NCBI GenBank assembly: GCA_964106915.2 | Contig: OZ066922.1 | Reading direction: 5' to 3' (one strand) | Origin: Podarcis gaigeae | Lineage: Eukaryota | DNA: 64,000 bases | In this document: in pieces, positions 1-64,000 of the stretch | How the letters are laid out: every line of letters starts with the position of its first letter | Numbering within the stretch: position 1 is the stretch's first letter | Made by a program: the position numbers and the translations under genes | Notes under the pieces: generated by a model | Database searches by the model: none | What the model saw: only the letters and a program-made list of their open reading frames with translations | Told to the model about the DNA's origin: nothing

Positions 1-39
1 GCTCAGTACTAGCTCAGTACTCTCTGCAACAACTTGTAG

Positions 40-158
40 CAGCTATCCAGGGTTTCTGGCAGGATTCTCTTCCAGACCTACTGAAGATGTCAGGAACTGA
101 ACCTTGGACCTTCCACATACAATACAAATGCTCTAGCACTGAGCTATGGCCCTTCCCC
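40..158 (-). mobile_element. tRNA-derived SINE, 5' part (squamate Squam3-like)
   Basis: Reverse complement starts GGGGAAGGGCCATAGCTCAGTGCTAGAGCAT; same family as 10690-10878. Confidence 0.7.
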
Positions 159-1978
159 ATTTATAGTTTTCGTTGAATGCCAGGATCCAACCTTAGAATG
201 CAAGTGATGGCTGTAGCCCTTTTTCTAATGTTCATTTGCACTCTTCAAACATTTTCTCAGTTGTGACTACCACAGTGTGAGGGGAGGAAGGCAACATGTT
301 CCTGGCCATCCCTCATGTCACCATCACTGCTTTCACACCCTGTTTAGGGCTGAACATCTGCAACATGGGGACTGTTCTTCTTTTGAAGCTTCCCTCATGT
401 GATTTAGAATATTGGGAGACTGGTTTTCCAAACTGCATTGGGGCGGGGGCAGAGCAAGTGCTCTGGTTCCCTCTCTCCATCTTCATATGAGGGGTTAACA
501 TCCCTGCAGACAATTCTTTTGCTACCAACAAATGTGTAGAAAGAGGTGGCTGGGGTTATGCATGCTGGCCTGCCTCCAAATATTATTTTGCATAGACCCT
601 ACCTATGCAAACTGAAACATGCACTGGGAACACTCAGTTTTCTAGGATACAGGCAATGGGAACACTCAATTTTCTAAGATATCAAATAGAGCTTATTGGA
701 GCCTACACACATGCAGATGTATACACTTAGATTCTGTTCAAGCTGTGGACCTGAATGTCTGGCGATCATCTTTGCCAATGTCTCTAAACATGTGCAGAGG
801 GCTTCACGAGCAACCCTTACTTATTTGGAATGGAGAGTCCTTGTCAGAGGCTAGAGTTTCTATGCAGCGCTGAGTTCCAACATCCCTTTTAAAAAAGCTA
901 ACCTCTGCAAACAACTTATGTTTGCAAGCTACACAATGTGCAAGTTTTCTCAAAGGGCAATAAAATCTTAACAGACACAAGGGACAAAGCTCTTCAAAGT
1001 CTGCTATAATTACACTTTCAGTTTGGTAATTCACCAAAGCATTTGTTTATATCTTGCTAATATTGGAACCAAAGTGTGTTGTTTATTGACATAATGAAAG
1101 CTATGTCAAATATAGACCAGCCCACAGGAATTTACTGGAATTCTGGAAACGTTCAATCTAATTCAGCTTTTTCGTTATATTTGTATTAAGACATTCTCCC
1201 CAGAGTAAAAACGAATGTCTCTGATGTAATACCCTCTTCCAAAAGTTAGAAAGTCTGTCATCTTTCTCAATATACTCACTTCATTAAATAGTTTACAACT
1301 TGCGAGGGGATCACAAAGTTTGCGGAACAAAATGACTGTCCTGACAGATTCAGACAATAAAATGACCAGATTGCAGCCTGAACGCTTTCTCAGAGACTGT
1401 TGCTGCAGCACATACTAAATACAAATATTGAAACACCTGCATGATGTCCGTAATACTTTTAGCAGATGTTAATCCCCTCTGCATGTAACCAGTGGATTTA
1501 GATCACATCACTGCACCTTACCCCCTTCAGCCCTGCCTGGAAAATGGCCAGCTATCTGAATACATTCCAAGCAGAGCAAGGCTTGTTGCTTGCATTTACA
1601 GTTTCATTGTCAAGTCTGGAAGCATTTGTACACGAGTTTGCAAGCGTATCTATTTATCCATCAGGCAGACCTCACTGTTTAGCCATTTGTGTGTCACTTC
1701 ACAGAACACGGCTATTTGTTCCTTTCTTAGGGGTGATTAGTGTGTGCTTATACTACAGTGAGGTGGGGCAGCATCAAATGATGAACTGTTTGTGTGAATG
1801 AGACGTTGCAGATCAAATGCCAGAGGCAAATTTTCACAGAACCTGACATATCACCATACTCTTACATGAAAAACTTTGCTCTACCTTAGAAGCAAGTTGC
1901 TGATTTATATTCCTGTCATTCATTTGGAGTCCCCAACGAAGTGGTGAGCACTTTTTAAAACATACACATAATTAAGAG

Positions 1979-2114
1979 CAGGATTCCTCAACCTCGGCCC
2001 TCCAGATGTTTTGAGACGACAATTCCCATCATCCCTGACCACTGGTCCTGCTAGCTAGGGAACATGGGAGTTGTAGGCCAAAAACATCTGGAGCCCCAAG
2101 GTTGAGGAAGCCTG
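1979..2114. mobile_element. hAT-superfamily MITE (136 bp palindromic family 'C') with 8-bp TSD
   Basis: TIRs CAGGATTCCTCAACCT...AGGTTGAGGAAGCCTG, flanked by ATTAAGAG at 1971-1978 and 2115-2122. Confidence 0.85.
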
Positions 2115-3100
2115 ATTAAGAGGATGTAAGTGAGGGGGAGTCAAACCTTTTCCCCATTTCCAACTCTACCTCGTTGTACTCTGTTGCTTAAAGCAAATTT
2201 CTTCCAGCCCAATAAGAGAAGTGAGCTGGGCTAGACAGAAAATTTCTTGAATCATCAGATCATAGCAAAGGAGGGAGGGGTGAGAGAGGATTTAGTTCCC
2301 CTCACCCTCATAGTCCATTTCATGTTAAAAACAGCCCCACCTGCTGATTTAACATGACTAAGGGTGCAGTTATAAAATATGCATTGGATAATGAGATCTT
2401 ACTAGGACATTTATTTTTGAGAACAATTCAATTAAAATAAAGGGTTTTTGTTGTTGTTTTTAAAGATCCCTACAAACCTACTTACTTCTTATCCCTGCTT
2501 TGTAGGGGAACAGGGCAGAATCCTAAATAAAACACATATGACTGCCTCAAACCATATAACTAGAGTTTGGTCCTTACTCATATTCATATGCCATGCTAAC
2601 CCTTCAATACAGAGCACAATGAACATTCTTCAAAGATAGCTGGAGAAGATGAATAGGTAGCTAAAATAAGCCTATGCTTATTCATAGTCATTAAATGTCA
2701 ACTTTTTGTTTTGGTTTCTTTTTTATTAAAAAAAAAACTGTCTTATATCCCTGAAAGATGGTCAGGCTTGAACTTTGGCAGACCTTCAGGAGACGGAAAT
2801 ATCAGAACTGGAGAGCTGTTGCCAAAGATGCTTCTCTCTTTGAGCTTTCGTCTTCCAGGGGAGCAGCTTATTAGGCTTTAGCAGTGAGATCACAGGTCCT
2901 TCGCCGGGGCTTTGGGGTTTTGTATGTGCCCTGCACATTTTGAGCAGTGCCAGGAACAAAATCTGTATATCAGCCTTCAGTATTGTAACTGGAGAATATC
3001 CTCTAGTAGATCAAAATTTTATTATGATAGAAAGACACATTTGCACATTAGTGACTAAACCTGTTTATGGTGTCCTAGGAAAACACATGCTAAAATAAAC

Positions 3101-3180
3101 CAATCCTATACACACTTACCTGGGAATGAGCCACGTTGAAATTAGTGGGACTTACTTCTGAGTAGACATGCATAGGATTT
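3101..3180. mobile_element. Short hairpin MITE family 'A' (representative copy)
   Basis: CAATCCTATACAC...TTACCTGGGA...GGGACTTACTTCTGAGTAGACATGCATAGGATT is self-complementary; many related copies occur in the window. Confidence 0.7.
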
Positions 3181-3297
3181 GGTTGGTTGGTTGGTTGGTT
3201 GGTTTATTCATTCTCCTAGGCATGTCTTGCCCAAAGTAAGCATTGTTGATTTCACTGGCATTGCTCCAAAGTAAATAGGATTGCAGCAATCCTGCAC

Positions 3298-3495
3298 ACC
3301 AGGGAAAATGTGGTCCTCCAGATACTGTTGGACTCTCATCAACCACTCACAGAATAATCAATAATTTTATTTTTATTATTTATTAAATTTGTATACCGCC
3401 TATATACCTGCAGGTCTCAGGGCAGTTCTGAAGATAATGATCAGGATGATGGAGTTGTACTCTACATCTAGAAGGCCATATGTTCCCTGTCCCTG
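3298..3495. mobile_element. Family C hAT MITE interrupted by a LINE/SINE 3' tail fragment
   Basis: CCTCCAGATACTGTTGGACT...ACATCTAGAAGGCCATATGTTCCCTGTCCCTG arms, split by TTTATTAAATTTGTATACCGCC...TCTCAGGGCAGTTC. Confidence 0.55.
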
Positions 3496-4026
3496 CTGTA
3501 TACTTACCTGGCAGAAGGTCCCATGTAATTCAATGGGACTTATTTCTGAGTGGATATGCATTGCACATCAACCACATTTCCCCCCATTTAACAGTGGGTA
3601 GCATCGAAGTCTAGGGAGATGTTGCTCTTTCCTTCTCCCCTCAATATATACGCACACTACAATCACTACTGAGCACACATGGCAGATAATACAAAAGCTC
3701 TTGCAACAGTATCATCTAAAGAACTATGGTATGACTTTTATAGCTTGGATTTTGCAAGTAACCTCAAAGGATACTGAATGGTCCTCATCTGCCTTTTAGG
3801 CTGCATTATTGCAGTCCATGCATGTGATGCCTTCCTTGTGTTAATCTACAAGTAAGCAATCAATGCCAGACTTTTCATGTAATGGGTTTTCTCCCTAAGC
3901 TGTCCTGCTGCCAAAAATGATAGCAGCAGAGCTTTCAGATTAGTGGAGGAAAGCCCAACATTATATCAGGCAACATTAAAAATGATAAGTAAACAACAGC
4001 AGCAGATGGTGCCTGAAAACATCCCA

Positions 4027-4165
4027 GGTTGTGTACATACCATATATTTAAGTGACACCCCCAAAAAAATATTCTTGGGAACTGTGGTTTGTTAAGAGTG
4101 CTGAGAATCATAACTTTGTGATTAATTAACTACAACTCCTGTGTTTCTTTGGAGGAAAATGTTCT
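4027..4165. mobile_element. Palindromic MITE family 'D', degenerate
   Basis: GGGAACTGTGGTTTGTTAAGAGTGCTGAGAAT...AACTACAACTCC core shared with 29871-30053 and 63238-63545. Confidence 0.55.
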
Positions 4166-6009
4166 GTTAAGGAAGAAGGGGAAAGGAAACACTCTCAAGG
4201 TGCCATCAAAGGCTCAGCCTTCCATATAAAACCACCATTTGCTTCTCTCAGACACTCCCTTTTTACACAACCACCCCCAAATCCATTCTGTCATAGCTCT
4301 CTGGTGTGTCCCTCATGCCCCCAGTTTTCAAACTGATTGCCTCCCCCAAAAAGCTAGTGATGGTAATATGATTTCTATTTTCCCATCAGTCATGCCCCTT
4401 TGGGAGAACTGCTGCACCAGAAGTTACTATGCCTACAATTTGCATCCATGATGGCATGGAGGGAAGGATTTCAGAAGGTATCAGCTCAATAAAAACCCTG
4501 AAATTTGATTGGATTAATTCAGTCTCCAGGAGATAATTTGCCTTCAAATTTTACCCACTGATGTACAAAGGTGAGAAAGTCATGGCCATTTTTAAGTTCC
4601 CTGTTATGGTTCCCTATCTGTACCTGGTATCCATAGTGGCAAGCAGACCAATGGCTGCAACACCATAGATTACTCAGAGTTAGCAACTTGGTCCTACAAA
4701 AGCCAGAGGTGAACTGAAGCATTATGAGTCTCTTCCTCTGGTCCACCTTCTCCAAGCTCCACCCCCTTGGCCTAATGCCTATGAGCTTTCGGCCTATACA
4801 TTATGCTTTGAACATGTGATAAACTATGGATTTAAACTTGTTTCTAATCTGTTTAACTGCCCATGTCTCCCAGTCAAAGATCACTGAGCATTATAGTGCT
4901 TTAATAGATTTGGGACCTCTAACCAAGATTTTTAGTGCTCTCATCAAACTAAGATCCTTAGGGAAGGGAACCCATGACCATGGCATAGGAAAAGAGGAAT
5001 GTGGGAACTAGATTTCTCTAGATTTCCTCTCCTCCCAAACCAGCTTGTTTACACACCGCTTCTCATCCCAGAGGTAACTGAAGCATGACTAGCTGGGATA
5101 TGAGAAGGATTTTCTGTGGCTGCACCTAGATCGGGCACTTTCAGATTGCCATTATTTTGGGGTGGGATTCAATCACATGCCAGCAAATTCAGGTTGTTTG
5201 GGAGGTTTTGCACAACAAACCTGCTTCCTTAAAAGACTGGACTTTTGTGATAAAGAAGGTGATAAGAAAATGCCCTGGAAATTATAGAGTAACACTTGCT
5301 TTGATGCAAGCATTTGCTCTTCTAAATTAAGGTGTTTCAGTGGAATGGCTCCTTGCTTTTTTAAAGCTGTTTTTATCTGCTGGGCCTTTCTCCGTTTTGT
5401 TGTGTTTTCTTATATTTGTCCTTATTTTGTAGCTTTTAAATTGTTGTTAGTGGATCTCAGCAATATGACTACAGTGGAAGGGCAGGATAAATATGGTCTT
5501 CAGTATATTGAGGGGGGGGGGATAGATGTGGGGATTACATAGTGAAGCAAAATTGTCCTTAGACAATACGTGAGTCATCAAAGTTCAAGGAAAATATTCC
5601 ACTTTGCCAGTACAGTTCAGCTGGTATTTCTCATAATTGCTAATCGTGCTCTTTCTTTTCAAATCCATTTTAACATGCACCAAAACCAGGCATGGTACAG
5701 CTACTTGCCCATTGGATGGACATGAAAGGTTTGGCTAACAAGCTTTACTGCAAAAGTGTATATGTCAAGTCCTGCTGATGAGAAATTTGACATTTGTGGT
5801 TTTTTTTAAAGTCCCACCACCAGCACAAGTGATCTGGAAGCAGAAGTTCCTTCTCCAATATTCCATCATGCAACCTTCTTTAGCTCTCAGATATGTGGGC
5901 CAATCCTTTAAGGGTTTAACTGTTCTGCATTTTAGCTCCCAGAATGTAATTTATAGAATATTAGTGAATAACAGGGGCAGCTTTCTCTAGCTACTGTAAT
6001 CTATGGTAG

Positions 6010-6117
6010 ACTTTTGAGTTTCCCACAGGCATCTGGTTGGCGACTGTTAGAGCAGGATGCTGGAATAGGTGGACCATTGGCCTGATCCAACAGACTTTCA
6101 TTATGTTCTTATGTTCC
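6010..6117 (+). mobile_element. CR1-type LINE 3' end fragment
   Basis: TTTCCCACAGGCATCTGGTTGG...GGCCTGATCCAACAG...TTATGTTCTTATGTTC tail, shared with 9968-10233. Confidence 0.65.
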
Positions 6118-6323
6118 ATTGACTTTCCTGTGATATACATCCTAGCTGTCATGTTGCATCTTTCAGTTGCTTGTTTCTAAAATACTTGTATGAAAAAGCA
6201 GGGCTCCAAGGATTATAATATCCATACCTGTAGTCTTCAAAGATATTTTCTACAGCAACATTTGATGAGCCTCCCAAAAAACCAAAACGAAACACTGTTT
6301 TGGAATTGGAGGATCTAATAAGA

Positions 6324-6460
6324 CAGGGGTGGGGAACCTGTAACCTCCAGACAACATTTGAACTCTACCTCTCATTAGCCTCAGACAGTATGCCAAATGG
6401 TCAGGGATGATAGGAGCTGTAGTCCAACAACATCTGGAGGGCTACAGATTCCCCAGACTG
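6324..6460. mobile_element. Family C hAT MITE
   Basis: CAGGGGTGGGGAACCTG...ACATCTGGAGGGCTACAGATTCCCC inverted arms. Confidence 0.7.
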
Positions 6461-6513
6461 TATTAGGACTTGTGATTGAACAGGTTTACTTCTATACACA
6501 AATGTGCGTACAG

Positions 6514-6741
6514 CAGGGGTCAGCAAACTTTTTCAGCAGGGGACCGGTCCACTGTCCCTCAGATCTTGTGGGGGGCTGGACTATATTTGGGGGGGGGAAT
6601 GGACCAATTCCTATGCCCCAGAGATGCATTTTAAATAAAAGGACACATTCTACTCATGTAAAAACACGCTGATTTAGCGGGCTGGATTTAGAAGGTGATT
6701 GAGCCGCATCCAGCCCCTGGGCCTTAATTTGCCTACCCATG
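6514..6741. mobile_element. hAT/Charlie-like non-autonomous DNA transposon
   Basis: TIRs CAGGGGTCAGCAAAC...TTTGCCTACCCATG; degenerate 8-bp TSD GCGTACAG/CCATACAG. Confidence 0.65.
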
Positions 6742-8254
6742 CCATACAGCATAACTGTCATTGCTTTGTCTGCCTTCCTCCTCTCCCTGTGTTTTTTATG
6801 TGAACTATAAAATGTGTCCAGACATTGGGTGGAATTCAATGTAGCACTAAGAAGATTGTTCCTCCAGTACAATGAGTTCTACTTGCCCAAGAAAACAATC
6901 TCCCCTTTCCTTCCTCTGTGTGACGTTCTGGATTTCTCTTGACCCTCCAGAGTGATTCAGGGGAGGCATGAATGGAGAGAGGAAGAAATGTCATTGCACT
7001 AGCAGGAGTCTTGCCTTCTGCCAACAAAAAGGATTGTTTGAATACATCCCAAAGTATCTGATGCAAGCAAGTTCTTCCAATGCCTTTAAAAATGAAACAA
7101 AACAAATGGGAAAATGAAATGAATGATATTTTTTTCCCCTATTCATTGTTTCCCCATTCATTTTTAATACAAATAAATGGGGTGCATATTTATTTGTTTT
7201 AAAAGGACAAGGAGCTTGAATTGTAGAAGTACACGATGCAATACCTTTCACATTGAGCAGATGCAAACACTAAAGCACAAGTCCAGCAGCAGTAGCTATA
7301 AACCTTTTTACAATGAATAGAAATATTATTTTCAGTATTTCCCTCCAATAATTTTCCTTCTACTCAATGGCAATGCAAATTCTTCTCTTTTTCAGGTAAT
7401 ACGCTTGCACGTACAAGAGGGAGTCTTTTGCACAGTGTGAATTATATGGATGTAAAGTTGTAGCAAATATTTCCAATCACCTTTCAAATACACCGGAAAA
7501 AAATTAGTCATTCTTTGTATGTGTAGCCTTCATAAATACATAAATCAGAGAACAGTATGAAGCATAATGTCAAAGATACTTTTTGACACTTCATCCATTA
7601 GGTAAATGCTGCCGATAAACAGTTGTGATTAAGTTATGGTTTGAAATGTGGGTCCCATGAGGTCTGTGGTTCCTGGGGTGTTTTTATACAGCTTCTGTCA
7701 CTATTGATTTGCAATGCATGCCCAGACACCTGCGGTCATTACCAATGCTACTGTTACTTTATGCACTCTCACTGACTATAACACACAAATGCTACCAATC
7801 CATCTATGTCACTGAGAAATGTACCATTTGGTTGTCATCACATACATTGCCCGTGACCTTCCACTTCAAAATCCAACAGGACAAAACTTGGGGGAATAGA
7901 AGCATCTTAGCTTTGAATGCACTTGTCTTCTAGAGGGTCTTTAGATTAGTTTAGAATGAATGACCTTCATCATTCATGAAAAAATAAGCACTTAAATTGA
8001 AATTACACCATTTCAGTGTACACTGAGCAACGAATGAATCTCCATCTACTCTTCTGATTTCAGCTCCATAGCAAACCCCCTTTTGTGGATTCCTCCAACC
8101 CCAGACACACAGAAACAGACCTATCTATTGCTGTACCTTCTGGAATGCAGTATTTCATATGGGATCTCATGGCACAGGGGAAGAAACAAATACCATGCTT
8201 TGCATGATCATTTAGTTTTTCCAGGCTGTCTCTCTGCATCCAGTTTTAGATATA

Positions 8255-8496
8255 CAGTGGTACCTTGGGTTAAGTACTTAATTTGTTCCGGAGGCCCGTA
8301 CGTAACCTGAAACTATTCTTAACCTGAGGTACCACTTCAGCTAATGGGGCCTCTTGCTGCTGCCACGCTGCTGGAGCACAATTTCTGTTCTCATCCTGAA
8401 GCAAAGTTTTTAACCTGATGCACTATTTCTGGGCTAGCGGAGTCTGTAACCTGAAACGTATGTAACCTGAAGTGTATGTAACCCAAGGTACCACTG
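8255..8496. mobile_element. Tc1/mariner (Tigger-like) MITE
   Basis: Perfect 18-bp TIRs CAGTGGTACCTTGGGTTA / TAACCCAAGGTACCACTG, flanked by TA on both sides. Confidence 0.85.
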
Positions 8497-9967
8497 TATG
8501 TTGTAGGAGAAAAGGTATTTTTTTCTCATTGTATTACTATAAATGATATATAATTTCTCAGATTCCCCCTGACCCTCCAACAGTTCTTTTAAATTTTTCT
8601 TCTTAAAAAAATCCTCTTGAACATCTGTAGAATTTCAGTCATCCCCTGGAAAATACTCAGCAATATGCCACCTGCCCAACTCTACCTCAAGTTCACTGTC
8701 CAAAAACATTGTGGATAATTTGGGGGTGCCCTTTTTGCTCAGCCCCAACTTTTATGCATTTAATTGTGACCTACTTCCAAATTCTAGGGCTGTGTGAAAT
8801 GGCTAAATCCTAATAGTAAATATAATTGCTTTCTAGAACTCAGTGGGACATCTTGTGGATAAGCATGGATAGGAAAAGCTGCAAGGCTAGTCGCACATTT
8901 TCTTGAAGTCAGGAACCAATGGAAATTATTTTCAAATCAATATGCTTAGCATCAGAATGTACCAAGCCATCTTGGTGGCAAATTCCATACATTCAATAAC
9001 ATGAAGCTAAGGATCAGATCTACCCAGCGTCCATTGCGATCGTGTTTAAAACATTTCAAGGATCATCCTGCTATATAAAGAGTTGTCAGAACTGAAAAGA
9101 GCATGCATTTAAGAATATTTAAAATGTAGTAAAGATAAAATCGTAAACATGAAACATCTGCACAGAGCGTTAAAAAGCCAGTCTGTTTATTGGGCACACT
9201 GATTTACCCCTTAAAGGTCACATTCAGTCTTTACTGTGTGAAGTGGCAGGTTTCTCAAAATGTTCTTAATCACGTTGGTAACTGTGTGAGAGCCCGTTTG
9301 ATTAAAGCTGTACAAACATATCATTGTGTGTTTGAGCTGCAACTATATATTTCCAGTGCAAACATACTGCATTGATTTTAGTGGCTTTTAAGCCTTCAGT
9401 GAAGGAGCAAGGCTCCCTGACAAATACATCTCTAGGCTAAACACTACGAATGAAGAATGTGTAGGCAAAACTCCTTCAGAAAAATATTTCAAAGAAGGAC
9501 CACATGATTCAGTAGATTTACTATTTGCTATTCTTTTGGTTCAGTCTTTTAACACTCCTCCACAGAAATTTTACAATAGTATGCACAGTTTCATGAACAG
9601 GAAAGTAAAATGGTCCAAAATAGATCATAAATATACCTCTTAACATTTTCTAGAATTGTGTCATTTGGACAATATCACCTTTTCATTTTTCCTTTGGTGA
9701 TTTAGAATACTTGGTTTCATTAGCAGTCCAATCCAGAAATGGGTTACAACAGCCCTGATTCTTGTGGTTAAGCCATCAATTCCCCATTGGAACAGTCTGC
9801 TGGCTGCTAGGTTTGACTGCTTGTCTATGAGCATCACCACATGTGTTTTTCATGGGTGCATTCTGCAACATGGCATTGATGCAATAATCATTCATTAGTG
9901 GTAGATTTTTCCTGGACTGCCCACGCATCATCCCACTATGCTGAATAAACTATGAAACTCACTCCCA

Positions 9968-10233
9968 CACCAACTTAGATGGCTTTAAAGGAGCATTAGG
10001 CAAATTCATGGAGGAGAAAGATGCCAACTACTAGCTATGATGGCTATGCTCCACTTCCACAGTCGCAGACAGTAATGCTTCTGAATGCTGGAAACTGCTG
10101 GAGGGCAAAGTGGTATTCTGCTCAAGTCCTGATTAATGGTTTCCCACAGGCATCTGGTTGGCTGCTGTGAGAACAGAATGCTAGAGTAGATGGGCCATTG
10201 ACCTGATCCAACAGGCTCTTCTTATGTTCTTAT
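9968..10233 (+). mobile_element. CR1-type LINE 3' end
   Basis: Degenerate ORF2 end (GATGGCTTTAAAGGAGCATTAGGCAAATTCATGGAGG), then a 3' UTR ending TCTTATGTTCTTAT. Confidence 0.7.
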
Positions 10234-10689
10234 TAGCCGTTCTGCAGTGCTTTCCCCATGTTATTGCCCAATTGCGATCTGGAGAGACACTCTTGCACTA
10301 AAGCACCACAAAAATGGGCCAAAGAAACACAATTCGGAACATCTGAGGTTCAAAAGGGTACAGAAATGCAGCAGAAATTGTGGAACATGCACTGACTAGA
10401 AAGAGAACTAGGATGTAGTACCTGTATCTAGAAAGGGTGTTTACTTCCAAGCTATAGTGACTCCTTTTTGTGCATACTGAACACACACACTCACATGCAC
10501 ACACACATAACCTTCACCTAGTAAGCCACAGTCTTAGAATTGACTTCATTAAATTAGACAGAGCATATACTTTGATGGCAGCAGCTTTTCTGCAACTCTC
10601 AAACTCCAGTGGCCTTTGTAGCCCAGTCATTAATGTGCACGATATAGAGTAGTCCTCCACTGCTTTATTCTGAAAGAGCATTCCAAAAT

Positions 10690-10878
10690 GGGGAAGGGTC
10701 GTAGCTCAGTGGCAGAGCATCTGTTTCACATGCAGAAGGTCCCAGGTTCAATCCCTGGCATCTCCAACTAGGTCTGGCAAAGTCCCCAGTCCAAAAGTCT
10801 CTGCCAGTCAGTGTAGATATTATTCAGCTCAATAGACCAGTTGGTTTGACTCAGTACAAGACAGAATCCTGTGTTCCT
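10690..10878 (+). mobile_element. tRNA-derived SINE (Squam3-like), near full length
   Basis: A box TAGCTCAGTGG, B box GGTTCAATCCC, then a non-tRNA body and LINE-like tail CCTGTGTTCCT. Confidence 0.75.
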
Positions 10879-12039
10879 TTTAGTTCAATTGGCCAACTCC
10901 GTAGTGAATAGTGTAAGACTTGCAGCCAAAGAGGGAGAGCAGCTTAAAGTCAAACATGTGGTCCTATCATAAAAATAATATAGTGATTGGGAAATGGGTT
11001 GAGTAAAAAAAAATCCAAAATTTACTTCTAAAGGGTTGGTCCTATGCTACCCCACCAATCCCCAGGAAAAATTGGCTTAAGCTTTAAAGAGAATCATATA
11101 GATCCACAACACTGTACTGTAATTTACAATGTTTATACTCTCTGAGACGTAAGAAGCAGAACTTAAACAGCAATTTATACTAATTTATATTAATGCCAAG
11201 TAGCAGCCAACACTTTGGGCATTAGCCAAATGGCAACATTTACATATTCTTGACACTTTAAAAAATACTTCTTTGTGTTCAACAAAACTTTGAGAAACTT
11301 TCAGTTGCTTAGTTTTTAACGCCGTCTGGGCACTTTGAGACTGAAAAGGAAAGTCTTTTTCAGTTTAGCACCATATAAAAATGTGTTGTCTCTCCATGCT
11401 CAATTACTTTCTTTTAGATGGGATGGTGAGAGTTCCAAGCCAAAGGGCTGAAAGAAATACACTCCCTTAAACCATAGTTGTTTTTTTAAATCCCAGGAAG
11501 GATCTTGTGACTGGCATCTCAAAGGACAGGCAACTTAAAACTTGTCTGCCATTAAAATGCAGACAAATCCATAGATTAAACCATAGAGATAGGAGCAGGG
11601 GAAAGGAAGCAAAAGCAGCATGCAGCCCTTGGTTTCAAGGTTTTATTTGAGAGCCACCACTTGGGTGGCAAGGTCGTGATTCAGGCACGGGAAACTGCTC
11701 CATACTTGCTGACCTGTATGGCAATGTTTTCTTTGACCAGAATTGGTGGCCACACTCAAATGGCCACTCTCAACAGGAAACAGAAAGCGCTGGTCAAACT
11801 GCATGGAGACTTGGTATTAACCACCCTGGAAGTAAACTTTTAAACTATTTCATTCTCTCCTGTTGGAAAGCCTTCAAATGTATGAAGGTCTAATTTGATA
11901 TTTGCATCCATGGAGAAGATATAGAGGCTTGTGGAAGGGCTGGGTGACTACTTAAAACAACCTCAAGGTCAACAATTGATTCTACTGCCCAAAGTATGTG
12001 CCTTCTAAAGTATATTTATAACTAGGATATTTTTGCATG

Positions 12040-12104
12040 TGCCCATAACTCCATCCAATCGAATATATCCAACATTTCCCTGATGAAAATAGGGACATCC
12101 TATT

Positions 12105-12163
<59 letters not shown>

Positions 12164-12478
12164 TTTATTTATACTTCACACATTTGACTGGATTGACCCA
12201 GCCACTCTGGGCAGCTTCCAACATATATAAAAACATAATAAAACATTAACCATTAAAAACCTTCCCTATACAGGGCTGCCTTCAGATGTATTCTAAAAGT
12301 TGTATCTCTTTGGCTCTTTGGCTCAGGGTCACATAACCGTACCCTCCAACATTACTCCGATGAAAAATAGGGATGTCCTTAGGAAAAGTGTGACATTCTG
12401 TGATCAAATCAGAATCCAGGACATTTTCTGTATATCTGGAACTGTCCCTGGAAAATAGGGACACTTGGAAGATCTGTC
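12040..12478. mobile_element. Composite repeat: DNA-transposon-like unit carrying an L2-like tail and (AAT)19
   Basis: Internal direct repeat CCAACATT..C.GATGAAAATAGGGA (~12069 and ~12346), (AAT)n 12107-12163, antisense LINE tail TTTATTTATAC...CACTCTGGGCAGCTTCC, end AGGGACACTTGGAAGATCTG. Confidence 0.55.
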
Positions 12479-12919
12479 CTAGCCTAAGTGTCAGGTCCAT
12501 CAGTCACTTCATAAAGCTCTATCTAGATGAACTGCTTTTTCTGCGGGGGGAGAGTTACAGGAAGGCTCAGAGTTAGAAGAGACAGTGCCAGAGAGAACTG
12601 GCCATTAGAATGTCTTCTGTCCCCTTCACTGCTGTCTCCAAATTCAAGGAGAGGCTTAAAGAACAGGAACAGCAGTGAGGAACCTCCAGCACCTGGGCTT
12701 AATCAGGTCCACAGTTTTGTTCAGACTATCCACACCTGCCCTACAGGAAAAAAAGACATGGCTGGAGATAAAGGGGGGTTACAGGTATGACTGATCAGCT
12801 GATTGGTAGCACCTGCAAAGCCCTGTGCACAGAATTATGCAAGTGCTGGCATTCAGCTGATTGAGGGCATCTGCAAAGACCATGCATAGCCTTGTGTGCA
12901 GTGTTTTGAAAGTGGAAAC

Positions 12920-13040
12920 CAATAGACCATCTAGTCCAGCATCTTGTCCTCATAGTCACCAACCAGATGCCCATGGAAACCCCCAAACACAACCAAAGCG
13001 CAAGAGCACTCTGCCTTTCTGTGAATTACAGCAACTGCAA
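12920..13040 (-). mobile_element. CR1-type 3' fragment
   Basis: CCATCTAGTCCAGCATC...CCAACCAGATGCC is the reverse complement of the tail at ~10140-10200. Confidence 0.55.
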
Positions 13041-14152
13041 ATTTGCCTCTCCGCAAATCAATCTGGATGGACAATAAATAAGTCATCTGGAACTGACCAA
13101 TGAAAAACTTGATATAAAGAAAAGACAAGATGAGGTTGTAAATATCTGAATGACAATTCCAAGTCTACTTGAGAGAAAAAGCCACATTTGATCACCATAT
13201 GGCATCGGTGAAAACCACAGCGAGAAAGCCCGGCTGTAGATAAATCTGCTGTTAAAAGCAAACTTAGGAACAATCTGTTTATGAATGATGAACAAATAAC
13301 TTGGATGCAACAGGTTACTGATGCTTGAAGCTGGCCAAAAGACTTTGACAAAAGGCAAAGGCTGTAACAATAAAGGATTCCAGACATATAGCAGAGTTAT
13401 GGGCCCCTGTTTAAAACTATAACTTCCACTATCAATTAGCCCTGTTCATGTGTGCTATCAAAGCTGGGGCATAGACCAAAGTGGAACGAGAATGGCATTT
13501 CCATTTTACTAGTGTTATATATTCAATTAAACATTGTTGCAGCTATTTACATAGCTGAATGGCACTGCGTTTACACCACACAATCTCAGGTTATTTCTGT
13601 GTAAATATTTCTCTAAACTCCAACGTAAGTTCAAATTAGTCACGAAAGAGCTACTAAAATAAAATAAACCACAGTTTAAGGTTGGTCACAAATTATGCTT
13701 CAGCTTAAGCAGCGGATATACCAAAGTGCAGGGGGAACAACACCCAGTCTTAGATGAAGTTGGACAAAGTTGGTAAAAACCACCTGGCAGCCAATCTAAT
13801 GTGATAATAAATAGCTCTCCTGTGTGGAACAAACTCTGCAACTTTACGGCAAATGTAACGTACATGAAATTGAAAGTATGGTACAAAGCAAAGTGAGGTA
13901 AGACAGTACCGTATTTACAAGATGAAACTGAGGTGCTGTTTTGTAAGGTGAAAAAGCAGACAGCTTGAAGAATGGTTTGATGGTAAGTGAAGGATGTCAA
14001 CTGGAGAGTAAATAAGAAATGAAACAGCTACGGGGGGGAATCTTGGACATATGATTGCAACGAAAGCAGGAAACCTGATTTTAAGAAATTGTATTAAATT
14101 TAAGTAATTTGGTTTGATCTGTAATGATTTGGAAAATCAATAAAAATGTTTT

Positions 14153-14157
<5 letters not shown>

Positions 14158-14201
<44 letters not shown>
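14158..14201. repeat. (AG)n microsatellite
   Basis: Pure AG run. Confidence 0.95.
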
Positions 14202-14205
<4 letters not shown>

Positions 14206-15029
14206 TGCAAAACGTCCATGTGGATTATGCCCATCCTTACAAGAAGAAAGACTATGATAGATCTTTTTACCCTCAACAGCATCAGCCAAGCTATGAGGAC
14301 ATTTTTTCTTCTTCTTCCTTGGGGAGTTATTCATTGGATAGAGGGAGAGTAGCTTGGCTCTCCTTTGAAGTTAAGCATCTTGCTTGAAATTAAAGTAATA
14401 AAATGACAAAATGCTTTACTAAATCTTCTTTATCATACTATTGTCTTCCAAGAGCACAATCTAATTAAAGATCTCTGTGAGCCTCTTTTCATCTGCAGGT
14501 TAGTTGAGGGTCCTTCATTTCTTTTGAAACAATGTCTTGTGAGTTCCAAACCTTCAAATGGCACGGTGTTAGCAGTGTTCTCTGGCAGACATTTACATGG
14601 TAGGCATGCGTCTAGTCATAAAGGGACAAAGAATGACTATAAAGCTGAAGACGTGTTCGTTATGTTATTCTTGTAGCAAATATTCTGACCTTTTGTAAAT
14701 AAAGCAATTGCTCTCCGCAAATCAAAGCAGAATAAATCTTCCCTTGTCAAACACAGAACTCTGGGAAACTGGACTTATCGAAACTAGAATCCGAAACTCT
14801 CATCAGATGCTTGAATTCTGCCCAGTACTTGTGCCAAGAATCTGAAAGGAAATGAACATAAACAACCATTCCCCATAAAGTTTTAGGTCATAATCCTAAA
14901 CACACTGACATGGAAAACATTGTAGCTAAAAATTAAAGGGGGATTTAGGCTGATGACCAAGCTGTATCTTTTTATACCCAGGCCAATGTAATCGGCAAGG
15001 AGGAATTAACAAGGTTGTTAAATAAGCTT

Positions 15030-15160
15030 TGGTGAGGATGGCTAAATTGTGGCCTTCTAGGTGTTGTTGGCCTCCAACTTCCACCATCCCCAACCAGCAT
15101 GATCAGAGATGGTGGGCGCTTCAGTCCAACAGCATCTAGAGGGCTACAGGCTGCTTGACT
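15030..15160. mobile_element. Family C hAT MITE, degenerate
   Basis: TGTGGCCTTCTAGGTGTTGTTGG...CCAACAGCATCTAGAGGGCTACAGG arms. Confidence 0.6.
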
Positions 15161-15372
15161 TTGGTCTATGAGCTGAGAGCACTTCCTGACAAGTGTTTAT
15201 AGCTGGATCTGTGTTCCTTGGGTGTGCAATTTTTTTGCAGCATCCAAACAACATTGTTGCATCAAAATGCTGGCTGGTACCCCACCCTTCCTTTTTTAAA
15301 AAAATAAAAATAGTTTTCTTAGAGATTTTCTTGTGTTGCAAAACAAACAAATAAATAAGGGAAAGTACATAT

Positions 15373-15765
15373 TGTTGGGATACTTCCGGGGAGTCAGGGG
15401 CATCAAGGAGGCCCCCAGCAGGCTCCGGACGATCGCCTGTCTCCCATGGAACAGCATCAGTCAGTCAGCGACACAAGCCTCAGATTCGTTTAGAGACCCG
15501 TGCACACTCTGTCAGCAGAGTGTGTAAATCACCTCACAGCAGAAGAGGCGGACAGAGAGAGATGTGCAAGCATATTTACAGCATTTTATTCAGCATAGCT
15601 CAGGAACAAAGGAAGACATGTCTGCTTGTCTTTGTGTCCAGCAAAAACAGCAGTATAGCAAAAGCAACATGCAACAGAAGTTCCCAGAAGACTCTGCTGC
15701 TGGAAGTAAACAGGCATGTGACACACATGTACCCTTTTAAGGTGGAATGGAACTATATCCTAACA
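15373..15765 (-). mobile_element. Solo LTR (393 bp)
   Basis: Starts TGTTGGGATA and ends TATCCTAACA (TG...CA, 10-bp inverted ends with one mismatch). 5-bp TSD CATAT at 15368-15372 and 15766-15770; AATAAA on the minus strand at 15585-15590. Confidence 0.8.
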
Positions 15766-15887
15766 CATATAACATCTCCATTTTTTTATTTTTAGAGTCT
15801 TTCACAGTTTGTTTACATTTTGCATGAGAAAAGAGCATTGGCTTATGTCACTTCCAGACAACCTTATCCTAGCAAACATTCTTCCTG

Positions 15888-16110
15888 ATTTATTTACTTA
15901 TTTCCTTTTTATCCCACCATTTTTTCTCCAGGGGGTGTACATGGTTTCCTCCCAACTCATTTAATCCCCACAACAACCCTGTGAGGTGAGTTAGGCTGAG
16001 ACAAATAGTGACTGGCCCAAGGTCACCCAGTGAGCTTCATGTCTAAGTGGAGATTTGAACCCTGGTCTCTCCCAGGTCTTATTCTGACAAACTAACCATT
16101 ACACCACCAC
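15888..16110 (-). mobile_element. CORE/MIR-like SINE
   Basis: CACAACAACCCTGTGAGGT...GTGACTGGCCCAAGGTCACCCAG...GATTTGAACCC CORE-SINE motifs. Confidence 0.75.
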
Positions 16111-16499
16111 AGACTGTTCCCACCCTCCCTTTTGATCTAGATATACCCTTTCTGGAGAAAACACAGTAAGTAAAAAGAACATGTTGCCAGTAGCCCCTCA
16201 ATGGCATTCATGCAAATTATGTCCCGACCTGAAAGCAGCCTAGGACAGTGCTGTAATCTAAATATTAGAGAACGTCTCAGTGAAGAAACTATGGCTGCCT
16301 TGTTTCTGCTCTGAGTGTGCTGAAAAGTCTTGCAACTCATAGCACAGAGGCTGACGGCAAGCAGTGCCCATTTTTACATAGGAATGCAGATAGAAAACAT
16401 TTATGAAGCAGCCAGCATCAGGAGTAGACAAAGCTCTGCAGTGCAGAAGATAAGAATAAAGTAGGTGGGAGCTAGCCTGTCTCTGGGTGTATCAATGCA

Positions 16500-16652
16500 T
16501 TTGTGTCAGCACCCGGGGCAAGGCAAGTAATTTGCGCCCCCTAACCCGTGGTAGCCAGGTAGGGGCAGAGAGCTGCGAGTTCGAGCGCGCGCCCCCCAGA
16601 TGTTGCGCCTGGTGCGGCTGCCCCCCCCTGCACCCCCCACGCTACGCCACTG
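16500..16652. mobile_element. CpG-rich hAT-like MITE fragment
   Basis: GC/CpG-rich insert in depleted DNA, ending in TIR-like GCTACGCCACTG (compare GCTACGCCCATG at 37732-37743). Confidence 0.55.
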
Positions 16653-19381
16653 AATGCTTGGCAGATGGGCCAATGTAGCTGTGGCACTAGGTGAATCTAT
16701 CCTAGAATTCAGCATACATCGCCAAATATGTGTGTGTGTTGTAAAGTGGCAGCACCAGCTCACTTTCTAGGCCAGCACGCACAGTGGAAGAGAGTCACTC
16801 TATTTTTGACTGTGTGTACAAAAACAGGCTTCCAGTGATTCCATCCCCCCCAAAAAAAAAAAAGTTCCTATGGGATTTGGCTCTTCCATGTAATTTATTT
16901 AAGATAGAGATTCTCATCACTGAAACAAAGGAACCCTGTAAAATGCTGATTGGTCATGTGGGGAGGACCAGGTGGCAGTAAGGGAGTCTTGAAATTAATA
17001 AATGAGTTCTTTGGCCTCCGAGGTTTTCCTTTTTAGCTGTTGTTTCCTGCATCATTATTCTGTTCTTTGATCTTATTCAAAACATTCCAATCTATGTCAT
17101 CTCTCTCGTGCCTTTTTGATAAATGTAGCCCAGTATGTATACTTACATATTTAGGAACACAGATCGCTATCGACGCTTCGCAAGCGAAATTTATTATTCA
17201 CGTGAAAAACCACAAAGATACTGTTTAAAGTGTTTATTAAAAGATGCTTTCTATACCACAACATCTAGAGGAAAAACAGCTGCGGGTTGTGCTGTCACTG
17301 GAAAGAAAATCTGAAAGCAGCATAACAGGTCACTTTCCTTCAGACGGAAGAAAGTACTGGAATCTTACTAAGTTACCAAGAAATGTCTTCGTAACCTCTT
17401 CCCAGCCAGTTTCTCTGGCCAAACTGAGCTCACTTTACGCTTTAACTGTGCCTTTTTCCCATGCCCCCAAGAAAATGGATGCAGTACCATTTTACTTAAC
17501 AGAATAGAAAAGCAGGCCTGCAACAATATTTGCAAGAAACTGCATACTATAGAATTCTTTAAGACTTTCACTCACAATCGCAAACAGATTATATGTTCTC
17601 CAACTATTAGTAGGGCTGAACTGGATATGAAGTAGGAGCTAGGTTTATCACGTACTCATTCAGCAAAAGTGTCTTATAATATTAACCAGACTTATCAATA
17701 TTATTGTTTCCTGTTGAGTGTGGAAGAGGTATTACCAATTTATGGCTATTTTGAGATATGAAAGTGAGTGGGAGGAAATCAATGATTAACACACCCAGAG
17801 AAACAAGAATGAATATTAATGAGAAATGAAGAAAGACTGTTATTAACAGTTTATTGCTAATTTCACTGACACTCAAGAGGAAGCAATAAAATGGGCAAAA
17901 CAGGCAAGCAAGAAACATTTAATTAAAGGCACAGAAGCCTTGAAAACCTCAAGGACATTTTGTCTTTCCGCATTTGACAGGCTGGCACTCCAACTGCATT
18001 TTTAGTTTTTTTGAAAATGTACAAAAGCAGGTATGATAAAAGATTGAAGGACACAAAGATATGACATCATCCTAAGATGGTATAATTTATATTCCTCATA
18101 AACAAAGCCTGTGGTGAAGAAATGAAGGCCAGAGGGAGGACCCTTGCTGTTGAATTGATTCTTATGGATTTATTGTATTGTTCATACTGTCTTGAAACAA
18201 ATTTGGTTTTGACCTGTGGGTTTTTTGTGGGGGTTTTTTGATATATACTTTGTTTTTAATTTTTAAATAAACCAACCTTTATTCTGATATTTTATGTTAA
18301 CCAAGTCGTTTGTGGTAGCAGTGGGACATAAGCAAGGAATGAAATTAAATAAAATTATGAGCACAGGAAAGACAGTCCCCCGGCCAAAAGTACTGATCAT
18401 ATAAATTTAAAAGAGAGGACAGAAGAAGGGGGAAGGAAGGGAGGAAAGAGACATCTACTAACCATGAATGAATGAATGAATGAATGAAATATGAGAAAGC
18501 ACATACCTAGGCTTTGTTTCAATTGCTCTGCTGCAATTGCATTTTCAATTTTGTGAAACTTAAACTCAAATTTCAAAATGCAATGCCATCTTCAAGCAAT
18601 TTGATCTTCAATCAAATTTATTTTGCCCAGATAAGGCTTGAAACATTTCTCTCTCTCTCTAATTTTGTGCATTTCCCATATTCAATGGAAATGTTGCTAC
18701 GATTACATTTTTCTTGTTTTCTTTTTTAAAACAAAACCACCCCTGTCATCTATCTGACATCCAGGTATCAATTAATTGACATATTTGTCTCTTGCCCCCT
18801 TTGCCTTCCTTACTGACTGTTCCTTTGGCTTAACCCTTCATCAATGACCAAGTTAAACGCTAGATTGAATTACACCCTTTCCATTTGAACTAGCTTTCTA
18901 GTAGTTCACTGAAGGGTTTATAGTTATCGTGAGTGACCAAAGTGCTTGGATGTGTGTACTCAGGTCAGCGTGTAGAACGGTACATGTGTGGTGGGGGTTG
19001 GATCTTTCTAAAATAAAACAGCTGCATAAGAAATGGTCAAGGAACTGAAGGCAATATGATAGCTGCTATTAAACCCCACTTTGAAACGCTTCCTTTAGCT
19101 TTGATGATGTTTTCATCTCAAAAGTTGCAATTGATTCCCCTCACCACTACTGACCTTAATTCAACCTCACAAAGCACAGCTTAACTTTTAGCCTGATCAT
19201 ATTTTTATCCTTCTGTGTAGGGGATAAAGGTTTTTCTTTGTGTGCCTATTGAAATGTAGAGCTTGAGTCCCATTATACCTAGGGATGAAGGGAAAAAATG
19301 GAATGGTTCTAAGTTTGCGGAGCCCTGAGTGCTGTTTGAAAAGGTGTTCTATATTCATGTTTACTATTCTCTCTTCATTCC

Positions 19382-19527
19382 ACCCACAAGCTTGAGATAT
19401 AGGGCTCCCTCATTTAGAGGGTATAATATACAAACTGCCCAATAATTATAGGTACAACTCTATTTATTGGGCAGTTCAGATATTATACCCTCTAAATGAG
19501 GGAGCCCTATATCTCAAGCTTGTGGGT
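19382..19527. repeat. 146-bp inverted repeat with a 48-bp perfect stem
   Basis: 19382-19429 is the exact reverse complement of 19480-19527; 13 further pairs follow a 3-nt mismatch. Confidence 0.95.
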
Positions 19528-19584
19528 TGAGTAACTAATTGGTAATTCAAATTGGCCATGTACCAAAACTGATGAGTCAAGCAG

Positions 19585-19705
19585 CAGTGAGCCTGTGGCC
19601 TTTCAAATGTTGTAGGATTTCAACTCCCATCAGCCCCAGAAAGCCTAGCCAGTGATCAGGGGGATAATGGGAGATGCAACATTTGGAAGGATACAGGTTC
19701 CTGGT
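19585..19705. mobile_element. Family C hAT MITE, degenerate
   Basis: CCTGTGGCCTTTCAAATGTTG...CAACTCCCATCAGCCCC...CAACATTTGGAAGGATACAGG. Confidence 0.6.
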
Positions 19706-20006
19706 CCCAGAATATATCGTGATGAATTTATGGAAGATATCCTTTTGCCAGGATGGGAACTAAAATGTGCCAAAGAAAGCTTGAGGCAGTGATTGGAATT
19801 TAGCTGGAAAGAGATAAAAATCAGTGCAAAGGTTTTGGAGTTCACTGGCAGAAGCTCTATGATGCTGCCCTTGCTTTGAGATTAATATTGTTGTGAATCT
19901 GTGACATTATCTTGTGACTCATGCTTAGTCTGTGAACAAACTATTGTAAGACTCTGTTGAGACCTTTTAAACATGATCAGTCGTTTCATGATCACAATTC
20001 CTAAAG

Positions 20007-20140
20007 CAGAGGAGACCGACATGGTGTCCTCCAAATGTTGGACTCCAACTCCCATCATCCCCAACCTTTGACCATGCTAGCTGGGGCTGATGGGATTTGG
20101 TGTCCAACAGCATTTGGAGGGCACCCTATTGGTTACTCCA
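20007..20140. mobile_element. Family C hAT MITE, degenerate
   Basis: CCTCCAAATGTTGGACTCCAACTCCCATCATCCCC...GGGGCTGATGGGA...CCAACAGCATTTGGAGGG. Confidence 0.65.
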
Positions 20141-20809
20141 TCTTCACTGAAAATGCACTTTTGATTAGTTTGCAGGTTCAAAGGGAACTTATTTATTCCA
20201 AGCATGTTGAAATAAGGTTAAGGAACTTGGCAATACCTTAATTTACCACACTTTCATTCCACAATATAGGATTATAATGGACATATGATTGTAATGGATG
20301 AAGTTCATAATTCACAAACAGTCAAGAGATAAGATGTGGCTAAAATTCTTAGAATTTCATGTTTATATAGATAGTTTATTTTTTCAGGATTAACAATACT
20401 AGGATAGCAAGTCAAAATTAACAATCTAATTATACAAATGACCCCTCATGCCTGGTTACCTTTATTGCTAATTGGTTTAGGGGTTTGACTAGGTATAGTG
20501 GTAGATATTTTCCCTGAAGCATGGGGAGGTTGGAATCTAGCCAATGCTAGCTGATGAAAGAGGAGAAATGCAGAAGGACTATCATCACAGAGTAAAAATC
20601 CACTTGCCTCAGCTAAAGTTAATCCTTACTAAATCCCATTGCAAGCAATAGGTTTCCTTGATTATAATTTGTTTCCTGTCTTTACTCCCTCAGTAGTACC
20701 TGCTTTAAAAAAAATGAAAAGAATATAAAGAGGAAGCAGCAAACAACTAAACTCAAAGTAGCTGAAATATCTAGGCCTCCTGAGCCCAATTTGAAAGAAG
20801 AGTTTTGAC

Positions 20810-21040
20810 TGCCCTCTTAAACACTATCAGTGAAGAATCTCAGCAGTGGGGCTGCCACAGAAAAGGCTCTGTCATGTGTTGCTTTTTACAAATACCTGAA
20901 AGGAGAGAGAGAGAAAAGTGCCTCTTTAGAAGACCTCATTCTTGGGCAGGATTGTATTGATGATGGCAGTCCTTCAGGCAATCTGGTCCCAAACTGTTAG
21001 TGGCTTTATAAATCAAAAGCAACACTTTCAATGAGCTGCA
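20810..21040 (-). mobile_element. L2-type LINE ORF2 C-terminal fragment
   Basis: Minus-strand translation LKVLLLIYKATNSLGPDCLKD resembles the L2 motif FKVLVLTFKALNGLGPxYL. Confidence 0.65.
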
Positions 21041-21451
21041 GCAGGCTGTAGCTGGATCAAGGCCTCCCATGGAATCAGGATCCCATAACAAATGAACAAT
21101 CCCTTTGAGATAGCTGTAAATGCTCCACTGAAATAGAATGCAAGGACAGGTTTCATCCAAGTCTTCTAATGCATGATTAGATTATGTGGAAGGGGCAGAT
21201 GAGCATAAAAATCCGCAAGTGCAAACAATGGCAGGTTCAGGTACTATGATGCTCTGGGCTAGGCCAAAATTTGGCACACGACCCTCTCGCAGCTGTCATG
21301 TTCCCAAAGGCATGAGGCTTTGAGAAGGAGGTGTAAGGGCTCTGGCAGGGTTCTAGAGTCCTCCTTCCCAAAGCTGGGAAACCACCAACTAGGCTTTGGG
21401 AAGGAGGTGGGAGTACTCTAGGACCCTGTCACTTGCCAGGCTTTGAGATGC

Positions 21452-21507
21452 TGTCCCCTTGGCTGAGCACACATGTGTCCCCTTGGCTCAGCACACATGT
21501 GTCACCC
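21452..21507. repeat. 24-bp tandem duplication
   Basis: TGTCCCCTTGGCT(G/C)AGCACACATG twice, plus a partial third copy. Confidence 0.85.
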
Positions 21508-22197
21508 ATAGCTCATAGCCCAGATGCACGAAAGGGGAGAAGAGAAAATTGTGTCTGTCAAAATGGGGTGAACTGGAGAAATTGGGAGAGAGACTGGTGC
21601 ACCATCCTTCAACCCTTTCTCACTGCAGCACTCCTATAAAACTAGTAACTGATCGGGGGACTAAAATACATACATGACTGTATGTACAAAACCATTAAAC
21701 CTCCAATATTTTAGAGGCAATTTTTAGGTTTTAGAACCCTATTGTCTTAGCAGGCAGCCTGCCCATGTCTAATAACTCTGGAAACATTGCTTTGTAAAAT
21801 TATAAATTGCACTCCTTGGCGTTCAGGTTCAGAGACGTTTTATTATTATGAGATTACTCCAAGATCTGATAAACTATCTTAATCTTCTCTTATAAACACT
21901 TTATTAAACATCACACTATCTCAAGCTGAGGAATGCTGTACAACTGTACAACAAATACAGCCACGTTTCATCATTATAAAATGAAGTATGATTAGAGTCT
22001 ATGAAGAGCAATAACCATAAGATAAACAAGATAATCCTTGGATAAACAGTACTGGGCGCATTGAGCTCAAAAGAGCAGAGAGGCAGAACAGGGATCGCTG
22101 ATCATTTTCCTGAATTGTTTGTACTGGCATAATCACAGTTTTAATTGCAATGTTCTCATTGTTCTCCCTGACAAAAATAGCTTGCTGCATGTTGATG

Positions 22198-22497
22198 AAG
22201 AATAGGGCCTTCTATGTAATAGCACCCCTTTTGTGGAATCCACCCCACCCCCTAGAAGTGCAGATGGCCTCAACTTTGGCTTCTGATGCCAGATTAAAAT
22301 ATATTTGTTCACTCAAGCATTTGGTGAAGTTGGCTAAACTCTAGAGTATGGGAATTGCTGTCTGCTGTTGGTTCTTGTTGCTTTAAAATATTTTAGTGCT
22401 GACCTTATAGCACGTATGTTCTTATATTTTAAAAAAAAAGAATGGAAACCACCGTGGGATGCTCTGGGATGAAGGGTGGTTTAAAGGTTTAACTAAC
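22198..22497 (+). mobile_element. L2-type LINE 3' end
   Basis: RAFYVIAPLLWNP resembles L2 RAFSVxAPxLWNxLP; tail GGATGAAGGGTGGTTTAAA. Confidence 0.6.
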
Positions 22498-22789
22498 TCA
22501 CAGACAAATTATGTATCATTTTCCAAAAGATCTTTTCACCTAGTTCAATAAAAGGATACGTCCTGGAATATGTTCCTCTGATTGTGATGACTCCACTTGG
22601 TTTGTTTTTGACAATTTCTTCTCTTTTTTGTACTACTGGCAAAGAGAGCAATGGGGCAAAGCAAGGAAGGGAGTTATCTAACCAAATGGAGATAAAATGC
22701 CTCACTTGTCATGTGAGGGTTCTGTTTGGAGCTGTCCATGGTCCTGATGCTGTCTCTATTGCACCCCATGGGCCCCCACTCACAGGACA

Positions 22790-22895
22790 CGGATGTTGTT
22801 CTACTTAGAATACATTGACGTTAATGGACCTAACTTAGTGATATTTGTTAATTTCAGTGGGCCTGCTCTAAGTAAAACTAGCTGAATACCACCCT
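22790..22895. mobile_element. Palindromic MITE family 'B'
   Basis: Shares CATTGA..TTAATGGACCTAACTTAG...AATTTCAGTGGG..TGCTCT.AGTAAAACTAG with 23246-23365. Confidence 0.6.
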
Positions 22896-23245
22896 ATGAC
22901 ACCATCTTTCAAAACCTGGCCAATGAAGTAGTTGACAAGGAGAGAGGGGTCTTTTGGAAAGGTCTGTGAACTTACATGACAAAGAGAGCTAGACTGCTTT
23001 GTCTTTATTTCCTGCCTCCTCCTCCTCCCCCCCCCTCCTCTTTTGGGGAGAGGCTAAGAATGGGCAACTACTCAGGATAGTTCTTGGAAACCTCAGGAAC
23101 TGAATATTTCCATAGCCATGATGCATTTGGAACAAACAAAGGGCACATACAAATATTATGGGTCTGTTTATTACTAGCATCACCAGATGTAGTCACTTTT
23201 AAATGTTTGTTTTCTTGCAGAAAAGTGGGGATTTATAAGTATAAC

Positions 23246-23365
23246 GGGTTGTATCCAATGCTAGTCCTATTCAGAGTAGGTCCATTGAAATTATTGGGCA
23301 TGACTAACTTGGCCCCATTAATTTCAGTGGGTTTACTCTGAGTTGAAATTAGTTGGATGCAATCC
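23246..23365. mobile_element. Palindromic MITE family 'B' (best copy)
   Basis: TIRs GGGTTGTATCCAA...TTGGATGCAATCC; the whole unit is self-complementary. Confidence 0.75.
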
Positions 23366-24348
23366 AGTGATAATGGTGAGCAAGACCCCTCAGAACACAA
23401 TCTTCCAACTTCAGAGAATGTTAATAAAGCACCTAGAAACATGTTACTTGACTGAAGGGGAGTAGGCTCAAACTGACAGCTCCCAGGAACAGCCATCCAC
23501 AACTCTGCAATCTTCTTCAAGTTCTTCCACATTGTTTTACTGTTTATTTACAATCTAATCTTTCTTTGCTTTTCAAGTCGAACTCCCACACTATAAAACT
23601 TTAGAGAGTGGGTCTAACTTATCTACAATCTCTCTCAAGACACCTGGCACTGTGTGTTTTTTGGGGCGGGGGTTGTCCCTCCCTCCCAAATACATCTTTA
23701 GACAGAATGAATTACAGTTTGTTATTATGGAGGGCTAGAACAGTGAAAACATAGGGGATTGATTTGGTGATGTTTTTGTTTTAAATTGCTACTGAATGCA
23801 AACATTTGAATTCTTCTTTGTTACTTTTGGAAGTGCTGCAATAATCCTAAATCAACATCTATATATGCCATTTTATTCTAAATGTTTTCTAAAACAATCT
23901 TTTTCTTAACTTTTAGTTATTTCTTCCCTCACACCTCCCCACTTCCTGATATTCCATTTTTTCTTTATTTTTTTCTTGCTAAGAAGAATAAGACTTTGAG
24001 AGAAAATTCTTGTCATACAAAGTATAGGGAATCACTAATGCTTTGTAATATCTGTGATGCAAGCACATCTTTTTCAGCTATGTCATGACTACAGGCAAGT
24101 ATGTTTTGTGGAATATCAGATATATTAGTGGTCCCAGCAAGCATCTGCAGCCTCTTGCAGAATTTAATAACTGGGGTGCTGTTATATTTTAGCAAGAACT
24201 CACACAGAGAGAGCACAGCCATCCATATTAGAAAGCAGATAGATTTGTATAGTTCTTGATCATGGGAATTTACCAAGAACGTGGAATTATTGGGTATATC
24301 AGAAATTAGATTATGAAGCTGGTACAGGAGGAAACTTCTAAATTTTGG

Positions 24349-24530
24349 ATGGCACTCAATTAAGTTTTCCTCAAAGTAAATCCACTGGAACTAATGAACA
24401 TGACTAAGTTTTGGCCATTAATTTCAATTATGTTGTAAACTGCCCTGTGATCTTCAGATGAAGGGTGGTATATAAATTGAATAAATAATAATAGGTCAAC
24501 TTTGAGTGAAACTTAGTTGAATAACACCCA
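24349..24530. mobile_element. Family B MITE with nested LINE/SINE tail (~24429-24492)
   Basis: Family B halves separated by TGTAAACTGCCCTGTGATCTTCAGATGAAGGGTGGTATATAAATTGAATAAATAATAAT. Confidence 0.6.
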
Positions 24531-25577
24531 TTAAAAATATCAATTGAATGTCAACCAATGATATGATAGAATATTTATGCCCCTAATATATACTCTCTGG
24601 ACATTTTCCATAGTTTTTTATGCTGTAACTGACTAGGGAAGGGGCACATCTTGTGATTACTAGAGGAGACTTTAAGGAGGTACCTAATTGTTTCTCGAGA
24701 AGTAATCTGCTAAAATTAGAGAGGAAATTTTAGGATACATGGAACACTAAATGCATATGGTATCTGAAGTAGATTACACCTTGAAAAGGTGAAGTTAAAC
24801 TTTTATTTCTCCTCTTAACTGATTTTAATTTTTTCACTAGCAAGTTAGATCAGCTTTAGATTCCATTTCATTTTATTTTTAACTAGCCAGTTACTACAAT
24901 CCAATGTGACTACTGTGACATACATAAATGATCCTATCAATACCACACACTGTACACTGGCCATCGTAAAAAAATGCTGTATTGCCTTTAGATGAGAACA
25001 TCAGATGTGATTCAAATGAAAACAAAACCGAACGATATTCTCTGGGATCCATTGGAAGCTTTGTTGTGGGGAAGAATTGTAGCATACACATCCAGTAAAT
25101 GTAAAGCAAGAGAAGCAAAATTAAATTATTTGATTTAAATTTAAAAAATAAAATTTGGCATCCTAGCTCAGTGAAACCTTAAATCAACATTATAGCTCCC
25201 ATTCTCAAATAAGTATACTTGTATGCCAAAATTGCTATACCAAATCAACACAGAGCTCTGTTATAAGGCAACACGTTGATTACTGTGCATTAAATAGACT
25301 ATTGGGAAACAAACTCTTAGCATTTGTTTAATGGGGGGGGGTTAGGACTATTAAATCAACATGCAATAAACAATAGGTGGCCATCCCTGCAGCCCAGGGC
25401 TCACATCTCATTTTATATGGCCTCTGATGCCTCCTGTCTGCTCTATTCCTCTATCCCATCAAAGATCCATCATCCCTGATCATGTCTTCATCACTTTTTA
25501 TGCTTAATAAAGTATATCTCCTCACCCTTTCTATGTACCTTCAAACATTTCTATGTAGTTTCAGAACAACCAGGGCA

Positions 25578-25663
25578 GTATTAGTATTAGTATCAGTATT
25601 AATATCAGTATTAGTATTATTACTACTACTATTATTATTACTACTATTACTATTATTATTATT
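25578..25663. repeat. Compound (TATTAG)/(TAT/TAC)n microsatellite
   Basis: Visible low-complexity run. Confidence 0.85.
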
Positions 25664-25775
25664 TTGGATAAACATAAATTGATGCTTTTGTGTGTTTTTG
25701 TTTTTACTTTTTCCTAGCTTGACTTGGGAGAAATTATATTTTCTCCAGCTTTCTGAGAATGAATTGGGAGGCTTC

Positions 25776-25779
<4 letters not shown>

Positions 25780-25815
<36 letters not shown>
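25780..25815. repeat. (TG)n microsatellite
   Basis: Pure TG run. Confidence 0.95.
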
Positions 25816-25817
<2 letters not shown>

Positions 25818-28800
25818 CACATTAAAGCAGAAAATGAATTGCTTTGTTTTCCAGAACAGTAACAAACTTATCTGCTGTACTGACTCAATCTTTTTTTTAA
25901 AAAAAAGAAAAAAAGAAAATCAGTTTCACGTGTTGTGTAAAGGGCCCTCTGTATTCACCCAAGCTCCAAAATGCCCAGAAATTACAGCTGTTAAGGGCCA
26001 CAGCCTTAACAGGCATGCTATTTAGGCAATATTGGATAAGCAATTGTTATTATCCTGTGGTTAGTTCCAGCTTTATCACTATCGTAGAACTGAATGGCTG
26101 TTAATTTCAGAGTGGTGGACCAAAGACTCACATTTGTCCATTCACTGGCATAGACACATGGAGTCTATACAGCTGAAGTAATTGTGCAACTGAGGCTACA
26201 ATTCCATGCTACAAATGAAATGCATGGTTTGGTTGCTGCTAGCTGCTAGCATTTTAGATCTTTTTTGTTAATATTTGAACAAGGCAAAACATCAGGAAAT
26301 ATGTAATTTAAAAATCCACCACAGTTCCTCTACACTACTACTGTCATATAAATGCCCCAGCAAATAAGTGATTTACAAAACGTAAATCTTATATTGTAAT
26401 AAAAAAAAATTAATATTGTCTTATCTAGAAGAGGAACTTCCTGCCCAATGCATATTGTCTGATGTTCACACAGCAGCCCTCTCTGGGAATCCCATTACCT
26501 ACAAAGGTATTAGGAAAGTGATCCCAGCTGAAAGCATTTATCCAATTCCAGTTGTTGTTTGGACAACTAAACCATTAGAGGGCTGCATCATTCCCCTTGC
26601 TACTGTTTGAAAGAAACCCACTGTTTTGAGTTTAACTTTGCTTTGTAAAACACTGATCTTAATTGTGGATGTTATCTCCTTTGGATCTAAAAGTACACTT
26701 ACATTGCCAAAATAAGGTATGTTTGCAGAAATGAATATCCAATACCAAATGGCTATAGGAGGTTTTAATTTTATTGCTTTGGGATAACCATTCATGTCTG
26801 TTACATTTTACGAGGGGTGTGTGAACATATAGGCTCCATGCCTATTGTTATATTTAACTATATTCTGCTTCACAGCAGAATTCAGCTGAGATGTACCACT
26901 GCCCTTTCATGGGTTTGGAGTGGAGTGACTGCCCATTTGCACAAAAGTTTCTATTGTGCATGGTGCTAATCACAACTGTGAAGCTTGCCATCAGCAGCAT
27001 TGCAGCAATCCAAATATGCACAGACTTTTCAGTTGGCTACCATGTAGTACAGGTTCTTATGAGAGTCAGCCCTACTGGATGATGATGATGCCACCCTATA
27101 TCCAGGGATCTCAGGGCAGTTCCAGGGGTCTAAACAATATTGTTCAAAACTACTTAGACAGCAGATACTACAATTGTGAATCAGGCCATTTTGAGCCTGA
27201 TGAAGATCTCAGCTAAAACAGATTATTGAATTTTAGCCATTATGTACCACAGCACTAAATGTATTGCATCAATGTACTCTGGTTTCAGGGACTTTGGGAT
27301 CAGGCTGTTTCTCAGTGGGACAACAAAGCCCTGCTTCACATTTCTATTCAGAAGAATGTCCCATTGACATCAATTGGGCTTACTGTCATTTGCAAAATTG
27401 CCTTACCCTCCCTCTCAACCATACTTGGTCAATGAAGAGTTGGTCAATGAAGAGAAATTAAACTGAATATGTATTTTCAATTTGTTTTAGAGTCCAGCTC
27501 TGCAATAAACATTCTGGTTCCCCCCCAAAAAAAAAATTACAAGGGAAAGCTGTGTATGTGTTGTTTGCGCTCAACTCTGGAACTAGGCCATTTAATAGAA
27601 TGAGTCTGATATACATATATATTTCCTTTTTGAATAGTTATTTTTTATATACCTTCTGTCCAAAACCTTCTTGCTGCAGAGAAAGCACAGACGTTAGTAG
27701 CGTAACAATATTAGTAAATAGCTTTGAGGCTGCAGTGATACTGTTTTCTCTTTTTGTGGACTTGTATCTGGCTTTCCTGAGCATCAGTTGAGCTGCAAAC
27801 TTGTATCTGCTGAATACATTATCACCTTCTTAAGGGGAGGGGACCACTCCAAAATCTTAGTCTATCCCCCAATCCATTAGTCTTCTGCAATGTATGCATC
27901 TGGACCCACACTTTCACTGCCTACACCATTCCTGGAAAGAACATGTCCTAAAAATGCCAGGGAACTTTTTTAGATTCTCCAAATGCTCTCCACATGTTTC
28001 CACTCACGTTATTTCTGTCCATACTCTTACCGCTAAGATGCTTACACAAGGATCTAATTAAAAATGGTGAGTGTAGCTCCCTGGCAGATGAAAGGTACAC
28101 AGCAGGGCATAGCCAGTGCGATGGACAAAGCCTAGAAGCAGAAGAACAGATGAGTCGGAGGATGCTTGGGATGCAGGTTATCTGGACATGAACCTGACCG
28201 GAAGTGCTCAACAGAAGAGGCAAGAGGAGAGGAAGCTCATGGTAATGGCTACGGTATATGCACAATCTATAAGTAGTGTCTTTCTTGGAACTTGACATTA
28301 ACTTGGATACCTCTGCCCTGCTGAATGGGAGGTGTTCAATTTTAGGGCTGACCCCCTTTCCCTTTCTTCACTTTGAAATCTGATCCCTGCATTTCTCCTT
28401 TGTTCTGATGAGGTTCACAAAGGTTGGCTTCGCAAGCAACCCCAAGAGCTGAACCTGGAAGATCAGGACAAAACACTCTACATTGCAGCTCAACTCTTTT
28501 CTAGCTAAATTACTTCACATAATGCAACACTGCTCAGCTTCTTGATCAGCAAAATGGTCTGCGCGCTGAATCAGTGCATGCTTTTTGCCAGCATGTCTCA
28601 GGTGTACCCTTTTGTGCATACACACTGCGCAAAGAAAAAGAGAGAGAAAGTTCTTGAACCCAGATGTGGACCAAAACTGTCCAAAACAGTGGTTTTGAGA
28701 AAGTGCAAAATGTGTTTTTGACAGCCAGGGTGTGACAACAACCATCCCTTAGGCATTCTGGATAAGGATTTCAAGCAAGATGGCATCTCAAGTGTCATAA

Positions 28801-28892
28801 TCTATTTCATTTTAGAAATTAAGCAGAGGTTGGGGATGAGAGACTCTTACACCAAAGTTATGTACATATGTTTGCATGGAATATTTACTCAC

Positions 28893-28965
28893 TGCACAAT
28901 CCTATGCATGTTTACTCAAAAGTAATTCCCACTATGTACAATGGGCCTTACTCTCAGGAAAGTCT
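28893..28965. mobile_element. Family A hairpin MITE
   Basis: GCACAATCCTATGCATGTTTACTCAAAAGTAATTCCCACT...AATGGGCCTTACTCTCAGGAAAG. Confidence 0.7.
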
Positions 28966-29870
28966 GCCTCTAGAACCCTTGAAAAAAGTGTGCTCAACAT
29001 TGATTGCCATGTGCAACTATAGCCAGGAGGGCAAGGTAGCCACCAGGCAAGCAGTAATTACAAAGGAAACAAGGGGTGAAATATTAGATTGGTCCTGCCA
29101 GTGACAAGATTCTCGCTTTTTCTTTGCCGCCCATTTGTTTGTGTAGCTATATTTAACTGGCACTTGATTGAGGAAATGTTGAAAATAGCAGTTAGGGCTT
29201 CCCTAATGAGACCTCTAGAGGAAAGCAATGGTGTGCAGGGGGGTCAGAAATAATGGAGTAGTGCAAGGGGGTGGGGAAGAGGACTTAACCCTTTCCTGGA
29301 AGAAAGGTTTTCACACACTAAGTTAAAGGAGTGATATACAGAACATGGGGAAATATCCAAAAGTGTTTAATCACAGCAACGCCTAGACATGTTCACAGCT
29401 CAGTTTTACTATTATTGTGGGTGGGCTTTGTGATAGGTGCTTCACATCCAGCTGATGTCATTTATTATCTTCTACCCCAAATGCAAGAGCACTCTCTGAA
29501 CCAGAATTGATTCACGGGGGGGGGGGGGGGCGGGGATGCAAACCAGTTGGATTTTTTTCCATTAACTATCACTAATGTGGTTTGGAATACACAATCTACC
29601 AAGAAGAAAAAGAAGTTACCGTATCTGCTATTTAATCTCTTTTTAATCCATCCCAATGGTGTCACTGTCAATTTGAATAAAATATTGGGTGGGCAGGTAA
29701 GCCCCACCCCACATAATTGTTCACAAGACACACCATTTGAATTGTTCACACACACCATTTGAATGGCAATGCCTTTCAAATTAGGGAGGCGGCCCCCTCA
29801 AATATATTATTGAGGGGCGCTGATGGGAACTAAGCCCCTAGGAGTTAAAATCCATCCTGTTTGTCGGTTT

Positions 29871-30053
29871 TGTGCACACTATACCTTTAAGGCACATTTG
29901 AGGCACATTCTACCTCTCAAAGAATTCTGGGCACTGTAGTTTGTTAAGAGTTGCTGGGAATGCTAACTCTGTGACAGATGAACTACAGTGCCCAGAATTC
30001 TTTGAAGAGGAAAATGTGCTTCACATTTGCCTTAAAAGTATAATGCGTACACA
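29871..30053. mobile_element. Palindromic MITE family 'D' (~70-bp arms)
   Basis: TGTGCACACTATACCTTTAAGGCACA...CAAAGAATTCTGGGCACTGTAGTT pairs with AACTACAGTGCCCAGAATTCTTTG...GCCTTAAAAGTATAATGCGTACACA. Confidence 0.75.
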
Positions 30054-30778
30054 GAGCATCTCATCTCAGAAATAGGTGCCTCTCCCTTTTTTCCCATCAC
30101 TCTTCCTTTCCATCTTTATTTTCAACGGTATCAGTTTCCTATACTCTTTCTTTCCTTTTCCCCAGCTTCCCCAGTTTTATTGCAAAGACGCCACCAATAT
30201 CTCCTCTGACAAATGACAGCTATCTTATTTTCTCCTTTCTCTCCTTCATCAACACACTCATTTATCTTTATTTTTCTCACTGTCATTGAATCTCCATTTT
30301 CTTACTTCTGTTCTGCCTTCTTCTTTTTCTCATTGACAAAGATTGCTTTCTCTTTGGCATCTCAGTTCAAACCCAGAGCATCTCACACTGCTGCTTGGTT
30401 TTATAACATAAGCAGTTAAAATAGAGTGTGGAGGAGCAAGCAATCCTAGGATTTACCTGAATTAAAGCTTCCAGTTCTTTATAAATGTACATAGAAGTAA
30501 TCCTGCTGAAACCAGTCAGGATTCAGATATACTTCTATAGAGCTCAGTATCTCCATCCAGGAACTGTGTTATAAAGAACATTGAATAAATATACAAAAGT
30601 AACAGAAAGCAGTGATGTGATCAAAGTATAGTGGCAAAAGAAGGTATTGCCAATGCAATCATCTGTATGATGAAAACAGCTACCAATTAAACACCATTCG
30701 TTTTTAATAGATTGAGTTCAATAGGCAAGTGGGCATAGTGTTGCAACCCTTGTCTTGCAGTACAACCCTAAACAAGTA

Positions 30779-31023
30779 CAGTGGACGCTCGGGTTGCGAA
30801 CATGATCCATGCGGGATGCACATTTGCAACCTTCAGCAGCACATCTGCGCACATGCGGGTTGCGATTCGGCACTTCTGTGCATGCGCAAAGCGCGATTCG
30901 GCACTTCTGTGCATGCACAACTGCCGAAACCCGGAAGTAACCCATTCTGATACTTCTGGGTTTCGGTGGGTGTGTAACCCGAAAAAACGCAACTTGAAGC
31001 AGCTGTAACCCAAGGTATGACTG
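30779..31023. mobile_element. Tc1/mariner (Tigger-like) MITE
   Basis: TA-flanked CAGTGGACGCTCGGGTT...AACCCAAGGTATGACTG; internal tandem GCGATTCGGCACTTCTGTGCATGC; CpG-rich. Confidence 0.75.
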
Positions 31024-31054
31024 TACAGTATTCAGTGCACTTTACCCCCTGGTA

Positions 31055-31160
31055 GGGATGCAGGTGGCACTGTGGTCTAAACCACTGAGCCTCTTGGGCT
31101 TGCTGATCAGAAGGTTCAAATCCCCACAATGGGGACAGCACGGGTGGCGCTGTGGTCTAG
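31055..31160 (+). mobile_element. Sauria SINE 5' fragment followed by a second truncated head
   Basis: GGGATGCAGGTGGCACTGTGGTCTAAACCACTGAGCCTCTTGGGCTTGCTGATCAGAAGG, then CGGGTGGCGCTGTGGTCTA again. Confidence 0.7.
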
Positions 31161-31789
31161 TAAATCTGTTTCGGATTACAACCTCAAATTCTTAAGACCC
31201 TGCTTTAGTTCACTGGGACAAAGAAAGCTTAAGGCTGAGTTTTGCATTTCAAACATATGACTGATTTCACGATGAATACCTAAATCAGTTTTCCAACATT
31301 TTCTGCATAATTAATACAAATAAAATGGATTTAATATACATGGTATTGCAATGGATATAATATACATGAAAGTCAAGGGCAGTTTTACACAGAAGGCTAG
31401 CAAGGTTCTTGCTTCAATTGATTTGCATTGCAATATTGGCGAGAATGGAGGGGAAATTAAAAGTGGTTTTGAACTGTGAGAATGTTGTTTAGTCGTTTAG
31501 TTGCGTTGCCCATTTATACATGTGCCAGCCATGATATCACATGTGCACACTGGAGTGCATGCATTTATAAAGTACGTTATAGGTTATAGGTTAACCAGCT
31601 CCACAGCCCAATTAAAAAAACTCAAAGGCTTGCAGGTGAGTGTCATTTGTGAAAAATGCCTATAAATGATGAGCATGCCCACTTTTTCCCGGTCCACAGA
31701 ACCTGCTACTCCACCCAGCGAGGTCAGCTTTCTGAGAGGTTTCTGGAGGGATTAACAGGTCCTCGAAAGTACAGGCCTGCTCTTCATTC

Positions 31790-31990
31790 CATGCGCGCCT
31801 AGATAACGCGAGGGCGCCGAAGAGCCCGGGCCAGGCTCAGAGGACGCGGTGGGCGGGGCTTGAGCAAGAATGTCCTCGGAATCACCAGCCCCAAAGGCGC
31901 TCCTCAACGAGATTACGCACGTAGGTGGGTCTTCGTCGTATTTCCTGGAATAATGGCGCCGAGTAAAAAAAAAAAAAACGGGGCTTCAAA
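31790..31990. promoter_or_regulatory. Orphan CpG island with promoter-type motifs
   Basis: Dense CpG, GGGCGGGG 31851-31858, GCACGTA 31917-31923, TTCCTGGAA 31942-31950, AATGGCG ~31952. Confidence 0.55.
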
Positions 31991-32057
31991 CTGAACCACC
32001 CTTCGGATTTGTTTGGAAAGTATTAGGATCCAGCATGTTCAATAGGTGAACAGTAAG

Positions 32058-32550
32058 AGCAGCCGCGTTAGTCTTCTGCAAGAAAAGCAGCAAGGCTTGT
32101 GGCATCTTAAAGATTTAGTGTAGCGCACCTCGAACTAGACAGAGCCCGCTTCATCAGATGCACCAGGTGATAGCCTCCTGCCATATAAATATGGGAAAGT
32201 CATGGAATAAATATGGATATGGGGAAATTAATACATACGATTGTAATCAGCGGTGGGGTCAAATGGCCGTGAAACACACACAAAAAAGACAGTCTGCCTC
32301 AATCGTAAAGCTTAACTCTGCAGTCAGTTTACTTAGGTGAACCTTTTCATAGAATTACCACAGACTGTGCTTTCGGCGTTTTACGGCGGTTTGGCCCCAT
32401 TGTTTATATTGTCTCTTTCATATGCCCATTTTACGTCCCTGTCAACTGAGAATAACTATTGAAGCATACACTATGCAGAAAAAATAATAATTATGTCATA
32501 AGAAACCTGTTACTTGTTGAGATGCCACAAAACTCTTTGTTGTGGTTGTT
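32058..32550. mobile_element. Penelope-like element remnant with inverted terminal fragments
   Basis: GCAGCCGCGTTAGTC...CTTGTGGCATCTTAAAGA...GAGCCCGCTTCATCAGATGCA (32058-32165) and inverted GAGATGCCACAAAACTCTTTGTTG (~32519-32543); resembles reptile Penelope termini as recalled. Confidence 0.5.
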
Positions 32551-32627
32551 TGAATAAAGTAAGATGAACGCGGAGTGCGTTTCGCTCTCCGATGGCGTAG
32601 CCAGCGCCTAACCCCAAGCATCTGGTA

Positions 32628-32900
32628 CTCATAGAATCATAGGATGGAAGAGTTGGAAGGGACCCCGAGGGTCATCTAGTCTAACCCCATGCCATTCAGG
32701 AATCTTACGCATCCGTGACAGACGGCCACCCAAAGAAGCCTCCAAGAAGAGTCCACCACCTTCCGATGGAGTCCGTCCCATTGTCCAACAGCTCTTGCCG
32801 TCAGAAAGTTCACCTTGGTGTCTAGTCAGCATCTCTTCTCTTGCAACTTGAAGCCATTGGTTTGGCTCCTACCCTCCGGAGCAGGAGAAAACCTCTTCCA
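32628..32900 (-). mobile_element. CR1 LINE 3' end
   Basis: TCATAGAATCATAG tail, GAGTTGGAAGGGACC...TCATCTAGTCTAACCCC stem region, and degenerate ORF2 end. Confidence 0.8.
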
Positions 32901-34455
32901 ACCTTGATCCATCCTGTTGATTTCGGTGCAGAAACAAGTTCAAGATTACTGATATCAGGATTGTTCTTCAAACTGCCTTCAGGACCGTGATCTTTACGTG
33001 GGTTACTGACCTCCCAACCACTCCCACGCCATCCTCTGCCCACGCACCTTTGCTTCCTCGGTTGTTTTTTGGGGGGAGGGAGAGTTCGTAATGAATTTGC
33101 CTTCCTCTCCCAATGGTTTTAATGCAGAATTACTCCCACTGAGTAAGCCTTCAAGACGTCGGGATCTAGGGAAGGAGGTTGACTCTGCTGAGTCTGACTT
33201 TCCTGAAATTGTTCAGAAAAGAATAAAGGGATTAAATAGTATAAGCCTTTCTGGGAAAGGAATAGCAAAAACTCGTGTGTGTGTCTGAAGATACAAATCT
33301 CGACCATATAGATATAAATTTCGACCATACTGTAGTTCATTTGCGAAAGTTATCGTTTGATTTTCCACACTTGGTTCGCGCGAAGAGTTACTATTTCTAG
33401 TGGATATTCTCTCTAGATACATACATAGAAACATTCATATCAGGTTCAAAATGAAAACAGAGGAGTAAACAGCTGCATTCATTTATCTTTATTAAAATTT
33501 ATATACCGCTTGATTGTTTTATAAATAACTAAAGCGGTTTACAAAAATAATAAAACAATGACATGATCAATTAAAACAGTTAAAAGCAACTACTTAAAGC
33601 ATGTATCAATGCCTGCATTTATAAAAGACTCCTCCAAACTTTTCCTTGCCTTTTATCTACTGCTCACTTTTTGCCTACGCTGACACGAGGATTTTTTTTA
33701 TTGAGAGCAAACAGTTACTATTTCTGGAGTAACTAGATAGAGACAGGGGTTGGTAGGTTGGTAGATACTATAGACTACTTTATTTGGGAACTATCCTGAT
33801 CTGTTTCAGTCAATGCACCTTTGTCAGGATTTCACAGTAGAGTGGAGATTCCATCCGCTTGAACTTTCTCACAAATAAAGTTTGTTTACGGCTGGACCAT
33901 CAGAACTGAGTAAATTATCTAAATGTCTCTCTCTTGTTATGTGTGGGTGATCACCAACGTTAGAATATGGATTCCAGTGGGTCTGCTCTGAATATGACTT
34001 ACTTGGATGTCACCAGTACTTTGCCATTATTGTTGGGCGTAGAATTATTGCCATTTCACTGATTCACTTCTCTCCTCTAGCGAAATTTAACATCCCGATC
34101 CTAAGTAGGACTTATGAATAATGGGACTTCCTTTCCCCCCTCGTATGTTCAGAATATCTCCTGGGAGTAGTCCTGCCTGTTTTGCCTAAATGCTTCCAGC
34201 CGGCTCGATCCCAGGAAGATATTCCCCAACAAGCAGAAATGGAAAGCTAAAACTGCAAAGGATGGTCGAAATACACCAGCTGAACTATATTTTTTGACAA
34301 TGAAAATATGAAGCACGATTCAAGAAGGCCGTTCATTGGGACATTCGTTCATGACGCTTCAAAAAGGTTATTCTGTTCTATGCAGCTAAGAAATCATGTG
34401 GCAATTGTTTACTCGTGGCTGGAGGCTCTTTCTGATGCCAGTGTGCCTTCATTGA

Positions 34456-34465
<10 letters not shown>

Positions 34466-34510
<45 letters not shown>

Positions 34511-34520
34511 TACTACTATA
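34466..34520. repeat. (TTA)n/(CTA)n microsatellite
   Basis: Visible run. Confidence 0.9.
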
Positions 34521-34657
34521 ACATTGCAATACAATCCTTCTCCACTTCTGTATGTCCGCCTGTCCATCCACTGGTATCTTCAAGGTCCAATCTGACGATG
34601 TAGTCTCTTGCCTACAGTACTTCATGCCATCATAAGCTGGTAAGGCTGGAAACTGTG

Positions 34658-34676
34658 CATTCATTCATTCATTCAT

Positions 34677-34717
<41 letters not shown>

Positions 34718-34718
34718 T
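34658..34718. repeat. (CATT)n(CAGC)n compound microsatellite
   Basis: Visible run. Confidence 0.9.
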
Positions 34719-34882
34719 AGCCTTTATTGGCACAATTTAGACAATAAGATCATGAAAGAAAAAGAAAAAAAGCAACCCCTTTCCAGGGAGTCAGTCCCAT
34801 TGAACTTAATGGGGTTAACTTCTGAGTGGGTTTGAGTGGGTGGGTGTGGGTGTGTACATGCAGGGAGGGATGGACTGCTAAG

Positions 34883-35020
34883 GCAGGATTGCTAAACTGT
34901 GGCCTGCCGGATGTTGCTGGACTCCAGCTCCCATCAGCCCCACAGTCAAGCATGGCCGATGGTCAGGAATGATGGGAGTTGCAGTCTAACAAGATCTGGC
35001 GAGCCACAGTTCACCCACCG
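34883..35020. mobile_element. Family C hAT MITE
   Basis: AACTGTGGCCTGCCGGATGTTGCTGGACTCCAGCTCCCATCA...TGATGGGAGTTGCAGTCTAACAAGATCTGGCGAGCCACAGTT. Confidence 0.7.
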
Positions 35021-35693
35021 ACACAGCTTGAAAGGCCAATTCTTCTTTCTGATTTTACTGAGTTTAGGCCCAACGACCCTCTAGGAAGTGTTGTTGTTGT
35101 TGTTCTTGTTGTTGTTGTTTCCCTTCTCTCTACCTGTCCAACTTTTTCCTTTTGGGAGCAGGGGTTAGTTTCCGGATTTCCCTCTTCGCCACTAGCAGTA
35201 TTCAACCCCTCTACAAACCTACACCCGGCAAGACTTCAGCTCGGTCCGCAGCCTCCCGGGCTTCCAACTGAGGGGGAGGGAGGAGAAAGGGGGTCGCCTT
35301 CTGCTGGCGCCTTGCAAAGGAGAAAGCGCACGCAGGCAGGCTAGGGAAGGAGCGAGGACTCCCAGCGCGCCCCGCCGCTTTTCCAGTAAGCCTCTCTGTG
35401 TTTACGTTATGGCATTTTTCTGTTTGTAATTATTTTTTATTTTAATTTATGTCATTTTTAACATGAGCCAGACCATTGCTCTCCCCTTTCGCCTTTTGTA
35501 CACAGTGACTCTCTTCATGATAGTATGTCCTTTTCCATACACACACATATACATACCCCCTGGTATATTCCCCCACCTCTTCCCTTTTTCCGAGCGTGTT
35601 TACTACTCTTTATTAACAGACTTTTTTCTAATATTTCTTCCTCTTCCCAACTCCCTCCCCCCCCCCACGCCCCAGCCTGCCATTCCCTGGTGT

Positions 35694-35821
35694 NNNNNNN
35701 NNNNNNNNNNNNNNNNNNNNNNNNNNNNNNNNNNNNNNNNNNNNNNNNNNNNNNNNNNNNNNNNNNNNNNNNNNNNNNNNNNNNNNNNNNNNNNNNNNNN
35801 NNNNNNNNNNNNNNNNNNNNN
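35694..35821. other. Assembly gap
   Basis: Run of N. Confidence 1.
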
Positions 35822-35921
35822 GACCAAGTGACCCGAAGTCTGATTATATGTCATTATCTGGAGACTCGGTGTATCCAAATTACCAAAACGGCCTCACTCA
35901 GCCAGATCAATTACATTTAGA

Positions 35922-35922
<1 letters not shown>
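35822..35922. promoter_or_regulatory. Probable HAND2 branchial/pharyngeal arch enhancer core (Dlx5/6-responsive)
   Basis: Four ATTA homeodomain cores at 35843, 35853, 35879 and 35910 in non-repetitive sequence ~11 kb upstream of the TSS. The mouse arch enhancer is described as having four ATTA sites. Its left side abuts an N gap. Confidence 0.6.

Positions 35923-35925
<3 letters not shown>

Positions 35926-35965
<40 letters not shown>
35926..35965. repeat. (GA)n microsatellite
   Basis: Pure GA run directly after the arch-enhancer candidate. Confidence 0.95.
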
Positions 35966-35968
<3 letters not shown>

Positions 35969-37200
35969 AGGAAGGGGGGCGAATGAGGGAGGGGTTGGAT
36001 ACGCAAATATAGGCATGCCGACACCTCTCTCTCTCTCTTTCACTTTCGCCAGTGCAACGTGCTCAGCCTAAAAAACACACGTCGGTTTGAGCACCATGGG
36101 ATCGCGCAGGTAGAAGCGGGCGCTACTTGCGTAAAAATGTACCGTATTCACGTGCCCCGAGGTTCGGAATTCATAGTTTAGTCGCCCCTGTTCTAGAAGG
36201 CTAGTGTGAACCCAAAGGAGACCGCGCTCATCCAAAAACGAGGTCTGAAAGCAAACGTCAAAAGGCGCCCAGTTAGCCACTAGTCGTGAGATGTGTCATG
36301 GGGGGCGGGTATAGAGCAAGGGATTCTCTTATGAAGTATCAAGTCGTGTAGGAATACAAACTTGCCAAAAGCAAGGAAATATTGTAGTGCAGAACAAATG
36401 TAGGATTGCCAATCCTCCCTAAGAGTTTAACCGCCACTGTAATCGGAGCCCCCATCACCCCAAGACAGTTTTGTAGTATTTCCAAAAGATGGTCGGCGTC
36501 TGACTCCGGCGACTCTCCATGTTTTACTTTTCTTAGCTATTACCATTACTCACATAATATTGATCTACCTAGAGGTCAACTTCAAAATCTGCAGCTAGGG
36601 TTGTCACTTTTTTTCTTGCCATCACTCAGTTACAGGGCAGGCAGAACTTGTCTACAGCGCGCCCCTTAAAGGCACAGGAACCCTGGCAGGGGAGATGAGG
36701 TAACGCGCGCTCAATTTGTTAACAATTGCAGGGCTCTGAGGATGGAGAGAAGGGGAGCAAGGCCGTCGTCCGCACGGCTGAGAAGCCAGGCTTCGCCTTC
36801 CATCCGCTGTCACGCAGTTCCATCAGGCTGTAGCAACGGGTGAAGAGGAGGGGCGCAGGGGCCCAGGGACCACTCCTCTGGTGCAGCTGAAGGACCAGCA
36901 ATTCTCGCTTCCTCCTCCTCCTCCTCTTGATCGGTTTCCATCCCAGCTGGTCATCAGAAGAACTTGTCACTAAAAAATGGTCCCTAGATATAGTACTTAT
37001 TTTCTCCTGCCTCCCCCCTCCTCCCAATATGAGAACATGTCTTGTGTTTATTGGTCTGCAAGTTTATTTCTTTAGTTCTGGAGTGGCTGTTGTTTTGTTT
37101 TTGCTGAAGAGCAAGGTTTAAAAAAAGTTTTCAGTCAATCAAGTGGGGGACTACATATCCATATCTCAAAAACAAAAAAGTGATCGGTCGGCCTGCCCCA

Positions 37201-37202
37201 TT

Positions 37203-37261
<59 letters not shown>
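37201..37261. repeat. (TTTC)n microsatellite (poly-purine tail of an antisense LINE/SINE fragment)
   Basis: Pure run followed by ATACCTCCCTATACCAGGAGGTCTCAGGGCAGTTCACA. Confidence 0.85.
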
Positions 37262-37494
37262 ATAATACCTCCCTATACCAGGAGGTCTCAGGGCAGTTCA
37301 CAGAAAAAATCAAAACATAAAACCTCAAAATAAAAACAACCCAATAACCCCCCCAAAAAAATTTTTTTTCTAGCATTAAATAAAATTTGGATCATTATAC
37401 AGATGGCTTAGGCAGTTTGTTTCAGATACTTAATATTTCTCCCACAGAAATTGTTAGACCATGCAGTGGGAAAGTCATCCACTCCTCTAGATAA

Positions 37495-37805
37495 ATTTAT
37501 TTATTACATTTAGATCCCACCTTTCTACTAAAGATCTCAGAGGAGCTAGTTGATTTTCCCAAGCCACCATTTTTATACTCCTTGTGAGGTAGGTTAGGTT
37601 ATGAGTGTGACTGGTCCATAATCACCCAGTGACATGGGCCGGGGGGGCAGGGAAGGGCAATAAAAATACATAGCAAACTGAGGTTCTGCGCCCCCCTCAA
37701 CAAAAGGTCTGCCCCCCTAAGAAAAATCCTGGCTACGCCCATGCCCAGTGAGCTGAGTGAGAATTAGACCTGGGTTGTGTCCCTCGGCCCTAGTCTGACC
37801 CTGCA
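37495..37805 (-). mobile_element. CORE/MIR-like SINE interrupted by a hAT MITE
   Basis: TGTGAGGTAGGTTAGG...GTGACTGGTCCATAATCACCCAGTGA [insert] GCTGAGTGAGAATTAGACCTGGG. Confidence 0.65.
37633..37743. mobile_element. 111-bp hAT MITE with 8-bp TSD
   Basis: CATGGGC...GCCCATG ends; CCCAGTGA duplicated at 37625-37632 and 37744-37751. Confidence 0.85.
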
Positions 37806-39279
37806 AGCACTTCAGCTTATTGACTTTACCCAAAGGGTTGGGCTCAGGCTGCCTGCAGAAGGATCGTCCCATAAGAATGGTGCTCATTTGCCCTGGACTT
37901 AGGTGGGAATGAGTTTTCCCCAGAATCTTGTAGAAGCTATGGATCCGAGGGCTGGGCATTCGTAGGCATCCTCCTCTCTCTCAGTGTGGCACCAATTATC
38001 CTTAGAATAGCAACCTTGCAGGCCGCCCTTAAGCATGCTTACTCTGAAGTATTTCCACTTGGCTTTCTGGAATATACTTCTTGGTGAATATATTTAGAGT
38101 TTGAGTCTTAATTTGTTCCTCTTCCTTCTGCTCCCATAGACTCAGGGCCTTTGGCGTTGAATGGTTATTCCTCCGCCACTTCATCTGCAACTCCCAAAGA
38201 GAGCTTGGGTTAGACTTAATTTTATACCACTGGTTGATCTGGGGTCGAAAGAAAACCTACTAAGCCACATGAGTGGAAGCAAACGCACTTGAAAGCAATG
38301 GGCATTCATTGCTCAGAGGTAAAATGCAGGTTGACCCACCAGCCCACGTTAAAGTTCTAGGAATCTGTAAAGTGGTTTTCTCCCAATGGAAGTCATCGAG
38401 ACTCACTCATCCTATATACTTTTACTTGGAAGTAATTCCCAATTAATTAAGGCTGAAGTCCTTAATTATCGAAGATAAATAATAATGAAATAAATAATAT
38501 TTCTAACTTCCTTCTCATAAAACATCTTAAGACGATTAGCAGTAAAAACATCAACAAAGGCATGTATGAATACAGGGGTCTTCACACATTTCATATAGTG
38601 TACAATCTGTGTGCCTGCAGTTACAATGGCTTGAGCTGCACAAATCCACAAGTGCATCCTCTTTCACACAAACGTTTGTATTGCAACCTTAGACGTGATC
38701 CACATATTGTCATCAGTGAGTGATACAACCCCCGTTTTGCAGTTGGGGCAGAATTCACTCATTCATTTATTTGAAATATTTCTTAGGCACCCCTTCATCA
38801 AAAGATTTCAGGGTCGCTTGTACATAATACATATGTTCACTGTAATGCCAGAATAATCCTTAGGGAATGTGAAATGGAGATACCAGCCAGCCCCCTTTTT
38901 ATTTTGAGTGAGCACTCTGAAACCTTCGTTCACACAAGCCAACAGGTACACCGTGGCAGAAATGGTCCGGTTTCTTTTGAGTAACAATATTAACTTGGTA
39001 ACACCCAGAGTGGCCCTCTATGCAGTGGCTGCAAAAAATAAAATGGAATTTAAAAATCCGGAAAAGGGGGTTAGATAAAATCCCTAAATTGTTGTACTGA
39101 TTCGGAAATTTAATTTGAAATCAAATTGAATTTTGTTTGAGTCTCTGGTCCTCATGGATGTTGGCACATATTATGGCTGTATGATCTGCATTGTTTTATT
39201 GGTACTGTTGCTGGGAGTTTGTCATGGCCTTTGACTAGAACAATAATCTTATATTGATCCTATGGAGTGAGCAGTCTTA

Positions 39280-39375
39280 CTGTGCAATCCTTTGCATGTT
39301 TACTCAGAAGTAAGTCCCACTCTGTTCAGAAGAGAAGAGGTTACTTCCTAGTAAACGTGCTTAGGATCTCCGCAT
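39280..39375. mobile_element. Family A hairpin MITE
   Basis: GTGCAATCCTTTGCATGTTTACTCAGAAGTAAGTCCCACT...TTACTTCCTAGTAAACGTGCTTAGGATC. Confidence 0.7.
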
Positions 39376-39394
39376 CATGTTGCAAGATCCATTA

Positions 39395-39515
39395 GGCTGT
39401 GTCCAACCTTACTCCTAACTCAGAGACGACCCATTGAAATGAACGGATGTGACTAACTTAGGCACATTGATTCCAATGGGCCAACTCTGAGTAGGACTAA
39501 CATTGCTTACAACTC
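39395..39515. mobile_element. Family B MITE
   Basis: GGCTGTGTCCAAC...CTCAGAG..GACCCATTGAAAT...TGACTAACTTAGG...CAATGGG..AACTCTGAGTAGGACTAAC. Confidence 0.7.
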
Positions 39516-40179
39516 ATTTTGATTTCAACTAATATTTGATGTACGCAACTATAGGAAGAAGTCCATGAATCACCCCCACCAAGTAAACATTGTCAATGTT
39601 GACAGCCTTACTTCCAAGGCTATCACCTTCAGCTAAAATTTGATTATTGAAAGAAAAAGACGACACGGAATAGCAACAAAATCGCATGTAATTTACTCTG
39701 CTTAATTCTAGAGACTTTGTGCCATGGGTCTGTAGACTCTTAAACGCAAAAAGAAAATAACATAGAACGAAGATCACAGAGAGATGTTTATTTTTATTTT
39801 TACCTTAAATATGCCCAAGACAAATTATAAAATGTGCGGGGGGGCGACGACATTACAGTAGAGATGAGAAAGAAACTATGCAAATAACAACTGTTTAAAT
39901 ATAGTGTCCATATTTGTTGTATATAGGGGGGCAGGAAGAGAGAGAGAAAAATGCGAAAGTCACCCTAGCAAGACTTCTCTTAGAGATTCTTCAGCAGGGC
40001 AGAAATTTCTGCCCATATGATTTAAGTACCATAGTGCATTTCAAACAGGACTTGAGATCGGAATTGGGTCCGTCGCACCTTAAATCTGGGGCGAGCATGG
40101 GCACTCCTTCATGCATTCAAATAGTTCTCTAGTTTGTCGACTAATAACATTGGGAAATGGCTAGGAGCGCTCCAGTGCC

Positions 40180-40450
40180 TCGATGGCGCGTCGAACAAGC
40201 CAGCCCTGACACTTTATTGATACCACCCACCCACAAACAAGTATTTTCTACTCCCCTGGTCGATTTGTGTAACTGGAACTGCTGGGGTGGGGGCGGGAGG
40301 GAAGAGGAGGGGGAGATGCAGCCCGCCAGATGTCAGCTGGCCTTCAAGACTCCCGGATTTCTGCATAAATTAATTATCTGAAGAAAAAGAAGGTTTGGCG
40401 GAAAGATGATACAAGCCTCTGCGAATAAACCTGTCAAGCTGTAGCCTGAC
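40180..40450. promoter_or_regulatory. Candidate upstream HAND2 enhancer
   Basis: CCAGATGT E-box 40326-40333, CAGCTG 40334-40339, TAAATTAATTA, GATA TTATCT 40374-40379, TGTCA sites; non-repetitive. Confidence 0.4.
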
Positions 40451-40813
40451 CCCCCTAAAACACAATCAAGCTTGCTTGCCAGTGTATCCTCATGACTTCA
40501 GTGAAACTTGTTTCTGTGGCGTTTTAAGCCAACCGTTTCTCCTGGCTTGCCTCTAATCGGTTTAATAGGAGGAGATGCAAACCACAAACCCGCTGGAGTC
40601 ACAGGACAGCCTTTAAATCCATCCAGCGCCTCCGGTCGAGCTGGGAAGTAGACTGTTCCGTTACCATTCTCGCTGCCCCGACCCGCGAATGACTCGAAGT
40701 CCTTCTGCAGTGGAAGGGAATCCAAAAAAACTGGGCGTGACACGAATGGAGCGCATCTAAGAGAAAAGCGGGATATAAATATGCAGCTATAAGAAATATA
40801 TCAGCATTATGAT

Positions 40814-40942
40814 NNNNNNNNNNNNNNNNNNNNNNNNNNNNNNNNNNNNNNNNNNNNNNNNNNNNNNNNNNNNNNNNNNNNNNNNNNNNNNNNNNNNNNN
40901 NNNNNNNNNNNNNNNNNNNNNNNNNNNNNNNNNNNNNNNNNN
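40814..40942. other. Assembly gap
   Basis: Run of N. Confidence 1.
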
Positions 40943-41524
40943 TTCTGATGAAGGAGGTAAAGGCAATGATTTGCCTCCATTGAAAATCGTGGGGTGCAGT
41001 TCCCAGGAAAGGGGACGAGAAAGAATTGCTATTGCAATACAAGGGAGGGGTTGAAAACATGCAAGCAAACAAACAACACATCATGTGATGACAGCTGGTG
41101 GGGGGGATGAAAGAGAAGGGCGCACGACCTCAGGTGCCACCTTGCAAATATTTACTACTCCTTGGCCTTACTATGGCTGAGCTAATGCTGAGTTGAAACT
41201 TTGGCAGAACCCGCTCGCAAGACCCACCAGCTAATGTAAGGAGGACGATTTCAAAGGCGATTAATACACCCAGGACTTGATTTCATTTCACTGCGATTTA
41301 CTTCCAGGTGAACCAACCTGTTCGGGGTTAGGCTGTAAAGAGCACAGGGCAGCCGGATCCTAAACACAGGTTTTGATTGGGATACGAAAAGTCACTACGG
41401 TTTAGAATCCCAATTTGGGTAGGAACGAACAAGAGGGAGGCGGGAGAGAAAGTGGCGATTGTCTTCTAAAGAAAACTGTTTAGCATCCGCGCCTTATTCA
41501 GGTTATAAATGCATGCGGTCGTTT

Positions 41525-41697
41525 NNNNNNNNNNNNNNNNNNNNNNNNNNNNNNNNNNNNNNNNNNNNNNNNNNNNNNNNNNNNNNNNNNNNNNNNNNNN
41601 NNNNNNNNNNNNNNNNNNNNNNNNNNNNNNNNNNNNNNNNNNNNNNNNNNNNNNNNNNNNNNNNNNNNNNNNNNNNNNNNNNNNNNNNNNNNNNNNN
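41525..41697. other. Assembly gap
   Basis: Run of N. Confidence 1.
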
Positions 41698-44600
41698 GAA
41701 GTGTGTAGATTAGAACGAGGGCCACACGATGCCTGGTTTGGAGAGGTCTTATTGGGGACCGTCCTGTCTCCTGGTGTATCTGCTGTTTTCACTGGGAGCC
41801 CAAAGAAGCTGTTTAGGAGTACAAGTCAGTGATTGCAGTCCTACGGACGCTTATATTTTGGAGCAAGTCCCATTCATCCTGTTGTTGTTTGATTGTATTT
41901 GGGAGCGGCTTTAGAGGCGGAGGAGCCAATACCGGGGAACAAAAACTGGCACAGAAGTATATCTCAGAATTTGTTTCCGAGTCAGTATGAATCAGATCGC
42001 CGTGCTTGCAGAGGGTTTTGATTTTTTAATCTTAGGGGGAGAGCGCTCTTGTATTACCCATCAAAACTACAACTGTACAGCTTACATTATATTCCTGTTT
42101 TCCTCCATTCGCTTGGCTACGTGACTTTAGAACTCATTTTTAAGTGGCAATTTAAAAGCCGTGTGCCGGCTCCTTCATTGTTAATAAATTGGGAGGGGGA
42201 CGAATAAAAACTAACTCTTAAAACACAAAAAGCGTTTTGTTTTCGATTCCCTTCAGTTAGTCTTTGGGGCTCCTTTGGTATGAGTTTTGCAAGCGAAAAC
42301 AAATGCCTGCAAAAGAGTGCACCTCTCGCGCCCCCCCCCCCTCCTCTGATACAGACACGCATAATATAAGCACATATTTTCCCCTACTTGGGTTCATTTT
42401 TAAACCCAAGCAAAAGGGGAAACGGAAGTTAGAAGGCAAGGGAAATAATTTGGTTCCCAAGAAATAAATGTGTGGCTTGAAAACACGGGGACCGAAAGGG
42501 TCCCAACGCAGCCATCTAGCCGGTCCCGCCTATGTCACCTGTCCAGGGCCTTGCGCACGGAGGACTCTTGTCCGCGTCCACGAAGCGGAGCTCTCCCGGC
42601 ACCCGTAGTTCAGGACCCTCTCCGGGACATACCTTGACCTGCGATTCAGTGACACACTTTACTGAACTGCGCCCTCCCTCGGACTTGCAGAATATCCACT
42701 CCACCGTGCTCCAGTTCCGCCCAGGCTGCTTTTACTTTTCCACACCAGTTTGAGAAGGCTCAGGCCAGAAGGACAACGAAGCTCCCTTGAAAGGCAACAA
42801 AGAAGCAGTTATGAATGTATTGCTGGGACTAGAATCTGGCAAAGAGAGCAACCTTATTTCTTTCTTCTTCTTCTTTTCCTTCTCTCCTCTTTATCCTCCA
42901 GATCAGCATCCGCGCATTTCCTCGTAGCCATCCTCCTAGTTTATAATTTTCTCTTCCCTTTATTCCTTTGCTCGTCCACCTTTCCTTTTCTCCCCTTCCT
43001 GCTTCGCAATCCATAACTCTGAACATCCTCCATCTGTGTCTCTGTTTATTTATTTATCCTGCATCCCAGGAAGCAGAAATATTGGAACTGAAACCGGTTG
43101 GGATCCATCCTCCTAAACACGTCTAATCCGCAATAAAGCGTTTAGAATCCTGCTCTAATTCGACTGAATCCCACAACCGCTCTCCTGCAAACCGTCATTT
43201 ACTTAAGCAACCTATAAGTGTGCAGATTTTCAGTCTGAGCTAATAATATATACTACTATCACCAAACGTGAGCTCCTGTCTGTTTTACAGTTTATAAGCA
43301 GCACCAATATTTGGAAATTATCATAAAACCTCTCGAAGAAATAGAAATCAATGCTGCATTGTAATGGAGTTCAGTGCGCATTTCTACGAAGTCACACCTT
43401 TAGGATTTGAGTGGAAAAGAAAGCGCATACAATTTTTATTAGTATTATTCCTAGGGTGTGTATCTGTTTGAGGCACGGAGAGTGTGCATGCCGGTGTGTG
43501 GAGAAGATTTCAAAGGAGACTATGGGAAAGGAAAATAAGTGATCCTGCGCAGGATGCGTCGGCCTGGCGGTTTGGGGTAAATAAATAAAGCCACAACTTC
43601 TGAGAACCGCAGGACGCTGCGTCCTATTGGCGCGCTTTGCAAATCAAGAAGTGGCGCTTTAAAGGCCGCGGTTTGGGCGTCTAGATAAGGGAAGCCGCTC
43701 CCTCCCACCCCAAATGGCATTCCTTAAACGGTTTGCGGGCTGCTCTTCTGATCAGTATCTCAGGTGGCTCTGGTCGCATTTCGCTCTGCCGCTTGCTTGC
43801 CAAAGCTTTTTATCCCTGGAGATATTAGGGAACCAGCTGCAGCGGTTCACCACAGCCGCTCTCAAGTTTTTCAGGCTTGCGTTGGGGGCCCGCCTGAGAG
43901 ATGGCACGCCATTTATTTGCACTCGAAATTGTCTGCAAACAAATAGGTCCATTCAGCCTCTGCAAAGCCCACATTTCTGGACTGATTAATTAACACACAC
44001 GCGCACACGCATGCATCCAACCACAACGCATCCAACTATTATTCAGATCCCCTCACAGCTTTTTCTGGAGCAATGAACTCTTGCTAAACTTTGGTGAACA
44101 GCCGGACCCGCAAACTCAAAACTGGATTGTGGTCCAAACAACTCAGATCCTAATCTAAAAGTCTAAAAGGATTTTGTTCTAGGAGGAAATGAGTCCCGCT
44201 GCCTATGTTCAAGGGATCTTATTTCCCAGTACAGGACTGCTGCGTCAGAACACATAACGAAGCATATTCCTTGCAAACAAAATCAACTGAGGCCAAATGC
44301 GGGATCACTTTGCTTGGAGATCTGGGTGCTAATCGTCTTACAGTTCAATGCCTTGCATGTCTGCTCGGGAGCGAGTCACACTGAATTCAAAGGGCCTTGC
44401 TCCCAGAATAACTGTGGGCATAGGATTGCCACCAACATATGCCTGGACCTGAAAAGCGGAACCGGGCCAAACGCTTGGATGAACCCGTGGTCCTGGTGAG
44501 GACTCGGATTTTCGCGTCCTCGCTGCTCTCCTGACTGCATACTTCACTGTAAGTGGGCGCGACCCAAGTCCCACCGAAAGCCATGGCCCAATTCTCGTGT

Positions 44601-46984
44601 GACTGAATGGTTAGGATTGCATTCGGTGTTCTTCCCTGCGTTGTACATCACGGTTTCGCAAGAATAATAGCCAACCACGAGAGCGCCCTGGATTGAGACA
44701 GGAACACGCCGCAATATACTGGAAACAGATCTGCACGTCCCATTATAACATTCATGTGGCTTATATTTCTGTTTGTTTCCATTATACTACCGCTATTTAC
44801 TCTGCATATTTCATTCAGCTCTCCACTCCCGCACTGAGCTACACATACACACCCACGCCACCGGGATATAACGTGCACTTAGGTTTATTTCAGACGCACA
44901 GTATTCTGTTCGGAGCAAACGAGAGGAACGGTTTTAAAATTATGTAGGATCTCGCTGGTGTTAGGATCATCGCCGGCGGCAGACCGTTCCTGACACTCTG
45001 ATGTTAAAAGTTCACAATCCTAGTCATAATCCAATTGTACACCAGATTGCACCCCCATTTGAATACAACAGGATAAGAGTATAAGACTTATTTACTTTTT
45101 TTTTTTACCCTAAGCAAACAGCAAAGCTGCAAAACAGCAACCACGCCCTTTCATTCAATTTCCATTCGTACTAAAGCCGAGGGCACGCTCCGGTCTTAGG
45201 TGTGCTATGCATTGCAATGCACCAGCTGAATTAGGTTCAGTACCGCTGTCCCTGTGAGGAAGCATGGCAGGGAGAACCTATAAGCCTTTCGGCACGGTCC
45301 TAGCATGCTTACTCGGGAGTAAACGCCGCAGGGTTGTAATGAGGATAATTCAGGTAAGGGCGCACGGGACCGCAGCCTTAATATTTTCCCTTCACTTTTG
45401 CCATTCAGATTAGACTGTAACCAATAAACTGGAAAACAAGAAAAGCGACCTTGGAATGGATCCTCATCTCCATGTTTAATCTGCCCTTCCTTCTCTCAAA
45501 ATATCAGGAAACCAAGAACATTTCCCCCCTCTGTGGGCCTTGCAAAAGCCTGCGATGTGCAAACAGTTAAGCCGATGTGCTCGGATTTGAGCCCATGGAA
45601 GCGACCACAAATAAAGAAATCGTATTTCCTTCCAAGGATTCTCCTGGATCGGTGATTTGTTGAACTCCGATTTTGGAACCGCGTCCTAATCTGCTCCAAA
45701 TCCTACCAGTTCTCTTGCCAAGACTGGAAAGATTCTTTTGCCCAGCCATTGAGTCTTCGTGGAGGAAGGAGACAGGGAATGTACTCAGATTCCTTTCTCC
45801 GAGCTACCAGTTTCTCTGTGAAATGCAGTCAGGGATCCTTTTTCCTGTTACAATGTGTTCGACATCTCCCAAGCACAAAAATCTATCCCTTTATCTGCTG
45901 GCGTTGTGCCGGGCCTGCCTATTAAACATCTCTTTTAACAACTCCCTGCTCATAAGTGAAACCCCTTTTACTTTAAGTTTGCCTAGGCATTTCGATATAG
46001 ATAGATATATTCAGTATTATGATTATTGGTGAAACAAGAGAAAGACAGGCAGATCTTTAAATTTTGGTGAAAGGAGAAAATAAGGTCACGACGTGCTGTT
46101 AAAAAGATTTGGTTACTTACCCAGTTGGGCTGGCTAAGTGAAGGGGAAGCTGAGTTCAGGCAGGGATTGTGTGAACGCCCAAACTGCTGAAATAAATTGA
46201 TTCGGGTTCACATTGCTTTCTTTTGAAAAGTAATTTATTCCTTAAAATCTCTCTTGCACCCGACCCCCGTGCTTGGCCTTTTGGGCAACAGACTATTTTG
46301 TACAGACAGGAAACAAATTCCCCCGCTTTGCAACTGATTCGATCTAGTTTTTGATTGTTTACTTTTTGCCACGTACATAGTGCGATTGACAACTCCGGAT
46401 AAGTCCTAAGCAAACTAGAAGTCTGCTGTAAAGTGAATTGCGGGAGGAAACTCATTTTGCACTGTCAGTAGAAATGGATCTCATTGATTTTTTTTGGGGG
46501 GGTACTTCCAAGTGATAGCATATTGTGGCATTCATTAGGGGGGAAATATTCTGATTGTCCCACACTACCCTAAAAAAATATATATATCCTGAAAAAAAGT
46601 CCTAACAAACATTTGTAACTTCATAATCCATCACCTCTCCGCTACTGCTGTCACTACTCTTTGAGTAACACAGTCCCTATTGCAAGATCATAAACAAGCA
46701 TACAGTGACAGAAAATATACTCACATACGGGTGCATTATAATTATAATAACATAATTATATTGCATGCAGAGTATATGCCAAACCTTAGAACCATAGAAC
46801 ACCTTAATTGAGATAATCAGCTATTTTAGTCCTTACATCTATCAGCCTGTCTATCTGTTCCTCCATCTGGCTCTCCATAGCATCAACCCAAATAAATGCA
46901 TGCACGCCCGCATACTTACAGCGAAACGTTGTTAAACCCTCGCGTTAACCTCTGTTGATGCTTGGAGGGGGGGACCCTTTGCCT

Positions 46985-47175
46985 CGTTTATTTTAATTAT
47001 ATTATGGATAGGAACCGCAGCCAATCCTAAAAGAGAAGCCGAACAATTAGCAGCGCGAAGATCAAAAAAAGTTTTATGGCCCGCAGAGGGAGGCCCCGCC
47101 TCCCGGCTGCCCGGATTGGCCCGGAGAGCCTCTGACGACATATATTAACCCGAGCTGCCCTAAACATGTAGCTGT
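46985..47175 (+). promoter_or_regulatory. HAND2 core promoter (probably bidirectional)
   Basis: CCAAT 47021-47025, TTTATGG ~47073, GC box ~47092-47100, reverse CCAAT 47115-47119, half-CRE TGACG 47133-47137, TATA-like TATATTAA 47141-47148. About 30 nt downstream is AGCTGTACATGGAGATC (47170), which resembles the 5' end of mammalian HAND2 mRNA as I recall it. Confidence 0.8.
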
Positions 47176-47861
47176 ACATGGAGATCGGCTGGGAAATTCG
47201 ACCAGTGCCCTGCGCAGCTCCGAGACCGGGAAGCCTTTTTTGAGCCTTGATTTTTTCCCCCTCCATCGTCGCCAGCACCACCATCTTCTTCATTCTCGTC
47301 CTCTTCCTCAGCTTCTCCTTCGGGGCGAGGAAGAGCTGCGGATTTCCCTGGTGGGGCAGCTGCGAAGCAGCCAGCAAAGTGGATGGGAGCCGGTCAGATT
47401 TAACCGCAGGAGTCGCTTCCCGTCCAGGGAGGAGAAGGAACTGGACCCACTGGGCAAGCTGGGGGGGACATTCCAACCAAGGGGAGGCTGTCGGAGGAAA
47501 ATGCAGGTGTAAGTAAACATCCCCCCCGCCAAGTTGTGTTCATATATATCTTTAAAATCCCTCTAAGAAGACGCCACAGGAAAAAAGCCAGCGAGGGAAA
47601 CCCACCTCACCTTTTGGAGACGGGAGGGGTCCCTCTTTTCAGGGGGGACCCTGCTCCCCTTTCTTGTCTTCCTTCGCCCCTTCAGTCCCAACCTCCCGGG
47701 CCGCATGAGTGCCGAGGGAGGCCCTGATCCTGCTGCCTCCAGGGGGCTCGGGGGGCTCTGCAGCTCTCCTCCGATGGCCACCAGCCTCTGTTAAGACGCT
47801 CTTCTCGGCAGCGCAGATCCAGGGACCGGATCGGGGGCGCGGGGCTCCCGGGGCCCCGGCG
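47170..47861 (+). other. HAND2: HAND2 5' UTR (~690 nt, GC-rich, with uORFs)
   Basis: Lies between the inferred TSS and the ATG; the TSS is inferred from TATA spacing. Confidence 0.65.
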
Positions 47862-48443
47862 ATGAGTCTGGTAGGGGGCTTCCCGCACCACCCCGTGGTC
47901 CACCATGAGGGCTACCCCTTCGCCGCCGCCGCTGCAGCCGCCGCAGCTGCCGCCGCCGCCAGCCGCTGCGGCCACGAGGAAAACCCCTACTTCCACGGCT
48001 GGCTGATCAGCAGCCACCCTTCGGAGATGTCTCCTCCCGACTACGGCATGGCGCTCTCCTACAGCCCCGAGTACGCCAACGGCGCGCCGGGCCTGGAGCC
48101 CCCCGCGCACTACGTGGGCGGCGTGGCCCCCCCGGGCAGCGGCGGCGGGCCGCCGGGTTTAGGGGGCGGCCCGCGGCCGGTCAAGCGGCGCGGCACGGCC
48201 AACCGCAAGGAGAGGCGCAGGACTCAGAGCATCAACAGCGCCTTCGCCGAGCTGCGCGAGTGCATCCCCAACGTGCCCGCCGACACTAAGCTGTCCAAGA
48301 TCAAGACGCTGCGCCTGGCCACCAGCTACATCGCCTACCTCATGGACCTCCTGGCGAAGGACGACGCCAACGGCGAGGCCGAGGCCTTCAAGGCCGAGAT
48401 CAAGAAGACCGACGTCAAGGAGGACAAGAGGAAGAAGGAGCTG
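47862..48443 (+). CDS. HAND2: HAND2 coding exon 1 (194 codons: His/Ala-rich N-terminus and bHLH domain)
   Basis: ATG at 47862 gives [20 protein letters not shown](A)13SRC, then the b[60 protein letters not shown], matching vertebrate HAND2. Ends ...KKEL, followed by donor GTCAGT at 48444 (phase 0). Confidence 0.98.
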
Positions 48444-48639
48444 GTCAGTACGGCCCCGGAGGGAGGGAGGGAGGGAGTGGGGAGGGAGCGCTGGAGCACA
48501 ACCACACACATTCCCAAGCCCAGTCCGAAGAAGGACGCTCTTCTCCTGAGTTGGGAGCAGGGCCTTCTTTCCCCCAGAAGTAGCTGCTCTCGAAGTCTGC
48601 TTCCTTAGCAGTCAAGAAGAGGGAGGCGGCCTTCTCCTC

Positions 48640-48757
48640 CTATTCCAGCGACTGTCGGAATGCAGTTTTCCTCGGCCCCATGGCCAATGGTCAAGGGTGT
48701 TGGGAATGAGAGGTGTAGCCCATCAAGCCGTGGAGGACCACAGGTTTCCCGCCCCTG
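48640..48757. mobile_element. Family C hAT MITE inside the HAND2 intron
   Basis: CATGGCCAATGGTCAAGGGTGTTGGGAAT...GTGGAGGACCACAGGTTTCCCGCCCCTG right arm. Confidence 0.55.
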
Positions 48758-50200
48758 TACTTTGGGGAAAGTGTGTCCAAAGAGGACTTCGTGGAGCCCC
48801 TGAAAAGCATAGCCCAGTGAAGTGCAAACACGTCTAGGATCAAGGCTACGTCCCGAGAGAATGGAATGGAAAGGGAGATCTAAGCTTCTCGAAGGGGAGC
48901 AACGCTCCACTGAAACCAGTAGAGTGTACCTAAGGACGCAGTTAGTTGCTTTTGGGGAAATCCCGTTAACTTGTGGAAGGTTTGCCTCCACTTTATTGTG
49001 GGGGAAAGGAGCGTCCCGTGTCCTTGCTTTCCATGGGATTTAATTTCCAAGGAAATATTCTGAGGGCAGCCTCTGCTAAAGCGTTGGCTTGAGCTCCAAG
49101 TCCATTCATACCCACGGAAGATCGCAGCCTGCGAAGGTTGCTCTCTGGGCTGTGGGAAACCAACGTGTTGGACACGTGAAATACTTCCCTATCCTCTTCC
49201 AGATGGGAGCACAGTAGGTAGGACCCGACTCGTTTACAGGCTCCCTCTTGCACACACGTTCTTTATTTGATAGAAAGGCTGTGAATCCGTAAATCCGTGG
49301 AAGATTCCAGGAAGGGAACGCGCAAGCGGGAGCCACTCCATCACTTTCCTTCTCCGACTTGAGAGGCCTTAGGGCAGGGGTGGGGGTCCACAGCTCCCGG
49401 CAGCCTCAGCCAGCAGGGCCAAGGCTTTGTAGTTCAGCAACATCGCGGGGCAAGGGGAGACACAAACGGGTTTAGAGAGATTGTTCTTGGCTATCCCAAA
49501 GTAATCCTTCTTGGCCCTTCAAAACATACGGAATGGGGTGTTTCCCACTGACTTCGCTGGAACATTGTTCTGACGCTCTAAATTTAAGGACCCCGGCCTT
49601 TATTGGGCGTGGGAGATGCCCGTAAACCCCTGAACCAGCCTCTTGAGTGATTTTAATTTCTGCAGCATAGGCAAAAGCTCCGCAAACCGGTTAAACTGGT
49701 AGGCTTTGGACTGAAGCTGTTTCAGAGGCCATCCCTAAACGCTTGACCCTAAACGCAGACTCCCTTCCAAAGTAAAGTCGCCGTGAAAACCGAAGGGACC
49801 ATTTTCAAACGTATCCATTTGGAAACAAATTCCAAAATCCACGTTAGGGCAATGCCTTTCTTAGAGTAACCAAAATGTCGCAAGAGACTCCCTTGATGCT
49901 AGGGACAAATTTCTAGTCGGTTTCAATGCCAGCCTTTCGCTTTCGCCCTCAGTTGCGGATCCGAGTGGAAATGTCCCGGCTCCGCTTTCTGAGCTAAACT
50001 CTAACCGGCTCGCTCTCCTAATCGACAAGTCGCTGATTTCAAGGGACTCTCTCTTAAAGCAAACGGGATTGCCTTTAAATTAGTGTGTTGTGGATTGGAA
50101 CTGATGAGTTGTGGATTGAGGCCCCAGCCAGCAAATCTCCTGAGAGAGCCTGCGGTTTAAAGAAACGTCGACAAAGACAGATCCCTTTGGGGAAGGAGTA

Positions 50201-50202
<2 letters not shown>

Positions 50203-50236
<34 letters not shown>
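50203..50236. repeat. (CA)n microsatellite, intronic
   Basis: Pure run. Confidence 0.95.
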
Positions 50237-50240
<4 letters not shown>

Positions 50241-51208
50241 AAAGATCAGTGGGGTTTCAGATGTGCTGTTGCAGGCTGCAGTCCAGCGGAGGGTTGTGTG
50301 TGTTTGGAACCCACTTCCTCATAAGGCTGTAATCTGCAGGTCACATAGTAATACTGAACCCTTTAACTGGAGTTCCTGAGCTACGCGTTGATCACACAGT
50401 AAGTCAGGAAAGTTCTATTCACTTTGAACTTATCAGGCAAATGTATTGCGGGGCGAGCTCCGCCTTCCACCAGTAATTCAAAATATCATGCCCTCTTCCT
50501 TTCCTCCAAGAATTTAACCTATAGAATACGCCTAGTTAATCGCGAGCGGGAAGAGGAAACCGGTTACAATCACAAGTTTTCTGTTTTTCTTTAAATATAA
50601 TCGGGAAGGATGTTTTTTAAACAAAAAAACAACAAAAAAACAGCAGTTGCTAAGGGACCAAGAGCTGGAAATTGAATCTCAACCCGGATTAGAATGGTTA
50701 AGGTTACAAACAATCCTGAACAAAAACACTTGGGATGCATTTTTAAATAAAATAAAATAAAAATCCGAAGTAGACCCCATACATTTGCTGTGTTATCCTA
50801 AAGCGCTAGGAAACATCTTCCGTTGAAATTGGTGGGATATCCAAATAATTGCATTTTAGCACTCTGAACTGGAATTTTTAAAAAAAAGGTTTGAGTGCAC
50901 AATATTCGAAAGAGACGATCCCCCAAGGGGTGGTGGTGGGAAGATATTTCCAAGTATTTTGGGACTCGGCTATTGCCCATATACAATACTCAGTAGATCA
51001 GTACTCTCAGATCCTAAGCATGCCTATTTCACAAGAAAACCAGCAGTCGGTGCTTCCAGGTCTGCTCAGGGTCTAAGTTAACATGGGGGGAGGGGAGGCG
51101 AGGCTATACAACACATCTCATACATTAATTCCCATTTATAACCAGTAAACATATGCAACACGTGTGTGTATAGGGGAATTTAAAATCTATTCGTTTTCCA
51201 TTCAGTTG

Positions 51209-51223
51209 GAGAGAGAGAGAGAT

Positions 51224-51264
<41 letters not shown>
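51209..51264. repeat. (GA)n microsatellite, intronic
   Basis: GA run with two GATA interruptions. Confidence 0.95.
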
Positions 51265-51268
<4 letters not shown>

Positions 51269-52108
51269 AATTGTGTAGACAGTATTGAGATGTGGGGGGG
51301 GGGGGGAGAATGATGAATGAGTAGATGCAAAGTCGTTTGGGGGGGGCTGATTTATTTTGTAGGTTCAGTGTTTACTTAGACACATATCCCACAACCTCAC
51401 AGGCCATTTGTCCAGCAACCTGAGATTCTGGGTAGCTTATACACTATTGGGCTGTTCAGTGAGCCGAAGGACTTTTTTTTGCTTTGCTTTGCTTTAAAGT
51501 GTGTGTCCAACGCCTGCAAATATGAAAGTCTTTTATAGTTAAAATAAAGTTCATCCTATATTTGGAGAAGCACTGTTCGCTCGCGTTTGGAGGGCGAGCC
51601 GATTCAGAAAACCGTTAAGCCTGGAAAAATAAGCAGGCCACAACAAATACTATACTATAGACGAGGCTACAATTCTGTGCACGCTTCGCTTGGGTGTAAA
51701 CCCCACAGAACTCCCAGGCCTTTAACTGAGTTGACGCGTGTTGGGTCGCCGTGGGAGCCGCTTTCCTTCCCAAGGGTTGCGCTTTTGCGCTGCATCCAGC
51801 TCCTCCGGCGATCCTCTACAAACAGCGGCTGCTCAGAAGGCTCAGGAAAGCGTACTCCATTGCACCAACTCCGCAGCCCTAGCTGGGTTGTGTTAAGTGT
51901 GCGGATCTGATCCCTCCACGTTTTGCGAGAAAGCCCGTTTCAGAGAAAGAGCTTGCTCCGTTTGCTCGGAGGCCTCTCAGCAAACGTACCGAGGCTCCTT
52001 TTACGCCTCCCTCCTGCCAAAGAGGTGCGGGCGGGAGGAGGTTAACCCAGATAAAACGCAGGGAGATAATCTCTTTGTTTCTCTTCTCCGTCTCCTCTCC
52101 CGGAACAG

Positions 52109-52207
52109 AACGAGATCCTGAAAAGTACAGTGAGCAGCAACGACAAGAAGACGAAAGGCAGGACGGGCTGGCCGCAGCACGTGTGGGCTCTGGAGCTCAA
52201 GCAATGA
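52109..52207 (+). CDS. HAND2: HAND2 coding exon 2 (NEILKSTVSSNDKKTKGRTGWPQHVWALELKQ*)
   Basis: Polypyrimidine tract and AG acceptor at 52107-52108. Translation gives the conserved HAND C-terminal peptide, with TGA at 52205-52207. Not in the ORF track because it is a short spliced exon. Confidence 0.98.
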   Translation, partial: NEILKSTVSSNDKKTKGRTGWPQHVWALELKQ

Positions 52208-52344
52208 GGCGCTCGCAGGACTGCAGGGAAGGAGCGCCCGAAGAAGCCTCGTCTTGCCGGGGGACTCTCTGCGCCTTCGAGAGAGCCGCTGCCGAGCTGA
52301 GGACTTGTTGTTGTTGTTGTTTTGGAATCGTCTGGTTTATTTAT

Positions 52345-52351
52345 GTGCAAT
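52345..52351 (+). promoter_or_regulatory. miR-25/32/92/363/367 seed match (7mer-m8) in HAND2 3' UTR
   Basis: GTGCAAT next to AU-rich TTTATTTAT; miR-25 regulation of Hand2 is established in mouse heart. Confidence 0.65.
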
Positions 52352-52416
52352 TTCCCTCCCCTAGTCTCGCCTTTAAAAAAAAAAACCCCAAAAAACCGCG
52401 GATCTTGGAAGAAAAG

Positions 52417-52423
52417 CATTCCA
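52417..52423 (+). promoter_or_regulatory. miR-1/206 seed match (7mer-A1) in HAND2 3' UTR
   Basis: CATTCCA pairs with the miR-1 seed GGAAUG; Hand2 is an established miR-1 target in mammals. Confidence 0.7.
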
Positions 52424-52830
52424 TATTTGAATATATGAAGAAGAAAACTCCGGCGTGGTAAGGGGGATAATGGCGTCTCCATAGTTTTTTGTTTTGTTTT
52501 TTTCCCCTCCTTCCTCCTCTCTCCCCTTCATTGAATGTTATTTTTGCTTTATTTGTATAGAACACACGGGACAAAAAGAAAGAAAGAAATCTCGCAGGCA
52601 TTAGGGTGTCATGTGACGTGTATGTGTTTAATACTTGCCCCGTGGGGTCAACGTGTCGATGGCGATCTCAAAGCAGGAGCCCACAATTTCTGCGTCTTGG
52701 GCCAAGTCCGGGGCTTCCCAGGTTTGTCCTTTTCCCCATTGCGGTCGCTCAGAGAGCTGGGAGAGATTTTGCGACAGCTCTTTTGTTCAAGTGCACTTCG
52801 GTCCTTAAGGAAGCGAACCGAACGTTAAAA

Positions 52831-52930
52831 ATTAAAATAAAAGTAAAAACGAATAGTCCGTGGAGCTGAATTTAATAACGCAAAGGTGTAAACGCTGTAC
52901 GTATTCAATAAACCACTGTGTGTGTGTTTT
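52831..52930 (+). terminator. HAND2 polyadenylation signals
   Basis: ATTAAA/AATAAA at 52831-52841 and AATAAA at 52907-52912, followed by GT-rich CTGTGTGTGTGTTTT. Confidence 0.7.
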
Positions 52931-52999
52931 CTAAAACGAAAATGTTCGATGCATTGAAATGTTTTTTAACCCCTTTCCTTCCTGAGTTTTGCTATTGTA

Positions 53000-53055
53000 A
53001 TCCTGGTCGTTTACTTCCAAACGTTAGCTAACGTTTGGAAGTAAATGTCCAGGAT
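53000..53055. repeat. Palindrome: 36-bp perfect core, 56 bp with two mismatches
   Basis: TTTACTTCCAAACGTTAG|CTAACGTTTGGAAGTAAA at 53010-53045. Confidence 0.95.
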
Positions 53056-53887
53056 GACATATCAAGGTGAGATCCTGTGGGCTGGGGTTGCCTGCGAAAG
53101 CCTTGTTGGAAGCGGTGACACTTACTTCCGAGTAAACGCGCGGCATAGGAATTGGGATAGCAAGCTTATGCCTTTAGTTTTGACCCTGGTGAAAAGGTAA
53201 AAGAGAAATATCAAAGGCGGGAGATGTTTTTTTCCCCCGAGACTTTGGCTGCGATCCTGACCACGTTTCCGCGGAAGTAAATTCCACCCGTGCTCAGGGG
53301 GCAGGGAAGCATTTACACTGAGCCAAATACTATTTCTCAGGTTGATGTTTTTATAGTACTTTATATGGGCCGTAGTAGAGCACTAGATCAAGTCAGAAAC
53401 AAATTTTGCTTTGTTTTCTCTGAGGAGTGAGAGAGAGAGGTTGTTTAGTTTTACTGAAGCTGTAATAATTTAGTGATTTCTAAAGGTGTTTGCTTGCGAA
53501 TGGGGGAGGATACTGCGGACGGGAGGTAATCTGGATATTTATTTCGTGCTTATCGGAGCGAGCTGTTTTTCTCGGCGTGTTGTATTCAGAGGTGGCAACC
53601 GGCAGGGCGTTGCAGGGAAAGGTTTGTGCTGCGGAAGCGCCCTCGTGCTTTGGCTGGGGCCAGGCCAAAGATGGTTTAGGAAACCTCGGTATACCGTGTA
53701 AGTGATTATGTAACTTGGAGCTTTATGTCAAGTATGAAACAGGGAGCAAGGCTAGGGATTTCGGAAAGGGGAGAAATGCAAGATTTACAGTGAGATACGG
53801 TGACCTGGATATTAACTTTGTGGTTCCCTAAAACTCTCCTGGGTTGCACTTTTCCTTCCAATTGACTGCAGCGAGTCCATTTATTTA

Positions 53888-53889
<2 letters not shown>

Positions 53890-53927
<38 letters not shown>
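53890..53927. repeat. (TG)n microsatellite
   Basis: Pure run. Confidence 0.95.
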
Positions 53928-53929
<2 letters not shown>

Positions 53930-56079
53930 GTGTAGTCCTACTCTGGCAAGGGCTTCCGAATTGGGCTCTGTAATGTTCATAAGGGGAGCAGCGAGGAAGA
54001 GAATAAAATGGGCTTGTTCTACCGAAACTTATCTGGGATGGAAACGCCACCAGGCCGGGAAACAGACTCCCCTGCCTTGAAGCTCCTTGAAACTGACCAG
54101 GGCTGGAAACCGCCTCGATAAGGCGACGCTGGCTTCTAACAACCGGAAGAAACGCTGGTGTCGCGAAATGGAAAACCCCCGTCATTCTCGTCCCTTTTCA
54201 AAGGACCTCGCTCCCTCTTCGCAACAGCATTGCCCAAAATTTCCCAATACTGCTGCTTAGTCCTGAGTTTTCTTTTCAGCCTTTTCTTGACCGGCCTGAA
54301 AAGAGAAGCGGCGCTAACGGAGTTGAGGTTGAGGACATAGGAACCGAATGGCGTCCGTCATTTTGCGTGGGGTTTAAGCTTGTCCCCTGAGGAAGCTTGC
54401 TTTGGTCTTAATCGGGCTTTCAAGGTTAATCGAGAGGATTTTTCATTCTTTCTCCCGAGCTCACTTTTATAGATCTGTAGCCCCCGGGCTCCCGGCGTGA
54501 GTGGAACAAGACATCCGCGCAGGCTGGCTGGCTCTGCCCCAGATGTCTCTGATGTGCGTGGCTGTTGTTTTTTGAAACCCTCCCCCCCCCTTTTCTTTTC
54601 TTTTCTTTTCTTTTCTTTTAAATGGCTCGCCCTGGCCGTGCTCTGACGAAGAGAGAAGGTAGATTTCCAGCTGCCCATAAAAATATAAGCAGGGGCCTTT
54701 TACACCGCTGTCCAGGCCGCCTTGACAACAGGAAGGTTGCGAGGTTACAACAACGAGGCCAACGTGGTGTGCCCTCTTCCAGTCCCGGGGTCAGGTAGCT
54801 GAGGCTTGGAAGAGCTGTGTTTACAGACACTTGCCTGGGAAGGAACATTCCCTCTACCCCCCCACCACCACCTCACACTTTTCTTTTCAAAAAAGTTAAC
54901 TCTAGCTGCTGTTGTAGCTGGATCCAATCTCTCCTTTCCAACCCAGTACGATTTTTCGTAGATCTTGCTCAACGCTATCCAAAGTTCTGGATAGAAAAGA
55001 GAAACAACTGGTTCAAGGATCGCGCAAACTTCCCACTCCCAGACGCCGCCCGTCCTCGCGTGTTTGTAGATTTCTGGCCCAGAATATCGACTGGCAAGTC
55101 TTTCTATGTTATGTTTGCACTGTTACATCCACGCAGTGCTTTGAACTAGGATTTTAGAAGAAGCGGGTCTATGTTCCGAGGCTGGGGCGAGTGCTGAAGG
55201 GTTGATTCTTCACCACCACCTCTTCTTTTAGGAACCCCCCAGTTTAATGAATAAATTATTCCTCATTCAAACTTCTCAACGCTTCCTTCCCGAACAGCAG
55301 CAGAAAAGGAAAACCTGCACTTGTTTGTTTGCAGTAGAGAGCATACTTGAGCGATCTACGCTTTCTCTCACACACGTGTACGCACGAGCTCACAGGGTCA
55401 CCAATGCCACTCTTCCTAGGGAATAAGGCCCGTCGTATTGTCGAAATAGTCGATCATCCAGTCGCTTAGGTGGTATTAGAGAGAGACTGTTAACTCCGTG
55501 TGAACATGTTTATGCATTACTTTAAAGCTTCCCCCACCCTAGAATGGAAAGATGCTGCAGAATCGTCAGGATCCCACCCAAAGTCAAGAACTTTGAGACT
55601 GCAATCCTACCCACGTTTACTTGATAAACTGAAATCCGCGGCGCTGACTTCCAAGTAATCATAGATACTAGCTCGGTTGCACTATTTTCGACCCCTGGTG
55701 CTAGAAATAAGAGTCCAGCACGATAATAATAACAGTGTCTGCCCGACCGGGGCTTAAATTTGTGTACCGATCGCTAGCGATCTAAGCTCTCAGACAACAA
55801 GCCCCCCCCCAAACCCAAGAAATCCTCTGACTTCCGTGAAGAGGTATTTCTAAGTGTGCGCGGAGGATCTCAACCATAGAAACAGACCAGGTTGACTGAC
55901 CGGCATTTTTTCCCCTTTCCACCAGATGATCAATAGGACTTTTGGCTTCCAGTCCTCCTCCTCCTCCCTCTCTTTGTCTAAACGAGTGGGGCCATCGGAC
56001 CCACTGAAAGGTGATGGCGGGTGGGCGGGCGAGGGTTAAGAGGGGAAAGAGGGAGAGAGAGAAAGGGTGGGGGGGGAGA

Positions 56080-56310
56080 GATCCTTTTTAATTGCTCGGT
56101 AATGGGGCTGTTGCTATTTTCTCAGGAGCAATCATTCCTGGAGCTAAATCGCAAGAGCCCTAGACAGGCCGGAGCCGACAAAAATGTAGCTTTTGACGTT
56201 AAAAGCTAAATGGGGAAGCGGGGCGGTGGAAGGTAAATTGATGGTCGATTGGGATGTCAGGAGCCCTGGCCCCAGATCGCTGCGCGGGAGCTGCGAGCCT
56301 GATAAGGCCC
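56080..56310. promoter_or_regulatory. Candidate downstream conserved element
   Basis: TAATTG 56089-56094, TAAATTGATGG 56234-56244, TGATAAG 56300-56306, in unique CpG-rich sequence. Confidence 0.4.
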
Positions 56311-59300
56311 TCTCTCGCTTCTTGGGACGTGGTCCTTTCGGGCAGCGACTCGCTGGGAACTGGGGACGAGCCTGGCAACGTCTCTCTCTCCCTCTCTATC
56401 TGTAAAGTTCTCGCTAAGGTCAGGCCTGAACTTCTCCGTCGCCTTGTCCACCCCCACTCCCTTCCCTGGGATGATAACCGCTGCGCAACCAGCGCCACGG
56501 GGAGGGAAGAGATAGAGAGGCCTGAGAAAAAGATCAGGATCCTTTTCTCTCGCGTCGCCTCCTGGCTGGCAATAATGGCTTAAGAGGCCGCAGCAACTAT
56601 TTGGTAGGTAACCCGAGAGGGGAAATTAATGAATGAGCCACAGCCAAGGAGAGAATCTTCTGCAACTGGTTTGGAAACGCGCATCGCAGAGAGGACGAAG
56701 CGCCTGGATGCAAGGCGGGAATTTCCCTGAAGTTTCTTTAATCCTCGAGGAGACCCCACTCCCCTCTCTGCTAGGCGCGTTTCTTCACTTGAGAGTAAAC
56801 ATGCATAGGATCGGGTTGGTAGCCTCCGTCAGATCACCCTCGCAAAGCCATCCCCCTGCGTGTTGACGCAGAAATCTGGGGAGTTGTGGCGAGGGCGACT
56901 TTCTACAGTGAACAAGGCAGGGAATTATTATCTGATCCGTGGAACTTTTGCTTCCCAGCAAATCTTCCCAGGATGAGATGCCACGCCAGGCTGCGGTCAT
57001 TAGCCTCATGATCCCGAATACATTTTTCGGGAAGCAAATTGCCTCGAAATAGATTTGGTTTTCTGGCCCAGTGCAATGGGACCAGGAAACAGTCCACATT
57101 ATAATTGAAATCCCTGGATGGTTTTTATCGGCTGCGGATCGCCCTTTAAGCCTGTCTATGATCACTTACTTGGGGGTAAACACGTGCGAACCTGGGTTGC
57201 ACCCCATCCTCTAGCATTGGCGCGCAGCATTAACTCCCTAGGGACTCGCTTCCATGCAAATGTATTCTGCTTCTGGGCAACAGTTTTGCGAGAATGGAAT
57301 ATACTTTTTTTAAAAATAAAGTGATAGTAGCATATGCCATGGTGTTTAATGATTTTCAGATACAGTATAGCTCACAAGTGTGTTTAATTCTCCATCATGG
57401 CCTTCAAAACTAGCATTTGCCTCTCCTTTCCCTTACTAGCATAAAGAAAAGAATCGTGTTTGGAAGGCTTATAGAACATCTTCCTTATTAATGTGAATTA
57501 TATTTACTTACTTTCCCTGTTTTGTTTTGAAAGGATTATTTGGAATAGTTTTAAGGCTGCAGTACTCTGCACGCTTTCTTGAGCTCCAGCCTTGCGGGCT
57601 TGCAGTGGGGCCTGCAGAGCAAACGCGCGCAGGATTGGGGCCGTGGAATCTACTGTTTGACTTCTTTAACAAGGCGGCCCTTCATTGAGAGAATGAAGCC
57701 CCTCTGACTTCTGTCGGGTGAGCATCTCACATATGTGAATGTGGGACAGGAATGTGCCTTTTGGACTCTGTTCCTTCCCATCACTTGTTTTAAATAGGCA
57801 ACTGGAGCTACGCGAGAGTAGCTGGCTTCCAGATTGCAGGGAGGCGCCCCGATCCTAAACACATTTGCTTGGAATTAGCTCCCTTTGATTTCAATGGGAC
57901 TTCACTTATCTATAATGTCTTCAGTATGGGGTGTTGCTCTCTCTACAGCTTCAGCCGTGCTGCGGTGATTTATTTTAAGAGCCCGCGAAAATCGTTTATT
58001 TGTGTAGGGGTAAACTGTAGGTTGGGAATCTGAAGGTTTGCTTGTTTGGAAGTGGATTGCATTGAAATAGGTGGGAAATGCAAAGTTTTAGGAGGTCGGC
58101 CCTTGTTGGGAGCCACCGAGAATGCGCTATTTGCTTTTCATTTTCCTGCGGAGAAGCTTAAGCCGCAGTGCATCACAGCCTGAAGAAGTGAAAAGAATAA
58201 CTATCCACAATATTTACGTGCTGACTTCATATCCCTTTAGATTCTGTTTAAAAGCTGCACACTAGAAAAAGGCCCTGATTCAGCTGCGTGAATCGGATTT
58301 CAGAATCTGCCATCGAAGGCCGACCAACCAGTATGTTTTGTTTTTGTTTGTGGCCATCTTTTTGTCTCTCTCTCCATCAACATGCAAAGTTATTTAAATA
58401 TATCTTTCTTTAACCTTTGAGCTACGTTTGTGGACAAGATGCAGCTCAGAATAACTGCTGAGGTTCTGGCGCTCCGGGGTTATTGTCCACAATCTGGCGA
58501 AAGTCTGAATTATTACAGGCCTATTCATTTATTTACTTTATTCTTTATTATTTTTAATTACCGCCCTTCATCAGAAGATCTCAGGGCGGTTCACAAGATA
58601 CATAAATATTTTTTTACCAGAGAGAAAACCTTATTCAGCAGAGTGGGTCTTCCTTCCAAATCGACACATATTAGAACTGTACTATGTGTCTCTCCCATTC
58701 AGCTTGCCCGGTCTTAGATATAAATGTGTGGACCGTTTGCTATTTCAATCCACACAATATATTCCCTCTCCACGGCCTTCCGCTTTCACAGCTGGAATAA
58801 AGTACCTGGATTTCATTCAGTGTACAAACCCACATCTTAGATTTCCAAAAGTAACTTAAAAGCGAACCTGTCCAATTTGGGGTACCACTATCCTTTCCAC
58901 ATATTTCTTCTTACAACTGTTGTTCCAAATACATCTGCTTGGAAGAGGTACCATTCGTTTCAAATTTGAAATGCTTCCAAATATTTGGAATATATGCTTC
59001 CAAATATATATTTTGTGCTCAAGAGGGCGCTTCAAATACCCTAGGAATGCAAGATAATGTTGATTTGCTTGCATGTTTACTACAGATAGTTTCCTCCTGT
59101 CCACATATGTCAGAATAGCTTGTTTTAAGTAGTACTAGTATAGTAGACACTTGTTATTTTACTACTGATTTACATTTGCATGGAAATCAGTCTCCACTAG
59201 TCTGAACAGGGCCTACCATTACCAAACTCACACTGAAGCTCCTCAGTGCAAGTGATGGGTTGGAATATATTTAATGACAGAACAAATTCTCTGAAATCAG

Positions 59301-59340
59301 TATTTCCCTCGGTTGAAAATTATCTTGTCTGTATTGAACC

Positions 59341-59775
59341 AGGGACGTTTACACCAGCACTGAAACCTCTTTAACAGACTTACGCCTGTGCATGTTTGGC
59401 GGTGATGATGAGGGACAGTTCTCATGAACTATAGGGTACCTTCAGTTGTAACAGACGAGCTGCGAGGACTTGCCTGAAGTCCTATAGCCGAGGGGTAGGA
59501 AACATGTGACCCACCATTAATTTGGCTCATCATATCTGACCATCACTCACGCTGGCTGAGGTTGATGGGAATTGGAGTCCAACCACAAATGGAGATCCGC
59601 AGGTTCCTAACCCCGGACGAGAGGACTGCAGCCTAATCTACGCAACGCACCCATCAATTACAAGCTGAAGTTCCCCTAATCATAGTTCATGAGAACTACT
59701 CCCACCCCCATAAGCACCAGACACTCGCGGACATACATCTGTTAAAGGAATTTCAATGCTGTTGTAAACAACCCT
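59341..59775. repeat. Diverged long inverted repeat (~105-bp arms) enclosing a family C MITE (~59490-59615)
   Basis: GTTTACACCAGCACTGAAA..CTTTAACAGA / TCTGTTAAAGGAATTTCAATGCTGTTGTAAAC; AGTTCTCATGAACTAT / ATAGTTCATGAGAACT. Confidence 0.75.
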
Positions 59776-60879
59776 TGTGTTCAGTTCAATTACTTGGGCG
59801 TAAACCCTACTGAACTCAAAGCGATTGCTGCTTAGAAGACGTCTATCGGACTGAGTTGATAATCCATGAAAATTCCCCAGTCTTAAAGATTATACTTTAT
59901 GGAATGGGGTGTATGGATGTATTCCAGGATTTCTATAATCTTACTTTTGTTAGATGATTAGGTAAAGAGGTCAGGCTTGAAAAAGAAGGCTTTTCGTTCC
60001 TTTCATTCATTCCTTTTTTCTTCGGTACTTATTCCAAAAACAGCAGATGGCGTTAGTAGTAGGAACTGGAAAGAAAACGTGTTAGGAATTAATAGAGTGT
60101 ATTTCGAGCACTGGGATCGATCGCCCTTGTCGGTAGTTCTTCCGTGAGATTTCTCTGTGTTGTGGATTTGTCACATGTTCCGTGGAATTGCTCACTCTAC
60201 CACCCCAGCCCTGTTCCTGAACTTTACAGCGCTTTTTCCTTCGAGCCAGATAACGATGGCGAGCCTCTCCGTCAAAGTTGGCGTCAGAATGACGCGCGGA
60301 GCGTCTCGCTGGCCTCCTCTGGCTGCGATCCGCATGTCACTTGGGGATCCCTATATGTGTAAGCCCCATGGAACTTCAATGGGTTCTCTTCTGAGTGAGC
60401 ACGGACAGGGGGATCGCGTTTGCAAGACCCTACACTGTCAAACTATTCGGATTTCCTTACACCCTCCAGCCCCGCAGCCGTTTAAAACGTGCGTATCATT
60501 GATTTTTACGCCTGTCTTTGACGCTTGGCAATAGGTCCAGGAGATTTGCAACATTAAACTGCGATCCCAGTTATGCGTGGAAGGAGATTCCGTTGAAATA
60601 AAGCGAATGACTTCCAAGTAAGGTTGCAGTCCAGCCCTACCATGGGCGGTGGAAGTGCTTTTGGACTTGAAAACTGGGACCCTTTTTAACTGGACTGTGT
60701 CTCTTTCCTGTGAATGGAGCTTGACAGTGGAAAATAAACGGATGGCCACGTTCCTGCCGCTGTTGTAACCTCTTCTGCGGTTATAACTCAGGGTTATCAT
60801 TCTCTCACGCTCTTCTTTCTGCTTTGCAGTCTATAAAATATATACACTCCCCACCCCAGCACCTTCAAATCTTTTCCAT

Positions 60880-61330
60880 TTCTAATTGGCCGATTACGGT
60901 TCAGCTGTTTAAACCTCCCCCCCCCCCTTTTAATGGAGATTAAAGCGCAATGGTTATCTGAATTATATATTCACATAAATTCTGGAGGGCCTCGAGAACA
61001 GGGCGGGGCGAGGTTAGAGACCTGTTCCTTTCAGGGAACTCTCTGGAGGGCCTGTCCTCTCCTCTCTCTCCTCCACCCCCGCCCTTCACCCCCAAAGGTA
61101 GCCGTTCAAGCTGAGCGTCTCTCTCTCCCTCCTATTCCTTCAGCAATGCCACTGCTTTGATGACGGGCTCGCGCGGAGCCCTGATTACAAATTTATTCTT
61201 AGGCACCATATAAGTCTTGATATTTGCTATTAAGGACATCTGGCAGTGATTAGAACTCTCCTCTCTCCCTCCCTCCCTCCCTCCTGCCTTGCAATGAGAG
61301 CCTCTATGGACACCCTGACGTCAGATCAGA
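60880..61330. promoter_or_regulatory. Candidate downstream enhancer/promoter
   Basis: Multiple TAAT/ATTA pairs, GATA TTATCT, GC box, CATCTGG 61237-61243, full CRE TGACGTCA 61316-61323. Confidence 0.45.
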
Positions 61331-62702
61331 CGGCGAGGAGCCATCCTGCTCAAGACTTGGGTGTAATCACCAAGCCGCTTTCCAAACACCAGCTGAAGTT
61401 CCAGGCCACCAGCTGGAATGCGAGGGGATATAGAGGAAGCCTTTCTTTGCTCTCTTTTCTTTCTTCTCTCCTAATTCTGTCTTTTCATCCAAGAAAACCT
61501 CGCGTTTTTGAATCCTTTTTGTCTTTTTGAGGTTTTGCATGCTGGATTCATTTCGCTTTGCTGCAAATCTCTTGGAAGGCAGGGGGGGGGGGGACCTGAT
61601 GACCAGATAATGGAAGCACTGGAAAATATTTCCAGGGACCTGGGAATGTCTGTCTTCTTAACCCTCAACAATGGGCTGTATCGAAAGTTACTTCGACTCA
61701 AAGTAGATGCACTGAAATTGATAGACGTGATTAATTTATGTCCATTCCATTCAGTGGTTCTACTCCGAGGAGAAGTTGGTTGGATACAATGGTGGCAATG
61801 CTCTTCTCAAAATTTGGGTCATTTTCAGCTTGGAACTCTGCTCCAGAATCGACATAGATGCCAGGGATCTGCAATGGACAGAACCAGAGGAAGACTTGGG
61901 TTGGCTGGGCTGCCACCTAAGGGGTCCACCAGGTTTCAAAACAGGGCTGGCATATGATGCATACTACTGAAGTCCCGTCGAATTATTTTGGTGTCTTAGG
62001 CAGAAGCGCCCCCCCACCTCTTCCCCATTGCTGACATTGGGGGAAATGCAATGATAATAAATTAAGCAGCAAGCAACTTGCTGCCCTTTCATGATACTCA
62101 AAATCTGCTTGCCCAAAGCAGCTTCCTCAAATCGCCTAATGGTAGGGCTGGCCCAGGTTTCACAATGTAGCACAAACTTCGATATTTACAGCACTGTACT
62201 TTGCCATATCTCAAAGTCTGCTGGGCATTCCTTGCACTTACTGATCCTGTGCACAAAAATCACAAAGGTATGGGTTGGGGAGGGTATAGAGGAGTTCATA
62301 TTTTCTCCCCAGAACCTGGGGATGGGTTTGCTGGTATTCTTTTAAAATAAACAATCCCTTAGAAATAAAAACATCCTGAGATCATTTGTGTGTTTTAAAG
62401 GCTTCCAGTTTACACAGTTAAATATCTTCATTTTCAAATAAGTTGCATTAGAGAGTGAGATGGAAATATTTCAATAGATGTGCACAATGCAAATCTAGAG
62501 ACATACATACGTTGCAAGCAACTTGGTCAAAGCATGGGCAGAGTGCTTCTTTTACACCCATCTTTTTCCTTTTCTTTCTCCTCTGTTGAAGACAGCTGAT
62601 CAGCTGCCCAGGTAAGAGGAGGAACATAACTGAAGCCTACAGTGATCTGAAACCCCCTTCATTTCAATCCCCCCCCCATTTCAATAGATGTAATCTACCC
62701 AC

Positions 62703-62863
62703 CCCGGGTAGCTCAGTTGGTGGAGCATGGTGCTGATAATGGCGAGGTTGCAGAGTCAGTTGCAGAGTCAGTCCCTGTATGGGACGGCTGAATATTCCTG
62801 CATTGCAGGCGGCTGAAATAGATGATCCTCAGGATACCTTCTAACTCTAAAGTTCTATGAATC
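62703..62863 (+). mobile_element. SINE with tRNA-Ile-like head and CR1-derived tail
   Basis: TAGCTCAGTTGGTGGAGCATGGTGCTGATAATGGCGAGGTTGC head; tail TAGATGATCCTCAGGATACCTTCTAACTCTAAAGTTCTATGAATCC. Confidence 0.7.
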
Positions 62864-63237
62864 CAGAGTGAATGGGATGCTTTCCCCCTTAAATTTAAAT
62901 GGTCTTGCACAAATACTAACTGCTAGAGAGGACAAACAGATATCATAGTAGACAGACCTATTGATAGATTATATAGCACAACACTGCTGAACATAGATGA
63001 ACCACTTTCTTGTTTTGCTGTGTACCACTCTTCCACTCTGCACCAGAAGTATCTGAAGAAAGATTTGCCTAGAAGCTGCAACATTCCCTGGAAATTCTAG
63101 TCTAGGGACTGGTAACCTCAGGCCCCTGTGGCTAAATGTAGCTCTGCACCTCCCACCCCTCCTGCACTTAATCTAAATGCATTCTATTGTATACTGTACA
63201 TTATTTCTTTCCATCCAGGGTACCCGTTCTCAGCTCT

Positions 63238-63545
63238 GCCCCATCCACACTATACATCTAAAGCAGTATCATGCCACTTCAAGTAGCCATGGCATACTGC
63301 CTGGGAATCCTGGGAACTGTAGTTTGTTGAGGGTGCTGAGATCTGCTAGGAGAGCCCCTGTTCCTGATATAGAACTACAATTTCCAGAACTCCCTAGGAA
63401 GAGTAATTGACTCTGAGAATTGTGAGGGGAAGAGGAGTCTCCTAACAGTTCTCAGGGCCCTTCAAAACTACAGTTCCCACCCGGGATTATTGCGAGGATA
63501 CCATAGATGTTTAAAGTGCGATAATCCTGCTTTACACATCTAAGA
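63238..63545. mobile_element. Palindromic MITE, long variant of family D
   Basis: GGGAACTGTAGTTTGTTGAGGGTGCTGAGA...TCTCAGGGCCCTTCAAAACTACAGTTCCC inverted arms. Confidence 0.65.
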
Positions 63546-63719
63546 GCCGGTCCTGGGCGGAACTCTGTCTCATATCAAGCCCTCTTTCGCTCCTCAGGCT
63601 CCAGATCCAAAATCTATTTCCCCTTCCCCAGGAAAGCAGCCTGTGAAACTTGCTCTAAGAGAGCTGTGGGGATCCTCGTGTAAGAATATCCCTCAACCAG
63701 AATGTGCAGCAAGCGGATC

Positions 63720-63930
63720 TTTCGAGTCGCCCTAAAATGGTGGGACCGGGAAAGCGAGGCGGGGTGACTGATAATATATTCACCAGAGGAGGCAGAGAGA
63801 GAATCTTGGGTTTATTTGTGCGCCGGATTAAGAGAAGACGCCGAAGGCTGGCCAGGGGCCGAGCTTTGATTGGCCTGACTCCTGAGAGACGAGAGGCTTT
63901 CGTTGCTGCAGCCAATGACACGGCCAAGAT
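63720..63930. promoter_or_regulatory. CpG-rich promoter-like element with CArG, GC box, GATA and two CCAAT boxes
   Basis: CCTAAAATGG 63731-63740, GGCGGGG 63758-63764, TGATAA 63769-63774, ATTGG 63869-63873, CCAAT 63912-63916. Confidence 0.45.
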
Positions 63931-64000
63931 TCACTGTCTGCAAAAGGAAAGCCACAATTCCTCGTTAAACCAAGGGAGATGCGGAGCTGAGGCTTCGGGT

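Follow-up and report, generated by a model that had tools for sequence, protein, structure and literature searches.

Developmental-gene domains usually exclude transposons. The 64-kb stretch of lizard DNA analyzed here (the window) contains HAND2, and it raises the question of whether one short hairpin repeat has accumulated in such a domain and, if so, by what route.

A hairpin MITE around HAND2

The repeat is a 90-bp hairpin in which 32 of 45 consensus pairs are complementary; being short, non-coding, TIR-bearing and high-copy, it is a MITE. Exact matches to a 16-mer end motif number 1332, versus 0 for the control, and the copy number is estimated at 85–115 thousand (~100,000). At ~26% divergence from the consensus (0.257), it is the oldest family sampled (0.20–0.236 for the next six), an old, "dead" element that is no longer active.

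The two coding parts of HAND2 splice into an ORF of 226 aa across an intron of 3665 bp, within a domain where the CpG observed/expected ratio rises from 0.07–0.35 at 1–30 kb to 0.41–0.84 at 30–62 kb (Table 1). A first HMM, trained on 34 copies from 29 loci, all outside the window, detected 16 copies at 34090–60635 versus 6 at 1–30000 at ≥12 bits (reversed and local-Markov controls, ≤0.05). The corresponding counts were 5 versus 4 at ≥20 bits and 3 versus 3 at ≥30 bits, and the excess thus consists mostly of weak, decayed copies. A broader HMM, trained solely on non-window copies, gave 21 copies at 34.1–60.6 kb versus 7 in the first 31 kb at ≥10 bits (binomial p = 0.002; shuffled controls, 0.1), 24 versus 10 at ≥8 bits, 30 versus 12 at ≥5 bits (1.4 false per 64 kb) and 12 versus 5 at ≥20 bits. 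With both HMMs, the excess becomes smaller at high scores.

The pile-up reported by the first-pass annotation is therefore real, with a density that is not uniform across the window (21 versus 7), and 18 of its 21 coordinates score ≥10 bits. The remaining three fared less well: 57130 reached 9.1 bits and 51005 reached 6.0, while 53000, at 0 bits, is a separate perfect hairpin. Its count of roughly 30 versus under 10 holds if weak copies are included and otherwise does not; the ratio is ~3–3.5.

Table 1. Positions of HAND2, the CpG-rich domain and MITE copies in the window
Feature	Position	Strand	Remarks
CpG-rich domain around HAND2	30001–64000		CpG o/e 0.31–0.84
HAND2 exon 1, coding part	47862–48443	+	CDS located
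HAND2 exon 2, coding part	52109–52207	+	Completes spliced ORF
Three-copy MITE cluster outside domain	3101–3562		3101–3179, 74.1 bits; 3214–3287, 29.9; 3497–3562, 41.7
Two adjoining weak copies outside domain	8834–8951	+	12.3, 11.8 bits
Copy outside domain	27334–27388	-	27.5 bits
Copy outside domain	28894–28969	-	59.5 bits
Partial copy	34775–34830	+	38.2 bits
Copy	38018–38101	-	20.1 bits
Half copy	38409–38450	+	14.6 bits
Best-preserved domain copy, hairpin	39280–39369	-	58–74 bits; DNA fold -17.5 kcal/mol, z -3.8
Weak copy	40467–40518	+	10.2 bits
Half copy	41834–41876	+	16.2 bits
Partial copy	44186–44240	-	13.2 bits
Near full-length copy	44339–44429	-	52.1 bits
Full-length copy, CpG-rich	45292–45377	-	24.4 bits; TTA at one end
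Weak copy, HAND2 intron	49022–49070	-	10.3 bits
Copy, HAND2 intron	51665–51748	+	29.8 bits; contigs of 4 related organisms span it
Partial copy	53096–53150	+	21.2 bits
Partial copy	53251–53307	-	17.4 bits
Full-length copy	55599–55683	+	27.6 bits; in 277-bp stretch missing from related organism X17 (joint 55587–55865)
Right-arm fragment	56785–56818	+	14.9 bits
Full-length copy, CpG-rich	57555–57637	+	19.0 bits; TAA at left end
Partial copy	57849–57905	-	28.0 bits
Copy absent from first-pass list	58613–58686	+	23.3 bits
Copy	59784–59858	+	30.5 bits
Copy	60322–60409	+	25.1 bits
Weak copy	60561–60627	-	10.0 bits

The CpG-rich domain runs ~20 kb past the window end, and the MITE peak coincides with it: the two 10-kb tiles just beyond the window (CpG 0.6) hold 8 and 6 copies, farther tiles are at background (~1 per 10 kb), and the upstream HAND2 gene desert, with 9 copies per 100 kb, is also at background. 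That the element spaced out the HAND2 intron and enhancers, as had been suggested, is not borne out, as the intron holds 2 copies of ≥10 bits, the 21–30 domain copies make up 7–10% of the domain, and the gene desert is not enriched. An Rfam scan of the window for structured RNA gave a sole, tRNA-like match at 10695–10766.

Density at developmental loci

Copies were counted per 10-kb tile in a sample of 1.5 Mb of the 1.5-Gb genome. The density was 0.75 copies per 10 kb in random tiles (30 in 40 tiles) and 0.45–0.6 at YY1-motif promoters (9 in 20 tiles, 5 in 14 additional), versus 2.9 at homeobox loci (116 in 40 tiles), 3.1 in Hox clusters (62 in 20) and 2.6 at FOX loci (52 in 20; all p < 2e-4 versus random). 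Relative to random DNA, MITE density is thus ~4-fold higher around HAND2 and around Hox, other homeobox and forkhead genes; the enrichment anticipated for developmental loci recurs across the Hox clusters, a set of 40 single homeobox loci and another 20 at FOX genes. This preference is not strict, and the majority of copies lie elsewhere.

A second HMM, independently trained on 30 perfect-ended copies mostly from CpG-poor DNA, yielded the same ratio (4.0–4.6-fold at 10–30 bits; 2.7-fold at 40), which argues against training bias. Reversed and local second-order Markov controls gave 0–0.3 matches per class at ≥12 bits, against a GC or CpG detection artefact; the excess is present in distal and inner chromosomal strata alike; and YTWAR density in developmental tiles is similar or lower, so target-site availability was likewise rejected. 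Of the 93 best-ended copies genome-wide, none is less than 20 kb away from any of 141 developmental genes (0.3 expected); at 100 kb the count is 5 against an expectation of 1.25 (p = 0.006), which is a weak signal.

The density tracks broad CpG domains, and neither CpG itself nor the HAND2 gene desert. CpG-rich 1-kb bins hold 4 copies per 60 bins at YY1-motif promoters versus 130 per 346 in developmental tiles (p = 1e-5); in the latter, CpG-poor bins show equal enrichment (48 copies per 151 bins). These counts do not support the proposal that unmethylated chromatin as such was targeted. The single random tile with 7–9 copies sits in a 26-kb CpG-rich domain, and the promoter side adjoining that domain has 1 copy in 20 kb. 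Beside locus L061 lies a gene that we take, from its translation, to be BMI1; a PDB search with the long ORF there gave no match, and no publication confirming Polycomb marking of the domain at BMI1/L061 was found.

Insertion preference versus retention

We lean towards the view that the MITE is enriched because its transposase preferentially inserted into the chromatin of developmental domains, putatively Polycomb-marked, a label suggested by gene class and CpG profile, which serve as proxies. A two-protein Harbinger-type element, now extinct, would have mobilized the MITE in trans, the chromatin preference would have acted in the germline or early embryo, and the copies would mostly have drifted neutrally after insertion. 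As had been noted, domain copies are CpG-rich, with 2.7 CpG per 100 nt where flanks are CpG-rich (n = 145) versus 0.63 where they are CpG-poor (n = 75); the presumably unmethylated state of the domain may explain why their CpGs were retained and new ones gained. A/T to G/C change is also raised in copies of the presumed unmethylated domains (0.206 versus 0.160).

A possible but rather unlikely alternative is that insertion was even, that ordinary DNA then underwent turnover through deletions and younger insertions, and that slow-turnover developmental domains tolerated a short promoterless MITE while excluding longer or promoter-bearing elements. Other repeats indeed cover 23% of random tiles as against 5–6% of homeobox/Hox tiles, and in the HAND2 domain they cover 1%; depletion is also milder in old control families (0.38–0.62, one 1.05, one 0) than in the three largest young ones (0.18–0.39; two small young families, 0.83–0.88). 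Because the MITE is the oldest family detected, an age-threshold effect may operate. However, the 14 control families reach 0.00–1.05-fold at homeobox/Hox loci versus 4.3-fold for the MITE, and eight of them, retrained on developmental copies only, still show no enrichment. Similarly old short families stay below 1, including another hairpin MITE (10 versus 16); six such old families pooled give 100 versus 241, against 147 versus 34 for the MITE (odds ratio 10.4). There is no age gradient within families, the older halves of control families being no more enriched than the younger, and MITE copies at developmental loci are no more complete than others (median span, 72 versus 76). Neither the HAND2 gene desert nor a set of 18 repeat-poor non-developmental tiles (0.28 copies per 10 kb) shows the enrichment, and retention would require ~75% loss outside the domains. 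Slower turnover in developmental domains probably contributes up to ~1.5–2 of the 4-fold, and dilution or retention seems to account for at most about half of the excess.

Selection could instead have kept copies near developmental genes as enhancers, insulators or Polycomb-recruiting elements, which we consider improbable. Mammalian transposon fragments under selection do cluster by developmental genes (Lowe 2007, cited in PMC9004415), and in Xenopus a Harbinger MITE is over-represented at liver enhancers (PMC12676858). The domain copies are nevertheless as diverged as the others or more so (0.264 with CpG-rich versus 0.242 with CpG-poor flanks). Two comparisons with related organisms, X5 and X17, point weakly the same way: among the 40 of 507 differences listed, those for X5 include 3 in the 90-bp copy at 51665 versus 21 in its 889-bp contig, and X17 has indels in the 51665 copy and lacks the 55599 copy. 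Functional copies are not supported. Amplification of a few chance founders per domain by local hopping or self-attraction is the least probable account: neighbouring copies lie ≤10 bp apart in 16 of 161 cases, some of them abutting with a common TWA, but a 3.6-fold excess survives the merging of clustered copies (132 versus 37 clusters), and chance founders are inadequate because enrichment recurs at many independent loci.

Target site and relation to known systems

The MITE is likely a non-autonomous PIF/Harbinger-type element, as first classified. The support comprises a TWA target-site duplication, with left and right flanks concordant beyond chance genome-wide: right TAA pairs with left TAA 17, TTA 5 and TGA 2 times, and right TTA with left TTA 10, TAA 4 and TCA 2 times (Fisher p = 0.006, both flanks fixed by the pattern; 9 of 36 TWA pairs discordant). 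On unselected copies alone the test was not significant (6/85; 6/35). The site extends to Y-TWA-R: of 30 cases, 25 have Y at -4 and 24 have R at +4. In the window, TTA and TAA do abut the ends at 45375 and 57552, each on one side only, and none of 7 window copies inspected has an identical 3-mer on both sides. The left end begins GGC, and the right end is mostly CAG (62 genome matches): the proposed ...GCAGCC, giving GGC, occurs at 5 loci only, the usual end is ...GGATTG(C/T)(A/G)CTG, and the ancestral one was probably ...GCGCTG. A GG variant (18 versus 2) is not decisive for subfamily-specific targeting, which was rejected since other diagnostic sites show no split. A search for the parent returned 12 DDE_Tnp_4 matches with no matching ends within 1.5 kb, of which 11 are without stops and probably domesticated; four further transposase matches have stops, and the flanks of the one checked revealed no parent element.

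Zator elements have TWA targets and GG termini. Chompy-type MITEs of crocodilians and turtles are ~90-bp hairpins labelled PIF/Harbinger and, by this general description, resemble the lizard MITE in size, shape and label. Chapaev3 elements of Anolis are also old, squamate and TWA-duplicating, but their TIRs begin CAC (PMC3014272), whereas the lizard ends begin GGC and CAG. The NuwaII group of the PHIS superfamily, whose TIRs start with GG and whose target is C|TNA|G (PMC4482050), resembles the MITE in its Y-TNA/TWA-R flanks and GG left end. It differs in that the middle base of the MITE target is mostly A/T, the four left TGA/TCA cases fitting transitions from TWA, and in that the MITE right end lacks a GG start; NuwaII is not listed there for squamates. 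Tourist-like MITEs such as mPing and Harbinger-N12A_XT are likewise short, non-coding, palindromic, high-copy and TWA-duplicating, with a left TIR starting with G and an extended target preference (PMC4482050, PMC2836001, PMC12676858). In contrast, the ends of the lizard MITE are asymmetric in the outer 3–4 bases (GGC.. left, CAG.. right), its cognate transposase was not found, and it is enriched at broad developmental CpG domains rather than at tissue enhancers or 5' gene flanks.

In plants, the Harbinger-derived protein ALP1 binds PRC2 (PMC4671723), in keeping with the favoured account. If the insertion preference is indeed for Polycomb chromatin, the MITE would be one of few such cases among vertebrates, would tie in with the plant interactions, and would offer a way to follow neutral mutation in unmethylated domains. 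It is conceivable, though doubtful, that a Harbinger-type transposon of vertebrates reached Polycomb domains by way of a Myb/SANT partner or transposase that bound PRC2 or Polycomb chromatin, as a selfish forerunner of the domesticated PRC2-binding Harbinger proteins of plants. In that case, the ~100,000 fossil copies would trace where Polycomb domains lay in the ancestral squamate germline, and the MITE would explain a large part of the unclassified repeats in lizard Hox clusters.

Lizard Hox clusters are rich in interspersed repeats, ~55% of unknown type in Darevskia (PMC9498476, PMC4969037). This has been ascribed to relaxed exclusion, and clusters outside Anolis are TE-poor compared with their neighbours (PMC6791295). 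Our data likewise place repeats within lizard Hox clusters, but here one family exceeds the genome background and reaches non-clustered homeobox, FOX and HAND2 loci. With this family 4-fold up and the other sampled families neutral or depleted, the pattern suggests that part of the squamate load reflects targeted insertion, which would contrast with the relaxed-constraint reading.

Copies of the MITE in the HAND2 domain

The window lies at C19:33728001-33792000 in a genome of 1.51 Gb, and its CpG observed/expected ratio steps upward near ~30 kb. HMMs for the ~90-bp hairpin MITE were trained, against circularity, on non-window copies only. Model 1, built from 34 copies at 29 genome loci, found 16 copies in the domain (34090-60635) versus 6 in 1-30000 at ≥12 bits, where reversed and local-Markov controls gave ≤0.05 matches; the counts were 5 versus 4 at ≥20 bits and 3 versus 3 at ≥30 bits. 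At 5, 8, 10 and 20 bits, a broader HMM detected 30, 24, 21 and 12 copies in the domain and 12, 10, 7 and 5 in the first 31 kb, with 1.4, 0.16, 0.10 and 0 false matches per 64 kb. The pile-up that the first-pass annotation had noticed by eye at 34-61 kb is real (21 versus 7 at 10 bits, p = 0.002), ~3-3.5-fold, and largely made up of decayed copies. Eighteen of the 21 coordinates listed there pass 10 bits with the broader HMM, and 57130, 51005 and 53000 fail. The suggestion of a HAND2 intron spaced out by the MITE is not supported: 2 copies in its 3665 bp reach 10 bits.

High CpG continues for ~20 kb past the window end (window 63600-64000 onward and tiles L208-L209), where the MITE is also abundant. 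Copies per tile peak 3' of HAND2 inside the CpG domain (7, 8 and 6); the HAND2 promoter tile has 1, and the flanks carry ~1 per 10 kb over 18 tiles that reach −743 and +521 kb. A near-perfect 65-nt hairpin (DNA fold −25.5 kcal/mol) has arms resembling the MITE right arm, yet its HMM score is 0; it is possibly a template-switch derivative. The window also holds a palindrome of 152 nt, with arms 92% complementary, a tRNA-like Rfam match, probably a SINE head, and a repeat family that we take to resemble Sauria SINE; the repeats of the window suggest a lizard.

Features located in the window
Feature	Coordinates	Strand
HAND2 exon 1 CDS	47862-48443	+
HAND2 exon 2 CDS	52109-52207	+
Second hairpin MITE, ~130 bp	23271-23343	
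Second hairpin MITE, ~130 bp	24371-24443	
Second hairpin MITE, ~130 bp	39420-39492	
Second hairpin MITE, ~130 bp	61698-61770	
65-nt hairpin	52996-53060	
tRNA-like match	10695-10766	
Palindrome	19379-19530	

Family-specific enrichment across developmental loci

Tiles of 10 kb were compared between classes: random (first 40 of 60 draws, lower-bound contig extents); homeobox (40 single loci ranked by E-value among 150 matches, omitting Hox-cluster members, long multi-homeodomain ORFs, stop-bearing matches and one training-set overlap); Hox (20 cluster tiles); FOX (first 20 of 65 forkhead matches); and YY1, all 34 YY1-type motif sites (20 as 10-kb and 14 as 6-kb tiles), presumed from the motif to be housekeeping promoters. 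At ≥12 bits, an independently trained model gave 2.9, 3.1 and 2.6 copies per 10 kb in homeobox, Hox and FOX tiles (tile-level p < 2e-4 for each), 0.75 in random tiles (30 in 40), and 0.45 (9 in 20) and 0.60 (5 in 84 kb) in YY1 tiles. At thresholds of 10-30 bits the developmental/random ratio was 4.0-4.6, and at 40 bits it was 2.7. Enrichment persists in both distal and inner chromosome strata and after merging of clustered copies (132 versus 37).

The sole random tile with 7-9 copies, L061, led blind to a CpG-rich domain of 26 kb with ~26 copies, 3' of a BMI1-like gene, presumably BMI1 itself, in the stretch L238, L239, L061, L240, L241 (C24:23083901-23133900); the 20 kb next to the domain, where the promoter of this gene lies, has 1. 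Genome-wide, the association of the 93 best-ended copies with a set of 141 developmental genes is weak (none within 20 kb; 5 within 100 kb versus 1.25 expected), and these copies are depleted near chromosome ends (6, 5, 25, 23, 34 on moving inward from the end).

The share of sequence covered by other repeats is 23% in random tiles, 5-6% in homeobox/Hox tiles and 1% in the HAND2 domain. Control families, namely the second hairpin MITE and 13 of the 15 biggest repeat clusters (those other than the MITE and homeobox exons), had ratios of 0.00-1.05 versus 4.33 for the MITE. Eight controls retrained on developmental copies alone gave 0.38-1.03, and six similarly old families (0.20-0.24) pooled gave 100 versus 241 (odds ratio 10.4 for the MITE over this pool). 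The second hairpin MITE has a similar central motif and no enrichment (0.62). A 3' end family that we take to be CR1-like is neutral overall (1.05) and, unlike other retroelements, somewhat frequent at single homeobox loci (L071-L110; 32 versus 23 in random). The enrichment of the MITE is real, replicated and family-specific.

Ends, target site and age

The 90-bp consensus is self-complementary at 32/45 pairs, and the best domain copy folds with z −3.8. The left end is GGCTGCAATCC and the usual right end ...GGATTGYRCTG (62 genome matches with both ends exact); a symmetric right end, ...GCAGCC, is rare (5 loci). The right-end YR reads CG/CA/TG in 18/8/7 of 47 copies with CpG-rich flanks and in 0/12/5 of 26 with CpG-poor flanks, a composition that marks it as an apparent decayed CpG.

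Flanks follow the pattern Y-TWA...TWA-R. Left/right 3-mer identity per copy was not significant in unselected sets (6/85; 6/35). It was significant in sets with one side fixed by the pattern, in keeping with the TWA target site proposed from the sequence: right TAA was partnered by left TAA 17, TTA 5 and TGA 2 times, and right TTA by left TTA 10, TAA 4 and TCA 2 times (Fisher p = 0.006); discordant TWA pairs (9/36) exceed the expectation from transversions alone. Gaps between neighbouring copies are ≤10 bp in 16/161 cases, and copies abut at L073, L091, L110, L131 and L149, some of them with a single common TWA. The element is a PIF/Harbinger-like MITE with an apparent domain preference.

Copy number is estimated at 85-115 thousand, consistent with 1332 exact 16-mer end matches genome-wide. 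Median divergence is 0.257, and even perfect-ended copies have visibly decayed interiors; the family is therefore extinct. Contigs of four related organisms span the copies wherever covered, with one exception: a 277-bp stretch (55587-55865) containing the 55599 copy is absent from the contig of one of these organisms (run X17).

Origin of the bias and known systems

Unmethylated DNA, the target named in the first-pass annotation, does not suffice as sole cause: in CpG-rich, moderate-GC bins, YY1 promoters have 4 copies/60 bins and developmental loci 130/346, with 48/151 in bins of developmental loci that are CpG-poor. On balance we lean towards preferential insertion in broad developmental domains, probably Polycomb-marked. 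Retention of copies in these domains probably accounts for part of the enrichment: no sampled family is older than the MITE, and depletion is somewhat milder in old controls than in the largest young families. As the main explanation it seems rather unlikely, since copies in the domains show no greater completeness, the older half of a control family is no more enriched than the younger, and repeat-poor ordinary tiles carry 0.28 copies/10 kb. Exaptation, unsupported in thin cross-species data, is improbable, and local hopping slightly more so. Because the completeness, older-half and repeat-poor-tile results oppose retention and exaptation is unsupported, an insertion preference is favoured.

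Harbinger-type transposase matches in the genome are mostly intact single ORFs, and among those examined no MITE-matching ends were found beside intact ORFs. At least 7 intact Harbinger-transposase-like ORFs (L186-L192, L195), apart from one gene that we take to be HARBI1-like, are probably domesticated. Domesticated Harbinger copies are likewise reported in Anolis (PMC3014272).

In the full texts searched, no paper was found that describes enrichment of one MITE family across the developmental loci of squamates; the family as such may be catalogued already. Squamate Hox clusters are described as carrying many repeats (PMC4969037, PMC9498476), 55% of them unclassified in Darevskia (PMC9498476), and non-Anolis clusters as TE-poor relative to their neighbourhood, in an account whose passages covered here mention neither MITEs nor Harbinger (PMC6791295).

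An insertion preference could arise through a Myb/SANT partner or a PRC2-binding Harbinger-type protein. Tethering of transposition to developmental domains would be plausible because Harbinger transposition is described as involving a Myb/SANT DNA-binding partner (PMC2836001; PMC4482050) and Harbinger-derived ALP1 of Arabidopsis as binding PRC2 (PMC4671723).
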